NCBI RefSeq assembly: GCF_036971445.1
Contig: NC_091474.1
Coordinates: 144,956,001-145,020,000, forward strand
Direction of reading: 5' to 3'
DNA: 64,000 bases
Origin: Narcine bancroftii
Taxonomy: Eukaryota
Shown here: positions 1 to 64,000 of the stretch, piece by piece
Layout: the number at the start of each line of letters is the position of its first letter
Position numbering within the stretch: the first letter of the stretch is position 1
The notes under the pieces: generated by a model
Databases searched by the model: none
What the model was told of the DNA's origin: nothing
Seen by the model: only the letters and a program-made list of their open reading frames with translations
Position numbers and translations under genes: made by a program

Positions 1-957
1 ATAATCCTGACATCCCTTCTAATTGGCTGCATCGAACAACCTATAGCAGTGCTCATTGATTCATGGTCCTTCAGAAAACAGGACTTGTTGGCATGTCAGA
101 AATCTTCAGTCAGTTTGAAGTGATAAGACTGATTTAGTCATTTCATGCTCTGATGGCATGATAACATTTTTTAATGCAAAATTCCCTTATTATCACTCTC
201 TGAATTTGTCACTAAGCAAACAAGAAAATTGTGAAAGAAAAATAAATACTGGGATATTTCATAAAAACATTTAACTGTGAATAAAAAATAAATCCAGAAG
301 AGAGGTTAGTACAAAAAAAGAAAAGGGTTTTGCTATTTATATATCTCCTTTCACATCCATTTCAGGATGTCTTAAAACATTTTGCAGTTAGTCAAGAACT
401 TTACAATGTAGGAAGCACAACAACCAATTTGTTGGGAACACCCACAAAGAGCAAATTATGAAACCAGAAATCTGCTTAATAATGATTTGGACCTTGACAT
501 CCAAGAAAACCCCCCATTCTTTTCAAAATAGTGCTATGTGAAGGTGTAGTTTAATGCTTAATACTGACAATGGCATGTCTCTGAGTAGTAGGGAAAAACA
601 ACTACAGGAATCCAGACTAAACAAAGAGAACCTCGAAGGACTCAACAGATCAAACAGCATCCATTGATAGAAACGATCGGTCAGTGTTTCAGATTGGGAC
701 CCTTTCCTATGTCACAGTGCAAATTTTTTTGTGAAATTGCTTTGCTGGCTGTGCAGCCCTTGCCCACAGCACTCTGTTACCATAAAAGTTTTAGTCATTT
801 TTTTATAAATATTTGATTTAAAAATGTTTCCATACATGTAATTAATAAATCATTATACAATACAATAATTATTTGAATTGAAGAGAATTTCATTCATTAC
901 ATGATAGTCATCCCCTCCCCCTCCCTCCCTTTCCCAATCCCCATCCTTATAAAGAAG

Positions 958-1029
958 TGTGTGTATATGTTTTTATATATATATTTATATATATATATGT
1001 AAATTTTCATCCGCGAAGCCAAGCCAAAG

Positions 1030-1079
<50 letters not shown>

Positions 1080-1086
1080 TATATAT
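958..1086. repeat. (TA)n/(TG)n microsatellite containing a ~25-bp RTE 3'-terminal remnant
   Basis: TA runs flank tccgcgaagccaagccaaaga, the RTE terminus seen elsewhere in the window. Confidence 0.8.
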
Positions 1087-1249
1087 AGTTTAAAAAAAAG
1101 AAAGAAAATAATAAAAAGAAAGGAAGAAATGTTTTAGCCATTTCAGGGATCTCATGGCTTTTGGGTTAAATCACAAGACCAAATTTAAATTAAAATCACA
1201 AAAGTTCTGGATGTACTCAACATAGGAGGTAAAGATATATAAATCATCA

Positions 1250-1680
1250 TTTCGGGCCTGAGCCCTTCTTCTAGGTTTGAACAAAAAGTAGACAGGCACC
1301 TGAATAAAAAGGGCTGGGGAAGGAGGGAAGAAAGGGCAGGAGGAGGAGCCCGGGCCAACAGGCAAAAGGCCATTATTGGACATGGAAAGGTGAGAATTGA
1401 TCAGGGAGAGGGGTGGGTCTTTAAATGCAGAGCTGGAGGAAAGGAGACAGAGTGAAAGGAAAAGCAAGAGAGAGGGGGGGAAGGAGATATAGGGATAGGC
1501 AAAGGGGAGAGATGGGGCTTGGGGGAACTAACAGAAACCAACACCAATCTCATCTTGTTGGAGAGTGACAGACAGAAAACGAAGTGTTGTTCCTCCAATT
1601 TGCTGGCAGTCTCAGTCTGGCAGTGCATAAGACCATGGACAGGCATTTTGGCATGGAAATGGGGTGGGGAATTGAAGCAA
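1250..1680 (-). mobile_element. Penelope-like element 3' fragment
   Basis: Translation SKLEEQHFVF resembles the PLE C-terminal RKLEEQHLIF motif and is followed by a pyrimidine-rich tail. Confidence 0.6.
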
Positions 1681-3085
1681 CTATTTACTTATAACATTAA
1701 AAGTAACTTCCAATGGCCATTTTATTAAATAATTAACCACCCATCTCTCTTACATTCTCTTGTCTCACAGAATAAGGTTAAATACAGAAGTCAACAGGTT
1801 CATATGAAGGTTTATACCTGGCAAAACTAACCCACCTACTCTGAGGGCAACACTCCTCCATCCAAGTCTCCAGAAAGGGACTTGAATCAAAAGTCTTCTG
1901 ATTCAGAGACAAATGTCCAAACAACTGAATCAAGGTTGAGTAGAGCCATTAATCTTCAGGATAAGATGGATGCTCTTGCACATCTTAGAGTAGATGTTCT
2001 CATTACTGGTCATTTTTATCGAATTTTTGTACAGAATTTTCACTATTTGGGTAAATTATAAACACTACTGTAAAATATAAAACATGGAAAATTTGGGAGA
2101 TTTGTTGCATTTTTTTGCGTATCATGTATAATATAAATTTGGTTAGAATGTTTCCAGTGACACAGTGGAAGACTGACTCAGTGCCATTTCAAGATAAAAA
2201 AAAATACATTGGCCTGAAATTTCCTGGGGGCAGAGACTGTCCAAGTTGGCCAATTACCTGTCCACTAAACTCACTTACTTTGACAGACTCATGGTAAAAA
2301 GCTTACTGGTTGAAATCTGCTTTGATCAAATAAGAAACCACAATCTCCTAGAAATGTTTTGGCAGCCATTTAAGCTACACACCCAAGCCAAAACCAAATT
2401 TCACGGCTGTCAAACAACATGAATATTTGTTAAGATCCTAATGTCAGACCACAGTGATTCGAGATAGCAGTGAACAGCTACAGCGAACTTTAGCATTCAC
2501 ATATTCTTGCATAATCTTGCATAGTAGGGTTTCTTGAAAGTTGCAGGAATAAATACATGCAAGAATATGCCTTTCTCAAATAAACATTGGCCCAATCCTG
2601 ACTGCAGCATTTTGTATTTTCCTACATTTGAATTGACTGATAAAAGCCAACTATTTGTGACCAGAACAATTATTTCACCTGAAAAGTTACAATAATTGTG
2701 TGACTGTTATAAGTGGCTGACACTATTTCACAAAGGTGTAATGCACACACCTGCAATTTGAAATCTGTCAGCTTAGTTTGGCTTCATCATATGTGTAAGC
2801 CACACATAATAATCCTGAGATCGTAAAGTTTAGATTAGTAATGGAGAAATACAATGATGAATTGGAGAAGGGAATAAGAGGGTTGTGCTTATGCTAAAGT
2901 GGATCCAAATTTGGTAGGTAAAACTGAAACAGAACAAAGGCATTCATGGTTATTAGCTTAATTGGTCACATGGGTGTATTTGGACAGCACAGGCTCATGG
3001 CCCAGAAGGTCCTGTTTCCATCCTGTCACTAAATTTAAAAAAAAATTAAAAAACAATAGGTGGTCTTTAAAGAGCAGATATTTGG

Positions 3086-3285
3086 GACCGCAGAGCCCAC
3101 CTCACTGACAAAAGAAAAAGGAGGGAAAACCCAACACCCAACCCCAACCAACCAATTTTCCCTTGCAACCGCTGCAACCTTGTCTGTCTGTCCCGCATCG
3201 GACTTGTCAGCCACAAACGAGCCTCCAGCTGACGTGGACATTACCCCTCCATAAATCTTCGTCCGCGAAGCCAAGCCAAAGAAGA
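3086..3285 (+). mobile_element. RTE (BovB-like) LINE 3' end
   Basis: Matches the 3' end of the longer copies at 39.9-41.1 and 54.3-55.2 kb; terminus cttcgtccgcgaagccaagccaaagaa. Confidence 0.9.
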
Positions 3286-3857
3286 TTTTAGGGAAAATAT
3301 CTGCTCTTTAAAGGCAAGCTATATGTTCACAATGAGGGAAGCTCGGGAACCAAAGTCCAAAGATGCCAGAATGGCAGAGATAATGTGATGAAAAAGAAAG
3401 ATTCAGGTGAGCAACTCTAGCGAGTACCTGATCAATTATGTAAGACGAGCAAAGAAAATGCATGAGAAGAGAATGGTAGATAGAATAAAAGATAAGTAGT
3501 TAATAGTGTGAGAATGAAAACAGCCAGCTGGGAAAAAGGATAATCCATGTACAGAGGAATTAATTTTAGAGAATAAGAGGGAGACTGTATTACTGTGCAC
3601 TGATTTTTTTTTTGTGGTTTTTAAAAGTTAAAGAGAGACTGATGAAGAAATGCTGACAATTTTATCCAATTAAAGTTTAAGAAAGGGTAAATTCCCACAC
3701 AAAATATTTCTTAGTAAGATGAAAGCCCATGAAATTAAAGGGCTGCTAATATGGAAAGTTTAAAAGAAAAACATTTCTTTTGTAATCTTAAACATTTACA
3801 TTTACTTTGTATTACTCTTTAAAACATTTGCTATGTATCCAATTAGTAACCATATGT

Positions 3858-4545
3858 TGTTACAGGCCCAGAGGACCCCAAAACCCAGCAGCAATAGATA
3901 TTCACTATGACAAATAGTCACTTAAACAAAAGTTGCTTTTAATTATCTTTAAACATGAAAACAGGATCAAACTTTAACTTATTACTATTAACTTACTTAA
4001 CCTAACTTAACCCCCTTCTAATTCTAAGCGCACGTGTATGTAATGTTTCTGTATGTTTAGAAAAGTTCTTTGATTCACAGTCCAATCTCACTTCCCATTC
4101 TTCAAAGTTTACTGGTTGCAGGCAATTCTTATATTATGCACAGAATTTAGCATTTATGAAGTTCACCAGACTTTGGTGATTGAAAGGTAAATGGTTACCA
4201 CGCAGGAAGATTCTTGTCACTTTTCAGAAATATTTGTTGTTCGCTGGACACCCACAATTGATTCCTTGTAACCAGCCATTACAGTGTCTTGCTGAAGAAA
4301 CGCCCCATCAGGGTTTTCCAGATGATAACCTCTTTCTTTCAGGTCACCACACGGTTCCTTTTTGTTTCTCTTATTTCAAGTGAAACATTAGGCACCCAGT
4401 CATCTCTTGTATGAACCATATGGGCTTTGACCAGGCTTTGAACTAAGCACTCACAACCCGTCTTCCAAATGGGGTTTCTCCACAAGTTTTCCAGCTTGTC
4501 CTGTTCCAGTCCCAGCTGCTGCGGCTGACTGTAGCACTGCAGAAC

Positions 4546-4584
<39 letters not shown>

Positions 4585-4830
4585 TCACTCTCTCTCTCTC
4601 AGAGAAAAAGCCTGTTTTTCTCTCTCGGCTTGCAAAACCACATGACCCTCCTAGAACAGTAAGTTCCATTCCAGACAGCCTGTGGCTCCAACGAGTTCTT
4701 TCATCTGTTGCCTTTTTGTAAACAACAATCCATTAGTGAAGTCTCTTGGGCACTCTCCAAAGCTTTTGGAAAGGCTCTTGCAGCTGTCCTGTCTAGCATG
4801 AGTGTTAGTATTTGTTTGCTTTTACTTACA
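3858..4830 (-). mobile_element. LTR-like repeat; a related copy lies at ~53309-54250
   Basis: Both copies start tgttac...aggaccccaaaacc...gcagcaatagatattca (reading ...GTAACA on the minus strand) and share an internal (CT)n. The far boundary is approximate. Confidence 0.6.
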
Positions 4831-5480
4831 TTGGCATTCAATACACTTATACTAGGATGCCGCAGGGGTTTAAACACTCACCTCATGTTTTCAATCAGGT
4901 GCTGAAGGCAGACTTGGAGGGGATACCGCTGGAGTGTACACTGATACAGTATGTGGATGATTTGTTGGTCTGTTCTGAAAACAAGGAGCAGTGTGAACAG
5001 GATACTTTAACCCTTTTAGAGATCACAAAGTATCCAAAAACAAGCTGCAATTTTGTGAACAACAAATAGCACACCTGGGCAGACTAATATCTAAAGGAAC
5101 AAAGGTAATAGCACCAGATCAAATGGAGGCAATAATTAAAGCTCCTAAACCTCAGACAGTAGGACAGATTATGACATTTTTGGGGTTGGCAGGATATAGT
5201 TCAGAATGGATTGGAGAATATGGTGAAATTGTGAAGCCACTAAGGAAAATAATGAAGGAAGCAGGAAACACCAGCTTGAAAAATATTTTGAAGTGGAATG
5301 AGAAGGCAGAAACAGCTTTTAACACCATTAAGCAGGAATTACAGTCAGCCCCAGCCCTAGCCTTGCCTAATTACAAGAATATTTTTCACCTATATGTGTG
5401 TCCAATAGACAGGAAGGTTACGTTGCCACAGAACTATTGCAGGAAACAGGCATAGGGAAAGCAAAACAGCCAATAGAAAT
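4830..5480 (+). mobile_element. Endogenous retrovirus pol fragment (RT and connection), class I / epsilon-like, frameshifted
   Basis: QYTYTRMPQGFKHSP...QYVDDLL, followed by FLGLAGY...LQSAPALALP. Confidence 0.85.
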
Positions 5481-5669
5481 AGGGAGGGCAATACAGCTTT
5501 ACACATGGCTAAAGGCATGATGCAGGCAGGAGGACTTCAGGTTTCTGGATCATTGGGCTCTCTTCCAGGGAAGGTGGGACCTGTTTTTGTGGGATGGTTT
5601 GCATCTGAACAGCAGCGGGAATAAGATCATTTTTTCTCCAGATAGTAAAAACCAGAAAAAGCAAAGGAA

Positions 5670-6275
5670 AAAAAAACTAAAAACTAAAAATTAAAACACG
5701 TTGTCTGTACCACAACCTTAATTCAGTCTCTATTTATCCATCAGGATGGTTTGTATTTCATTTTTTAAGGGTGGGGGGGAAATAGATCATATCTATGCAT
5801 CGATGTGCCTCAGGTACAACAGTCATTCTTCAATGAATGTGTCATACTTTTTTCTCAAGTTATAAGTAATCTTCTCCAGGATTTGGATTTGGATTTGAGT
5901 ACTCCATTGTGTAATACTAAGTTGAGAATTGGACTTAATTATATACTTCCTGGCTACCTATAAAGTGATCTTCACAAATTGAATTTGGTGTTTGAATAAG
6001 CTAAACTGTACTTCACTAATATCTCCCAGAAAGAACAAATCTGGGTCTTGTGGAAACTCCACTTTCATAATTGTTTTTAAGGAGTCCCCCAGGTCTACTC
6101 AGAAGGATCTCACCTTCATACATAGCCAGGTGGAGTGGATAAAGGTTTCCAACCTCTACACAGCATCTGAAACATGCATCTGAAATTACTGACTTTGATT
6201 TATGTAATTTTTGTGGTGTGAGGTACAACTGAGGTAGGAAATTGTACTGCACCAGCATGTATCTAAACAGCATGA
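5670..6275 (-). mobile_element. L1/Tx1-like LINE 3' fragment
   Basis: YNFLPQLYLTP...CFRC, the zinc-finger region of ORF2. Confidence 0.75.
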
Positions 6276-6439
6276 CAGGGACTAAAATCCTTTTGAGAAG
6301 GTTTTCTAGTGCTTCTCTGATGCTGGTTTTAAACTAGGTGGTGTTGGATGCTGAACAGTAGTCGATAAACAGAATATTGATGAATCTCCATCCCTTGACC
6401 ACAGGGCGACTCCTGTCCTCACTCGATAATGGCTTGGAC

Positions 6440-7560
6440 CTTTACTGGGTCGAGCTGCCAGCCAGACTAGTGAGCTGCTTGCAGCTGCTGCTTTTTAATC
6501 AGCATGTAAGCTGCCTCTATGCATTTCATCTCTAGGTTGGTCTCTTGCACTTCGGCAATCTGCACTGCCTGCTGTAGTGCATAACAGTGAAGATGGAGGG
6601 ATTCTATCTTCCTATCTTTCTGTGTACCCTGTTGTCCTAATTCTTCTATAATTTCCTGTTGGTGTTTCAGGAGAGACTCCATAATTCAAAGCCCCCCCCC
6701 CCACCCCACCCCCCATGACTCCCCTTAGTCTCAGGAAATCCTGATTTCTCAAGAAGGGGCACCACATTGTGCCGAAGTCCGAACTGTCAGCCCAGTCTAT
6801 TGGTTTTCCATGGTCTGCCAGTAAACTTGTTAACTTACTACAGCCACACTATCATCAGACCACCCAAGAATTCTACTCTTGTTCCCTGAGGGTCCCTTGC
6901 TAGCTGCGAGATCCTTCCTGCCAGGTCTGTTCATGAGGAAGTATGCCATAATACACTCATGCTTGTTAATATAAGTTTGTGATGCACTGTGGTGACAGTA
7001 AGCAGACACAAGATTTGAAAGACTGAACAACAGGTTTTATTTAGACTTATTCTGTAGTCAGCTGCAACTCCGAGTGACTAACCTCGAGGGGCCGGATGTG
7101 GCATATATCCCAGTGGATGATTGGCAACCGACAGGGTGGGGCTTGATCCATTTAGGTCAGCTGATTGACAGCTGGCCAGGTGTGGTCTGTCAACTGGTGA
7201 TCTTCCTGCAGATACACAGGTCACCCCCTGCAGTAGGGTAATGGTGTATCACCACAAAGTTCAAACATCATGACCACGCATGTGTCCAGCTGAGACTCCT
7301 TGAACCTTGATCGCTGTGCCAATTGTCGTGCGTGAAGTGCAACAAGTTGGATGGGTTCAAAGAGCAACTAATCTGGACACAGACTGATGACAGGAAGGAT
7401 CTTTATTAATACAACACAAGGGGATTGCAACAGGTATAACACACACTAGTACTCCCAATCACAAACACAGTATAGTCAGTCACATAAGACTTAACATGAC
7501 CGATACTTATAACTATATAAAGTTGTACAGGTACAGTACACCCAATCACATCAGTCATAA
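6440..7560 (-). mobile_element. Possible LTR end, PBS and gag-like coiled-coil fragment of an LTR retroelement
   Basis: Minus strand reads ...CGACA-AT-TGGCACAGCG (LTR end plus PBS-like sequence, ~7325), upstream of short ORFs 6830-7030 and 6467-6682. Confidence 0.35.
6978..7256 (-). mobile_element. Solo LTR
   Basis: TGTG...CACA ends, 5-bp target-site duplication AAGTT on both sides, AATAAA on the minus strand. Confidence 0.75.
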
Positions 7561-7562
7561 CC

Positions 7563-8370
7563 CTAATTTAATGTAGACAAGTGCAAGGTGTTGCATTTTG
7601 GAAAAAGTAACCAAAATATGACATGTGTAGTTAAGGGGAGGGCATTGAGGTATGCAGAGGAACAGAGGGGCCTGGGGGTTATGGTACAGAGTTCATTGAA
7701 GGTGGGTTCCCATGTAGACAGGGTAGTTAAGAAAGCATATGGTATGCTGGCATTCATAAATCATAGTATAGATTACAAGACCTGGGAAGTGATGCTGCAG
7801 CTGTCTAAGGCATTGGTGAGACCAGGTTTGGAGTATTGTATTCAGTTCTGGTTTCCAAATTATAGAAAGGATATAGATAAGGTGGAGAGGGTGCAGAGAT
7901 GTTGCCTGGCTTGCAGCATCTAGATTATGGAGAAAGATTAAGGAGACTGAGACTTCATTCATTGGAATGTAGACCGCTGAGAGGGGATTTGATAGAGGTA
8001 TTTAAAATTATGAAGGGAATAGATAGACTAGACATAAATACGCTCTTTCCCCTGAGGGCAGGGGAGGTTGGAACAAGAGGGCATAAGTTAAGGGTTAGGG
8101 GGCAAAACTTTAGGAGAAATATTAGAGCATGCTTTTTCTCTCAGAGTGGTGGAAGAATGGAATGATTTTCCAAAGGAGATAGTTGAGGCAGAGTCCCTTC
8201 TGTCATTTAAGATGGATGTGTACATGGAGGCAAGCGGGTTGGAGGGTTATGGGCGGACAGCAGGAGGGGGGAGCTAGATGAGTTGTTCAAGTGAACCGGC
8301 ACAGACTTGAAGGGCCAACATGGCCTGTTTCCATGCTATATACAGTTATATGGTTTTATATATATGGTTA
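7563..8370 (+). mobile_element. CR1-clade LINE 3' part
   Basis: FNVDKCKVLHFG...LVRPGLEYCIQFW...LRGDLIEVFKIMKG...TRGH, with a short tandem tail. Confidence 0.92.
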
Positions 8371-8583
8371 ATGATACTAGCAATTGTGTACAGACTTATA
8401 ACAGCCTTGGGTTATAATACACTAACATGGGCATGGCTTCAATGCTATTTCACAGCCCTAATCCCTGTGTAGTCCACACCTTACCAATAACTCTGACCAA
8501 AGAGCATAAAAGAGAAAGAGCTACTGCATGCGGTGAACTTCATCGTATATAGGCTGGAGGATCCGTACCAGATAATAACTAGA

Positions 8584-8691
8584 TGCCTGTCCCGCATCGG
8601 ACTTGTCAGCCACAAACGAGCCTGCAGCTGACGTGGACTTTTTACCCCCTCCATAAATCTTCGTCCGCGAAGCCAAGCCAAAGAAAGAAAG
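8584..8691 (+). mobile_element. RTE LINE 3' end
   Basis: Same terminus as the other RTE copies. Confidence 0.88.
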
Positions 8692-8746
8692 GGGACACTG
8701 GTCAGATGTCACGAATTGATGGGCGGAGTCCAACCTTCACTGGAAG

Positions 8747-9076
8747 CAATGTTCCCTCTCATTTTTAGTAGTCAGTGTCCTCAAAAAATCTTATGTGGTG
8801 CAAATTTTTTCGTGTGACAAAAATATGTGCTCACTGAATGCTTGTGCAATTGTAAACTTGAAATTTTTTCAATATTATTTTGGCACAGCCTATCTTTTAT
8901 GGCTAATAAAACTGTATTGGCATGTTTTAATATAATAAAAGTATGATTGCATTCTACAAAGTAAGGTGTTTAGTTAAGATTTTATTCCATACCTTGAATT
9001 TTGAGCATACGTTAAATTCCTTTGGGCGCTGGTTGAAAAACTAGTGTGTCACGCACACAGCTAAGAGGGAACAGTG
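8747..9076. mobile_element. hAT-like MITE
   Basis: TIRs caatgttccctct / agagggaacagtg with an imperfect 8-bp TSD actggaag / atcggaag; the paralogous site at ~17270 is empty. Confidence 0.7.
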
Positions 9077-10185
9077 ATCGGAAGGTGTTGCGACTTCCCA
9101 CTAGGTTCCAGACGGAGAGGTCACGAAACCCTCCACAATCCACATTCCCATCAGATTCCAGAAGGAGATGCCGCATAACTTTCCACAATCCACACTATAA
9201 TGGAAACTAGGGGCCAAAGGGACTTTGTCGTTGGAGGAAAATGGGATGAGGTGAGAAGTACTAGAAATAAAGGAAATAGATGTAAGGGTTTATCAACCCC
9301 CAGATGATTAAAAAAAGAGGACATTTCGGATATCCAGGAGTGACGGCCTCATCCTAGTGGACAGCGTGACGGACGCAGAGGAACTGGAAGAAAGAAATGG
9401 GAAGGAAATGGGGTATAATTTAGGTTGCTTGCGAGTCTGTGGAAACAAAGATAGAGGTGAAACATGACGGACAGAGACAGTAGGTTGGCAGATGCCAGAC
9501 AAAGGGAGGGTGAGTGTGAACTCACCGACAGACTTAAAGACAGTTTCTTCCCTGCAGTCTTTCGGCTACAGAGTGAACCCCAAAAGTGATCTCAGGCTGC
9601 CCGTGCTTGGTGCAAATTGTTCTTCCTGTACATTATTGTCCTGTATTGTAAATTGTACTCGATCTGTTGCTGCATGTCATGTTAGAGATAACCTATTAAT
9701 TTGCTCGCAGAAGAACCTCTTTCACTGTACTAGTTATTTTTGTGACAAATAAACAACCTAACTCTCCCCTGTGAGAAATGTTGGCGCTCCCTCTGTCTGG
9801 AGCCAAGTGCAGCAGTGGTCGTATTCTTGTTTTCCAGTGCAGTAAAACAATCGAACAGTAGAGAGCAGTAAAAATGCCTATTTTAAAACAGATCTGACTG
9901 CAAACTCGTATATATCCAACATTTGATGTAAATGTTGTGAATCACACGGTACTATCACAAACTATTCCAACTTTTTAAGTGTGGAAAGTACGAATCTTCT
10001 TCCCTACTTGGCAAATCTTAGTATTAACTTGCAAGAGGACCAGTAAGTTTCGTTGATTGTAACGGTACCTGTCAAAATGATAGCGAAATATCTCTCGAGA
10101 AGCTGATGTTGATGGGAGTGAAGAAAATGTACTTGTGGGCCGATGGAAGTAAATGTGAAGATGGAAGTGGAGTGAGATTGTGTGT

Positions 10186-10190
10186 AAAAA
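10186..10190 (-). terminator. Pol III oligo-dT terminator (T5), present at all 10 copies
   Basis: AAAAA on the + strand directly after the 7SL 3' end. Confidence 0.9.
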
Positions 10191-10486
10191 GAGACCTGGT
10201 CTCACTGTATTGATCAGGCTGCGCTGCGAGGTCTATTCACGGGCGCGATCCGACTACTGATGGGCACGGGGGCTTTGACCTGCTCCGTTTCCGACCTGGG
10301 CCGATTCACCCCTCTTCACACAACCTGGTGACGCCCGATTCCTCCGGAGACACCATATCGATGCCCAACTTAGTGAGGACACCCGCTCAACACAGGCCGC
10401 AGCAGCCCAGAACTCCTGATCTCAAGCGATCCGACAGCCTCAGCCTCCGAGTAGCCGGATTACAGGCGCGCGCCACCGCGCCCGGC
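10186..10486 (-). ncRNA. RN7SL: 7SL / SRP RNA gene, copy 1 (includes T5 terminator)
   Basis: Reverse complement starts GCCGGGCGCGGTGGCGCGCGCCTGTAATCC (Alu domain), contains the S domain with helix 8 CCAGGTCGGAAACGGAGCAGG, and ends GAGACCAGGTCTCTTTTT. Confidence 0.97.
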
Positions 10487-10527
10487 GGGAACCAGCCGCG
10501 CTGTACGGGCACTTCAACCTGACCTCA
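10487..10527 (-). promoter_or_regulatory. Conserved upstream Pol III promoter region of 7SL (present at all nine complete copies; copy 1 shown)
   Basis: Minus strand reads TGAGGTCAGGTTGAAGTG(C/T)CCGTACAGCG(C/A)GGCTGGTTCC(C/T)-G(+1). It has a CRE-like TGAGGTCA at -41..-34 and a pyrimidine at -1. Confidence 0.6.
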
Positions 10528-11215
10528 CACACACTCACACTCACTGTACAGTGTCTCATGACCTGCTGCCGCAAATAATGCTCACTTGCTGGTTATCTTC
10601 CTGAGTTCTGTAAAGACCGGTTAATGCGAATTCGACAGTTTAAAAGGAGGAAAGCTGAACACACACACACTTGTAGGTTATCTACCAAAGTTCTGCACTT
10701 CAAACTCATTGGACCGCAGTTAATACAAATTGAATAATTTAAAAAGAGGGAAACTGTAAACAGGCAATAAAAGGCTGATTAATCTCATCAGCGGTGTCCA
10801 AGTAATTCTCCATCATAGAACATTTGCAAAGCAATTCCGACAAACAGTGAATGTGGTGCATGTACAGTTTTAGAAGTTTTAACATAGGATGTCTCAAAGA
10901 GATTAGTGAGCCCTTAATGTGAAAAATTAAAGCACGAGATCAGAGTACTCAAATGGATTCAATACTGGTTGGCCGACAGAAAACAAACATTAGGAATACA
11001 CAAGTATTTTTCACCTCATTCTGTTATCTCCAACAGTTGCAGGGGAAAGTACTGGGACACGGAAAAATGAATTAGGGAGTCACAAAGAGAGTGGTTCCTG
11101 CAGAACTCAGAAAGATGGTTCTGGGGAGATTTGATTAGTGAGAAGTTTAATGTTGGAGCTGGCAAAATCAGTGAGGATGTTGTGCTGATGCCGAAAGGGG
11201 AGGGCAGTTCATAGT

Positions 11216-13060
11216 GCACCGCCTGCCGCACCTGCACGCCCACTTTCAATGACTGATGCACAGCAACACCCAAGTCTTGCTGCATCTCCCCTTTTCCTAA
11301 ACAGGTACCATTTATATAATAGTCCTCTTTCCTGTTCTTACCTCCAAAGTGGATAACCTCACACTTATCCACATTATATTCCACCTGCCACATCTTGGCC
11401 CACTCGCTTAACTTGTCCAAATCACACTGCACCCTCCTAGTGTCCTCAATACAGCCGACCCCACTATCCAACTTCATGTCATCTGCAAATTTTGAGATAT
11501 TGCTATCTATTCCCAGATCTAAGTTGTTGATATATATGGTAAACAACTGTGGCCCCAGCACGGAGCCCTGTGGTACCCCACTACTCAATGGCTGCCATTC
11601 CGAAAAAAAAACATTTATACCGACTCTTTGCTTCCTGTCCACCAACCAATTCTCTATCCACCTTAATACCATACCTCCTATACCATGCTTTTTAAGTTTG
11701 TATGCTACTCTTCTGTGTGGAACCTTATCATATGCCTTACTAAAGTCCAGATATACCACATCCACTGATTCCCCCTATCCACTGTACTGGTTGCATCCTC
11801 AAAAAACTCTATTAGATTCATTAGACATGGTTTTCCCTTCACAAAACCATGGCGATGAAACCACTACTCTCCAAATGTACTGCGATTGCATCTTTAATAA
11901 GTGATTCTAGCACCTTCCTGTGAGAGATGAGAAAAACTGACATTGCAATATGAACATGAAGAAAATAAAATTGATACATAAGTAAATGAATGAAGCCAGT
12001 GCAAACAACATGAGACATGGATATTAGAAGGCAGGAAGCTGACACTGTCTGAGTAAGATAAGAATCTCCTACAGCAGCAAGTTCACTGACAGTTGAGAAT
12101 AGAAGTAGAGTTAGTCTGACAAGCCCCAGATAGGATTAGCAAGGCTTGCATAAATAATTAGAAGACCTTAGACAGTATTAGCAAGTTATACATATATAAT
12201 TAGTAAGCCATACACAGATTTTTCAAGTATGCATATTTAACTAGTAAACCCTAGACAAGATTAACGAACCCTGCAGATGAAGGGACTGTAGCCCTGAGAG
12301 TCGGGAAGGTGTGAATGGGGACAAGGGCTAGGATGTGAATAAGGACAATGGGAATAATGGCATAAGAAGACACCGACAGGATACCCCCTAGTCCTCCAAG
12401 TATACTGAAACTGCACATAGGCAGGAAGGATTGCCTCTGCCAAACCCATCCAGGGGGCAGAAGAATGTAAGGGGGAGGGTATTCTGATACTGAAATTTAC
12501 TGTATAAAAGTTGGGTGAGCCCCAGTGTATGTGTGTATTCCCAGCACCCAACTTTGCATTTAGTCCTCTTTCCTGTTCTTACCTCCAAAGTGGATAACCT
12601 CACATTTATCCACATTATATTCCATCTGCCACATCTTGGCCCACTCGCTTAACTTGTCTCAATTTTTGTCTCGAGCAATTTCTTTAAAGGTACTTCTATT
12701 TCTAACATTCCCTACGACTGATGTCAGGCTAACTGGTCTGTAGTTTCCCAGTTTCTCTCTCCCTCCCTTCTTAAAAAGTGGGGTTACGTTGGCCACCCTC
12801 CAATCCTCAGGAACTAATCCAGTATCTAAGGAAGTTTGAAAAATTATCACTAATGCATCCACTATTTCCTGGGCTACTTCCTTCAGCCATCTTGGATGCA
12901 GACCATCCAGCCCTGGGGATTTATCCACCTTTAATCCCTGAAATTTAACTAATACAATCTCTCGACTTACAATTATTTCCTTTATACCCTCCCTTACATT
13001 AGGTCCCCGATCCTCAACAATTTCCTGAAGATTATTTATGTCCTCCTTGGTGAAGGGCAT
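11216..13060 (-). mobile_element. CR1 LINE RT region interrupted by a solo LTR
   Basis: YLDFSKAYDKV, GVPQGSVLGP, KFADD; the upstream part NYRPVSLTSVV lies at 12708-13060. Confidence 0.92.
11919..12707 (+). mobile_element. Solo LTR inserted in CR1
   Basis: TGT...ACA ends, 4-bp TSD TTCC, internal TATAAAA; the CR1 sequence rejoins across it. Confidence 0.75.
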
Positions 13061-14022
13061 GGATGGTGTCCCAAATGTAAGTGGGAGGTACCATTTAATG
13101 GAAGACATGATGGAGTTTAGACATGTAGACATTAGTTCAGTAAGGTAGGAACAGGCAGAAACAATGGGACAAGTTTATGCATCTTAGCTAAGAGATAAAA
13201 GTGGGGAATGTATGGTTGGAGCACCATCACGGAGGATGCTGTGCGGAAGAGAGCACCTGATGTGATATGACCTGTAATGGTTTGGAATACTCGTACTTCA
13301 TCATAATATGAAACCTGATATTAGCCTCCGCAAAAATAAGGTCAGGAGGAAACATGATCTAGAGTACATGGGTTAAGGCTGAAGGAGAGATGTTTAAGGG
13401 AACATTTGAGGGAAATTCTTATCACAAAAAGAATGGTGAGAGTGTTGAACCAGCTGCCAGCTGAGTTGATGACTTTTCATGAAAATTTGGAGAGGTACAT
13501 AGCTTGAAGGGGCATGGAAGGATTTGGACCAGAGTCAGGTTAATGGGACACAGTAGAATAATAGTTCAGCATGGACTAGATAGACCCGTTTCTCTGCTGA
13601 ATTTTTCTAAGGTTCAATGGTTCTAAGATAATTGGTGAGAAGAGTGTAAGGAAAGAGAAGGGAAGTGAATTTTGTTGAGGCTGGAGGATGGGACATGGGA
13701 CCTTAGGAAGATGTTGTGGCAAGTTGGTGTAAGTAGGGACAGAGGGATGAGGTGGGGTCAGTGAATTGGGCAGTAGAGGGAGACCTCATTTGAGGGGCAC
13801 CAAGCTCAAATGTAAATTGTTTAGGCAAATGTCTGAAATTTCAAGATCGATTACTACTCATTGCATTTGAAATTTTTAAGACTTTTTCTTATTTATTTAA
13901 ATAGCTACAAACCTACAAGTCTCCCTAAAAATCCTCTGAGATGGCAAAAACAGGAATGCAAATTATTTCCTGAATGGCAATGGATTCAAAAAGGGGAAAA
14001 GTTACTCCACGTGGTGGACTTT

Positions 14023-16434
14023 ATAGTACAGTAAGCTGGAGGGTCCAGCGTCCAGCCTAGGTAATCACTGCAGGCTTAACCTCACTGGGCTGGGCAGACT
14101 GGCCTGCCTTCTGTATCTTTAGCTCCTCCCTGCAAGATCCCTAATAAAGTCTACGAGCCCTAGTCTCCTCCTTCATACCTGCCTTGGACGTGAGGCAGCA
14201 GCATGAAGAGGCATGCCAAGGTTTTCTGATTAATAAAGCCTTTGACTACTTGCTTTGTGTCTGCAAGTGGTCATTGATCATGCTACAATTTATTATTCAG
14301 AATTTTAACTGCCATGGACAAGGTGATTAGACTGGAGAAGCTGGAAACCAATCCGAAGGAAGCAGAGGCCTACGTCAGGTTTGGCATGTGGCTACATTGC
14401 TTGAGGCATCATGAGATCACAGCTGACAGCAATTGATATGACCTGCTCTTCACAGTGGTGGGCCACCGAGCATATCAAATAATCCGTGACTGTAATGGGT
14501 ACGAAGAAGCAATGGCCCCACTACAACAGCAATACGGAGCCCCGATGAACGCTATGTTTGTTCACTACCACTGGGCTCCCAACACCAGGCCCCTGGTGAG
14601 TCAGTTGAAAATTTCATAAGTGCCATGCGGGACCTGGGGTGAGCCTGAAGGTGCCAGGATGTGACTGCAGTGATCTAGCAAGAGGAGCTAATTCACAACG
14701 GGATAGTCATGTGCTTCCGCTCCCATCACATAAGGGAGCAGCTCCTGGAGAATGGCGAATGATCCCTACAGGAAGTGGTGCAGATGGCCTGATCATTGGA
14801 GACTCGCAAAGGAGCAGAGAGCCCTACTCAGCAGGCCGCATGACCAATAAGTGGGGAGAACGGGTGACGCCATGTTGGGACTTATGATCCCTGACTGCCA
14901 CTGCCATCACCAAGCACACAAGGTGCAACTACTGCAGCCAAGGCAAACACCTGCAGAAGTACAGTCCGGCCCGTAGCACAACCTACTCAAACCGCCAGAG
15001 GAAAGATCACTATTCCACTCTAAACCCCATTCGAGCAGTGCCCGTGTGCAGACTGTGACCCGCATCACCATCTTGGGCTGACCCACCTCCGGTGTTATTT
15101 CTGGTGGCTGGGAACTGAACAGGTGTACGACGACACGGAATGACATCACATCGAGCTTCTCTTCTGGATTCCACTGTGAGTGATCCATGGGGGTGGCCAT
15201 CTTCACAATCTCTCGGGCGGCCATCTTGGTGGCAGCCATTCCAACAATATAGCAGCACCGACTCGGACTGGACCAGAGTAGACCACACCACCTGGGACAA
15301 TCGATGATGGACACCGAGGTAAATGGCCACACCAAAGGCTGCCTGTTCAACATGGGAAGCACAGAGAGTTTCATACATCCAGGTACAGCCAAACTTTATT
15401 TCCTGACCGTGTCCCTGGCTAAGTGCAAGGTAGCGCTAACCTCCTAACACCTCTGCAGAAATCCACGCATGCTGCACTGTGACCCTAACCATGAGGGACA
15501 TGAAATGTAAAAACTTCAAACTACTGTTGATGCCCCACCTCTGTGCACCCATCATACTGGGGCTGGATTTCCAGTGTCAGCTTAAGGATGTGCTGATGCA
15601 GTTTGATGGACCACACCCCCCCTCACGGTCAATAATAACCAGTTCCTGAAGACCCCGCACATCTTCTCGAATAGGCCCAATCATACACCAAGGCATCCAA
15701 CCTGTGGCTTGCACCTTCTGGGTCCCTCTGCCCCCTCTGTTCCAAAACCTCACCCCAGACTGCAAACCTGTTGCCACTAAGAGCAGACGATACAGCCCCA
15801 GGGACAAGAAATTCATAAAAACAGAAGTGGGGTAACTGCTGGGGGAGGGCACGTGGTGGTGGTGGGGAGAAGTACCGAATGGTCATAGATTACAGTCAGA
15901 CTATCAATAGGTTCACCTTATTAGATGCCTACCCTCTTACCCGCATAGCCGATATGGTGAGGGAGATTGCCCAATTCAGGCTCTTCTTCACCATATACCT
16001 CAAATTGGCGTATGACCCAATTCCAATTCACCCAGAAGACTGGCCATACATGACATTTGAGGCAAATGACTGACTCTATCACTTCCTGTGGGTCCCATTC
16101 GGCCTCATGAATAGAGAGTCAGTGTTCCAAGGGGAGATGGATCGCATGGTGAATGGCAATAAACTAAAAGCTACTTATCCCTATTTGGATAATATCACCA
16201 TCTGCGGCCATAACCAGGAGGAACACAAGAACTTGCCACCGCAAAATCCCTCAACCTTGTGTACAATACTCATCCCTGTAAGGTCCCCAATAAAGGCTGC
16301 AAGCCCTAGTCTTCCTCCCTCATACGTAGCTTGGACATAAGTCAGCAGCATGTAGAGCCATGCCAAGGTTTTCTGATTAATAAAGCCTTTGACTACTTGC
16401 TTCGTGTCTGTGAGTGGTCATTGATCATGCTACA
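14023..16434 (+). mobile_element. Degenerate, internally deleted Ty3/Gypsy LTR retrotransposon
   Basis: Direct repeats ending tcattgatcatgctaca at 14287 and 16434; gag-like, protease-like and RT remnants (VIDYSQTINRFT; YLDNITI). RNase H and integrase are missing. Confidence 0.85.
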
Positions 16435-16484
16435 ATCACTAAGTGATTAAAGGGGCCAGTGGTCAAGTATGCACTAATAGGTGG

Positions 16485-17251
16485 TGTTGGAATCTAGGGG
16501 TTAAAACATGAAAGAAATGATTAATTAATAATGTTATATTTACTGCATGGTTCAGGGAAAAAGAGGAATGTGATTAAGTGGCAATCACAGCATGGAGCAA
16601 AGTTGGCTGAGCAAAATTGTCTGCTCCCAAATACAGGGAGAGGAAATGCATAAAACGATTTAGGAGGAATTCAAACTGAGGGAAGTGGGGAGTAGCACAG
16701 GAGACACAGGCCAGACCAGAACAAAGAATGGCCTGCAAGAAACAAAGGGAATGGAAAACCAGTCTAGGAGGAAGATTAAGGCAGGAGGAGGTGTTAAAGA
16801 GAACAGCAGAAATTGGCCAGACAGGAACAGAATGGTGATTAGAAATATCTGGGGATGAATTAATTTCTGATCCAATCAACAGGATAGTCTGGCCTGGAGG
16901 ATTAAGATGGGAGTGCTACACCCCAGATATCTGCAAAACAGGAGATGACTTGTGAAAACCCTTATGCAAAAAGATCTAGCAAAGGAAGCCAACTTTTGTT
17001 CTGTATGATAAGGTTGATCTATATAAACTGAGCCAACTGGACAATAGGGGTCAGTCTTGGGGAGTAGCTCACTGCGCAGGTGACCTATGAACTAACGATT
17101 GACCCAGAGCTCTGTCAAGTTTTATTCTTGTGCTGTGTAATAAATTGACTGTTGAACCGAATACCTTCTCCTATCACTTCATTCAAAGAACACGCTGGAC
17201 TCAGACTACACATAGACTAAATTAAGAGTAAGGTAAAGCCAGAGTCCGACA
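16485..17251 (+). mobile_element. Solo LTR
   Basis: TGTTGG...CCGACA inverted ends, 4-bp TSD GTGG, TATATAAA at ~17020 and AATAAA at ~17140. Confidence 0.78.
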
Positions 17252-17621
17252 GTGGGCAGAATCCAATCTTGATTGGCAGGTGATGCGATTTCTGACTAGG
17301 TTCCAGGCGGAAAAGTTACATGACCCTCCACTATCCCCACTACATTCCACCCCTTAGATGTCAAACCACTCACCAATCATTATGAAAAAGTACTATTATT
17401 TAAAAAATAAATTAATACATTGTTACAAAAGCTTAATACTACATTACAGTACAAGTGCCTTATCAATAATCATTTAGGTACAACAGAAGGGTGAAGGCAT
17501 TGATTCAGAAAATTACAACGGCCTACCACTCGGCACACCTGCTTATTACCTCGCGTTTTTCCATTCCAAAGAAAATAAAACACAATTTTATCCTCTCCTT
17601 CAGTATTGTTAGGTTCAATTA

Positions 17622-18300
17622 CAGGTACTCCCCGACTTATGACCATCCACACATACGACTAATTTAAAAAAAAACAAATATGCGTATGCGCTTGTGCAAT
17701 ATAGTGCCCAGCGAGCAGTTGTCATTTTGTGGGCATGCTAGAAAGATGGCAAGAGGGAAAACCTATCCCTTGCCAATAGATTGTCTCATTCCATCGTTTC
17801 AACAATTTTAAAGGACAAAGAGAATCTAAAAGATTCAGCAATATGAAGAGCCATCTTGATGCCTTTGCACATGTGCAAGTCTTCATATGGCGCATACATG
17901 GTGAGTTCATGTATTGGAATTCAGTTGGTGCATGTGCGAGAGTTAAGTGCACAAGTTCAATATCATCAGGGCACTTAAGTCTCACACATGTGCCAACCAA
18001 ACTCCAGTACGCGAACTCACCACGCATGTGCCAACCAAAGTCTCACATATGCGCACAGGATTTAAGATGGTTGCGCCCAGCCTATGGACCCAAGAATGCC
18101 AACCAATGAAGTAGTACACACATTTTGGCTTTTGCATGCCCTGTATCTCTGTTATAATTTGTCAAACACAACATTCAATCAAAAAGTTAGCTTTAAGACT
18201 TTGGAACTCCACATGCACGGGCAAAATTCTGACTTATGTCCATTTCAAGATACAACTGATCCTTCAGTCCCAATTACAGCCATAGGTCGGGGAGTAACTG
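17622..18300. mobile_element. Tc1/mariner-type (Tigger-like) non-autonomous DNA transposon
   Basis: TIRs caggtactccccgacttatg / cataggtcggggagtaactg, flanked by TA on both sides. Confidence 0.8.
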
Positions 18301-19929
18301 TATACAGTAAAAATGAATTCACCTAATTTGGCAGTAATAAAACTAAGTCATGTTAATCACCTTCCATCATCCTTACTGGACAGATATCCACCCTCTTTAA
18401 ACTCTTACATCTCACCTGACCACTGTCCCTTTGCAAATCACCATCCCAAACTAGATTCAATCATCTTTCTCACCCAACAGTAGTCTCCTACAATCAACAT
18501 ATTCATTTTATTATCATTTGTCACCCAATTGTTGACCATTTGTTCTCCCTCATTGAAATCCTCAGCCACCCTGATCCCATCTCCCTGCATCATCCCATTA
18601 ATGTCGCCATATGGTTTGTGGTCAATATTCTCTCCACAATCACTATTCTCATATTATTCAAACATCATTCTCTCTCCATTCACCATCCTCTACTCCCTGA
18701 CCAACATCATTCCTTTTCACTGATCAATATCATCACTCCAGCTGCTAAAGGGAAAAAAAATCTCCAATTGCTACTCCCCTGTTTAAAGCCCCGAAATCAG
18801 GCCACTCTTCCATCATCTTCCTTAATATTGCCCTTCTCAGTCAGCTGACAATAAAACCCTCTCCCTTCCAGCCATGAAGAAATTTGTTTAGAATTTCCTC
18901 CCACTTTCTTGCATTTCAGCATCTCCAATTCCAGGTTCATGGCACTATCTCAACATAGTGACATATCCCGCAAAGAAAACAATCCAGAATGCTGGCATCA
19001 TTCAAATCCCTCACATATTACAAAATTTTATATTTTACTTTTCCAAACCTCACAATCACTAAACATGGATATTTTAAAGTTATTTCTCTTAATTTATTCC
19101 TCTGAAATTAATTTATCTGCTCATTATGTGTAGTACACTGCCTTAAACAACTGAGCATCACCTTTTCTTTTGATGAACCACTGTTAAGCAAATCCTTCCA
19201 AATCTGTGCTCACCTTTACCTATATAGTTAGTGCTTTCTCTGTTTCGAACCTGTATAGCAGCAATTTGAATATCATTATATTCCAGTGCAATAAACCAAT
19301 TGAGCAGCCCAGATCAGTAACATGAATAAAACACGTAGAGTGCAGATGCTGAATCTTGAGAAAAAAATGAGGTGCTGGAGGAGCACAGCAGGTCAAGGCA
19401 ACATCCACGGGTAGAAATGGTCAGTCAACATTTTCAGGTTAGGACCTTTTATCAATGAATAACATCAGCCATTTTGAAGAGTTGATTGCAAACTACAATA
19501 TGCAATCCCTTAATGCACAGCAGGATCAAAAAATAACATTCCAAGCATTAATAGATTATTGGGGGCATTTAATTCCTACAACTCCAATGTATTTTAAAAG
19601 CTACTGTTCTGATCATATCACTACAGCCTTTCTACGTATAATTTTAATGGAAACAAAGAGTTGCTGGTGGAACTCAGCAGGTCAGACCACTTCCATGGGT
19701 AGAAACAGTCCATCAACTTTACATGGTGGATCCTTTACAAAAGGGAAATAACATATATAATGTTGTAAAGAAGCTGGGGGAGGGGGGGATGGCAAAGGTA
19801 ACAGATGTGAGAGGTGACAGGACCAGAAGAGGGAGAGACGGTGAAGGAAAGAAAAATTAGTGAAAGGGGAAAAAATAATAAGTAGAGAGTTAAGTAGAGA
19901 TGGAAAAAGTGGAATTAAATGGGGGTGGG

Positions 19930-20720
19930 GGGTGGTGATTACCTAAAATTGGAAAAAAAATTCAGTGTTCATGTTAATAGCTTTAAGGGTGTACAGGAAT
20001 GTGATGTGATGTTTCTCTAATTTATATTTGGCCTCACCTGGACAATAGATGAGGCCAAGGACAGATATATCGATAGAGGAATGGATGGGGTGCTGAAAGC
20101 TCGTTTAGGCCCACTAAGTGTTCTGTGAAGTGTTCAGCCAATCTGTGTTTTGTCTCAACAAGGTAGAGGAGGCCACACAGAATAAACCGAATGCAGTAGA
20201 TAAGGTTGGACAATGAGAAGGTAAAGCTATTTCTCACCTGGAAGGCCTGCTTATGACGCTGGATGGAGGTCATGTCCTACAATTAGACCAGGAAGTTGCC
20301 TATGGGTTGGAAGGGTGGGTGGGTGGGGAAGGAAGAATGGATGAGAGAGTCTTGGGGAGACTTATCGGGATGTAAAGCGAATCGGGGTGGAGAGGGAAAG
20401 ATGCAGCTGGTGGAGGGATTGCACCAAAGCTGGCAGACATGTCAGAGGATAATATATCAGATGCAGAGGCTGGTGAGGGGTAAAGTTAGGACAAGAGGTT
20501 CACTATCCTTGCTCTGTCTGGGGGGCAGTGGAGTTGAGCTCAGAAGTACAAGAAATAAAGGAAGTACAGGTAGGGGTTATATGAATTACAATTTATTAAA
20601 GAATGAGGCCATTTTGGATGTTATGGAGTGATCGTCTCATTCATCCTAGTTACAGAAGTGATGTGCCTGAGGATTTGGGAAAAGGAGATGGGAAGAGTTT
20701 TGATTCAGGTAGTTTGTGAG
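19930..20720 (-). mobile_element. Penelope-like element, GIY-YIG endonuclease remnant
   Basis: SNLIYCIRFILCGLLYLVETKHRLAEHFTEH resembles the PLE NLIYCIxC..CG..YIGET motif. Confidence 0.8.
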
Positions 20721-21371
20721 TCTGTGGAAACGAAATAGGGGTGAAACATGACAGGCAGGGGCAGTTCGTTGGCAGATGCCAGACAAAAAGAGATTCATCC
20801 CTGCACCCATTCATCGGTGGAATGAACCCCAGAACAGTGATCTCAGGTTGCCCGTGCTTGGTGCTAATTGGTCTTCCTGTTCATCATTCCCCTGTATTGT
20901 AAATTGCACTCGACACGTGGCTGTATGTGACACTAGAGATAACGTGTCAGTCTGTTCACAGAAGAACCTTTCCCACAGTCCTAGTTATTTTGTGACAAAT
21001 CAACTTGTAACTCTGGCCCTGTGAGAAGAGTTGTCGCTCCCTCTGTCTGGAGCCGGATGTAGCAGTGTTTTCTATCCGTGTTGTCCAATACAGTAAAACG
21101 CCCGTTTTAAACAGATCCACTTGCAAAACTATAAATATGGAAAGTTTGTATAAATGTCAATCCAACAGAACTATCACGAGCTATTGTTCCCTACAATGCA
21201 AATCTTAATATTAACTTGTAAAGAACCAGTAAGTTTCGTTGATTGTAACGGTACCTGTCAAAATGATAGCGAAATATCTCTAGAGACGCTGATGTTGATG
21301 GGAGTGAAGAAAATGTACTTGTGGGCCGATGGAAGTAAATGTGAAGATGGAAGTGGAGTGAGATTGTGTGT

Positions 21372-21672
21372 AAAAAGAGACCTGGTCTCACTGTATTGAT
21401 CAGGCTGCGCTGCGAGGTCTATTCACGGGCGCGATCCGACTACTGATGGGCACGGGGGCTTTGACCTGCTCCGTTTCCGACCTGGGCCGATTCACCCCTC
21501 TTCACACAACCTGGTGACGCCCGATTCCTCCGGAGACACCATATCGATGCCCAACTTAGTGAGGACACCCGCTCAACACAGGCCGCAGCAGCCCAGAACT
21601 CCTGATCTCAAGCGATCCGACAGCCTCAGCCTCCGAGTAGCCGGATTACAGGCGCGCGCCACCGCGCCCGGC
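21372..21672 (-). ncRNA. RN7SL: 7SL / SRP RNA gene, copy 2
   Basis: Same full-length sequence and T5 terminator as copy 1. Confidence 0.97.
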
Positions 21673-22444
21673 GGGAACCAGCCTCGCTGTACGGACACTT
21701 CAACCTGACCTCACACACACACACACACACACACACTGTACAGCGTCTCATCACCTCCTCCTGCCGCCACAAATAATGGGCAAAAGTTCTACAATTCAAA
21801 CACTGTCCGACAGGTAATGGAAATTCGACATTTTAAAAAGAGGGAAATAGTAAACAAGAAATGAAAGTGATTACAGGACATGAGCGGTGTCCAAAATGTT
21901 ATTCTCCATTAGAAAACATGGAACTGCAATAACCCAGCCGATCAAGGGTGAAAGTGGTGAATCCACACTGTTCGAACCAGGCCTGCATTAACCAGTAAGC
22001 AAAATAAGCGCGTGTTTTGGGCACCAAGGGGACACCACAGAGTTTTTTTTTCCCCAGTGCAGGATTTACCATGGTGCAGTTGAACTAGGGACCCCACAAG
22101 AAATTTAAAAAAAAACATATGGAGAGGTTCTGTTAATATAGTTGTGGGGTCTGGCCTGGAAGAAAACTTAATATTTAATCTATTCTTTCACATTCAGCAC
22201 TTCTTGACCCTTCATGTCTTGTCAGTTAGACAATGGAAGGTCGAGGGGCAACCATTGTTGGGCTGTTCTTGGGGCATCGATTGGCCTTCATCTGGCCCTG
22301 TTTAGAAGGCTTTGTTGGATATTACCAGTTGCCCCAATAATGACAAAGACTGAGGGGAACTATAGGCTTTATTGTACAGAAGACTTGAGCTGGCCCGGAT
22401 CCAAACTAGGGAAGTACTGGGAAGGGAGAGGTGGCCAGACCTCT

Positions 22445-23495
22445 TTTTTTTTAAACTTTATTTATTCATTCAAAAAACAAATAATATATGACATATACAA
22501 CAATTGACCATAAACATGAACGTTATTTTTCATATATATAAAAAAAGAGAAAAGAAAAGAACCCCCCCCCTCCCCTTCAGCCAACTCTCCAGGAGAGCCA
22601 TAAAGAAAGAAAAAAGAAAAAATATTAAAGAAAAATTAAATATACATATTAAGATCTAATCAATGTAAATTGAAATGTAAATATTCTGAATATAATGACT
22701 ACTTATTAATTTTAAAAATATAATTATCATGCAAAACATACATAATTTTTTCCATTATTAAACAATATTTCATCTCATTATGCCATCTATTAATATCAAT
22801 CATATTTGTATCTTTCCACATACTAGCAATACATTTTTTTGCTATGGATAAAGCTAAATATACAAAAGCAAGCTGAAACTTATCTAATCCCAAGCCTTTC
22901 AAAGGTTGCAAACTACCCAATAAAAATAGTGTTGGATCTAAAACTATTTTAATCTTATACAGATATTCTAAAAACAATTGAATTTTCTTCCAAAAAGATT
23001 GTATACATGACCAAACGGCATGAAAAAAAGTTCCAACCGTATCACCACATCTAAAACACAAGTCTGATTCATGAAAACCATATTTTTTTAAATTTTTCAG
23101 GTGTTAAATATAATTGATGTAAAAAATTATAGTTAATCATTGCATAACAGGCATTTATCAATCTAGTTACACTATCATAACAAATATCTAACCAATCATC
23201 TTCGGAAAAAATAAAACCAGTATCCGCTTCCCATTTACTTTTTGATCTATCCCAACCCTTTTTATCCATACCATCCTGTAATATTTGATACATAGATGAA
23301 ATATAATCCTTCTCTGGTACCTTCATAAGAAAAGTCTTAAATTTAGTCATTTCAGGTAAAATCATATCTCTACCAAACATACATCTTACCAAAGATTGAA
23401 TTTGATAATATAGAAACAAAGAATTCTTATCAATACCAAAACCTTCCCTCATCTGATTAAAAGATAAAAATTTACCCTCTTTAAAACAATTTCCC
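22445..23495 (-). mobile_element. L1/Tx1-like LINE 3' part
   Basis: NYNFLHQLYLTP, CFRC...TFFHAVWSC, and a poly(A) end (T-run on +). Confidence 0.88.
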
Positions 23496-23714
23496 AGTGG
23501 CCAGACCTTTATGACCTGGGTCCCAGGGGAGGATCCAGGTGAAAGCATCAGGGGGCGGGCCAGCTCGAGCCAATTAGCACACACAATTATAGAGTCTCAT
23601 AACAGATTACTGTGCAAAGGTATGGCATATGTGATTGGAGTACTCACATGGGTTCAATACTGGTTGGCAGATAGCTAAATATTAGGAATAGACACATCTT
23701 TTTCACCTTAATTT

Positions 23715-24625
23715 TAGATATTTGCAAATCCAGCATTTTCTTAAATCACGGCTTAATGATTTTCCAAGAGAGTCTGAATCAAATTTTGTAGGCAAGTTTT
23801 TTTTTAGTTCAATGGCTTCTCGTAAAGGTTTAATATCTATTATTTACAAGAAATTATGTTTAAAACAGACTTCACTAGTTAAAATTAAAAATGCTTTGAA
23901 ACAGGATTTAAATTTGATTATATCAGATGTAGATTGGGACACAATTTTTAAGTTGGTTAATAGCTCTACGTTATGCACCTGTCATTGTGTATTACAATTT
24001 GTACATATATCTAAGGTTAAATTGTCTCACTTTTACTCTGATTCGAGTCCCTGTTGTGATAGGTATAAGAGCGGAGAAGCATCATTAATTCATATGTTCT
24101 GAACTTGTCCTGGTCTACAAAAATTACTGGAGAGAGGTTTTCTGCACTTTGTCTACAATCCTTTTGGTAGCTCTCTTTGTTACAATGGGAAGGAATGATT
24201 CTTCTTTGTCTCTGGTTCAGGGTCATGCTAGGTTTTTTTGCCACTCTTTTGGCGAGACATACAATTTTACTGAAATGGAGGGATGCTGCTTGCCTACTAA
24301 TGATCAGTGGTTGCACGACATCGTGGAAAAGATTCGTTATTCACTTAATATATCAGATATAAGATTTCAGATGCTGTGGGGGTTATTTATGACTCACTTT
24401 CTTACTTTATAATTTCATTTCAATGTAATTGAATTGTCTGACTTGTATATTTTTTATATATATAGATTTTCTCCCTTCATTTTTCTTTTAATGCTAATCA
24501 TATAGCATCTGGCAACACTATTATGGAGGGGTACTGAGTTTTTTTCACTTGGTTTGGTTTCTCTTTTTTTTTCCTTTTTTCTTCTATCTTTTGCTTTTTG
24601 TAACTATTCCTTTTTTAAAAAAAAT
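23715..24625 (+). mobile_element. L1-like LINE 3' fragment
   Basis: CDRYKSGEASLIHMF zinc-finger region and an A-rich end. Confidence 0.75.
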
Positions 24626-24949
24626 ACCATCTGGACGACAAAGGAGCTGGACGCAGATTAGAAGGAGCAAAGATGCGAGTAGGCCTTAGGGTCAGGGGCA
24701 TTGCTATTGCCTAGCATCGTGAGAGAGTAGCCACCTCTCCATCATCTTCTCCGGTGTGTGTTAACTTTTAATCGTGATCTTATGAACATATGTAGTTCTA
24801 TTCTTATGTACTGCTTTATTAAGTTTAAGGTGTTTTAGTGTATTGGGGTGTTTTATATGCATATAAAGGTAAAATATATACTATGACAAACATATGACTA
24901 ACTAAGGGGCATGGCCATTCAGAGGATCTGGCCAGACGTCTTCTGAAAG

Positions 24950-25550
24950 AGCTCTCCATAAAAAATATTTAAAAAAATGATTTGAAAGCTCAAAAATCAG
25001 AATTCCATCATCAAAAATGGATAAAACAAGTACTAACTGACCATGACAACCGAAAATGAACACTGAAGAAGCAGCAGCTCAGCCAGGAACATCTAGTGAA
25101 AGAAACCTTGATGGGGAGCAGCACAGAAGGGGCCTTGGGACTGACTGAACCAGGCAGAGCTGGAGGGGCCCAAGATATAGCCAATATTTTTGAACAAGAT
25201 AGAAACTTTATGCACTCACTTTATGGGTGTTGAATCAGTGATAAGAGACATATTAGAAATGATGTCGGAAATTAAGGAAAGTGTGGAAGACTTAATGGAA
25301 TGAATGACTCAAGTGGAGGCTGAGCTGGACAAAACAAAAGACAGGCTAAAGACTCTGGAAGAAAAAGCAAATGCATGGGACACAGACAGAAAAGGAATGA
25401 TGGACAAGATCATACGGAAACTTTCGGCAGATGTAATAATGTAAGAATTATTGGACTGAGCGAAGGAATTGAGGGGAAAGACCCAGTAAGCTTCTTTGGA
25501 ACATGGATGCCACAAATGCTGGGGAAAAACAAGCTAAATGCAAGGCTAAC
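24950..25550 (+). mobile_element. L1 ORF1 fragment
   Basis: RCNNVRIIGLSEGIEG, the L1 ORF1 RRM-start motif. Confidence 0.7.
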
Positions 25551-28500
25551 TGTAAAAGGGGGAAATATTGTAAGTTCTGATTGTATATACTGAAGGATTT
25601 GTGTGCTCCAGTGTTGCTGGGCTTGGACTTTCTGTGTCATCTTAAAAGCGTGACCATGGAGTACTCTGGCCCACTCCCTCCAATCACGGTGCAGAACAGA
25701 AGGTCCCAAAGCTGGACACCACATGTGGTCTCTCCACCCTAAATATTGATCCCCCACTGTTTCTTTTTTTTATATTTTTTTATTTAACACTTCACCATGA
25801 ACCATATACATATTCAGTATTAATATGTACACAGTGATATTTTCTTTTTTATCCTCCCTCCCCAACCCCTCCTTAACTTAAAGCAAGAAAAAAACAAATG
25901 TAAAAAAAAGAAAAGAGAAATCGTATCATCTGATCATACGTTAAACTATTTACTTAAATATAACTTGTCACATCAAGAGGTGGATGTTTGAAATTGGTGG
26001 TTCCTAATAAACTTTATGTATGGTTCCCAAATTTGTTCAAATAAAGCATATTTGTCTCTTAGGTTGTAGGTAATTTTTTTCTATGCACCACTGTTGTATT
26101 TTGAAAGCTGTTTCCATTTTCCAAGTTATTATGCATTTTTTTTGCTGTTGCTAATGCAATCATAATGAATCGATTTTGATCTCTGTCTAATTTTTGGCCT
26201 AGTTCTTTGTCCTTTATGTTGTTTTGGTATCTTATTTTTTGTGACTCTATTTAATATTGAGTTTAAATCCTCCCAAAAGATTTTCACTTTTGTACATGTC
26301 CAAATTGCATTTACTGTAGTGCCAATTTCTTGTTTACAAGGGAAACATTTGATCGATAGTGTTGGATTCCATTCTTTTAATTTTTGAGATATAACATATC
26401 ATCTATGGAGCCAATTCTATTGAATCATATGATACTGTGTGTTTATTGTATTGTATTAGTTCCATCCATGTTTCATTCATTATCTGTATATTTAAGTCTT
26501 TTTCCCAACATTGTTTGGGTTTATATATTACTTCATAATCTTTTTCCATGTTTTGTAATTTTAATATACATGTTTATAATAAATTTTTTAACTATCTTAG
26601 TGTCTGTGATTAAATATTCAAAGCAACTACTCTCAGGTAACCTGAGACCAGCTCTCAGCTTCTCTTTTAAATATGTTTTCAGTTGATAATATGAAAATAT
26701 TGTACCATATGATATTCTATATTTATCTTTTAACTGTTCGAATGTCAATAAATTATTTCCCAAAAAGCAATCTTTTATTCTTTTAATTCCTTTTCTTGAC
26801 TATTCCTTGAAGAATAAATTATCCCTGATAAAAGGAATTAATGGGTTATGCCTCAGGAATATTTTTGGTATTTGATAATTTATCATCTTCCATTCTTGAT
26901 GTATTCTCCTCCATATTTTTCAAATATGATGTAGATGTTGTGTTGCACCTGTTTCTCATTCCTTGACACTTATAGAGTAAGTGTTCAGGAACATTTTCCT
27001 CTAACTTATATAACTCTATCTTAAGCCAAGCCAGTTTTTCTCCTGCCTGGTAGAAGTTTCACAAAACCATAAAATTTGGTAACTGCAGTCCCCCTTGTTT
27101 ATATGTCCATGTTAGTTTATCCAAAGCTACTCTTGGTTTTTTTGTCTTTCCATAGGAATTTTCTTATTAATTTATTCTGTTTTTTAAAGAATTCCATAGT
27201 AAAGGTAATGTTTGGAATAAGTACTGTAGTTGTGGAAATACATACATTTCAATGCAGTTTACTCTCCCTATTAGAGTTAGCGGTAGTTCTTCCCATTTCA
27301 ATAAATCCTCATTTTTAAAATTTGCGGTTAATAATTTAACTTGTACAAATGATTTAGATTATTATCTATTCTGATACCTAAGTAACATTTGGCCTGTGAT
27401 TGCCATTTAAAAGGAGATTCCTTTTTACACTTTGTATAGTCGACTGTATTCATTGGCATCACCTCACTTTTAGCGATATTAATCTTGTATCCTGATATCG
27501 CCCTGTATTCTTTCAGTTTTGTATTAATTTTTCAGGGTGTGTTAAGTATACTATAATATCATCTGCAAATAAACTAATTTTAAATTCTTCCTCTTTTATT
27601 TTTATTCCCTTTATCATGGAGTCTTTTCTTATCAGTTCTGCCAATGGTTCTATAGATAAAGCGCACAGGGAAGGTTTTAGTGGGCATCCCTGTCTCGTTG
27701 GCCTACTCAATTTAAAATAATCTGAAACATATCCATTTGTTACCACTCTTGCCATAGGACCATTATATAGCATCTTGATCCAATTAATGAATTCTTCCAG
27801 TAATTTAAGTTTCTGTAGTACTTTAAAAAGATAACTTCATTCAATCCTATCGAAGGCTTTCTCTGCATCAAGAGCTACTGCCACTGTTTGTATTTTGATT
27901 ACTAGTGCTGTGTGAATCATATTAATAAATTTACACACATTATCTGCCATCCTTCTGTTTTTAACAATTCTCGTCTGGTCTAGCTTCACCAATTTCAGTA
28001 CACAATCCATTAATCTATTCGCTAATAGTTTTGCAATTAATTTGGAGTCACTATTTAGTAAAGATATTGGCCTATATGAAGCTAGTGACAGTGGGTCTTT
28101 AACTGTTTTTGGAATTACTGAGATTATTTCCATTTTACAGGAATCAGGCAGATTCTGGGTCTTTTCCACTAGTTTAATTACCTCTAAGAGGAGCAGAATT
28201 AGTATATTACTGAATACCTTGTAAAACTCTGTGGGAAATCCATCTTCACCTGGTGCTTTGTTATTTGGTAGTGTCATTAGTGTAGCATATATTTCTGTGG
28301 TTGAACGGGGTTTGAGTAATTTGTCTTGTTCTTCCAATTGTAATTGAGGTAATTCATTATTTGACAAGAATTCATCTATTTCAGCATTCTTCTCTAGGAT
28401 TTCAGATTTATATTGTTGCTTATACAATTTCTATAAATTATCATTGATCTCTTGTGCTTTATATGAAATCTGATTATTCCCCTTCCTTGTTGCTATTATA

Positions 28501-29632
28501 GTCCATGTTGCTTGCTCTGTTTCTAATTGCCAAGATGAAATTTTGTGGGTTTTCTCTCCTAATTCATAATATCTTTGTTTTGTTTTCATAATATTTTTTC
28601 CACTTGATATATTTGTAATGTGTCATATTTGAATTTTTCTCCGTCAATTCTCTTTTTTTCCATATCCTCTCTTTTCATTGTCTTTCTCTATGATTACTAT
28701 ATTTTTTCCAACTGTTCTATTTCCCGGCAGTGCTCTTTTTTAATTTTGGTTTTATAACTAATTATTTGGCCTCTAATAAAGGCTTTCATCGCATCCCAAA
28801 ATATAAATTTATGGTACAGAATTTGTATTCATCTTAAATTATATTTTGATTTGTTGTTCTATATACTCCCGAGAGTCTTGTCTTTTTAACAGCATGGAAT
28901 TCAGCCTCCGCCTGTATCATTTTGTTGGAATATCCTCCAGAGCAATTGATTACAGCAAGGCTGAATGGTCTGATAAAAGACTTGTCTTATATTTAGTCTT
29001 AAGGACTCTCCCTTGTACTTGGGGCAGAGAATAAAAACATATCAATCCTAGAATAAGTTTTATGCCCATTAGAATAATATGAATTATTTCTTTCCTTTGG
29101 ATGATGTTTTTTACATATGTCTATTATTTTCATATCTTGCATTGAACTTAATATAAATTTGGCTGCTTTATTTTTGTGGTATTTTTCACATTTTTAGCTA
29201 TTGATGGGTCAAAGCTAAATTTAAAATCTCCCCCCAAGTAAATATGTTCTTGTGTATTTGATAACATTAAAAAAAATGCCCTGCATAAATTTCTGGTCAT
29301 CTGCATTAGGTGCATAAATGTTTAAGAAATTCCAAGATTCTGAATAAATCTGGCTTGCTATCATTACATAACTACTCACCAGGCCTGTTATTACCTTCTC
29401 AATTTTAATTGGTAATTTTTTATTAATTAAGATAGCTACTCCCTTGGCTTTTGAATTGTACGATGATGCTACTACATGACCTACCCACTCTCTCTTCAGT
29501 TTGAGATGTTCTGTCTCTGTTCAGTGTGTTTCTTGTATAAATGCTATGTCTATTTTTCCCTTATTTAGAAATGCAAATATTTTTATCTTTTAATATGGCT
29601 GTGAATTCCATTAATATTGATCATTACATTTT

Positions 29633-30850
29633 TATAGACAATAGACAATAGGTGCTGGAGTAGGCCATTGGCCCTTCGAGCCAGCGCCGCCATTTATCGG
29701 ATCATGGGTGATCTTTCCCTTTCAATAACCAATTCCAGCCTTATCCTCATAACCCTTAACTCCCCTGACCACAAGAGCCTCTATCCACAAATCCACTACC
29801 CTCTGTGGGAATGCATTCCACAGACCCACAACTTTCTGGGTTAAAAAAAATTCTCCTAATTTCTGTGTTAAATGGCCTTCCCTGTATTTTTAAACTATGC
29901 CCTCTAGTCCTAGTCTCACCCATCATTGTGAACAGGTGCCCTGATTTCACCCTGTCAAGTCCTTTGATAATCCTAAATCATGTCTCCCCTCATCCTTCTA
30001 AACTCCATTGCATATAATACAAGTCTTTCTAACCTATCTGCATATGACAATCCTGCCATCCCAGGAACTAACCTTGTAAACCTGCGGTGCACTCCCTCTA
30101 TAGCAAGTATGTCCTTTCTTAAATATGGGGACCAGAACTGGATGCAATACTCCAGGTAAGGTCACACCAGGACCCTGTACAACTGCAGGAGAGCTTCTCT
30201 ACTCCTATACTCCAATCCCCTCTTTATGAAAGCCAACATATTGTTCGCCTTCTTCACCACTTGCTGAACCCGCACGCTAGTTTTCAATGACTGGTGAACA
30301 AGTACACCCAGATCCCTTTGCATTACCCCACTCCCTAGCTTTACACCATTTAAATAATATTCTGCTCTCTTGTTTCTGCCTCCAAAATGGACAACCTCGC
30401 ATTTACTCACATTAAACTTCATCTGCCATCTTTCCGCCCACTCCCCTAAACTATCCAAGTCTCCTTGCAATTTCCTGACACTACCACCCAGTTTAGTGTC
30501 ATCTGCAAATTTGAATATGTAGTTATTTATCCCCCTCATCCAAATCATTTATATAAATGATAAACAACTGAGGGCTCAACACCGACCCCTGCAGGACCCC
30601 ACTCATCACGTCCTGCCATCCAGAAAATGACCCGTTTATCCCAACCCTTTGTTTCCTATTTCTCAACTAATTATCTATCCATGACAGCACCCTACCCCCG
30701 ATACCATGCTCCTTGATTTTGCAAACTAGCCTCCTCTGTAGGACTTTATTGAAGGCTTTCGGAAAGTCCAAGTACACCACATCCACTGGCTCTCCCGAGT
30801 CCACCCTCCTTGTTACATCTTCAAAAAATTCCAGGAGATTAGTCAAGCAA
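29633..30850 (-). mobile_element. CR1 LINE 3' part nested in the L1
   Basis: LTNLLEFFEDVT, YLDFPKAFNKV, KFADDTKLGG, TRGHSLK; tail (tattgtc)n. Confidence 0.92.
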
Positions 30851-32825
30851 TATATTAATTTTGTTAACCCATTTTTACCTCTATACCACTTCCTCAATCA
30901 CTCCATCTCTCTTCCTCTAAAGCTACACTTTTGAATGTTCTTATTTTTAACTATACACACTGACATAATTAACATGAAAATAACAAAAACTATAAAAAGA
31001 CTAAAGAGTTGTAAAAAAAACAAAAGGAAATCCCCCTTTAATGAATTGTCTTTGCTAACTCGCAAGACGACCACAATGCCTTTTAATTTCATGGGTTGTT
31101 GTATTTACCACATTTGTCAACTGATTTCAGAGCAGACCATCCCTTACCATCCCCAGCCCTCCCCCAGAGAAATTATAATATATTATTCTAAAAAATAAAG
31201 CAAAGCTTCTTTTTATAATCCAGCTATTGACTTTCAAACATATTTATATACATTATTTTTAAGTCTTTTGGTTGTTTTCCTTACACTTCTTGTTGCTTAT
31301 TTGGCAATTGCTCAGCAAAATAATGAGCTTTTCCTGGGTCCAAAAGCAATCTATTTTGTATGCCAGTGATAAATATTGTTCAAAACTGCAGGATGGTGTA
31401 GCACAAAATTGTAACCTTTCCTCCATAGTAAAGTTTTTGATGAGTTGAACTCCTTACGATTCTTAGATCAAAGCTTATGTCTGGGGAGAGGAATATTTTA
31501 TTCTCATTGTATTCCAATGGTCTCTTGATTTCTTTTACTCTTCTAACAGGCAGGTCCAATATGTTCTCGCTTGAAATGTATTGCAGTAGTTTTACTAGTA
31601 TGGAACAGAGTTTTTGCTGTGATTGCAGTTTTGGCGCCAAAGTCCTATGTGTTGGGTATAAGCCCGCCCTCTACTGGACATCATGATGCCCACGTCATGA
31701 TGTCACCCTTCCATATATAATCCTGTGTGTCTCTAATGCCGTTAAAAGTAAAGGAACACTTACTACCACACCTCCCGGTAAAAATAACTCTAAGATCTGT
31801 TACAGGAGACAGAATCAAAGAGTTTGGAAAATGTATGGTCCAAGTACAATACAAACAGCAGCGACCATAAACACTCTATCTCTCTCTCTCTCTCTCTACA
31901 TCGTAGATACCCAGGGACCAGCACTTTTCAGAAGAAACTGGCTGCCAAACATTCCCCTAGACTGGATGGAAATCAGTTCAAAACTAAATGTAAACCACAC
32001 AAACACTTCCCAGCCAGAACTCGACCAAATCCTCAACAACCACACAGTGGTTTTCCAACAAGAATTGGGGAAAATCAAAGGTGTTCAAGCCAAACTGCAA
32101 TACAGAACCAAAATTCTTCAAAGCCAGAACTGTCCCATTTGTTATGAAAGGAAATTTTGAGGTTGAATTGAACAGACGAAAACATGAAGGCATATTAGAA
32201 CCAATACAATACAGCGATTGGGCAGCGCCCATCGTATCCGTACAGAAAGCAAATAATAAGTTTTGCATTTGCGGAAATTACAAAGTCACCATCAATCCAT
32301 CACTCAAAATACCTGAACACCCTGTGCCCAAGGCAGAAGAATTGTTCCAAGCATTAAAAGGAATGCAAAAATTCACAAAACTAGATTTGTCACAATCATG
32401 TCAACAGAGAGAATTAGACAAAAAAAATCAAGGGAATATGCAACAATCAATATCCATCTGGGACTATTCACCTACACACCTGCCTCATGGAATTTCAGCA
32501 GCTGTGATTTTTCAAGGAACAATGGACAAATGATTACCAAGATAATATTTGGGTGTTACCAAGATTATGTCATCATCACAGGCCAAAGCTACAATGAAAA
32601 CTTACAAAACCTTGAAAAGGTTTTCACTAGACTACAACAGGCTAATATACAATTACAAAAGGACAAATATGTCTTCGTGTTCCCCTCAGTAACATCACTA
32701 CTGAAAACATATTCCTAGTATGTCTACACTATGCAGCCCGCTGAACCAATTACTCAAGAAAGATGAAACATGGTATTGGAACACAGAAACTGAAAACACA
32801 GTCAATCAACTAAAGGAAATACTCT

Positions 32826-33501
32826 CTCTTCTTTGGCTTGGCTTCGCGGACGAAGATTTATGGAAGGGGTAAATGTCCACGTCAACTGCAGGCTCGTTTG
32901 TGGCTGACAAGTCCGATGCGGGACAGGCAGACACGGTTGCAGCGATTGCAGGGGAAAATTGGTTGGTTGGGGTTGGGTGTTGGGTTTTTCCTCCTTTGCC
33001 TTTTGTCAGTGAGATGGGCTCTGCGGTCTTCTTCAAAGGAGGTTGCTGCCCGCCAAACTGTGAGGCGCCAAGATGCACGGTTTGAGGCGATATCAGCCCA
33101 CTGGCGGTGGTCAATGTGGCAGGCACCAAGAGATTTCTTTAGCAGTCCTTGTACCTCTTCTTTGGTGCACCTCTGTCACAGTGGCCAGTGGAGAGCTCGT
33201 CATATAACACGATCTTGGGAAGGCGATGGTCCTCCATTCTGGAAACGTGACCCACCCAGCGCAGCTAGATCTTCAATAGCGTGGACTCGATGCTGTCGAC
33301 CTCTGCCATCTCGAGTACTTCGACGTTAGGGATGAAAGCGCTCCAATGAATGTTGAGGATGGAGCGGAGACAACGCTGGTGGAAGCGTTCTAGGGGCCGT
33401 AGGTGATGCCAGTAGAGGACCCATGATTCGGAGCCGAACAGGAGTGTGGGTATGACAACGGCTCTGTATACGCTTATCTTTGTGAGGTTTTTCAGTTGGT
33501 T
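32826..33501 (-). mobile_element. RTE LINE 3' part nested in Gypsy pol
   Basis: High similarity to 54257-55211. Confidence 0.92.
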
Positions 33502-35574
33502 GACAAATAAGGTACTGATCCACTACGACCCGAGTATGCTTCACATGTGGGACTAGGAGTGGTACTATCCCAAATCACGGAAAAAAGGTGAGCAACCAGT
33601 AGCATTTGGTTCGTGAACATTAACCACAAGCCAACGCAATTATGCCCAACTAGAAAAAGGATTGGCAATAATTTTTGGTGTAAAAAAAAATTCCATGAAT
33701 ATCTTTATGGAAGAAAATTCACCCTGATCACAGACAACAAGCCTCTTAATTTAATTCTGGGGCCACGCAAACATATACCAGTATTAGCTGTGATCAGAAT
33801 TCAAAGATGAGCCATGCTACTAGCAGCGTACAACTGTGATATAAAATATAAACCAGGAACACTCAACATGCAAGCAGATGCCTTATCACACATGCCACTA
33901 CCCAAGACAGGACAAGAAGAAATTATTGAATGGACAGCAGAGACAGCAACTATCAACCAAGAATAACTTCAACAACTGCCCATTACAGCCCAGATCATCG
34001 GAAAGGAAACCCGAAGAGAGGCAACATTAAGCAAGATCCTATACTTCGCACTTAATGGGTGGCCCAAATCTGAAGTCATCCCAGAAGATCTAAAATCTTA
34101 CCTCACACGTCGCCATGAGCTATCAGTTGAAGAAGGATGTTTACTATGGGGTACCTGTACAATTATTCCAGTCAAATGGCAAACTACCATGTTATCAGAA
34201 CTGCACCACAACCATCCAGGAATGGTACGAGTGAAGGCACTGGCCCGGATGCATGTCTGGTGACCCTCCGTAGACAAAGTAAGAGAATGAAAAGTATGTC
34301 AGTCAATGCAGCCAAAAATGTCACAAGCCGAAGCTAACCCATGGAAATGGCCATCCAAACCCTGGCATCGGATTCATGTAGACTTTGCTGGAACATTCAT
34401 GGGTGAGACTTTCCTTATAGCAATGGATCCACATTCAAAATAGCCAGTAGTTTCACATATGAAAAACACCAAAGCAGGTCCCATGATTGACTGTCTACGA
34501 TTTATCTTTGCCACTTATGGATTGCCTCATGAATTAATTACAGACAATGGGCCTCAATTTACATCAGAACATTTTTTTTAATTTATGGCATGACGACAAT
34601 ATCAGACATATTTTGTCCGCACCCTATCACCCAAGTACTAATGGGGAGGCAGAACGTTTTGTACAAACATTCAAAAAAGCAATGAAAACCATGAAACTTC
34701 TAAATGCCTCCTGGACACACAAAATCACAGATTTCCTATTGGGAGACAGAAACACAGCACATTCTACCACAAAAAGCACCCCAGCAGAATTAATGTTTGC
34801 CCACAACCTGAAAACCAGATCATTCAGATCTGGGTCTCCAATTGCAAAAAAATCAACATCACCACAAACCTCACCTAGGACATTGGAAGTGGGAGAGAGA
34901 GTTCTGGTACAAGATTATAGATAATATAGGAGTAATCTTACAAAAATTGAGCTCTTTCTCATACTCTGTTCTAGTGGGGGACAGATTCTGGAAGCGACAC
35001 ATTGACCAATTATGAGCATTGACTGACACTAAGGTCCATGAACTGCCTCAGGAACTGGAGGAGGTGGAACCAGACCTGCCGTGGCCTGCCCCAACCATCC
35101 CACCCCTCAGGCTGAATGAGGGGGGGGGGGGGGCAGAGATGGTCACGGAGTCGAGCAGTCCAGTGAGAAGTCTAATAACTGAGACACGCAGCCAGGAGGG
35201 CAGCGAAGATGAGCAGTCACCGCCAAAGGTCAACAAAGGTGGGCAATCGCCACCGATTCGACCGCCGACCTGACTATCTATGGGTCCCGAGCAAAGACCA
35301 GCACAGCAAACCACCCTGAGGCGGTCCAAAAGAGAAAGAAGACCACCTGAATGCTTTAAGGACTATGTGCCCTGATTATTATTAAATAAATTCCCTTTTA
35401 TAATTATAATTACTCATGAGATGTATTCTAATTCTCACTTGTAGTCCTGGGCCTGATGTAATCTTATTACTTCAAAGGGGCCCAGTCAGCATTTATCGCA
35501 CGGGTGGGGGGAAGGAGTGTTGGGTATAAGCCCGCCTTCTGCTGGACATAATGATACTCATGTCATGATATCCT

Positions 35575-36002
35575 CTTCTTTAGCTTGGTTTCGCAGACGA
35601 AGATTTATGGAGGTGTATGTCCACGTCTGCTGCAGGCTCGTTGGTGACTGACAAGTCCGATGCGGGACAGGCAGGCACGGTTGCAGCAGTTGCAAGGGAA
35701 AATTGGTTGGTTGGGGTTGGGTGTTGGGATTTTCCTCCTTTGTCTTTTGTCAGTGAGGTGGGCTCTGCGGTCTTCTTCAAAGGAGGTTGCTGCCCGCCGA
35801 ACTGTGAGGCGCCAAGATGCACGGTTGGAGGTGATATCAGCCCACTGGCGGTGGTCAATGTGGCAGGCACCAAGAGATTTCTTTAAGCAGTCTTTGTACC
35901 TCTTCTTTGTTGCACCTCTGTCTCGGTGGCCAGTGGAGAGCTCGCCATAGAACACGATCTTGGGAAGGCGATGGTCCTCCATTCTGGAGACGTGACCCAC
36001 CC
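35575..36002 (-). mobile_element. RTE LINE 3' part nested in the Gypsy 3' LTR
   Basis: GHVSRMEDHRLPKIVFYGEL...CNRACLSRIGLVSH. Confidence 0.92.
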
Positions 36003-37149
36003 TTGTCAGTAGCCATATTAGTCTAATAGAAGTAAAGGATTAGAAAGCATCACGTCTCCGAGTTTTAATTGTGTGAGTGCATACACAATACTATGGGCTC
36101 TATCTCCTCTTGGAGTTCTACTCCCAAAATCTGCAGAATCCATCATTTTAAAAATCCTTTTATATCTGCACCTTCTTCAGCTTCTTTTGCACCTTCTTCA
36201 GTTTCTTTCAAGTCCATTATTTTTATATTATTATGTCTACTAAAATTCTCTAGAATGTCAATTTTCTGGGCCAATAAGTCATGTGACATCATAGTCTCTT
36301 CGTCCCTAGCTTCCAATTTTTCTTTTAATTCATTCACCTCCATTTCCACATCTGTCACTCTGTCTTCCTCTTTTTCACATTGCTTTTTCATTTCTGTCAT
36401 TTTCCATTCTTTGAATTTTTACACCTATTTCTTGTATAGACTTTCAAATAGCTTTAAACTCAAATATCATTGTTTCCATTAAAGTTCTTATTTGTTATTC
36501 AAAGTGTTTTTTATCCACCATCTGAATTTGCCTTTTGTGTTTTTTCTGTCGTTCTTTAGCTTCTTCTGAAGCTTCTCTTTCTTGGTCCATATCTTGGCTC
36601 AATAATGAGCCCGTTTCCATCATTGTTTCTTTTTTAGAATACATACTGCGCATGCACAAGGAATCGCGCATGCACACTGGCATTTCTCTTTCTGGCTCTG
36701 TGAGCCATCGCTCAAGCCCAACGTGCGAGACGGCTCCCGCCAAGCTGCTCACTTCGCGACCGCAGCTCCAGCTGTCTACTTTGGGAGAGCTCCTGGCTCG
36801 TGAACTCTGGTAGGCCTTCTTCTTTGTTGTCAGATGATTTCTTTGTTTCTTACTTGACATTATAGGCTTTTCTTTCTTTGGAGTCATCTTCAGTCTTTTT
36901 ATGTTTTATTTCTAAGTTTTTCTGTCACTTTTTTGCAACTTCCTCTGGAGAGGGCTTGTTCTACCTGACCAGCCACTACTCCATCACGTGACTCCCCCCC
37001 CCCACCCCAACTGTTTCTGAACCTGACTCCCGATTGCAAACAATTGGCTACAAAGAGCAGGTGATACAATGTGGGGGAAATCGGGAATTTATCAGAGCTG
37101 AGTCACAGCGGCTGCTCAGAGTTAACACAGGTAGTAGTTGTGAAAGAAG

Positions 37150-38462
37150 AAAAAAGTCCAGGCTAGTGATTGACTATAGCCAAACAATTAATCATTTCAC
37201 ACTCCTGGACACGTACCCCCTCCATCAAATTTCAGACATGGTAAATGAAATTGCATAGTACCGGGTCTATTTGACCATTGACCTGAAAGCTGCATACCAT
37301 CAGTTACCGATCCATTCTGAGGATGGCCCCTACACAGCATTTGAGACAGATGGATGGCTCTATCAGTTCTGGAGGGTCCCTTTTGGTATCATCAATGGGG
37401 TTTGGTCTTCCAGAGGCAGATGGACAAAATGGTCGACAAGTACAGATTGAAGAGCACCTTCCTTATCTCGACAACATCATCATTTGTGGTCACTCTCTGG
37501 AAGACCATGACGCCAACCTCCAGAGGTTTCTCCACATAGCCAAATCCCTGAACCTCACATACAACTCCAGTAAGTGCGTGTTCTGGATGAAACACCTGGC
37601 GATCCTGGGCTGTGGTGGAGAATGGCATCATTGGCCCTGACCCCGATTGAATATGCCCCCTGTTAGACCTCCTGATCCCAAGGACCATGAAAGCCTTAAG
37701 GAGGTGCCTGGGCTGCTTCTCCTACTTCACCCAGTGGATCACTCACTATGCGGATAAGGTCTGTCCCCTCTTAAAGTCCACCTCTTTCCCATTGTTGGCC
37801 GAAGCTCGGGGGCTTTCGACTACGTTCAGAGCTACATCGCAAAGGCCACTATGCATGCGGTGGACAAGAATGCACCCTTCCAGGTGGAAAGCGGTGACTG
37901 TGACGTAGCTTTGGCCACTAACTACCCTTAACCAGGTGGGCAGACCGGTTGCCTTTTTCTCCCACACCCTACAAGGCCACAAGCTTTGGAACCCATCTGT
38001 GGACAAAGAGGCCCAAGCCATCGTAGAGACCATCAGGCACTGGAGGCATTATCTGGCTGGCAGAAAATTTACACTGCTCACTGATAAGATCACTAGGTGG
38101 AGGACTGAACTCTCCACCTACAATTATGACATAGGATACAGGCCAGGTACTCTCAATGAACCTCTAGATGCCCTGTCAAGAGGAAGCTGTTCCTCTGTAC
38201 ACACCAGCCAGTTGCGGTCACTGCACAATGAGCTTTGCCACCCAGGCATCACCCACAAGGCTCATTTCATCAAGACACGCAACTGTTGAGGACATCAGGG
38301 AAATGATCAGGTCCTGCCAGGTCTGCAAGTTCAAGCTGCACTTCTACCACCCTGACAAAGCACACCTGATAAAGGCATCCCGCCCCTTTGAACAACTCCC
38401 TTCCACCAATGGAAATAAGTACTTTCTCAACGTTATTGACAAGTATTCACATTTTCCATTTG
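37150..38462 (+). mobile_element. Gypsy pol fragment (RT, RNase H, integrase start), related to the 14-16 kb element
   Basis: VIDYSQTINHFT, YLDNIIICG, RPVAFFS...WRHYLAGRKFTLLTD. Confidence 0.88.
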
Positions 38463-39030
38463 TTTGGTGCCAATTAGTCTTTGTCCTGTACTGTATTTTC
38501 CTGTACTGTAAATTGTATTCGATACGTGGCTGTATGTCATGTTAGATACCTGTTAGTCTACTCACAGAAGAACCTTTCTCACTGTACTAATTATTTTCTC
38601 ACAAATAAACATAAACTTTAACTCTGCCCCTGTGAGAAGAGTTCCGTTCCCTCTGTCTGGAGCCGACTGCAGCAGTGATTTCTATCCGTGTTTTCCAGTG
38701 CAGTAAAACCACCGAACGGCAGAGAGCAGTAAAAATGCCCGTTTTCAACCGATCCGCTTGCAAAACGATAAATACGCAAATTTTGTGCAAATGCGAATCC
38801 CGCGGAAATATCGCAACCTATTCCAAGCTTGGAAATGTTAAAAGTGCGATTATTCTGAATGACAACGCATTTTTTTATTTTCTTGCAAAAGAGCCAGTAT
38901 TTTTACACGTATACTTCAAAACAATAGATTAAATCTATCTACAGAAGTATATTTTAATGGCAATTAGGAAAATGTACTTGTGGGCCGATGGAAGTAAATG
39001 TGAAGATGGAAGTGGAGTGAGATTGTGTGT

Positions 39031-39331
39031 AAAAAGAGACCTGGTCTCACTGTATTGATCAGGCTGCGCTGCGAGGTCTATTCACGGGCGCGATCCGACT
39101 ACTGATGGGCACGGGGGCTTTGACCTGCTCCGTTTCCGACCTGGGCCGATTCACCCCTCTTCACACAACCTGGTGACGCCCGATTCCTCCGGAGACACCA
39201 TATCGATGCCCAACTTAGTGAGGACACCCGCTCAACACAGGCCGCAGCAGCCCAGAACTCCTGATCTCAAGCGATCCGACAGCCTCAGCCTCCGAGTAGC
39301 CGGATTACAGGCGCGCGCCACCGCGCCCGGC
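39031..39331 (-). ncRNA. RN7SL: 7SL / SRP RNA gene, copy 3
   Basis: Same full-length sequence; this copy has the most diverged downstream flank. Confidence 0.97.
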
Positions 39332-39913
39332 GGGAACCAGCCGCGCTGTACGGACACTTCAACCTGACCTCACACACACTCACACATTGTACAGCGCCTC
39401 ATCACCTCCTCCTGCCGCCACAAATAATGGGCACTTATATATTATCTACCAAAGTTCTGTAAATCAAACTTATTGGACCGCAGTTAATGCAAACTCGACA
39501 GTTTAAAAAGGAGGAAAACAGAGAATGGAAGACTGATTACAGGACGCGGTGTCCAACATGTTATTCTCCATTAGAAAACACGTAAGAGCAGCGCATTTGC
39601 AAAACAGTATCCCATCCGATAGTGAATGTTGTGCGTCTACACTTTTAGAAACTTTTGTACAGTGTCTCTCATCAGAGATTTGGGTGCAAAATTAAAACAT
39701 GTGAGATCGGAGTGGTCGGCAGGCAGCGAACAAAAAAATATAGCAAATCTCTTCACCTCGTCTATTCTGTCACCTCCACCAGGGCAAAATGCTGGGACAG
39801 GGAATCATGAACCAGGAGAGGAGGATTGGTGTCTATCCTCGATCCGAGTTTTGCGGTGAGTTCGAATCAGCAGTTTACTTTCTTGAAGAATGAACAACTC
39901 CGTCTTTTGCTTA

Positions 39914-41095
39914 TCTTTGGCTTGGCTTCGCGGACGAAGATTTATGGAGGGGTAAATGTCCACGTTAGCTGCAGGCTCGTTTGTGGCTGACATGTCCGAT
40001 GCAGGACAGGGAGACTTGCAGCGGTTGCAGGGGAAAATTTGTTGGTTGGGGTTGGGTGTTGGGTTTTTCCTCCTTTGTCTTTTGTCAGTGAGGTGGGCTC
40101 TGCGGTCTCCTTCAAAGGAGGTTGCTGCCCGCCGAACTGTTAGGCGCCAAGATAAACAGTTTGAGGCGAGATCAGCCCACTGGCGGTGGTCAATGTGGCA
40201 GGCACCAAGAGATTTCTTTAGGCAGTCCTTGTACCTCTTCTTTGGTGCACCTCTGACACGATGGCCAGTGGAGAGCTCGCCATATAACACGATCTTGGGG
40301 AGGCGATGGTCCTCCATTCTGGAGATGTGACCTACCCAGCGCAGTTGGATCTTCAACAGCATGGATTCGATGCTGTCGGCCTCTGCCATCTCGAGTACTT
40401 CGATGTTAGGGATGAAGCCACTCCAATGAATGTTGAGGATGGAGTGGAGACAACGCTGGTGGAAGCGTTCTAGGAGCCGTAGGTGATGCCGGTAGAGGAC
40501 CCATGATTCGGAGCTGAACTGGAGTGTGGGTATGACAATGGCTCTGTATACCCTTATCTTTGTGAGATTTTTCAGTTGGTTGTTTTTCCAGACTCTTTTG
40601 TGTAGTCTTCCAAAGGCGCTATTTGCCTTGGCGAGTCTGTTGTCTATCTCGTTGTCGATCCTTGCATCTGATGAAATGGTGCAGCCGAGATAGGTAAACT
40701 GGTTGACCGTTTTGAGTTTTGTGTGCCCGATGAAGATGTGGGGGGGGCTGGTAGTCATGGTGGGGAGCTGGCTGATGGAGGACCTCAGTCTTCTTCAGGC
40801 TGACTTCCAGGCCAAACATTTTGGCAGTTTCCGCAAAACAGGACGTCAAGCGCTGAAGAGCTGGCTCTAAATGGGCAACTAAAGCGGCATCGTCTGCAAA
40901 GAGTAGTTCATGGACAAGTTGCTCTTGTGTCTTGGTGTGAGCTTGCAGGCGCCTCAGATTGAAGAGACTGCCATCCGTGCAGTACTAGATGTAAACAGTG
41001 TCTTCATTGTTGAGGTCTTTCATGGCTTGGTTCAGCATCATGCTGAAGAAGATTGAAAAGAGTGTTGGTGCGAAAATGCAGCCTTGCTTCACACA
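39914..41095 (-). mobile_element. RTE (BovB-like) LINE, 5'-truncated
   Basis: ORF 39805-40758: FTYLGCTIS...RLAKANSAFGRL...LRWVGH; LFADD region at ~40890. Confidence 0.93.
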
Positions 41096-42304
41096 ATTCC
41101 ATTTATTGTAACACAGGCCTGTGGGAGATCCAGGAGCTCTCCAATTATACAATTACATGATTTGATTTTCCCGCTGCAATATAACTTGACAAAAGCAAAA
41201 ATACATCTTCTGCCATGTGATAACTTTTACCCTATCAGCATTAAGCTACACACTGGTCCTTTGCAAATTGCATCATAATATGAAACAATCAAGTATCCAG
41301 GTTTCCCTTTCCTCAGGCATTGTTGTTTCAACTGAATGAAGAAACTCCATGCTGGTTGTGGGTAGGGGTTGCCCAGCAACAAGCCATTATCCCTTCACTC
41401 AAATTACATTGCATTAATCTGGTTTTTTTTTCCACATAGGGAGTCATCAAGAGAGAGGTTCTGCAGAAAGAGGGGTAGGGGGAGATGTGACTGGTGGTAG
41501 AATCCGTGTTGAGCTGGCAAAAACTGGGAAGATGAGGTGTTGGATACCAAATGGGGAGGAGGGTCAAATTGGCAATAGAGGAACTGCATATTCAGAGGGA
41601 ATAATAAGGGGACCTTTTTCATGTAGAGTTCTTCTAAACTCCGACAGATACATAACTCATTTCTTTAGCCTCATGTGATAGAGCAAGCCTCCCTTTCCAG
41701 GAATTAACCTCTTGAATTTATTTTGGACTTCTTCCCTTATGAGAATCCTCCTACTTAAATAATGTTACCAAAAACAATGCACAGTATTCCAGGAAAGGGG
41801 GGGGGGGGGTCCACGGTTCAATGGTAGCAATACTTATCTATTTCTAAACTTAATCTGTTTCAATGAATATCAATGAACAACTTACTTTCTTAAACACTTG
41901 CCATATCTGCTCATTTAATAAAACACATGAACATGATTCTCATTGAATAACTTCATCCTGTTTTGTCCCCTCTCATTCAGGAAAGCATTGTTATCTACAT
42001 AAATCTAAGTTATCTATTTAGGCAATTCACAATCATGTTAGTTGATCTTCCAACATCCTTATGATACAGATATCTACACACTTTGACCTCTTGCATCTCA
42101 TGATCCCTTCAGATCACCATTCCAAATTATATTCCACATTCAAATACATTTCTCTCAAAACCATCATCTGCCACCCTATCACATGTGCCACCATTGCATT
42201 ACCAATCTGATGACCATTTGTTCTCTTTCCTGCAGTCCTGAACCAACTTCCTGTTTACCTCACTTCAGATCAGCATGCACTTTGAGATCAACATCCTCCC
42301 TACA

Positions 42305-42478
42305 ATCACCATTCTCACTCTTCTGAAACATCACACTCTTCCCATTCACCATCCTCACTCTTCTGAAACATCACACTCTCCCCATTCACCATCCTCACAT
42401 TTCAGAAACATCACGCTCTCCCCATTCACCATCCTCACACTTCTGAAACATCACACTCTCCCCATTCACCATCCTCTA
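42305..42478. repeat. ~40-bp minisatellite, about 4 copies
   Basis: Unit catcctcactcttctgaaacatcacactctcccattcac; only one unit occurs at the paralogous sites ~18640 and ~57325. Confidence 0.85.
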
Positions 42479-43698
42479 TTCCCTGAACAATACAATTCCA
42501 TTCAACTAATCATAACTCCAGTTGCTATTGTCCCTTAGAGGGGAAAAAAAAACTCTAACTGCCAATCACAGGCTTCCCATTCCGTTGTGCAAAACACCTA
42601 ACCCCAGGATACTCTTCTTTATCTTGCTCAATATTGCCCTTCTCAACTAGATGACAATCACACTCTCTCCCTTCCAGCCACAAAGAAATTTGTCAGGAAA
42701 TGTCTCCCACTTCCTGGTTTTGCAACATCTCCAATTGCAAGTTAATTGAACCATCTCAAGGTAGTGATGGATCCTGCAGAGGAAATAATCCAGAATACTG
42801 GCATTATTCAAAATCTCTCAAATATCACAAAAACATTTCAGAAATCCCATTTGCTTCTGTTCCTATGGCGAGTAACTTACTCTCTTATATGAAAAATGTA
42901 CCAGGCTTATTTGGTCGGTGAATTTTGTTTGAGTTCAGGTTAGCTTGTGATTGATCAGTTGTATTGTTCATAACTTTATTCATATATTTTATGTTTCCAA
43001 TCCTCTCAATCTTTAAATGTGGATGCTTTAAAGATATTATTAATAATACATTATCCTGAATATAATTTACCTGCAAATTAATTGTAGCACCCTGCTTTAA
43101 ATTACTGAGCATCATCTTTTCTTTCAATGAACCACTGTTGAGCAGATCCTTCCATATCTGTGCTCACAGTTATCTGTATGGTTAGTGCTCTCTCCGTTTA
43201 GAACTTGTACAGCAGTGAATTTATCCATCTTTTCCAGTGCATTAAAACAACTGAGCAGCAGAGAGCAGTAACATCAGAGAAATGCAAAACCTGCTAATGC
43301 TGGAATCTTGAGCTTAAAATGGAGGAACTCAGAAAGGGAGAAAACAGGAAAAGAATTAGATAAATTATGGTGGAATCTGATGGGGGTCGCAGTTTCCGAA
43401 AAATCAGTTAATGCCAGTAGTTTTAAGGCTGCCCTGGAGGAATCTCATGAGTGGTGTAAAAGAATGTCAAACAAGAATGTCACACTTTAAGGAAAGAAGC
43501 TCCTGCTCCTGCTAGAGAAGATTTACTAGCCTTGCAGATAAAGAGCCACTATTAGGTAATATATGAGCAAGGTTGCATAAATCCAGGGTCTCATGTTAGG
43601 TCTGAAAACCACAAGGACATGGCAATTAGACAAATATAGTATAACCAGAATTGAGCAAGATTAACCAATCTAAAATTGTTGAGATTGTATGTCTAAAC

Positions 43699-44066
43699 CA
43701 GTGGTTCTCAACCTTTTCTTTTCCATTCACACACTTTAAGTATTAAGTATGCCATCAGTACTCTGTGATTGGTAAGGGATCGCTTAAATTCTATGTGAGT
43801 TGGAAGAAAAAGTTTGAAAACCACTGTTTTAATCATACCTGATTGATTCATTATGTGCAGTTTCATAATTCCTAAGGAAATGGGTCAATAACAATTTTTC
43901 TCAAGCAGACATTTTGGTAAAAATTGGGTCTACAATAATGATTCTCAATCTTCCCTTCCCACTCACACATCACCTTAAACAGTCCCTTACTAATCACAGA
44001 CCACCAATGGCATAGGGATTACATAAAGTGGTATATGAGTGGAAAGAAAATAGTTAAGAACCAATG
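43699..44066. mobile_element. hAT (Charlie-like) MITE
   Basis: Ends cagtggttctcaac / gttaagaaccaatg; imperfect 8-bp TSD gtctaaac / gtgtaaag; empty site gtctaaag in the paralog at ~60540. Confidence 0.82.
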
Positions 44067-44228
44067 GTGTAAAGACAACACAAGGATTGATGGTTATAAA
44101 AAAAAACAGGATCAAACCAGCTGCAAGAAATAAGTAAAACTGCACGTGGCAGTTTGCATAATACAATAAGGTTGTTTGTACTCTCATTTGTTCTGCTGTT
44201 TGTTTTCCAATTTCAAAGCGGGTCAACT

Positions 44229-44960
44229 TTAACAGTTGTTCCTCCAGATTACGTTTGTATGAGGCCGAGTCCATTTTTTTCTGTGTGAGAATGGTTTGGA
44301 TATTGAAATGGTTGGCTCCAGAAAACTCCAGTTGAGACCCAATAAGTATTCGGCGAAGTGTTCACCTAATCTGCGTTTTGTCTCCCTAATGTAGGGAGAC
44401 CACACAGTGTACACCAGATACAGAGCATTAGATTGAACAATGCGCAGGTAAAGCTCTTCCTCACTTGAACGGTCTCTATGTTACCTTGGATGGAGGCTAA
44501 GAGAGAGAGGTAGGGACAAGCTTTGGCCTTCTTGGGATTAGAGCAGAAAGTTGTTGACAGGGTGGAATGGTGAGTGGGGAAGGAAGAGTCGACAAGAGAT
44601 TCTTGGAATCATGTGAAAAGCGGATACGGTTGGAGAGGAGGAAATGCAGCTGTTTGTGGGATTGCACTCGAGTTAGCGGAAGTGTCAGAGGACAATGTGT
44701 CGCAGGCGACGGCTGGTGGGGTGGCTGGAAAGTGAGGACCAGAGGATCTCTGTCCTTGTTCTGCCTTGGGGGAAGTGGGGGGAAGTCAGAAGTGCGAGCA
44801 GTAAAGGGAATTCAGTTTCGGGTTTTGAATCGACGCCAGGTGATTAAGGAAAGAGGATATTTCGGATGTCCTGGAGTGACGGCCTCATCCAGTGACGGAG
44901 GCAGAGGAATTGGGAGGAAGAGAAGGGAAGAGGTAAGATTCAGGTTGCTTGCGAGTCTGT
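44229..44960 (-). mobile_element. Penelope-like GIY-YIG remnant (duplicated at ~60807-61545)
   Basis: YIRETKRRLGEHFAE and RNLEEQLL motifs; homologous to 19930-20720. Confidence 0.75.
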
Positions 44961-45629
44961 GGAAACGAAGGAGAGGTGAAACCTGACGGCCAGAGGCAGT
45001 AGGTGGGCAAATGCCAGATAAAGGGAGGGTTAGTGTGAAATCACCAACAGTTTCTTCCCTGCAGCCATTCAGCGGTGGAATGACCCCAGAACAGTGATCT
45101 CAGGCTGGCCGTGCTTGGTGCTAATTGGTCTTCCTGTTTATCACTGTCCTCCATTGTTAATTATACTCGAAACGTGGTTGTATGTCAAGTTAGAGATAAC
45201 CTGTTAGTCTGTGACAAATGGACATGGACTTCTAAATCAGCCCCTGTGAGAAGAGTTGGCGCTCCCTCTGTCTGAAGCCGAGTGCAGCAGTGAAACAACT
45301 GAACGGCTGAGAATAGTAAAAATGCCTTTTATAAACAGTTCCGCTTACAAAACTATAACTGCATCGCTTTGTGTAATTGTTGAAAATCACACATTCGTAT
45401 TGCAACCTATTCCAAGTGTGAAATGTGGAAAGTACGAATCTTCTTCCCTACTTGGCAAATCTTAGTATTAACTTGCAAGAGGACCAGTAAGTTTCGTTGA
45501 TTGTAACGGTACCTGTCAAAATGATAGCGAAATATCTCTAGAGACGCTGATGTTGATGGGAGTGAAGAAAATGTACTTGTGGGCCGATGGAAGTAAATGT
45601 GAAGATGGAAGTGGAGTGAGATTGTGTGT

Positions 45630-45930
45630 AAAAAGAGACCTGGTCTCACTGTATTGATCAGGCTGCGCTGCGAGGTCTATTCACGGGCGCGATCCGACTA
45701 CTGATGGGCACGGGGGCTTTGACCTGCTCCGTTTCCGACCTGGGCCGATTCACCCCTCTTCACACAACCTGGTGACGCCCGATTCCTCCGGAGACACCAT
45801 ATCGATGCCCAACTTAGTGAGGACACCCGCTCAACACAGGCCGCAGCAGCCCAGAACTCCTGATCTCAAGCGATCCGACAGCCTCAGCCTCCGAGTAGCC
45901 GGATTACAGGCGCGCGCCACCGCGCCCGGC
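45630..45930 (-). ncRNA. RN7SL: 7SL / SRP RNA gene, copy 4 (array 1)
   Basis: Same full-length sequence and terminator. Confidence 0.97.
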
Positions 45931-45965
45931 AGGAACCAGCCTCGCTGTACGGGCACTTCAACCTG

Positions 45966-45969
<4 letters not shown>

Positions 45970-46013
<44 letters not shown>
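45970..46013. repeat. (CA)22 microsatellite adjoining the 7SL promoter; length varies between copies
   Basis: Counted lengths: copy 2 = 12, copy 4 = 22, copy 5 = 15, copy 6 = 21, copy 7 = 16, copy 9 = 12. Interrupted in copies 1, 3 and 8. Confidence 0.95.
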
Positions 46014-46016
<3 letters not shown>

Positions 46017-46214
46017 TACAGCGTCTCATCACCTCCCTCTGCTGCCACAAATAATGCTCACTTGCTGGTTATCTTCCTGAGTTCTGTAAAGGCCGGTTAA
46101 TGCGAATTCGACAGTTAAAAGGAGGAAACCTGAAAACAAGGAAGGAAAGACTGATTACAGGACATCAGCAGTATCCAAAATGTGTTTATCCATTAGAAAA
46201 CTTATAACAGCAGA

Positions 46215-46475
46215 ATTCATCTCCCTTATCCAGCCTGTGATATCGATCTTATCCAGCCTGCTTGTCACTTTCTCAAAGAATTCCAATAGGATTGTCAGCC
46301 AAGGGTTTTTTTCCTTCAGGAAACCATCTGACTTTGGCCTATCCCGTCATGTCTATCCAAGTACTCCAACATCTTCTTAACCACTGACGTCAGGTTTCCC
46401 GGCCGATAATTTCCCTTTAGCGGCCTCCCTCCCTTCTGAATAGAAGAGTGACATTTTCCAGTCCTCCCGGACCAT
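46215..46475 (-). mobile_element. CR1 RT fragment embedded in each 1.6-kb spacer
   Basis: Similar to the CR1 segments at 11760-11850 and 12715-12815 (LEFFEKVT and LTSVV regions). Confidence 0.65.
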
Positions 46476-47235
46476 GAATCAATCTATGTATGTGACCATT
46501 TCAATATATCATGACATGGCAATAAAATGAATCATTGAACCTATATGAGTCTGTAAAAACTAAGGTAGAGGTGAAACATGACTGACAGTGGCAGTAGTTT
46601 GGCAGACACCCGACAAGGGGCTAGTGAGTGTGAAACAACCAACAGGCTAAAAAATCGTTTCTTCCCTGCAGCCATTCGGCGGTGGAATGAACCCCAGAAC
46701 AGTGATCTCAGGCTGCCCGTGCTTGGTGCTAATTGGTCTTCCTGTTCATCATTCCGCTGTATTGTAAATTGCACTCGACACTTGGCTGTATGTGACACTA
46801 GAGATAACGTGTCAGTCTGTTCACAGAAGAACCTTTCCCACAGTCCTAGTTATTTTGTGACAAATCAACTTGTAACTCTGGCCCTGTGAGAAGAGTTGTC
46901 GCTCCCTCTGTCTGGAGCCGGATGTAGCAGTGTTTTCTATCCGTGTTGTCCAGTACAGTAAACGCCCGTTTTAAACAGATCCACTTGCAAAACTATAAAT
47001 ATGCAAAGTTTGTATAAATGTCAATCCAACAGAACTATCACGAGCTATTGTTCCCTACAATGCAAATCTTAATATTAACTTGTAAAGAACCAGTAAGTTT
47101 CGTTGATTGTAACGGTACCTGTCAAAATGATAGCGAAATATCTCTAGAGACGCTGATGTTGATGGGAGTGAAGAAAATGTACTTGTGGGCCGATGGAAGT
47201 AAATGTGAAGATGGAAGTGGAGTGAGATTGTGTGT

Positions 47236-47536
47236 AAAAAGAGACCTGGTCTCACTGTATTGATCAGGCTGCGCTGCGAGGTCTATTCACGGGCGCGATC
47301 CGACTACTGATGGGCACGGGGGCTTTGACCTGCTCCGTTTCCGACCTGGGCCGATTCACCCCTCTTCACACAACCTGGTGACGCCCGATTCCTCCGGAGA
47401 CACCATATCGATGCCCAACTTAGTGAGGACACCCGCTCAACACAGGCCGCAGCAGCCCAGAACTCCTGATCTCAAGCGATCCGACAGCCTCAGCCTCCGA
47501 GTAGCCGGATTACAGGCGCGCGCCACCGCGCCCGGC
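47236..47536 (-). ncRNA. RN7SL: 7SL / SRP RNA gene, copy 5 (array 1)
   Basis: Same full-length sequence and terminator. Confidence 0.97.
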
Positions 47537-47571
47537 AGGAACCAGCCTCGCTGTACGGGCACTTCAACCTG

Positions 47572-47608
<37 letters not shown>

Positions 47609-48828
47609 TACAGCGTCTCATCACCTCCCTCTGTTGCCACAAATAATGCTCACTTGCTGGTTATCTTCCTGAGTTCTGTAAAGGCCGGTTAATGCGAATT
47701 CGACAGTTAAAAGGAGGAAACCTGAAAACAAGGAAGGAAAGACTGATTACAGGACATCATCAGTATCCAAAATGTGTTTCACCATTAGAAAACTTATAAC
47801 AGCAGAGTTCATCTCCCTTATCCAGCCTGTGATATCGATCTTATCCAGCCTGCTTGTCACTTTCTCAAAGAATTCCAATAGGATTGTCAGCCAAGGGTTT
47901 TTTTCCTTCAGGAAACCATCTGACTTTGGCCTATCCCGTCATGTCTATCCAAGTACTCCAACATCTTCTTAACCACTGACGTCAGGTTTCCCGGCCGATA
48001 ATTTCCCTTTAGCGGCCTCCCTCCCTTCTGAATAGAAGAGTGACATTTTCCAGTCCTCCCAGACCATGAATCAATCTATGTATGTGACCATTTCAATATA
48101 TCATGACATGGCAATAAAATGAATCATTGAACCTATATGAGTCTGTAAAAACTAAGGTAGAGGTGAAACATGACTGACAGTGGCAGTAGTTTGGCAGACA
48201 CCCGACAAGGGGCTAGTGAGTGTGAAACAACCAACAGGCTAAAAAATCGTTTCTTCCCTGCAGCCATTCGGCGGTGGAATGAACCCCAGAACAGTGATCT
48301 CAGGCTGCCCGTGCTTGGTGCTAATTGGTCTTCCTGTTCATCATTCCGCTGTATTGTAAATTGCACTCGACACGTGGCTGTATGTGACACTAGAGATAAC
48401 GTGTCAGTCTGTTCACAGAAGAACCTTTCCCACAGTCCTAGTTATTTTGTGACAAATCAACTTGTAACTCTGGCCCTGTGAGAAGAGTTGCCGCTCCCTC
48501 TGTCTGGAGCCGGATGTAGCGGTGTTTTCTATCCGTGTTGTCCAATACAGTAAAACGCCCGTTTTAAACAGATCCACTTGCAAAATTATAAATATGCAAA
48601 GTTTGTATAAATGTCAATCCAACAGAACTTTCACGAGCTATTGTTCCCTACAATGCAAATCTTAATATTAACTTGTAAAGAACCAGTAAGTTTCGTTGAT
48701 TGTAACGGTACCTGTCAAAATGATAGCGAAATATCTCGAGAGACGCTGATGTTGATGGGAGTGAAGAAAATGTACTTGTGGGCCGATGGAAGTAAATGTG
48801 AAGATGGAAGTGGAGTGAGATTGTGTGT

Positions 48829-49129
48829 AAAAAGAGACCTGGTCTCACTGTATTGATCAGGCTGCGCTGCGAGGTCTATTCACGGGCGCGATCCGACTAC
48901 TGATGGGCACGGGGGCTTTGACCTGCTCCGTTTCCGACCTGGGCCGATTCACCCCTCTTCACACAACCTGGTGACGCCCGATTCCTCCGGAGACACCATA
49001 TCGATGCCCAACTTAGTGAGGACACCCGCTCAACACAGGCCGCAGCAGCCCAGAACTCCTGATCTCAAGCGATCCGACAGCCTCAGCCTCCGAGTAGCCG
49101 GATTACAGGCGCGCGCCACCGCGCCCGGC
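48829..49129 (-). ncRNA. RN7SL: 7SL / SRP RNA gene, copy 6 (array 1)
   Basis: Same full-length sequence and terminator. Confidence 0.97.
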
Positions 49130-49164
49130 AGGAACCAGCCTCGCTGTACGGGCACTTCAACCTG

Positions 49165-49213
<49 letters not shown>

Positions 49214-50432
49214 TACAGCGTCTCATCACCTCCCTCTGCTGCCACAAATAATGCTCACTTGCTGGTTATCTTCCTGAGTTCTGTAAAGGCCGGTTAATGC
49301 GAATTCGACAGTTAAAAGGAGGAAACCTGAAAACAAGGAAGGAAAGACTGATTACAGGACATCAGCAGTATCCAAAATGTGTTTATCCATTAGAAAACTT
49401 ATAACAGCAGAATTCATCTCCCTTATCCAGCCTGTGATATCGATCTTATCCAGCCTGCTTGTCACTTTCTCAAAGAATTCCAATAGGATTGTCAGCCAAG
49501 GGTTTTTTTCCTTCAGGAAACCATCTGACTTTGGCCTATCCCGTCATGTCTATCCAAGTACTCCAACATCTTCTTAACCACTGACGTCAGGTTTCCCGGC
49601 CGATAATTTCCCTTTAGCGGCCTCCCTCCCTTCTGAATAGAAGAGTGACATTTTCCAGTCCTCCCGGACCATGAATCAATCTATGTATGTGACCATTTCA
49701 ATATATCATGACATGGCAATAAAATGAATCATTGAACCTATATGAGTCTGTAAAAACTAAGGTAGAGGTGAAACATGACTGACAGTGGCAGTAGTTTGGC
49801 AGACACCCGACAAGGGGCTAGTGAGTGTGAAACAACCAACAGGCTAAAAAATCGTTTCTTCCCTGCAGCCATTCGGCGGTGGAATGAACCCCAGAACAGT
49901 GATCTCAGGCTGCCCGTGCTTGGTGCTAATTGGTCTTCCTGTTCATCATTCCGCTGTATTGTAAATTGCACTCGACACGTGGCTGTATGTGACACTAGAG
50001 ATAACGTGTCAGTCTGTTCACAGAAGAACCTTTCCCACAGTCCTAGTTATTTTGTGACAAATCAACTTGTAACTCTGGCCCTGTGAGAAGAGTTGTCGCT
50101 CCCTCTGTCTGGAGCCGGATGTAGCAGTGTTTTCTATCCGTGTTGTCCAGTACAGTAAACGCCCGTTTTAAACAGATCCACTTGCAAAACTATAAATATG
50201 CAAAGTTTGTATAAATGTCAATCCAACAGAACTATCACGAGCTATTGTTCCCTACAATGCAAATCTTAATATTAACTTGTAAAGAACCAGTAAGTTTCGT
50301 TGATTGTAACGGTACCTGTCAAAATGATAGCGAAATATCTCTAGAGACGCTGATGTTGATGGGAGTGAAGAAAATGTACTTGTGGGCCGATGGAAGTAAA
50401 TGTGAAGATGGAAGTGGAGTGAGATTGTGTGT

Positions 50433-50733
50433 AAAAAGAGACCTGGTCTCACTGTATTGATCAGGCTGCGCTGCGAGGTCTATTCACGGGCGCGATCCGA
50501 CTACTGATGGGCACGGGGGCTTTGACCTGCTCCGTTTCCGACCTGGGCCGATTCACCCCTCTTCACACAACCTGGTGACGCCCGATTCCTCCGGAGACAC
50601 CATATCGATGCCCAACTTAGTGAGGACACCCGCTCAACACAGGCCGCAGCAGCCCAGAACTCCTGATCTCAAGCGATCCGACAGCCTCAGCCTCCGAGTA
50701 GCCGGATTACAGGCGCGCGCCACCGCGCCCGGC
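50433..50733 (-). ncRNA. RN7SL: 7SL / SRP RNA gene, copy 7 (array 1)
   Basis: Same full-length sequence and terminator. Confidence 0.97.
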
Positions 50734-50768
50734 AGGAACCAGCCTCGCTGTACGGGCACTTCAACCTG

Positions 50769-50807
<39 letters not shown>

Positions 50808-52027
50808 TACAGCGTCTCATCACCTCCCTCTGTTGCCACAAATAATGCTCACTTGCTGGTTATCTTCCTGAGTTCTGTAAAGGCCGGTTAATGCGAATTC
50901 GACAGTTAAAAGGAGGAAACCTGAAAACAAGGAAGGAAAGACTGATTACAGGACATCATCAGTATCCAAAATGTGTTTCACCATTAGAAAACTTATAACA
51001 GCAGAGTTCATCTCCCTTATCCAGCCTGTGATATCGATCTTATCCAGCCTGCTTGTCACTTTCTCAAAGAATTCCAATAGGATTGTCAGCCAAGGGTTTT
51101 TTTCCTTCAGGAAACCATCTGACTTTGGCCTATCCCGTCATGTCTATCCAAGTACTCCAACATCTTCTTAACCACTGACGTCAGGTTTCCCGGCCGATAA
51201 TTTCCCTTTAGCGGCCTCCCTCCCTTCTGAATAGAAGAGTGACATTTTCCAGTCCTCCCAGACCATGAATCAATCTATGTATGTGACCATTTCAATATAT
51301 CATGACATGGCAATAAAATGAATCATTGAACCTATATGAGTCTGTAAAAACTAAGGTAGAGGTGAAACATGACTGACAGTGGCAGTAGTTTGGCAGACAC
51401 CCGACAAGGGGCTAGTGAGTGTGAAACAACCAACAGGCTAAAAAATCGTTTCTTCCCTGCAGCCATTCGGCGGTGGAATGAACCCCAGAACAGTGATCTC
51501 AGGCTGCCCGTGCTTGGTGCTAATTGGTCTTCCTGTTCATCATTCCGCTGTATTGTAAATTGCACTCGACACGTGGCTGTATGTGACACTAGAGATAACG
51601 TGTCAGTCTGTTCACAGAAGAACCTTTCCCACAGTCCTAGTTATTTTGTGACAAATCAACTTGTAACTCTGGCCCTGTGAGAAGAGTTGCCGCTCCCTCT
51701 GTCTGGAGCCGGATGTAGCGGTGTTTTCTATCCGTGTTGTCCAATACAGTAAAACGCCCGTTTTAAACAGATCCACTTGCAAAACTATAAATATGCAAAG
51801 TTTGTATAAATGTCAATCCAACAGAACTTTCACGAGCTATTGTTCCCTACAATGCAAATCTTAATATTAACTTGTAAAGAACCAGTAAGTTTCGTTGATT
51901 GTAACGGTACCTGTCAAAATGATAGCGAAATATCTCGAGAGACGCTGATGTTGATGGGAGTGAAGAAAATGTACTTGTGGGCCGATGGAAGTAAATGTGA
52001 AGATGGAAGTGGAGTGAGATTGTGTGT

Positions 52028-52328
52028 AAAAAGAGACCTGGTCTCACTGTATTGATCAGGCTGCGCTGCGAGGTCTATTCACGGGCGCGATCCGACTACT
52101 GATGGGCACGGGGGCTTTGACCTGCTCCGTTTCCGACCTGGGCCGATTCACCCCTCTTCACACAACCTGGTGACGCCCGATTCCTCCGGAGACACCATAT
52201 CGATGCCCAACTTAGTGAGGACACCCGCTCAACACAGGCCGCAGCAGCCCAGAACTCCTGATCTCAAGCGATCCGACAGCCTCAGCCTCCGAGTAGCCGG
52301 ATTACAGGCGCGCGCCACCGCGCCCGGC
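52028..52328 (-). ncRNA. RN7SL: 7SL / SRP RNA gene, copy 8 (array 1)
   Basis: Same full-length sequence; its upstream flank differs from the array units. Confidence 0.97.
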
Positions 52329-52780
52329 GGGAACCAGCCGCGCTGTACGGACACTTCAACCTGACCTCACACACACACACACGCACACGCTGTACAGCGT
52401 CTCATCACCTCCTCCTTCTGCCAAACGTAATATTCATAAAAATGCCGATTATTCTTCAGCGTTCTACAAATCAATTTCACTGGACCACAGGACGAAAGCA
52501 GAAAATAGGGAATGACTGATGACAGGACATCAGCGGTGCCCAAACTGTTAGTCTCCATCGTAAAACAGTAGCCCCTCCGACAAACGGTGATCGCGGTGCA
52601 CTTACACCTTTAGATTGTTTTTAAAGGGTGTCGCACGAGTGATCAGTGTGAGATCGGAGTATTCACATGGGTTGGCAAAGACAAGTCTTTCTTCCCACTT
52701 TTTGTATCTTACCTGCAACAGTTGCAGTGTTGGGAGAGGGAGAAAATGAACCATTGAGTCACAGGAGAGTGGTCCCTCCA

Positions 52781-53013
52781 GAAAGCCCGGTTAGAGCAAT
52801 GCTGTTACAGCACCAGCGACTCGGATTTGAATCCGGTGCTGACTGTAAGGATTTTGCACGTTCCCCCCGTGTCTTTGTGGATTTCCTCCTCTGGTTTCGC
52901 CCCACTGTTCAAAATGTACTGGAACTTGTAGGTCTATTGGATGTAATTGGGCGACAATGGCTCGTGGCGGAAAGTGCCTGTTACCGTGCTATATTTCGGT
53001 TGAAATTTAATTG
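52781..53013 (+). mobile_element. tRNA-derived SINE
   Basis: tRNA-like head with B-box-like gatttgaatcc, followed by a tttgcacgttcccccc-gtgtct...tttcct core typical of fish and shark SINEs; a related tail lies at ~2950-3035. Confidence 0.7.
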
Positions 53014-53308
53014 AAAGCAGAAAGATGGACGGGGAGTTATTTGACTGGTGGTCAGGTCAATGTTGGAGTTGCTGTGTGCCAATATTTTCGGGGGGAGGGG
53101 GAGGGAGACCAATGTGAATGGAGGAAAAGCCTGTGCGGGTTCCATTGACTATCGCAGAGGAGAAGCCACATTTGTACACATTTCAGATGTCCAAGAGCAG
53201 ATGGTCTTAAATGAAAACAGGTTCAAAGGTGATCCATCTGTTTTTGTTGTGGATAACGAGTTGGGGAGAGGTCCCAGAATAGGTTGGGAACAAAGAAACA
53301 AGTATAGT

Positions 53309-53949
53309 GTTACCAGCACAAAGGACCCCAAAACCAGGCAGCAATAGATATTCAACACGACAAATAGTTACTTAAAGAAAAGTTGTTTTTAATTAACTTT
53401 AAACATGAAAACCGAATCCAACTTTAACTTATCATTATTAATTAACTAACCCAATTTCATCCCCTTCTAATTCTAAGCACATGTGTATGTAATGTGTGTG
53501 TAAATTTAAGAAAAGTTTTTTGGTTATCAATTGAATTTCACTTCTCATTCTTCCAAGTTCATTGCTTGCAGGCATTTCTTATACTGTGTACAGAAAGTAA
53601 CATGTATAAAGTTCACCAACCTTTGGTGCTCAAAAGGTAAATGTTTAACACTCAGGGAGGTTCTTGTAGGTTTGCAGAGAGAGATGTATTTTCCAGGATT
53701 TCCCCAACTGAGGTACCACAATTAATCACCTCAATGTCTTACTGATGAAACTTGACCCATCTGGGTTCTCCAGATGTTCATCTCTTTCTTTTAGGCTACT
53801 ACAGAGTTCCTTTCTGTTCCACTTATTCCAAGAGAAACATCAGACAGATAGCACTTCCAACCAGCTGCCACTCTGGAGCTCCTGTTTCAGTTCCAACAAG
53901 CTTCTCCTGCTTTGTTACAGTTTTCTATCACCACAGTCCAAGACTCCAT

Positions 53950-54009
<60 letters not shown>

Positions 54010-54250
54010 AGATTCAAACTGCCAGGCAGCATGTCTTTCCCTCACTCACTTGCAAAACCCCTGTTCTTCTCCAGCAAACAATAGCAGTTCATCTTTTGGT
54101 CAATCTGTTGTTTTAGGTAAACAAGAACCAATCAATGACCTTTCTGCAAAGATGTATTAGGAGATGGCCTTTCTCATGCTGTGCCTTTAAAAGACAATAG
54201 TCCATTCATTTACTTCAATTAATAGCCACATGTGAAATCTCCATTGCATT
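53309..54250 (-). mobile_element. LTR-like repeat related to 3858-4830
   Basis: Shared terminus and internal (CT)n at 53953-54003. Confidence 0.6.
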
Positions 54251-54256
54251 CTCTAT

Positions 54257-55211
54257 TTCTTTGGCTTGGCTTCGCGGACGAAGATTTATGGAGGGGGTAA
54301 AAGTCCACGTCAGCTGCAGGCTCGTTTGTGGCTGACAAGTCCGATGCGAGACAGGCAGACACGGTTGCAGCGGCTGCAGGGGAAAATTGGTTGGTTGGGG
54401 TTGGGTGTTAGGTTTTTCCTCCTTTGCCTTTTGTCAGTGAGGTGGGCTCTGCGGTCTTCTTCAAAGGAGGTTGCTGCCCGCCAAACTGTGAGGTGCCAAG
54501 ATGCACGGTTTGAGGCGTTATCAGTCCACTGGCGGTGGTCAATGTGGCAGGCACCAAGAGATTTCTTTAGGCAGTCCTTGTACCTTTTCTTTGGTGCACC
54601 TCTGTCACGGTGGCCAGTGGAGAGCTCGCCATATAACACGATCTTGGGAAGGCGATGGTCCTCCATTCTGGAGACGTGACCCATCCAGCGCAGCTGGATC
54701 TTCAGCAGCGTGGACTCGATGCTGTCGACCTCTGCCATCTCGAGTACTTCGACGTTAGGGACGAAAGCGCTCCAATGGATGTTGAGGATGGAGTGGAGAC
54801 AATGCTGGTGGAAGCGTTCTAGGAGCCGTAGGTGATGCCGGTAGAGGACCCATGATTCGGAGCCGAACAGGAGTGTGGGTATGACAACGGATCTGTATAC
54901 GCTTATCTTTGTGAGGTTTTTCAGTTGGTTGTTTTTCCAGACTCTTTTGTGTAGTCTTCCAAAGGCGCTATTTGCCTTGGCGAGTCTGTTGTCTATCTCA
55001 TTGTCGATCCTTGCATCTGATGAAATGGTGCAGCCGAGATAGGTAAACTGGTTGACCGTTTTGAGTTTTGTGTGCCCGATGGAGATGTCGGGGGGCTGGT
55101 AGTCATGGTGGGGAGCTGGCTGATGGAGGACCTCAGTTTTCTTCAGGCTGACTTCCAGGCCAAACATTTTGGCAGTTTCCGCAAAGCAGGACTTCAAGCG
55201 CTGCAGAGCTG
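54257..55211 (-). mobile_element. RTE (BovB-like) LINE, 5'-truncated, with an intact 295-aa C-terminal frame
   Basis: ORF 54310-55197, ending in a CxxC...H zinc finger and the standard terminus. Confidence 0.94.
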
Positions 55212-58200
55212 GAAAATCAATGAATATAAATTCTTCATTATTTCAACTAAGATATGTTTTAAATTATGTGTAATTAACCTACTCAAATTTTACCAATTTA
55301 TCACCCAAAAGCATTCCCAAATATTCAATCGCAATAATTATGTCCCATATCAGTATTCATGGCCACTATTTTAATCTGCAGAAAAGTGGGGGTATGGGAG
55401 TGATGGGGATTGGGATGAAAGATGTTGTTGAGAGGGTGGACATATTCTCTCAAGTGTAAGACACAATTAGTGTAGGAGAAATATTTTGGTCTCATTCAAG
55501 AAGAAAGTGTGTATGGCAGTTTCTTGGATGTCAATAACAAATCAAGTCAGTTAAGAACAAGGATTTGGATGTTATCAGAATGATAGAGGGCATCATTGCT
55601 GTCCCAAATACAAATGGATGGAACTGGACAATGCGAGTCAGGATGGACACTGGAAATGAAGACATTGGTTCAGTGTGGTAGAAATAGGCAGAAACAATGT
55701 GTCCACCAAGACAGACCTGCTTATGAACCATGGGTAAAAAATAAAAAAATAATAGTGTGTGGTTGGGGCACTGTTAAGGGGGATGTTGCAGAGAAGAGAT
55801 CTCCTGATGTCATATGACCTGTAATGATCTGGAAGAATGATGTTCAATGGTGAAGTCATAAGATGAGTCCTGAGCTTTAATCTCTGCAAATATAAGGTCA
55901 GTGTGCTGGACTACAACAGCACCTACATAGATTGCAATGTTTGATGTGGACTTTAGGATTAATATGAAGTCAGCATAATCTGTGGGTTCACGATGGGGTG
56001 GTAGTTTGGGGGTGGGGGGGCTAGTGGGGGTGTAGATGATTGAGCTGGAAATTGGACAAATGGTAACCAAGGATGGGTGAGGATGCCTTGTTGAAGATAT
56101 ATCCATAGAGGCAGAAGCAGTGGAAGATTTCAACATTGAGCTAGGCCTGGATTATACTAGAAGTGAACTATCTGCTGAGCACTGACTGCCATGCATCAGA
56201 GAAGCGGAAAATTCGGAGGTGAGGGTGATCTGGTGAAGACATGGCAGGGTTTGGAGTTTCAACTTTATTCCAAGGACAATTGAAGAATGAGACAATATTT
56301 CATTGATGTATTTAATATTATTGGAGGTAAAGGTACAGTAAATCCAAGCAGGCTTTTTTCCACTGAGAGAAGAATGAGAGGGTGAAAGTTAAACTGTTCA
56401 GAGGGAATATTAAGAGGGCCTTTTTCATGTGGGGTTCCTCAAATCTTTCAAGAATTTCCATGTTAAAACCTCTGAATGGCCCAACATTTCATAGATTCCT
56501 CTTCAATAATTTACTCAGCACCTCATCTTACATGATGCCCATAATCTTGTAACTATTTTCCCTCCTTCAATATTCTCCTACTTGTAAACATATCAGGTCA
56601 ACATTTATCATGATCTTATGTTTCATTGAGATGTCCTGTTGTTCTTCTAAACTCTGACAGATACATATCTCATTTCTTTATCCTCATGTGATAGAGCAAG
56701 CCTCCCATCCCACGAATTAACCTCCTGAATTTATTTTGGTGTTCTTCCCTTACGGGAATACTCCTACTTAAATAATGAGACCAAAACAGTGCACAGTTCT
56801 CCAGGAAATAGGGGGTGGGTGAGCATGATCACAAGTCAATAGTAGCAATACTTATCTATTTCTAAACTTAAACTGTTGCAATGAATATCAATAAACAACT
56901 TACTTTCTTAAACATTAGCCATATCTGCTCATTAAATAAAACACATTTGAATGACTTCATCCTGTTTTATCCGCTCTCATTCACGAAAGCATTGTTAAAT
57001 TCAATAACACATAAAGCTAAGTTATCTATTTAGGCAGTACACAAACTTAATCATGTTAATTGATCTTCCAACATCTTTACTCTACAGACAACTACACTCT
57101 TTGACCTCTTATTTCTCACCTGACCACGATCCCTTTTCAGAACACCATTCCAAATTATATTCCTCACTCAAACATCTTTCTCTCAAAATCACTATTATTT
57201 CAATCACCTGCATTACCAATCTGGTGAACATTTGTTCTCCCTTCCTGCAGTCCTGAACCAACTCCCTGCCCACCACACTTTAGATCACCATGCACTTTGA
57301 GATCAACGTCCTCCCCACAACCAATATCCTCACTCTATTGAAACTTCATGCCCTCCCCATTCACCAACTCCTACTCCCAGATCAATGTAATTCCTTTGAA
57401 CTAACCATAACTCCAGTTGCTATTGTTCCTTAGAGAAAAAAAATCTCCAATTGCCAATCACAAACTTCCCATTGCCTCATCCAAAACACCTAACCCAAGG
57501 ATACTCTTCTTTTTCTTGCTCAATATTGCTCTTCACAACTAGCTGACAATCACACTCTCTCCCTTCCAGCAATGAAGAAATTTGTCAGGATATCCCTCCC
57601 ATGTTCTGGTTTTGCAGCCTCTCCAATTGCAAGTTAATTGCACCATCTCAAGGTAGTGATGGATCCTGCAAAGGAAATAATCCAGAATACTGGCATCATT
57701 CAAAATCCCTCAAATATCACAAAATCATTTCAGAAATCCCCTTTGCTTCTGTTCCTATGGCGAGTAACTTACTCTCTTATATGACAAATGTAGCAGGCTT
57801 ATTTGGTCGGTTAATTTTGTTTGAGTTCAAGTTAGCTTGTGATTGATCAGTTGTATTGTTCATAATTTTATTCATATATTTTATGTTTCCAATCCTCTCA
57901 ATCATTAAACGTGGATGCTTTAAAGATATTATTAATAATACATTATCCTGAATATAATTTACCTGCAAATTAATTGTAGCACCCTCCTTTAAATTACTGA
58001 GCATCGTCTTCTCTTTCAATGAACCGCTGTTGAGCAGATCCTTGCATATCTGTGCTCACAGTATGGTTAGTGCTCTCTTCGTTTAGAACATGTACAGCAG
58101 TGAATTTAACTATCTTTTTCAGTGCACTAAAATAACTGAGCAGCAGAGAGCAGTAACATCAGAGAAATGCAAAAACTGCCGATGCTGGAATCTTGAGCAT

Positions 58201-58334
58201 AAAATGAACTGCTGGAGGAACTCAGTAAGGGAGAAAACAGGAAAATAATTTGATAAATTATGGTGGAATCTGATGGGGGCAGCGGTTTCTGAAAAATCAA
58301 AGTTAATGCCAGTAGCTTTAAGCTGCCAAGAAGG

Positions 58335-60261
58335 TGCCCCTGTTACCAAATGGGTGAGAAAACAGCTGGGGTTCAGATCGAAATGAATAAAATTGGAGAA
58401 ACTATCCCAGAACAAATTTTGTATAAATGGAATAGTGAATTGTTTAAAGGAAATACGAAGGTACCAATTTTAAAACATATATTGAAAATAAGGAATGGGA
58501 TTCATATCGAGAGAAGGATTAAAAATTATCAATTACCTAAAACGTTTCCAAAACAAAATCAACTTATTCCTTTCACTTTCAATAGTTCTTTGTTTGATTA
58601 TTGGTTTAGTAAAGGTATACAGAGGATAAAAGATTGTTTTTTGGGATCATTCTTTTTAAGTTTTGAGCAAGTAAACTATAAATATAATTTACAAAATAAT
58701 TCAATTTATGCATATTATAAAATAAAATCATATTTAAATAAGGAATTAGGAACAGATTTGAGACTCCCGGAACAATGTCGTTTTGAAGGTATAATAACAG
58801 ATACATTTCTTATTAAGAAATTTATTACCAATATGTATGTAAAATTATGAGAAGCTAAAAGGAAAAAAAAGGTCCATTGAAATCAAAATTATAATGGGAG
58901 AAAGATTTAATTATACAAATTCAAGAGGAAATATGGTCAAAATTGTGACAAGTGTGTGTTACAAATACAGTTAATGCTAGATATCAAAATATTCAATGTA
59001 ATTAACCATATAACCATATAACCATTTACGGAGCGGAAACAGGCCATGTTGGCCTTTCGAGTCCGCACCGGTTCACTGATTTTGTGTGCCCTCTTCAGGC
59101 ATTGGTCCCGGTAGATCTTCATTCAATAACGATGGGCGAATTCAATGCAGGTGGAATCAGATAATAGCAAAACTATGAGCAAACAGATTGGCAGTCTGTG
59201 TACCAAAAATAGTAAAACTTGACAAAACTGGATTTATTAAAAAAAGACAAACAATGGACAATATCTCTAAGTTCATTAACTTAATCCATGCAGTACAAGG
59301 AAAGAAGACTCCAACAGTGGCGGTTGCCTTTGACGCAGAGAAAGCCATTGACAGGGTAGAATGGAATTATTTATTTAATGTACTACAGCGGTTCAACCTA
59401 CCAGAGAAATATATTAATTGGATTAAAGCATTATATAAGGGACCATTGGTGAAGGTGACAGTAAATGGATATATAATTGAACCAAGGTCAACTTGGCAGG
59501 GATGCCCACTATCTCCCTCACTGTTTGCTTTAGCTATAGAACCCTTGGCAGAACTGATAAGAACAGAAAATAAAAGTGATAAAAATAAAAATTTTCTTCA
59601 TTAATTATATTATACTCCACATAAATTGAATGGACTTATTGTAGGCAAGTGTTTTTGATGTAACATGGAAATAGGGACCTTTTTACATTTGGTATGGTCC
59701 TGTGTGAAAGTGGAACAGTTGTGGAAAGATATGGGTGTATTGTTAGGACAAATTATGAAGATAAAGATACAAAAATATCCAAGAATATTTTTTCTTGGGA
59801 ATATATATGAAGAAGATAAAAAATTGAAATTGGATAAATTCAAGGATGTTTTGAAATATTGCCGTAGTGACAGCAAAGAAATGTATAGCAGTAACGTGGA
59901 AAATGGAGAATGTGGTAAGAATAGACAGATGGCATATTGAAAACAATTACTTAGAAGTTAAGAAATCGGATTGAAAACTTCCATAAAGTCCATCCAAATC
60001 CTCCATGTTGCCCACCCCTCTCTGGAAGTAGTTATAAAAAATAGTCATTGAATATTATACATGTTAATAATATATATTTAGAAGTAGGTGTTCCTTCATT
60101 TTATTTTTCTTTCTTTCTCTTTTTTTCTTTCTTTTGGGGGAGGGGGGGTTAAGGAGAAAATTAAAATTTTATTTTAACATCTTGTATGGTTCACTAAGTT
60201 ACTGCATTATTGAATTTATACTTTGTATTGATACAAATGATAAATAACAGTCAGGAAAAAA
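58335..60261 (+). mobile_element. Rearranged L1-like insertion containing a short minus-strand CR1-type tail (~59003-59155)
   Basis: RT motifs VAFDAEKAIDR and QGCPLSP; A-tail; degenerate TSD aagctgccaagaagg / aggctgcccaggagg. Absent from the paralog at ~43430. Confidence 0.8.
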
Positions 60262-62216
60262 AGGCTGCCCAGGAGGAATATCATGAATGGTGTAAAAGAA
60301 TGTCAAACAAGAACGTCAAATGTTAAAGGAAAGAAGATCCTGCTGTGTGTGTAGGCTAGTGAAGATTTACTAGCCTTGCAGATAAAGAGCCACTATTAGG
60401 TAATGTATGCGCAAGGTTACATAAATCCAAGGTTTATGTTATGTCTGAAAACAAATCCACAAGGACATGGCAATTAGACAGATAGAGTATAATCGGAGTT
60501 GAGCAAGGTTAGCCTATCTACAATTGATGAGATTGTATGTCTAAAGACACCACACGGATAGATGGTAATTAAAACAGGAACAAACCAGCTGCAAGAAAAC
60601 GTAAAGCTGCACGTGGCATTAATCGAGAAGAGGACTATATAAGATGAACTAAAACACTGTATATGTAGAGTGAGGCTCAATGCAGGGAACGAGTGACCAA
60701 TCTACTCATCTTTTATACCCATTACTCCCGCATGCATAAAACAATAAAGTTGATTGTACTCTCATTCGTTCTGCTGTTTGCTTTCTAATTTCAGCGCAGG
60801 TCAACTTTAACAGTTGTTCCTCCAGTTTACGTTTGTATGAGGCCGAGTCCTTTTTTTTCTGTGTGTGAATGGTTCGGGTCTTGAAATGGTTGGCTCCAGA
60901 AAACTCCAGTTGAGACCCAATAAGTATTCGGCGAAGTGTTCACGTAATCTGGGTTTTGTCTCCCTAATGTAGGGAGACCACACAGTGTACACAAGATACA
61001 GAGCATTAGGTTGAACAATGCGCAGGTAAAGGTCTTCCTCACTTGAACGGTCTCCATGTTACCTTGGATGGAGGCTAAGAGAGAGAGGTAGGGACAAGCT
61101 TTGGCCTTCTTGGGATTAGAGCAGAAAGTTGTTGACAGGGTGGAATGGTGAGTGGGGAAGGAAGAGTCGACAAGAGATTCTTGGAGAGATGTAATCATGT
61201 GAAAAGCGGATACGGTTGGAGAGGAGGAAATGCAGCTGTTTGTGGGATTGCACTCGAGTTAGCGGAAGTGTCAAAGGACAATGTGTCGCAGGCGACGGCT
61301 GGTGGGGTGGCTGGAAAGTGAGGACCAGAGGGACTCTGTCCTTGTTCTGCCTTGGGGGAAGTGGGGGGAAGTCAGAAGTGCGAGCAGTAAAGGGAATTCA
61401 GTTTCGGGTTTTGAATCGACGCCAGGTGATTAAGGAAAGAGGATATTTCGGATGTCCTGGAGTGACGGCCTCATCCAGTGACGGAGGCAGAGGAATTGGG
61501 AGGAAGAGAAGGGAAGAGGTAAGATTCAGGTTGCTTGCGAGTCTGTGGAAACGAAGGGAGAGGTGAAACCTGACGGCCAGAGGCAGTAGGTGGGCAAATG
61601 CCAGATAAAGGGAGGGTTAGTGTGAAATCACCAACAGTTTCTTCCCTGCAGCCATTCAGGGGTGGAATGACCCCAGAACAGTGATCTCAGGCTGGCCGTG
61701 CTTGGTGCTAATTGGTCTTCCTGTTCATCATTGTCCTCCATTGTAAATTATACTCGAAACGTGGTTGTATGTCAAGTTAGAGATAACCTGTTAGTCTGTG
61801 ACAAATGGACATGGACTTCTAAATCAGCCCCTGTGAGAAGAGTTGGCGCTCCCTCTGTCTGAAGCCGAGTGCAGCAGTGAAACAACTGAACGGCTGAGAA
61901 TAGTAAAAATGCCTTTTATAAACAGTTCCGCTTACAAAACTATAACTGCATCGCTTTGTGTAATTGTTGAAAATCACACAGTCGTATTGCAACCTATTCC
62001 AAGTGTGAAATGTGGAAAGTACGAATCTTCTTCCCTACTTGGCAAATCTTAGTATTAACTTGCAAGAGGACCAGTAAGTTTCGTTGATTGTAACGGTACC
62101 TGTCAAAATGATAGCGAAATATCTCTCGAGAAGCTGATGTTGATGGGAGTGAAGAAAATGTACTTGTGGGCCGATGGAAGTAAATGTGAAGATGGAAGTG
62201 GAGTGAGATTGTGTGT

Positions 62217-62517
62217 AAAAAGAGACCTGGTCTCACTGTATTGATCAGGCTGCGCTGCGAGGTCTATTCACGGGCGCGATCCGACTACTGATGGGCACGG
62301 GGGCTTTGACCTGCTCCGTTTCCGACCTGGGCCGATTCACCCCTCTTCACACAACCTGGTGACGCCCGATTCCTCCGGAGACACCATATCGATGCCCAAC
62401 TTAGTGAGGACACCCGCTCAACACAGGCCGCAGCAGCCCAGAACTCCTGATCTCAAGCGATCCGACAGCCTCAGCCTCCGAGTAGCCGGATTACAGGCGC
62501 GCGCCACCGCGCCCGGC
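62217..62517 (-). ncRNA. RN7SL: 7SL / SRP RNA gene, copy 9 (array 2)
   Basis: Same full-length sequence and terminator. Confidence 0.97.
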
Positions 62518-63803
62518 AGGAACCAGCCTCGCTGTACGGGCACTTCAACCTGACCTCACACACACACACACACACACACACTGTACAGCGTCTCATCACC
62601 TCCCTCTGTTGCCACAAATAATGCTCACTTGCTGGTTATCTGCCTGAGTTCTGTAAAGGCCGGTTAATGCGAATTCGACAGTTAAAAGGAGGAAACCTGA
62701 AAACAAGGAAGGAAAGACTGATTACAGGACATCATCAGTATCCAAAATGTGTTTCACCATTAGAAAACTTATAACAGCAGAGTTCATCTCCCTTATCCAG
62801 CCTGTGATATCGATCTTATCCAGCCTGCTTGTCACTTTCTCAAAGAATTCCAATAGGATTGTCAGCCAAGGGTTTTTTTCCTTCAGGAAACCATCTGACT
62901 TTGGCCTATCCCGTCATGTCTATCCAAGTACTCCAACATCTTCTTAACCACTGACGTCAGGTTTCCCGGCCGATAATTTCCCTTTAGCGGCCTCCCTCCC
63001 TTCTGAATAGAAGAGTGACATTTTCCAGTCCTCCCGGACCATGAATCAATCTATGTATGTGACCATTTCAATATATCATGACATGGCAATAAAATGAATC
63101 ATTGAACCTATATGAGTCTGTAAAAACTAAGGTAGAGGTGAAACATGACTGACAGTGGCAGTAGTTTGGCAGACACCCGACAAGGGGCTAGTGAGTGTGA
63201 AACAACCAACAGGCTAAAAAATCGTTTCTTCCCTGCAGCCATTCGGCGGTGGAATGAACCCCAGAACAGTGATCTCAGGCTGCCCGTGCTTGGTGCTAAT
63301 TGGTCTTCCTGTTCATCATTCCGCTGTATTGTAAATTGCACTCGACACGTGGCTGTATGTGACACTAGAGATAACGTGTCAGTCTGTTCACAGAAGAACC
63401 TTTCCCACAGTCCTAGTTATTTTGTGACAAATCAACTTGTAACTCTGGCCCTGTGAGAAGAGTTGCCGCTCCCTCTGTCTGGAGCCGGATGTAGCGGTGT
63501 TTTCTATCCGTGTTGTCCAATACAGTAAAACGCCCGTTTTAAACAGATCCACTTGCAAAACTATAAATATGCAAAGTTTGTATAAATGTCAATCCAACAG
63601 AACTATCACGAGCTATTGTTCCCTACAATGCAAATCTTAATATTAACTTGTAAAGAACCAGTAAGTTTCGTTGATTGTAACGGTACCTGTCAAAATGATA
63701 GCGAAATATCTCTAGAGACGCTGATGTTGATGGGAGTGAAGAAAATGTACTTGTGGGCCGATGGAAGTAAATGTGAAGATGGAAGTGGAGTGAGATTGTG
63801 TGT

Positions 63804-64000
63804 AAAAAGAGACCTGGTCTCACTGTATTGATCAGGCTGCGCTGCGAGGTCTATTCACGGGCGCGATCCGACTACTGATGGGCACGGGGGCTTTGACCTG
63901 CTCCGTTTCCGACCTGGGCCGATTCACCCCTCTTCACACAACCTGGTGACGCCCGATTCCTCCGGAGACACCATATCGATGCCCAACTTAGTGAGGACAC
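63804..64000 (-). ncRNA. RN7SL: 7SL / SRP RNA gene, copy 10 (3' part only; 5' end lies beyond the window)
   Basis: T5 terminator, 3' Alu strand and S domain match the other copies up to the window edge. Confidence 0.93.

What the first reader, a model, noticed from the sequence alone, without database searches (positions are those of the whole stretch)
10186..64000. Amplified cluster of at least 10 apparently identical, intact 7SL (SRP RNA) genes
Seen: ten head-to-tail copies with bodies identical by eye, each with a T5 terminator (nine also show the upstream motif), while the flanks of the dispersed copies diverge visibly. Known: mammals use only a few bona fide 7SL genes, and tandem amplification is the typical pattern for 5S, U1 and U2. 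Inference: this is a dosage-amplified SRP RNA locus under concerted evolution. It may be a stage-specific set, by analogy with oocyte-type 5S genes in amphibians and fish. The array continues past the window.
Basis: partly seen in the sequence, partly recalled or inferred. Interest (0 to 1): 0.8.

Follow-up and report, generated by a model that had tools for sequence, protein, structure and literature searches.

The report
Clustered identical 7SL RNA genes
This is a real cluster of at least ten identical, intact-looking genes for the RNA of the signal recognition particle, probably from a ray; it looks like the egg-specific 7SL gene clusters already reported in zebrafish, though its expression has not been tested.

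Summary
Observation confirmed. Ten RF00017 genes lie on the minus strand; 9 of 9 full copies are identical over 298 nt and the tenth is cut by the window end. All ten have a T5 terminator; nine have a promoter with a TATA-like box at -31/-24 and a CRE-like element. Only copies 4-8 and 9-10 form a tight 1.6-kb tandem; the rest lie 6.6-17.7 kb apart among retroelements. Identity runs 66 nt past the gene in all ten copies, while flanks beyond differ 14-22% between four lineages, with nested breakpoints: gene conversion, not assembly duplication, except possibly one 3.2-kb dimer. The RNA keeps its core motifs but departs from the Rfam consensus at helices 6 and 7. A retroelement points to a ray host. 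The arrangement is not new: zebrafish has 67 clustered maternal-type SRP RNA genes plus one somatic gene (bioRxiv 869651). I found no report for cartilaginous fish. Best reading: a maternal/germline-type 7SL array under concerted evolution (about 0.55); expression untested. New member of a known kind; interest 0.42.

The parts
10189..10486 (-). 7SL (SRP RNA) gene, copy 1; T5 terminator at 10186-10190
   Evidence: RF00017 249.8 bits; identical to copies 2-9; T run
21375..21672 (-). 7SL gene, copy 2; carries a 590-nt downstream tract of the young short-unit type (20785-21374, 97.8% identical) inside an old-type flank
39034..39331 (-). 7SL gene, copy 3; most diverged downstream flank, identity to the others ends 66 nt past the gene
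45633..45930 (-). 7SL gene, copy 4; first copy of the tight 1.6-kb tandem (short-type upstream, old-type downstream)
47239..47536 (-). 7SL gene, copy 5 (1.6-kb unit)
48832..49129 (-). 7SL gene, copy 6 (1.6-kb unit)
50436..50733 (-). 7SL gene, copy 7 (1.6-kb unit)
52031..52328 (-). 7SL gene, copy 8 (short-type downstream, old-type upstream)
62220..62517 (-). 7SL gene, copy 9 (short-type upstream, old-type downstream shared with copy 4 at about 99%)
63807..64000 (-). 7SL gene, copy 10, 3' 194 nt only; cut by the window end
10123..10188 (-). 66-nt trailer past the gene, identical in all ten copies, with a second T4 run at +62 to +65 (copy 1 shown; same place in every copy)
10487..10527 (-). Proximal upstream promoter (copy 1 shown; present in copies 1-9): TATA-like TTGAAGTG at -31/-24, CRE-like TGAGGTCA at -41/-34; variable only at -1, -12, -23
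   Evidence: compared with the mammalian 7SL elements quoted in PMC7279448
45970..46014 (-). (TG)n microsatellite directly upstream of the promoter (copy 4 shown); the tract is 16-46 nt long in copies 1-9
45931..52030 (.). Four short spacers of about 1.3 kb in A-B-A-B order (12-13 substitutions between A and B, 1 within each type); 45931-49129 and 49130-52328 differ by 2 substitutions and 4 gap columns
62518..63806 (.). Fifth short spacer, a patchwork of A-type and B-type sites
   Evidence: variable-site table
46379..46480 (-). LINE remnant inside the short spacer (same place in all five), similar to the window's own reading frame at 12662-13174; carries a TGACGTCA at 46385
   Evidence: tblastn 47% over 34 aa, E 0.002 in 5 of 5 short spacers; the label CR1 is recalled
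41591..45632 (.). Remnant of an older long repeat unit, colinear with 56397-62219 (80-97%) and in part with 18323-21374 (67-76%)
54248..55242 (-). RTE-like LINE fragment between copies 8 and 9; related 91-96% copies at 32819-33502, 35574-36002 and 39914-40864; used for the host inference
   Evidence: the label RTE is recalled

Best explanation
The locus is a cluster of RNA polymerase III genes for a variant 7SL RNA, kept identical by concerted evolution, and most likely the maternal (oocyte/germline) set of a cartilaginous fish. Step 1 (shown): each copy has the parts of a vertebrate 7SL transcription unit: internal A- and B-box-like words, a TATA-like box at -31/-24, a CRE-like element and a T5 stop. 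Step 2 (shown from sequence): an old long unit was duplicated several times and its spacers decayed and filled with retroelements; a young 1.6-kb unit then spread by unequal exchange; gene conversion or crossover starting in the gene keeps overwriting all copies with one version, dragging 66-590 nt of downstream flank along. Step 3 (inferred): the RNA still assembles into SRP, since the Alu UGUAA turn, the 5e loop, the GNAR loop of helix 6 and helix 8 are kept, while the helix 6 apex and helix 7, which contact SRP19 and SRP68, differ from the metazoan consensus. Step 4 (inferred by analogy with zebrafish): many copies supply a large store of SRP RNA during oogenesis, and a separate solitary gene elsewhere supplies somatic cells. 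My odds: real, convertingly homogenised, transcription-competent genes about 0.85; maternal/germline-biased expression about 0.55.
For: Ten RF00017 hits, 9 of 9 full copies identical. Among four downstream flank lineages (copies 1, 3, 4, 5) 0 of 66 columns vary right after the gene, against 28 of 74, 61 of 126 and 78 of 199 further out; pairwise divergence over nt 111-650 is 14-22% between lineages. Perfect-identity runs end at nested points, 66, 87, 93, 150, 209, 234 nt and beyond. Copy 2, 24 kb from the tight array, has 590 nt of short-unit flank at 97.8%. Sites -12 and -23 show all four combinations among nine copies. 64 of 68 upper-case (highly conserved) Rfam consensus positions are matched and 11 pairs differ from the consensus on both sides yet still pair (counted by eye); 95 of 120 model pairs are standard. 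Promoter words sit where mammalian 7SL genes have a TATA-like box (PMC7279448, passages). Zebrafish: 67 SRP RNA genes in three clusters are maternal, a single gene is somatic, about 7% apart in sequence; clustering is the rule for its maternal-type non-coding RNA genes (10.1101/869651, main text; PMC5340908 passages; 10.1101/858944 passages).
Against: No expression, ChIP or read data were available. No second, solitary 7SL variant lies in the window, and no eukaryote genome collection was on hand, so the somatic partner is unseen. The zebrafish result is a preprint that calls itself preliminary, and zebrafish also has an apparently intact but hardly expressed copy. In stingrays the two 5S rDNA classes have not been tied to oocyte versus somatic expression (PMC3123226 passages). 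The RNA folds no better than shuffles (z -0.82, 25 of 100 shuffles as good; -1.16 on a rerun), helix 6 has three mismatches where the consensus pairs and helix 7 keeps 1 of 2 pairs, which a decaying array would also show. The CRE-like word is 7 of 8 and lies 10 nt closer than in mammals. The host assignment rests on one retroelement family; a second search did not name a cartilaginous fish.
Confidence: 0.55

Rival explanations
1. Housekeeping array: this cluster is simply the species' ordinary 7SL gene family, expressed in all tissues, amplified by drift or for general dosage, and the departures from the Rfam consensus are the normal state of this lineage.
For: All core motifs and a 7SL-type promoter are present. 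Complete identity fits strong selection on a gene needed everywhere. Nothing in the window marks it as germline-specific. The helix 6 loop still fits GNAR (PMC4615810, PMC2905702 passages).
Against: Humans use three loci (PMC7073466 passage) and in zebrafish the somatic gene is solitary while the clustered genes are maternal. The changes at helices 6 and 7 hit positions that Rfam marks as highly conserved.
Confidence: 0.25
2. Silent or selfish array: the copies are rarely or never transcribed and persist because conversion and unequal exchange homogenise them, like the 'unexpressed type' of zebrafish or a satellite built on a 7SL gene.
For: Conversion homogenises 66 nt of presumably non-functional trailer as fully as the gene, so identity alone does not prove selection. 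Weak folding score and mismatches in helices 6 and 7. Gene-poor, retroelement-rich surroundings.
Against: CpG is kept in the gene (observed/expected 0.94 against 0.44 for the window and 0.56 for the short spacer, although one old flank also reaches 0.95). Promoter words are invariant across five upstream lineages, while 58 of 146 columns vary beyond the microsatellite in the four aligned. No truncated or deleted copy among ten.
Confidence: 0.12
3. RNA-templated homogenisation: copies are overwritten by cDNA of the 7SL transcript or its read-through form, made by the resident LINE reverse transcriptases, so that the shared tract matches the transcript.
For: The tract common to all copies starts exactly at +1 (first variable site at -1) and ends one base after the second T run at +62 to +65. 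3 of 41 upstream sites vary against 0 of 364 in gene plus trailer (Fisher p about 0.001; copies are not independent). LINE reverse transcriptase remnants surround the array.
Against: Only copy 3 defines the 66-nt end; all other pairs share 87-590 nt, past further T runs, which DNA-level exchange explains better. Upstream against the 66-nt trailer alone gives p 0.054. The variable (TG)n tract could itself stop heteroduplex upstream (inference). No A-tails or processed copies are seen.
Confidence: 0.1
4. Assembly artefact: identical copies come from mis-assembly of one or a few genes.
For: The two halves of 45931-52328 differ by only 2 substitutions and 4 gap columns in 3.2 kb, so two of the ten copies could be a stutter.
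Against: The other eight copies have distinct flanks: 14-22% between lineages, 12-13 substitutions between A and B spacers, different microsatellite lengths and different retroelement inserts.
Confidence: 0.03

Closest known systems
[quoted passage not shown]
   Same: Many complete 7SL genes in clusters in a fish genome; in zebrafish 67 copies mainly in three clusters, expressed in egg and early embryo.
   Different: Zebrafish copies are 91% or more alike; here the copies seen are 100% identical. Host is probably a cartilaginous fish. Expression here is unknown. Whether the two share sequence changes or synteny could not be tested: the zebrafish sequences are in a figure and in a bioRxiv supplement that I could not see.
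Oocyte/maternal-type 5S rRNA and snRNA gene arrays of Xenopus and zebrafish (PMC1635290, PMC5340908, 10.1101/858944)
   Same: Tandem Pol III or small-RNA genes with variant sequence, interrupted by retroelements, beside a low-copy somatic set.
   Different: Those arrays reach hundreds to thousands of copies; zebrafish 5S arrays are hit inside the gene by target-specific Mutsu elements, whereas no 7SL copy here is interrupted.
Mammalian 7SL genes RN7SL1-3
   Same: Same RNA family; internal promoter plus upstream TATA-like box at -31/-24 and a CRE-type element.
   Different: Three loci in human rather than an array; CRE at -51/-44 and perfect, here -41/-34 and 7 of 8; no (TG)n tract is described in the passages read.
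Two-class 5S rDNA of stingrays, skates and sharks (PMC3123226)
   Same: [quoted passage not shown]
   Different: A different RNA; classes there are separate arrays, while here long and short units are interleaved and share one gene sequence.
7SL-derived SINEs (Alu, B1, Urop, hagfish Ebu1-1; PMC13023118)
   Same: Many genomic copies of 7SL sequence.
   Different: Those SINEs lack the central part of 7SL and carry tails; these copies are full-length, share long flanks and end in T5.

Membership tests
Metazoan SRP RNA (Rfam RF00017) | Score above the family gathering threshold over the whole model | tested here: met
   249.8 bits against a cut-off of 70, model 1-299, 9 of 9 full copies
Metazoan SRP RNA (Rfam RF00017) | Alu domain with helices 2-4 and the UGUNR turn | tested here: met
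   13 of 14 model pairs standard in helices 2-4; UGUAA present; motif defined in PMC2905702
Metazoan SRP RNA (Rfam RF00017) | Helix 6 closed by a GNAR tetraloop with A at the third position (SRP19 site) | tested here: met
   Loop GGAA fits GNAR though the Rfam consensus is GGAG; 14 of 18 model pairs standard
Metazoan SRP RNA (Rfam RF00017) | Helix 8 with GNRA loop and SRP54-binding internal loops | tested here: met
   GAAA loop; every upper-case consensus letter at model positions 176-219 matched
Metazoan SRP RNA (Rfam RF00017) | Helix 7 T-loop at the three-way junction (SRP68 site) | tested here: inconclusive
   1 of 2 model pairs kept and loop UGA for consensus UAA; whether the T-loop still forms was not modelled
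Metazoan SRP RNA (Rfam RF00017) | Assembles with SRP9/14, 19, 54, 68/72 and targets nascent chains | not testable with these tools
   needs binding or translocation assays
Bona fide 7SL gene (not SINE or processed pseudogene) | Full length, T-run terminator, no A-tail, upstream TATA-like box at -31/-24 | tested here: met
   298 nt, T5 in 10 of 10, TTGAAGTG at -31/-24 in 9 of 9, 6 of 8 letters shared with the 7SL-3 and 4.5SH boxes quoted in PMC7279448
Bona fide 7SL gene (not SINE or processed pseudogene) | CRE/ATF element near -50 | tested here: inconclusive
   -51/-44 falls in the (TG)n tract; a 7-of-8 match lies at -41/-34 in 9 of 9
Bona fide 7SL gene (not SINE or processed pseudogene) | Pol III occupancy and transcript | not testable with these tools
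Concertedly evolving multigene array | Genes more alike than their spacers, with homogenisation reaching non-transcribed flanks and signs of exchange | tested here: met
   0 of 66 variable trailer columns against 167 of 399 further out; nested tract ends; four-gamete pattern; mosaic spacer
Maternal-type non-coding RNA set (zebrafish dual translation system) | Many clustered copies | tested here: met
   10 copies in 54 kb, array cut by the window end
Maternal-type non-coding RNA set (zebrafish dual translation system) | Sequence differs from a solitary somatic gene in the same genome | not testable with these tools
   no second variant in the window; no eukaryote genome collection; only the departure from the Rfam consensus could be seen
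Maternal-type non-coding RNA set (zebrafish dual translation system) | Expressed in oocyte, egg and early embryo, replaced later | not testable with these tools
   needs RNA-seq
7SL-derived SINE | Central deletion of 7SL and a retroposition tail | tested here: not met
   full-length bodies with T5 and shared flanks; SINE features from PMC13023118

The most novel reading that the evidence does not exclude
Cartilaginous fish have a dedicated maternal-type signal recognition particle: a clustered 7SL variant altered at the SRP19 and SRP68 contact sites, descended from the same ancestral cluster as the zebrafish one. The dual maternal/somatic translation and targeting system would then be as old as jawed vertebrates and lost in mammals, and the locus would also be a clean natural record of transcription-linked gene conversion, with a tract that starts at +1 and runs out past the terminator.
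Probability: 0.25. Interest if true: 0.68.

Novelty: new member of a known kind. Interest (0 to 1): 0.42.

Why it matters
A clustered, maternally expressed 7SL set is on record only from a preliminary zebrafish preprint among the papers I could find. A second case in a cartilaginous fish would show whether egg-specific SRP RNA is ancestral to jawed vertebrates or arose more than once, and it gives diagnostic letters (helix 6 loop, helix 7) that make the test a simple read-mapping exercise on ovary and somatic RNA-seq. Apart from that, identical genes inside flanks 14-22% apart, with nested tract ends, offer an unusually legible example of gene conversion in a Pol III gene family. If the array is just the housekeeping set or silent, it is an ordinary multigene family.

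Tried and rejected
Assembly duplication of the whole set: rejected from flank differences; only the 3.2-kb dimer stays open. SINE or processed pseudogenes: rejected. A 7SL-targeting retrotransposon like Mutsu in 5S arrays: no interrupted or partial gene. Other RNA genes in the unit: none; ARAGORN found 0 tRNA genes and the 14 extra Rfam hits in E-value mode are all far below their gathering scores, 9 of them mir-1268 matches to the 7SL 5' end. Cellular protein genes in the window: of 35 stop-to-stop frames of 120 aa or more, 23 were scanned against Pfam; 7 of 23 matched, all reverse transcriptase, RNase H or integrase domains, and 16 matched nothing; 12 frames were not scanned and spliced exons would be missed. 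A comparator 7SL from contaminated bacterial assemblies: exact scan of genome contigs with a 28-nt word of the gene gave 0 matches; metagenome and viral contigs stayed unchecked. A second host marker: the L1-like frame at 27840-28430 gave best hits of 51% or less, none named as a cartilaginous fish among the 120 of 209 listed. Folding z-score as proof of function: not significant. The perfect TGACGTCA in the short spacer as a promoter element: set aside, as it lies about 440 nt upstream inside a LINE remnant and is absent from the long units. Paper searches that gave nothing on 7SL clusters in cartilaginous fish or Xenopus.
Full report
1. Observation. A scan of the whole window against Rfam at gathering thresholds returned 10 hits, all Metazoa_SRP (RF00017) on the minus strand: nine complete (10189, 21375, 39034, 45633, 47239, 48832, 50436, 52031, 62220; 298 nt, 249.8 bits each) and one cut by the window end (63807-64000). 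The nine full bodies are one sequence and the part of copy 10 matches it. All ten end in T5 and the gene has no internal T4. Spacings are 11.2, 17.7, 6.6, 1.6, 1.6, 1.6, 1.6, 10.2 and 1.6 kb, so only copies 4-8 and 9-10 are a tight tandem. No other 7SL fragment, tRNA gene or credible Rfam family is present.

2. The RNA. Read against the Rfam alignment, 64 of 68 upper-case consensus positions are matched; the four changes are a compensated pair (126/222), the last base of the helix 6 loop (GGAA for GGAG) and the middle base of the helix 7 loop (UGA for UAA) (counted by eye). On the model structure 95 of 120 pairs are standard: 13 of 14 in the Alu helices, 33 of 46 and 22 of 25 in proximal and distal helix 5, 14 of 18 in helix 6, 1 of 2 in helix 7, 12 of 15 in helix 8; the model includes natural non-standard pairs, and I had no reference vertebrate 7SL to set these counts against. 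Eleven pairs differ from the consensus on both sides and still pair (by eye), but the consensus is metazoa-wide, so this shows a kept fold rather than recent selection. The UGUNR turn and GNAR loop that papers name as functional (PMC2905702 and PMC4615810, passages) are present; helix 7 forms the T-loop that SRP68 contacts. Free folding recovers helices 5, 6 and 8 but is no more stable than shuffles (z -0.82; -1.16 whole, -1.69 S domain). So: a plausible working SRP RNA, with its oddities at the helix 6 apex and helix 7.

3. The transcription unit. A-box-like and B-box-like words occur at gene positions 5 and 72 (patterns recalled). In 9 of 9 readable copies -31/-24 reads TTGAAGTG and -41/-34 reads TGAGGTCA. 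Mammalian 7SL genes have a TATA-like box at -31/-24 and a CRE at -51/-44 (PMC7279448, passages); the first matches in place and in 6 of 8 letters, the second is a 7-of-8 match one helical turn closer. A (TG)n tract of 16-46 nt follows upstream. A second T4 lies at +62 to +65 and a third near +112 after the gene in 10 of 10 copies.

4. How the copies stay identical. Downstream flanks fall into four lineages (copy 1; copy 3; copies 4 and 9; copies 2, 5-8, 10) that differ by 14-22% over nt 111-650. Yet the first 66 nt past the gene are identical in all 45 pairs; at 15-20% divergence the chance of that for one pair is 2e-5 to 4e-7. With one copy per lineage (1, 3, 4, 5; the other six left out as near-duplicates), 0 of 66 columns vary, then 28 of 74, 61 of 126 and 78 of 199. 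Perfect runs end at nested points from 66 to 456 nt. Upstream and downstream types are shuffled: copies 4 and 9 join a short-type upstream to an old downstream, copies 2 and 8 the reverse, and copy 2 carries 590 nt of short-type flank at 97.8% though it lies 24 kb away. Promoter sites -12 and -23 show all four combinations. The short spacers run A-B-A-B and the fifth is a patchwork. The long intervals 1-2, 3-4 and 8-9 share colinear remnants at 67-97%, the trace of an older long unit. This is gene conversion plus unequal exchange acting on top of selection; selection alone would not be expected to freeze a trailer beyond the terminator (inference). The shared tract is lopsided: 3 of 41 upstream sites vary, the first at -1, against 0 of 364 in gene plus trailer (p about 0.001; 0.054 against the trailer alone; copies are not independent). 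I keep an RNA-templated route as a minor rival, since only copy 3 sets the 66-nt end.

5. Artefact check. Eight copies have clearly distinct surroundings. The two halves of 45931-52328 differ by 2 substitutions and 4 gap columns in 3.2 kb: a very recent dimer duplication, or a stutter that would remove two copies at most.

6. Host and surroundings. Of 23 frames scanned (of 35 listed), the 7 with Pfam hits are all retroelement domains. The LINE frame at 54313-55242 has its six best hits, at 85-91% identity, in proteins named Narcine bancroftii, an electric ray; 9 of the 120 listed (of 456) carry that name, and the best other hit with over 90% coverage is 73%. A second frame gave no closer than 51% and no cartilaginous-fish name. 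Elements of this LINE group move between species (recalled), so I put a ray or related cartilaginous fish at about 0.75 and do not name a species. The labels RTE, CR1, L1 and LTR element are recalled from motifs.

7. What is known. Human 7SL comes from three loci (PMC7073466, passage). Zebrafish has 67 complete SRP RNA genes on chromosome 11, mainly in three clusters and 91% or more alike, expressed in egg and early embryo and replaced by a single gene on chromosome 3; a third single copy is hardly expressed; maternal and somatic forms differ by about 7% (bioRxiv 10.1101/869651, main text read in three parts; the authors call the results preliminary; its figure alignment and supplement ST3 were not seen and bear directly on whether the two variants share changes). 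The same clustered-maternal, solitary-somatic pattern holds for zebrafish 5S and snRNA genes (PMC5340908 and 10.1101/858944, passages) and Xenopus 5S (PMC1635290, passages). Against a simple carry-over: in stingrays the two 5S classes are not tied to oocyte or somatic use (PMC3123226, passages). 7SL-derived SINEs have a central deletion and tails (PMC13023118, passages), unlike these copies. PMC13588334 and PMC4233971 (passages) added nothing specific. Ten searches showed no report of a 7SL cluster in cartilaginous fish; most hits were seen as listings only (30 of 2052, 25 of 740, 30 of 51), and the library lacks most subscription papers and does not cover genome annotations, where such copies may already be marked.

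8. Verdict. The feature is real and the concerted-evolution reading is well supported by the sequence. It works like a dosage array of Pol III RNA genes; membership in RF00017 is met; membership in the maternal-type class is met only for organisation, with expression and the somatic partner untestable here. Best explanation: maternal/germline-type 7SL array, 0.55; housekeeping array 0.25; silent array 0.12; whole-array artefact 0.03; RNA-templated homogenisation, a separate question of mechanism, 0.10. Because zebrafish already shows the arrangement, this is a new member of a known kind. Interest 0.42; up to about 0.68 if it proves maternal and shares an origin with the zebrafish cluster (probability about 0.25).

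Noticed in passing
window 10123-10486 and the same place in every copy: The tract identical in all ten copies starts exactly at +1 and ends one base after the second T run (+62 to +65 past the gene), as if it matched a read-through transcript; only copy 3 sets the 3' end.
   Followed up: partly
window 45931-52328: Short spacers alternate A-B-A-B, a 3.2-kb higher-order dimer with 2 substitutions and 4 gap columns between halves.
   Followed up: yes
window 46385, 47977, 49582, 51176, 62952: The only five perfect TGACGTCA (CRE) words of the window lie in a LINE remnant of the short spacer, about 440 nt upstream of the gene; possibly chance, possibly a recruited enhancer of the young unit.
   Followed up: partly
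window 10488-10801: Copy 1 has about 85 nt of its upstream region twice, a short-unit-like version next to the old version, joined at a short TG run.
   Followed up: partly
window 10520-10527 and equivalents: The CRE-like promoter word lacks the central CpG of a true CRE and also contains the hexamer AGGTCA, recalled as a nuclear-receptor half-site.
   Followed up: no
window 3086-3285, 8584-8686, 32819-33502, 35574-36002, 39914-40864, 54248-55212: Six 5'-truncated copies of one young LINE family, 87-98% alike and sharing the same end; the copies in intervals 3-4 and 8-9 have different flanks at that end, so they look like separate insertions.
   Followed up: partly
window 4997-5455, 31687-34924, 37909-38545: Broken LTR-retroelement remnants with RNase H and integrase domain hits; described only.
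   Followed up: no
window 42306-42476: A 40-nt tandem repeat of 4.3 copies inside the old long unit between copies 3 and 4.
   Followed up: no
window 38461-39033: The downstream flank of copy 3 keeps CpG (observed/expected 0.95) unlike the other flanks measured (0.42-0.69).
   Followed up: no
window 14000-16450: A stretch of about 51% GC with two overlapping open frames (14907-15395, 15010-15435, minus strand) that match no Pfam family, near a 167-nt direct repeat (14123-14289 and 16269-16436, 88%); possibly another mobile element.
   Followed up: no
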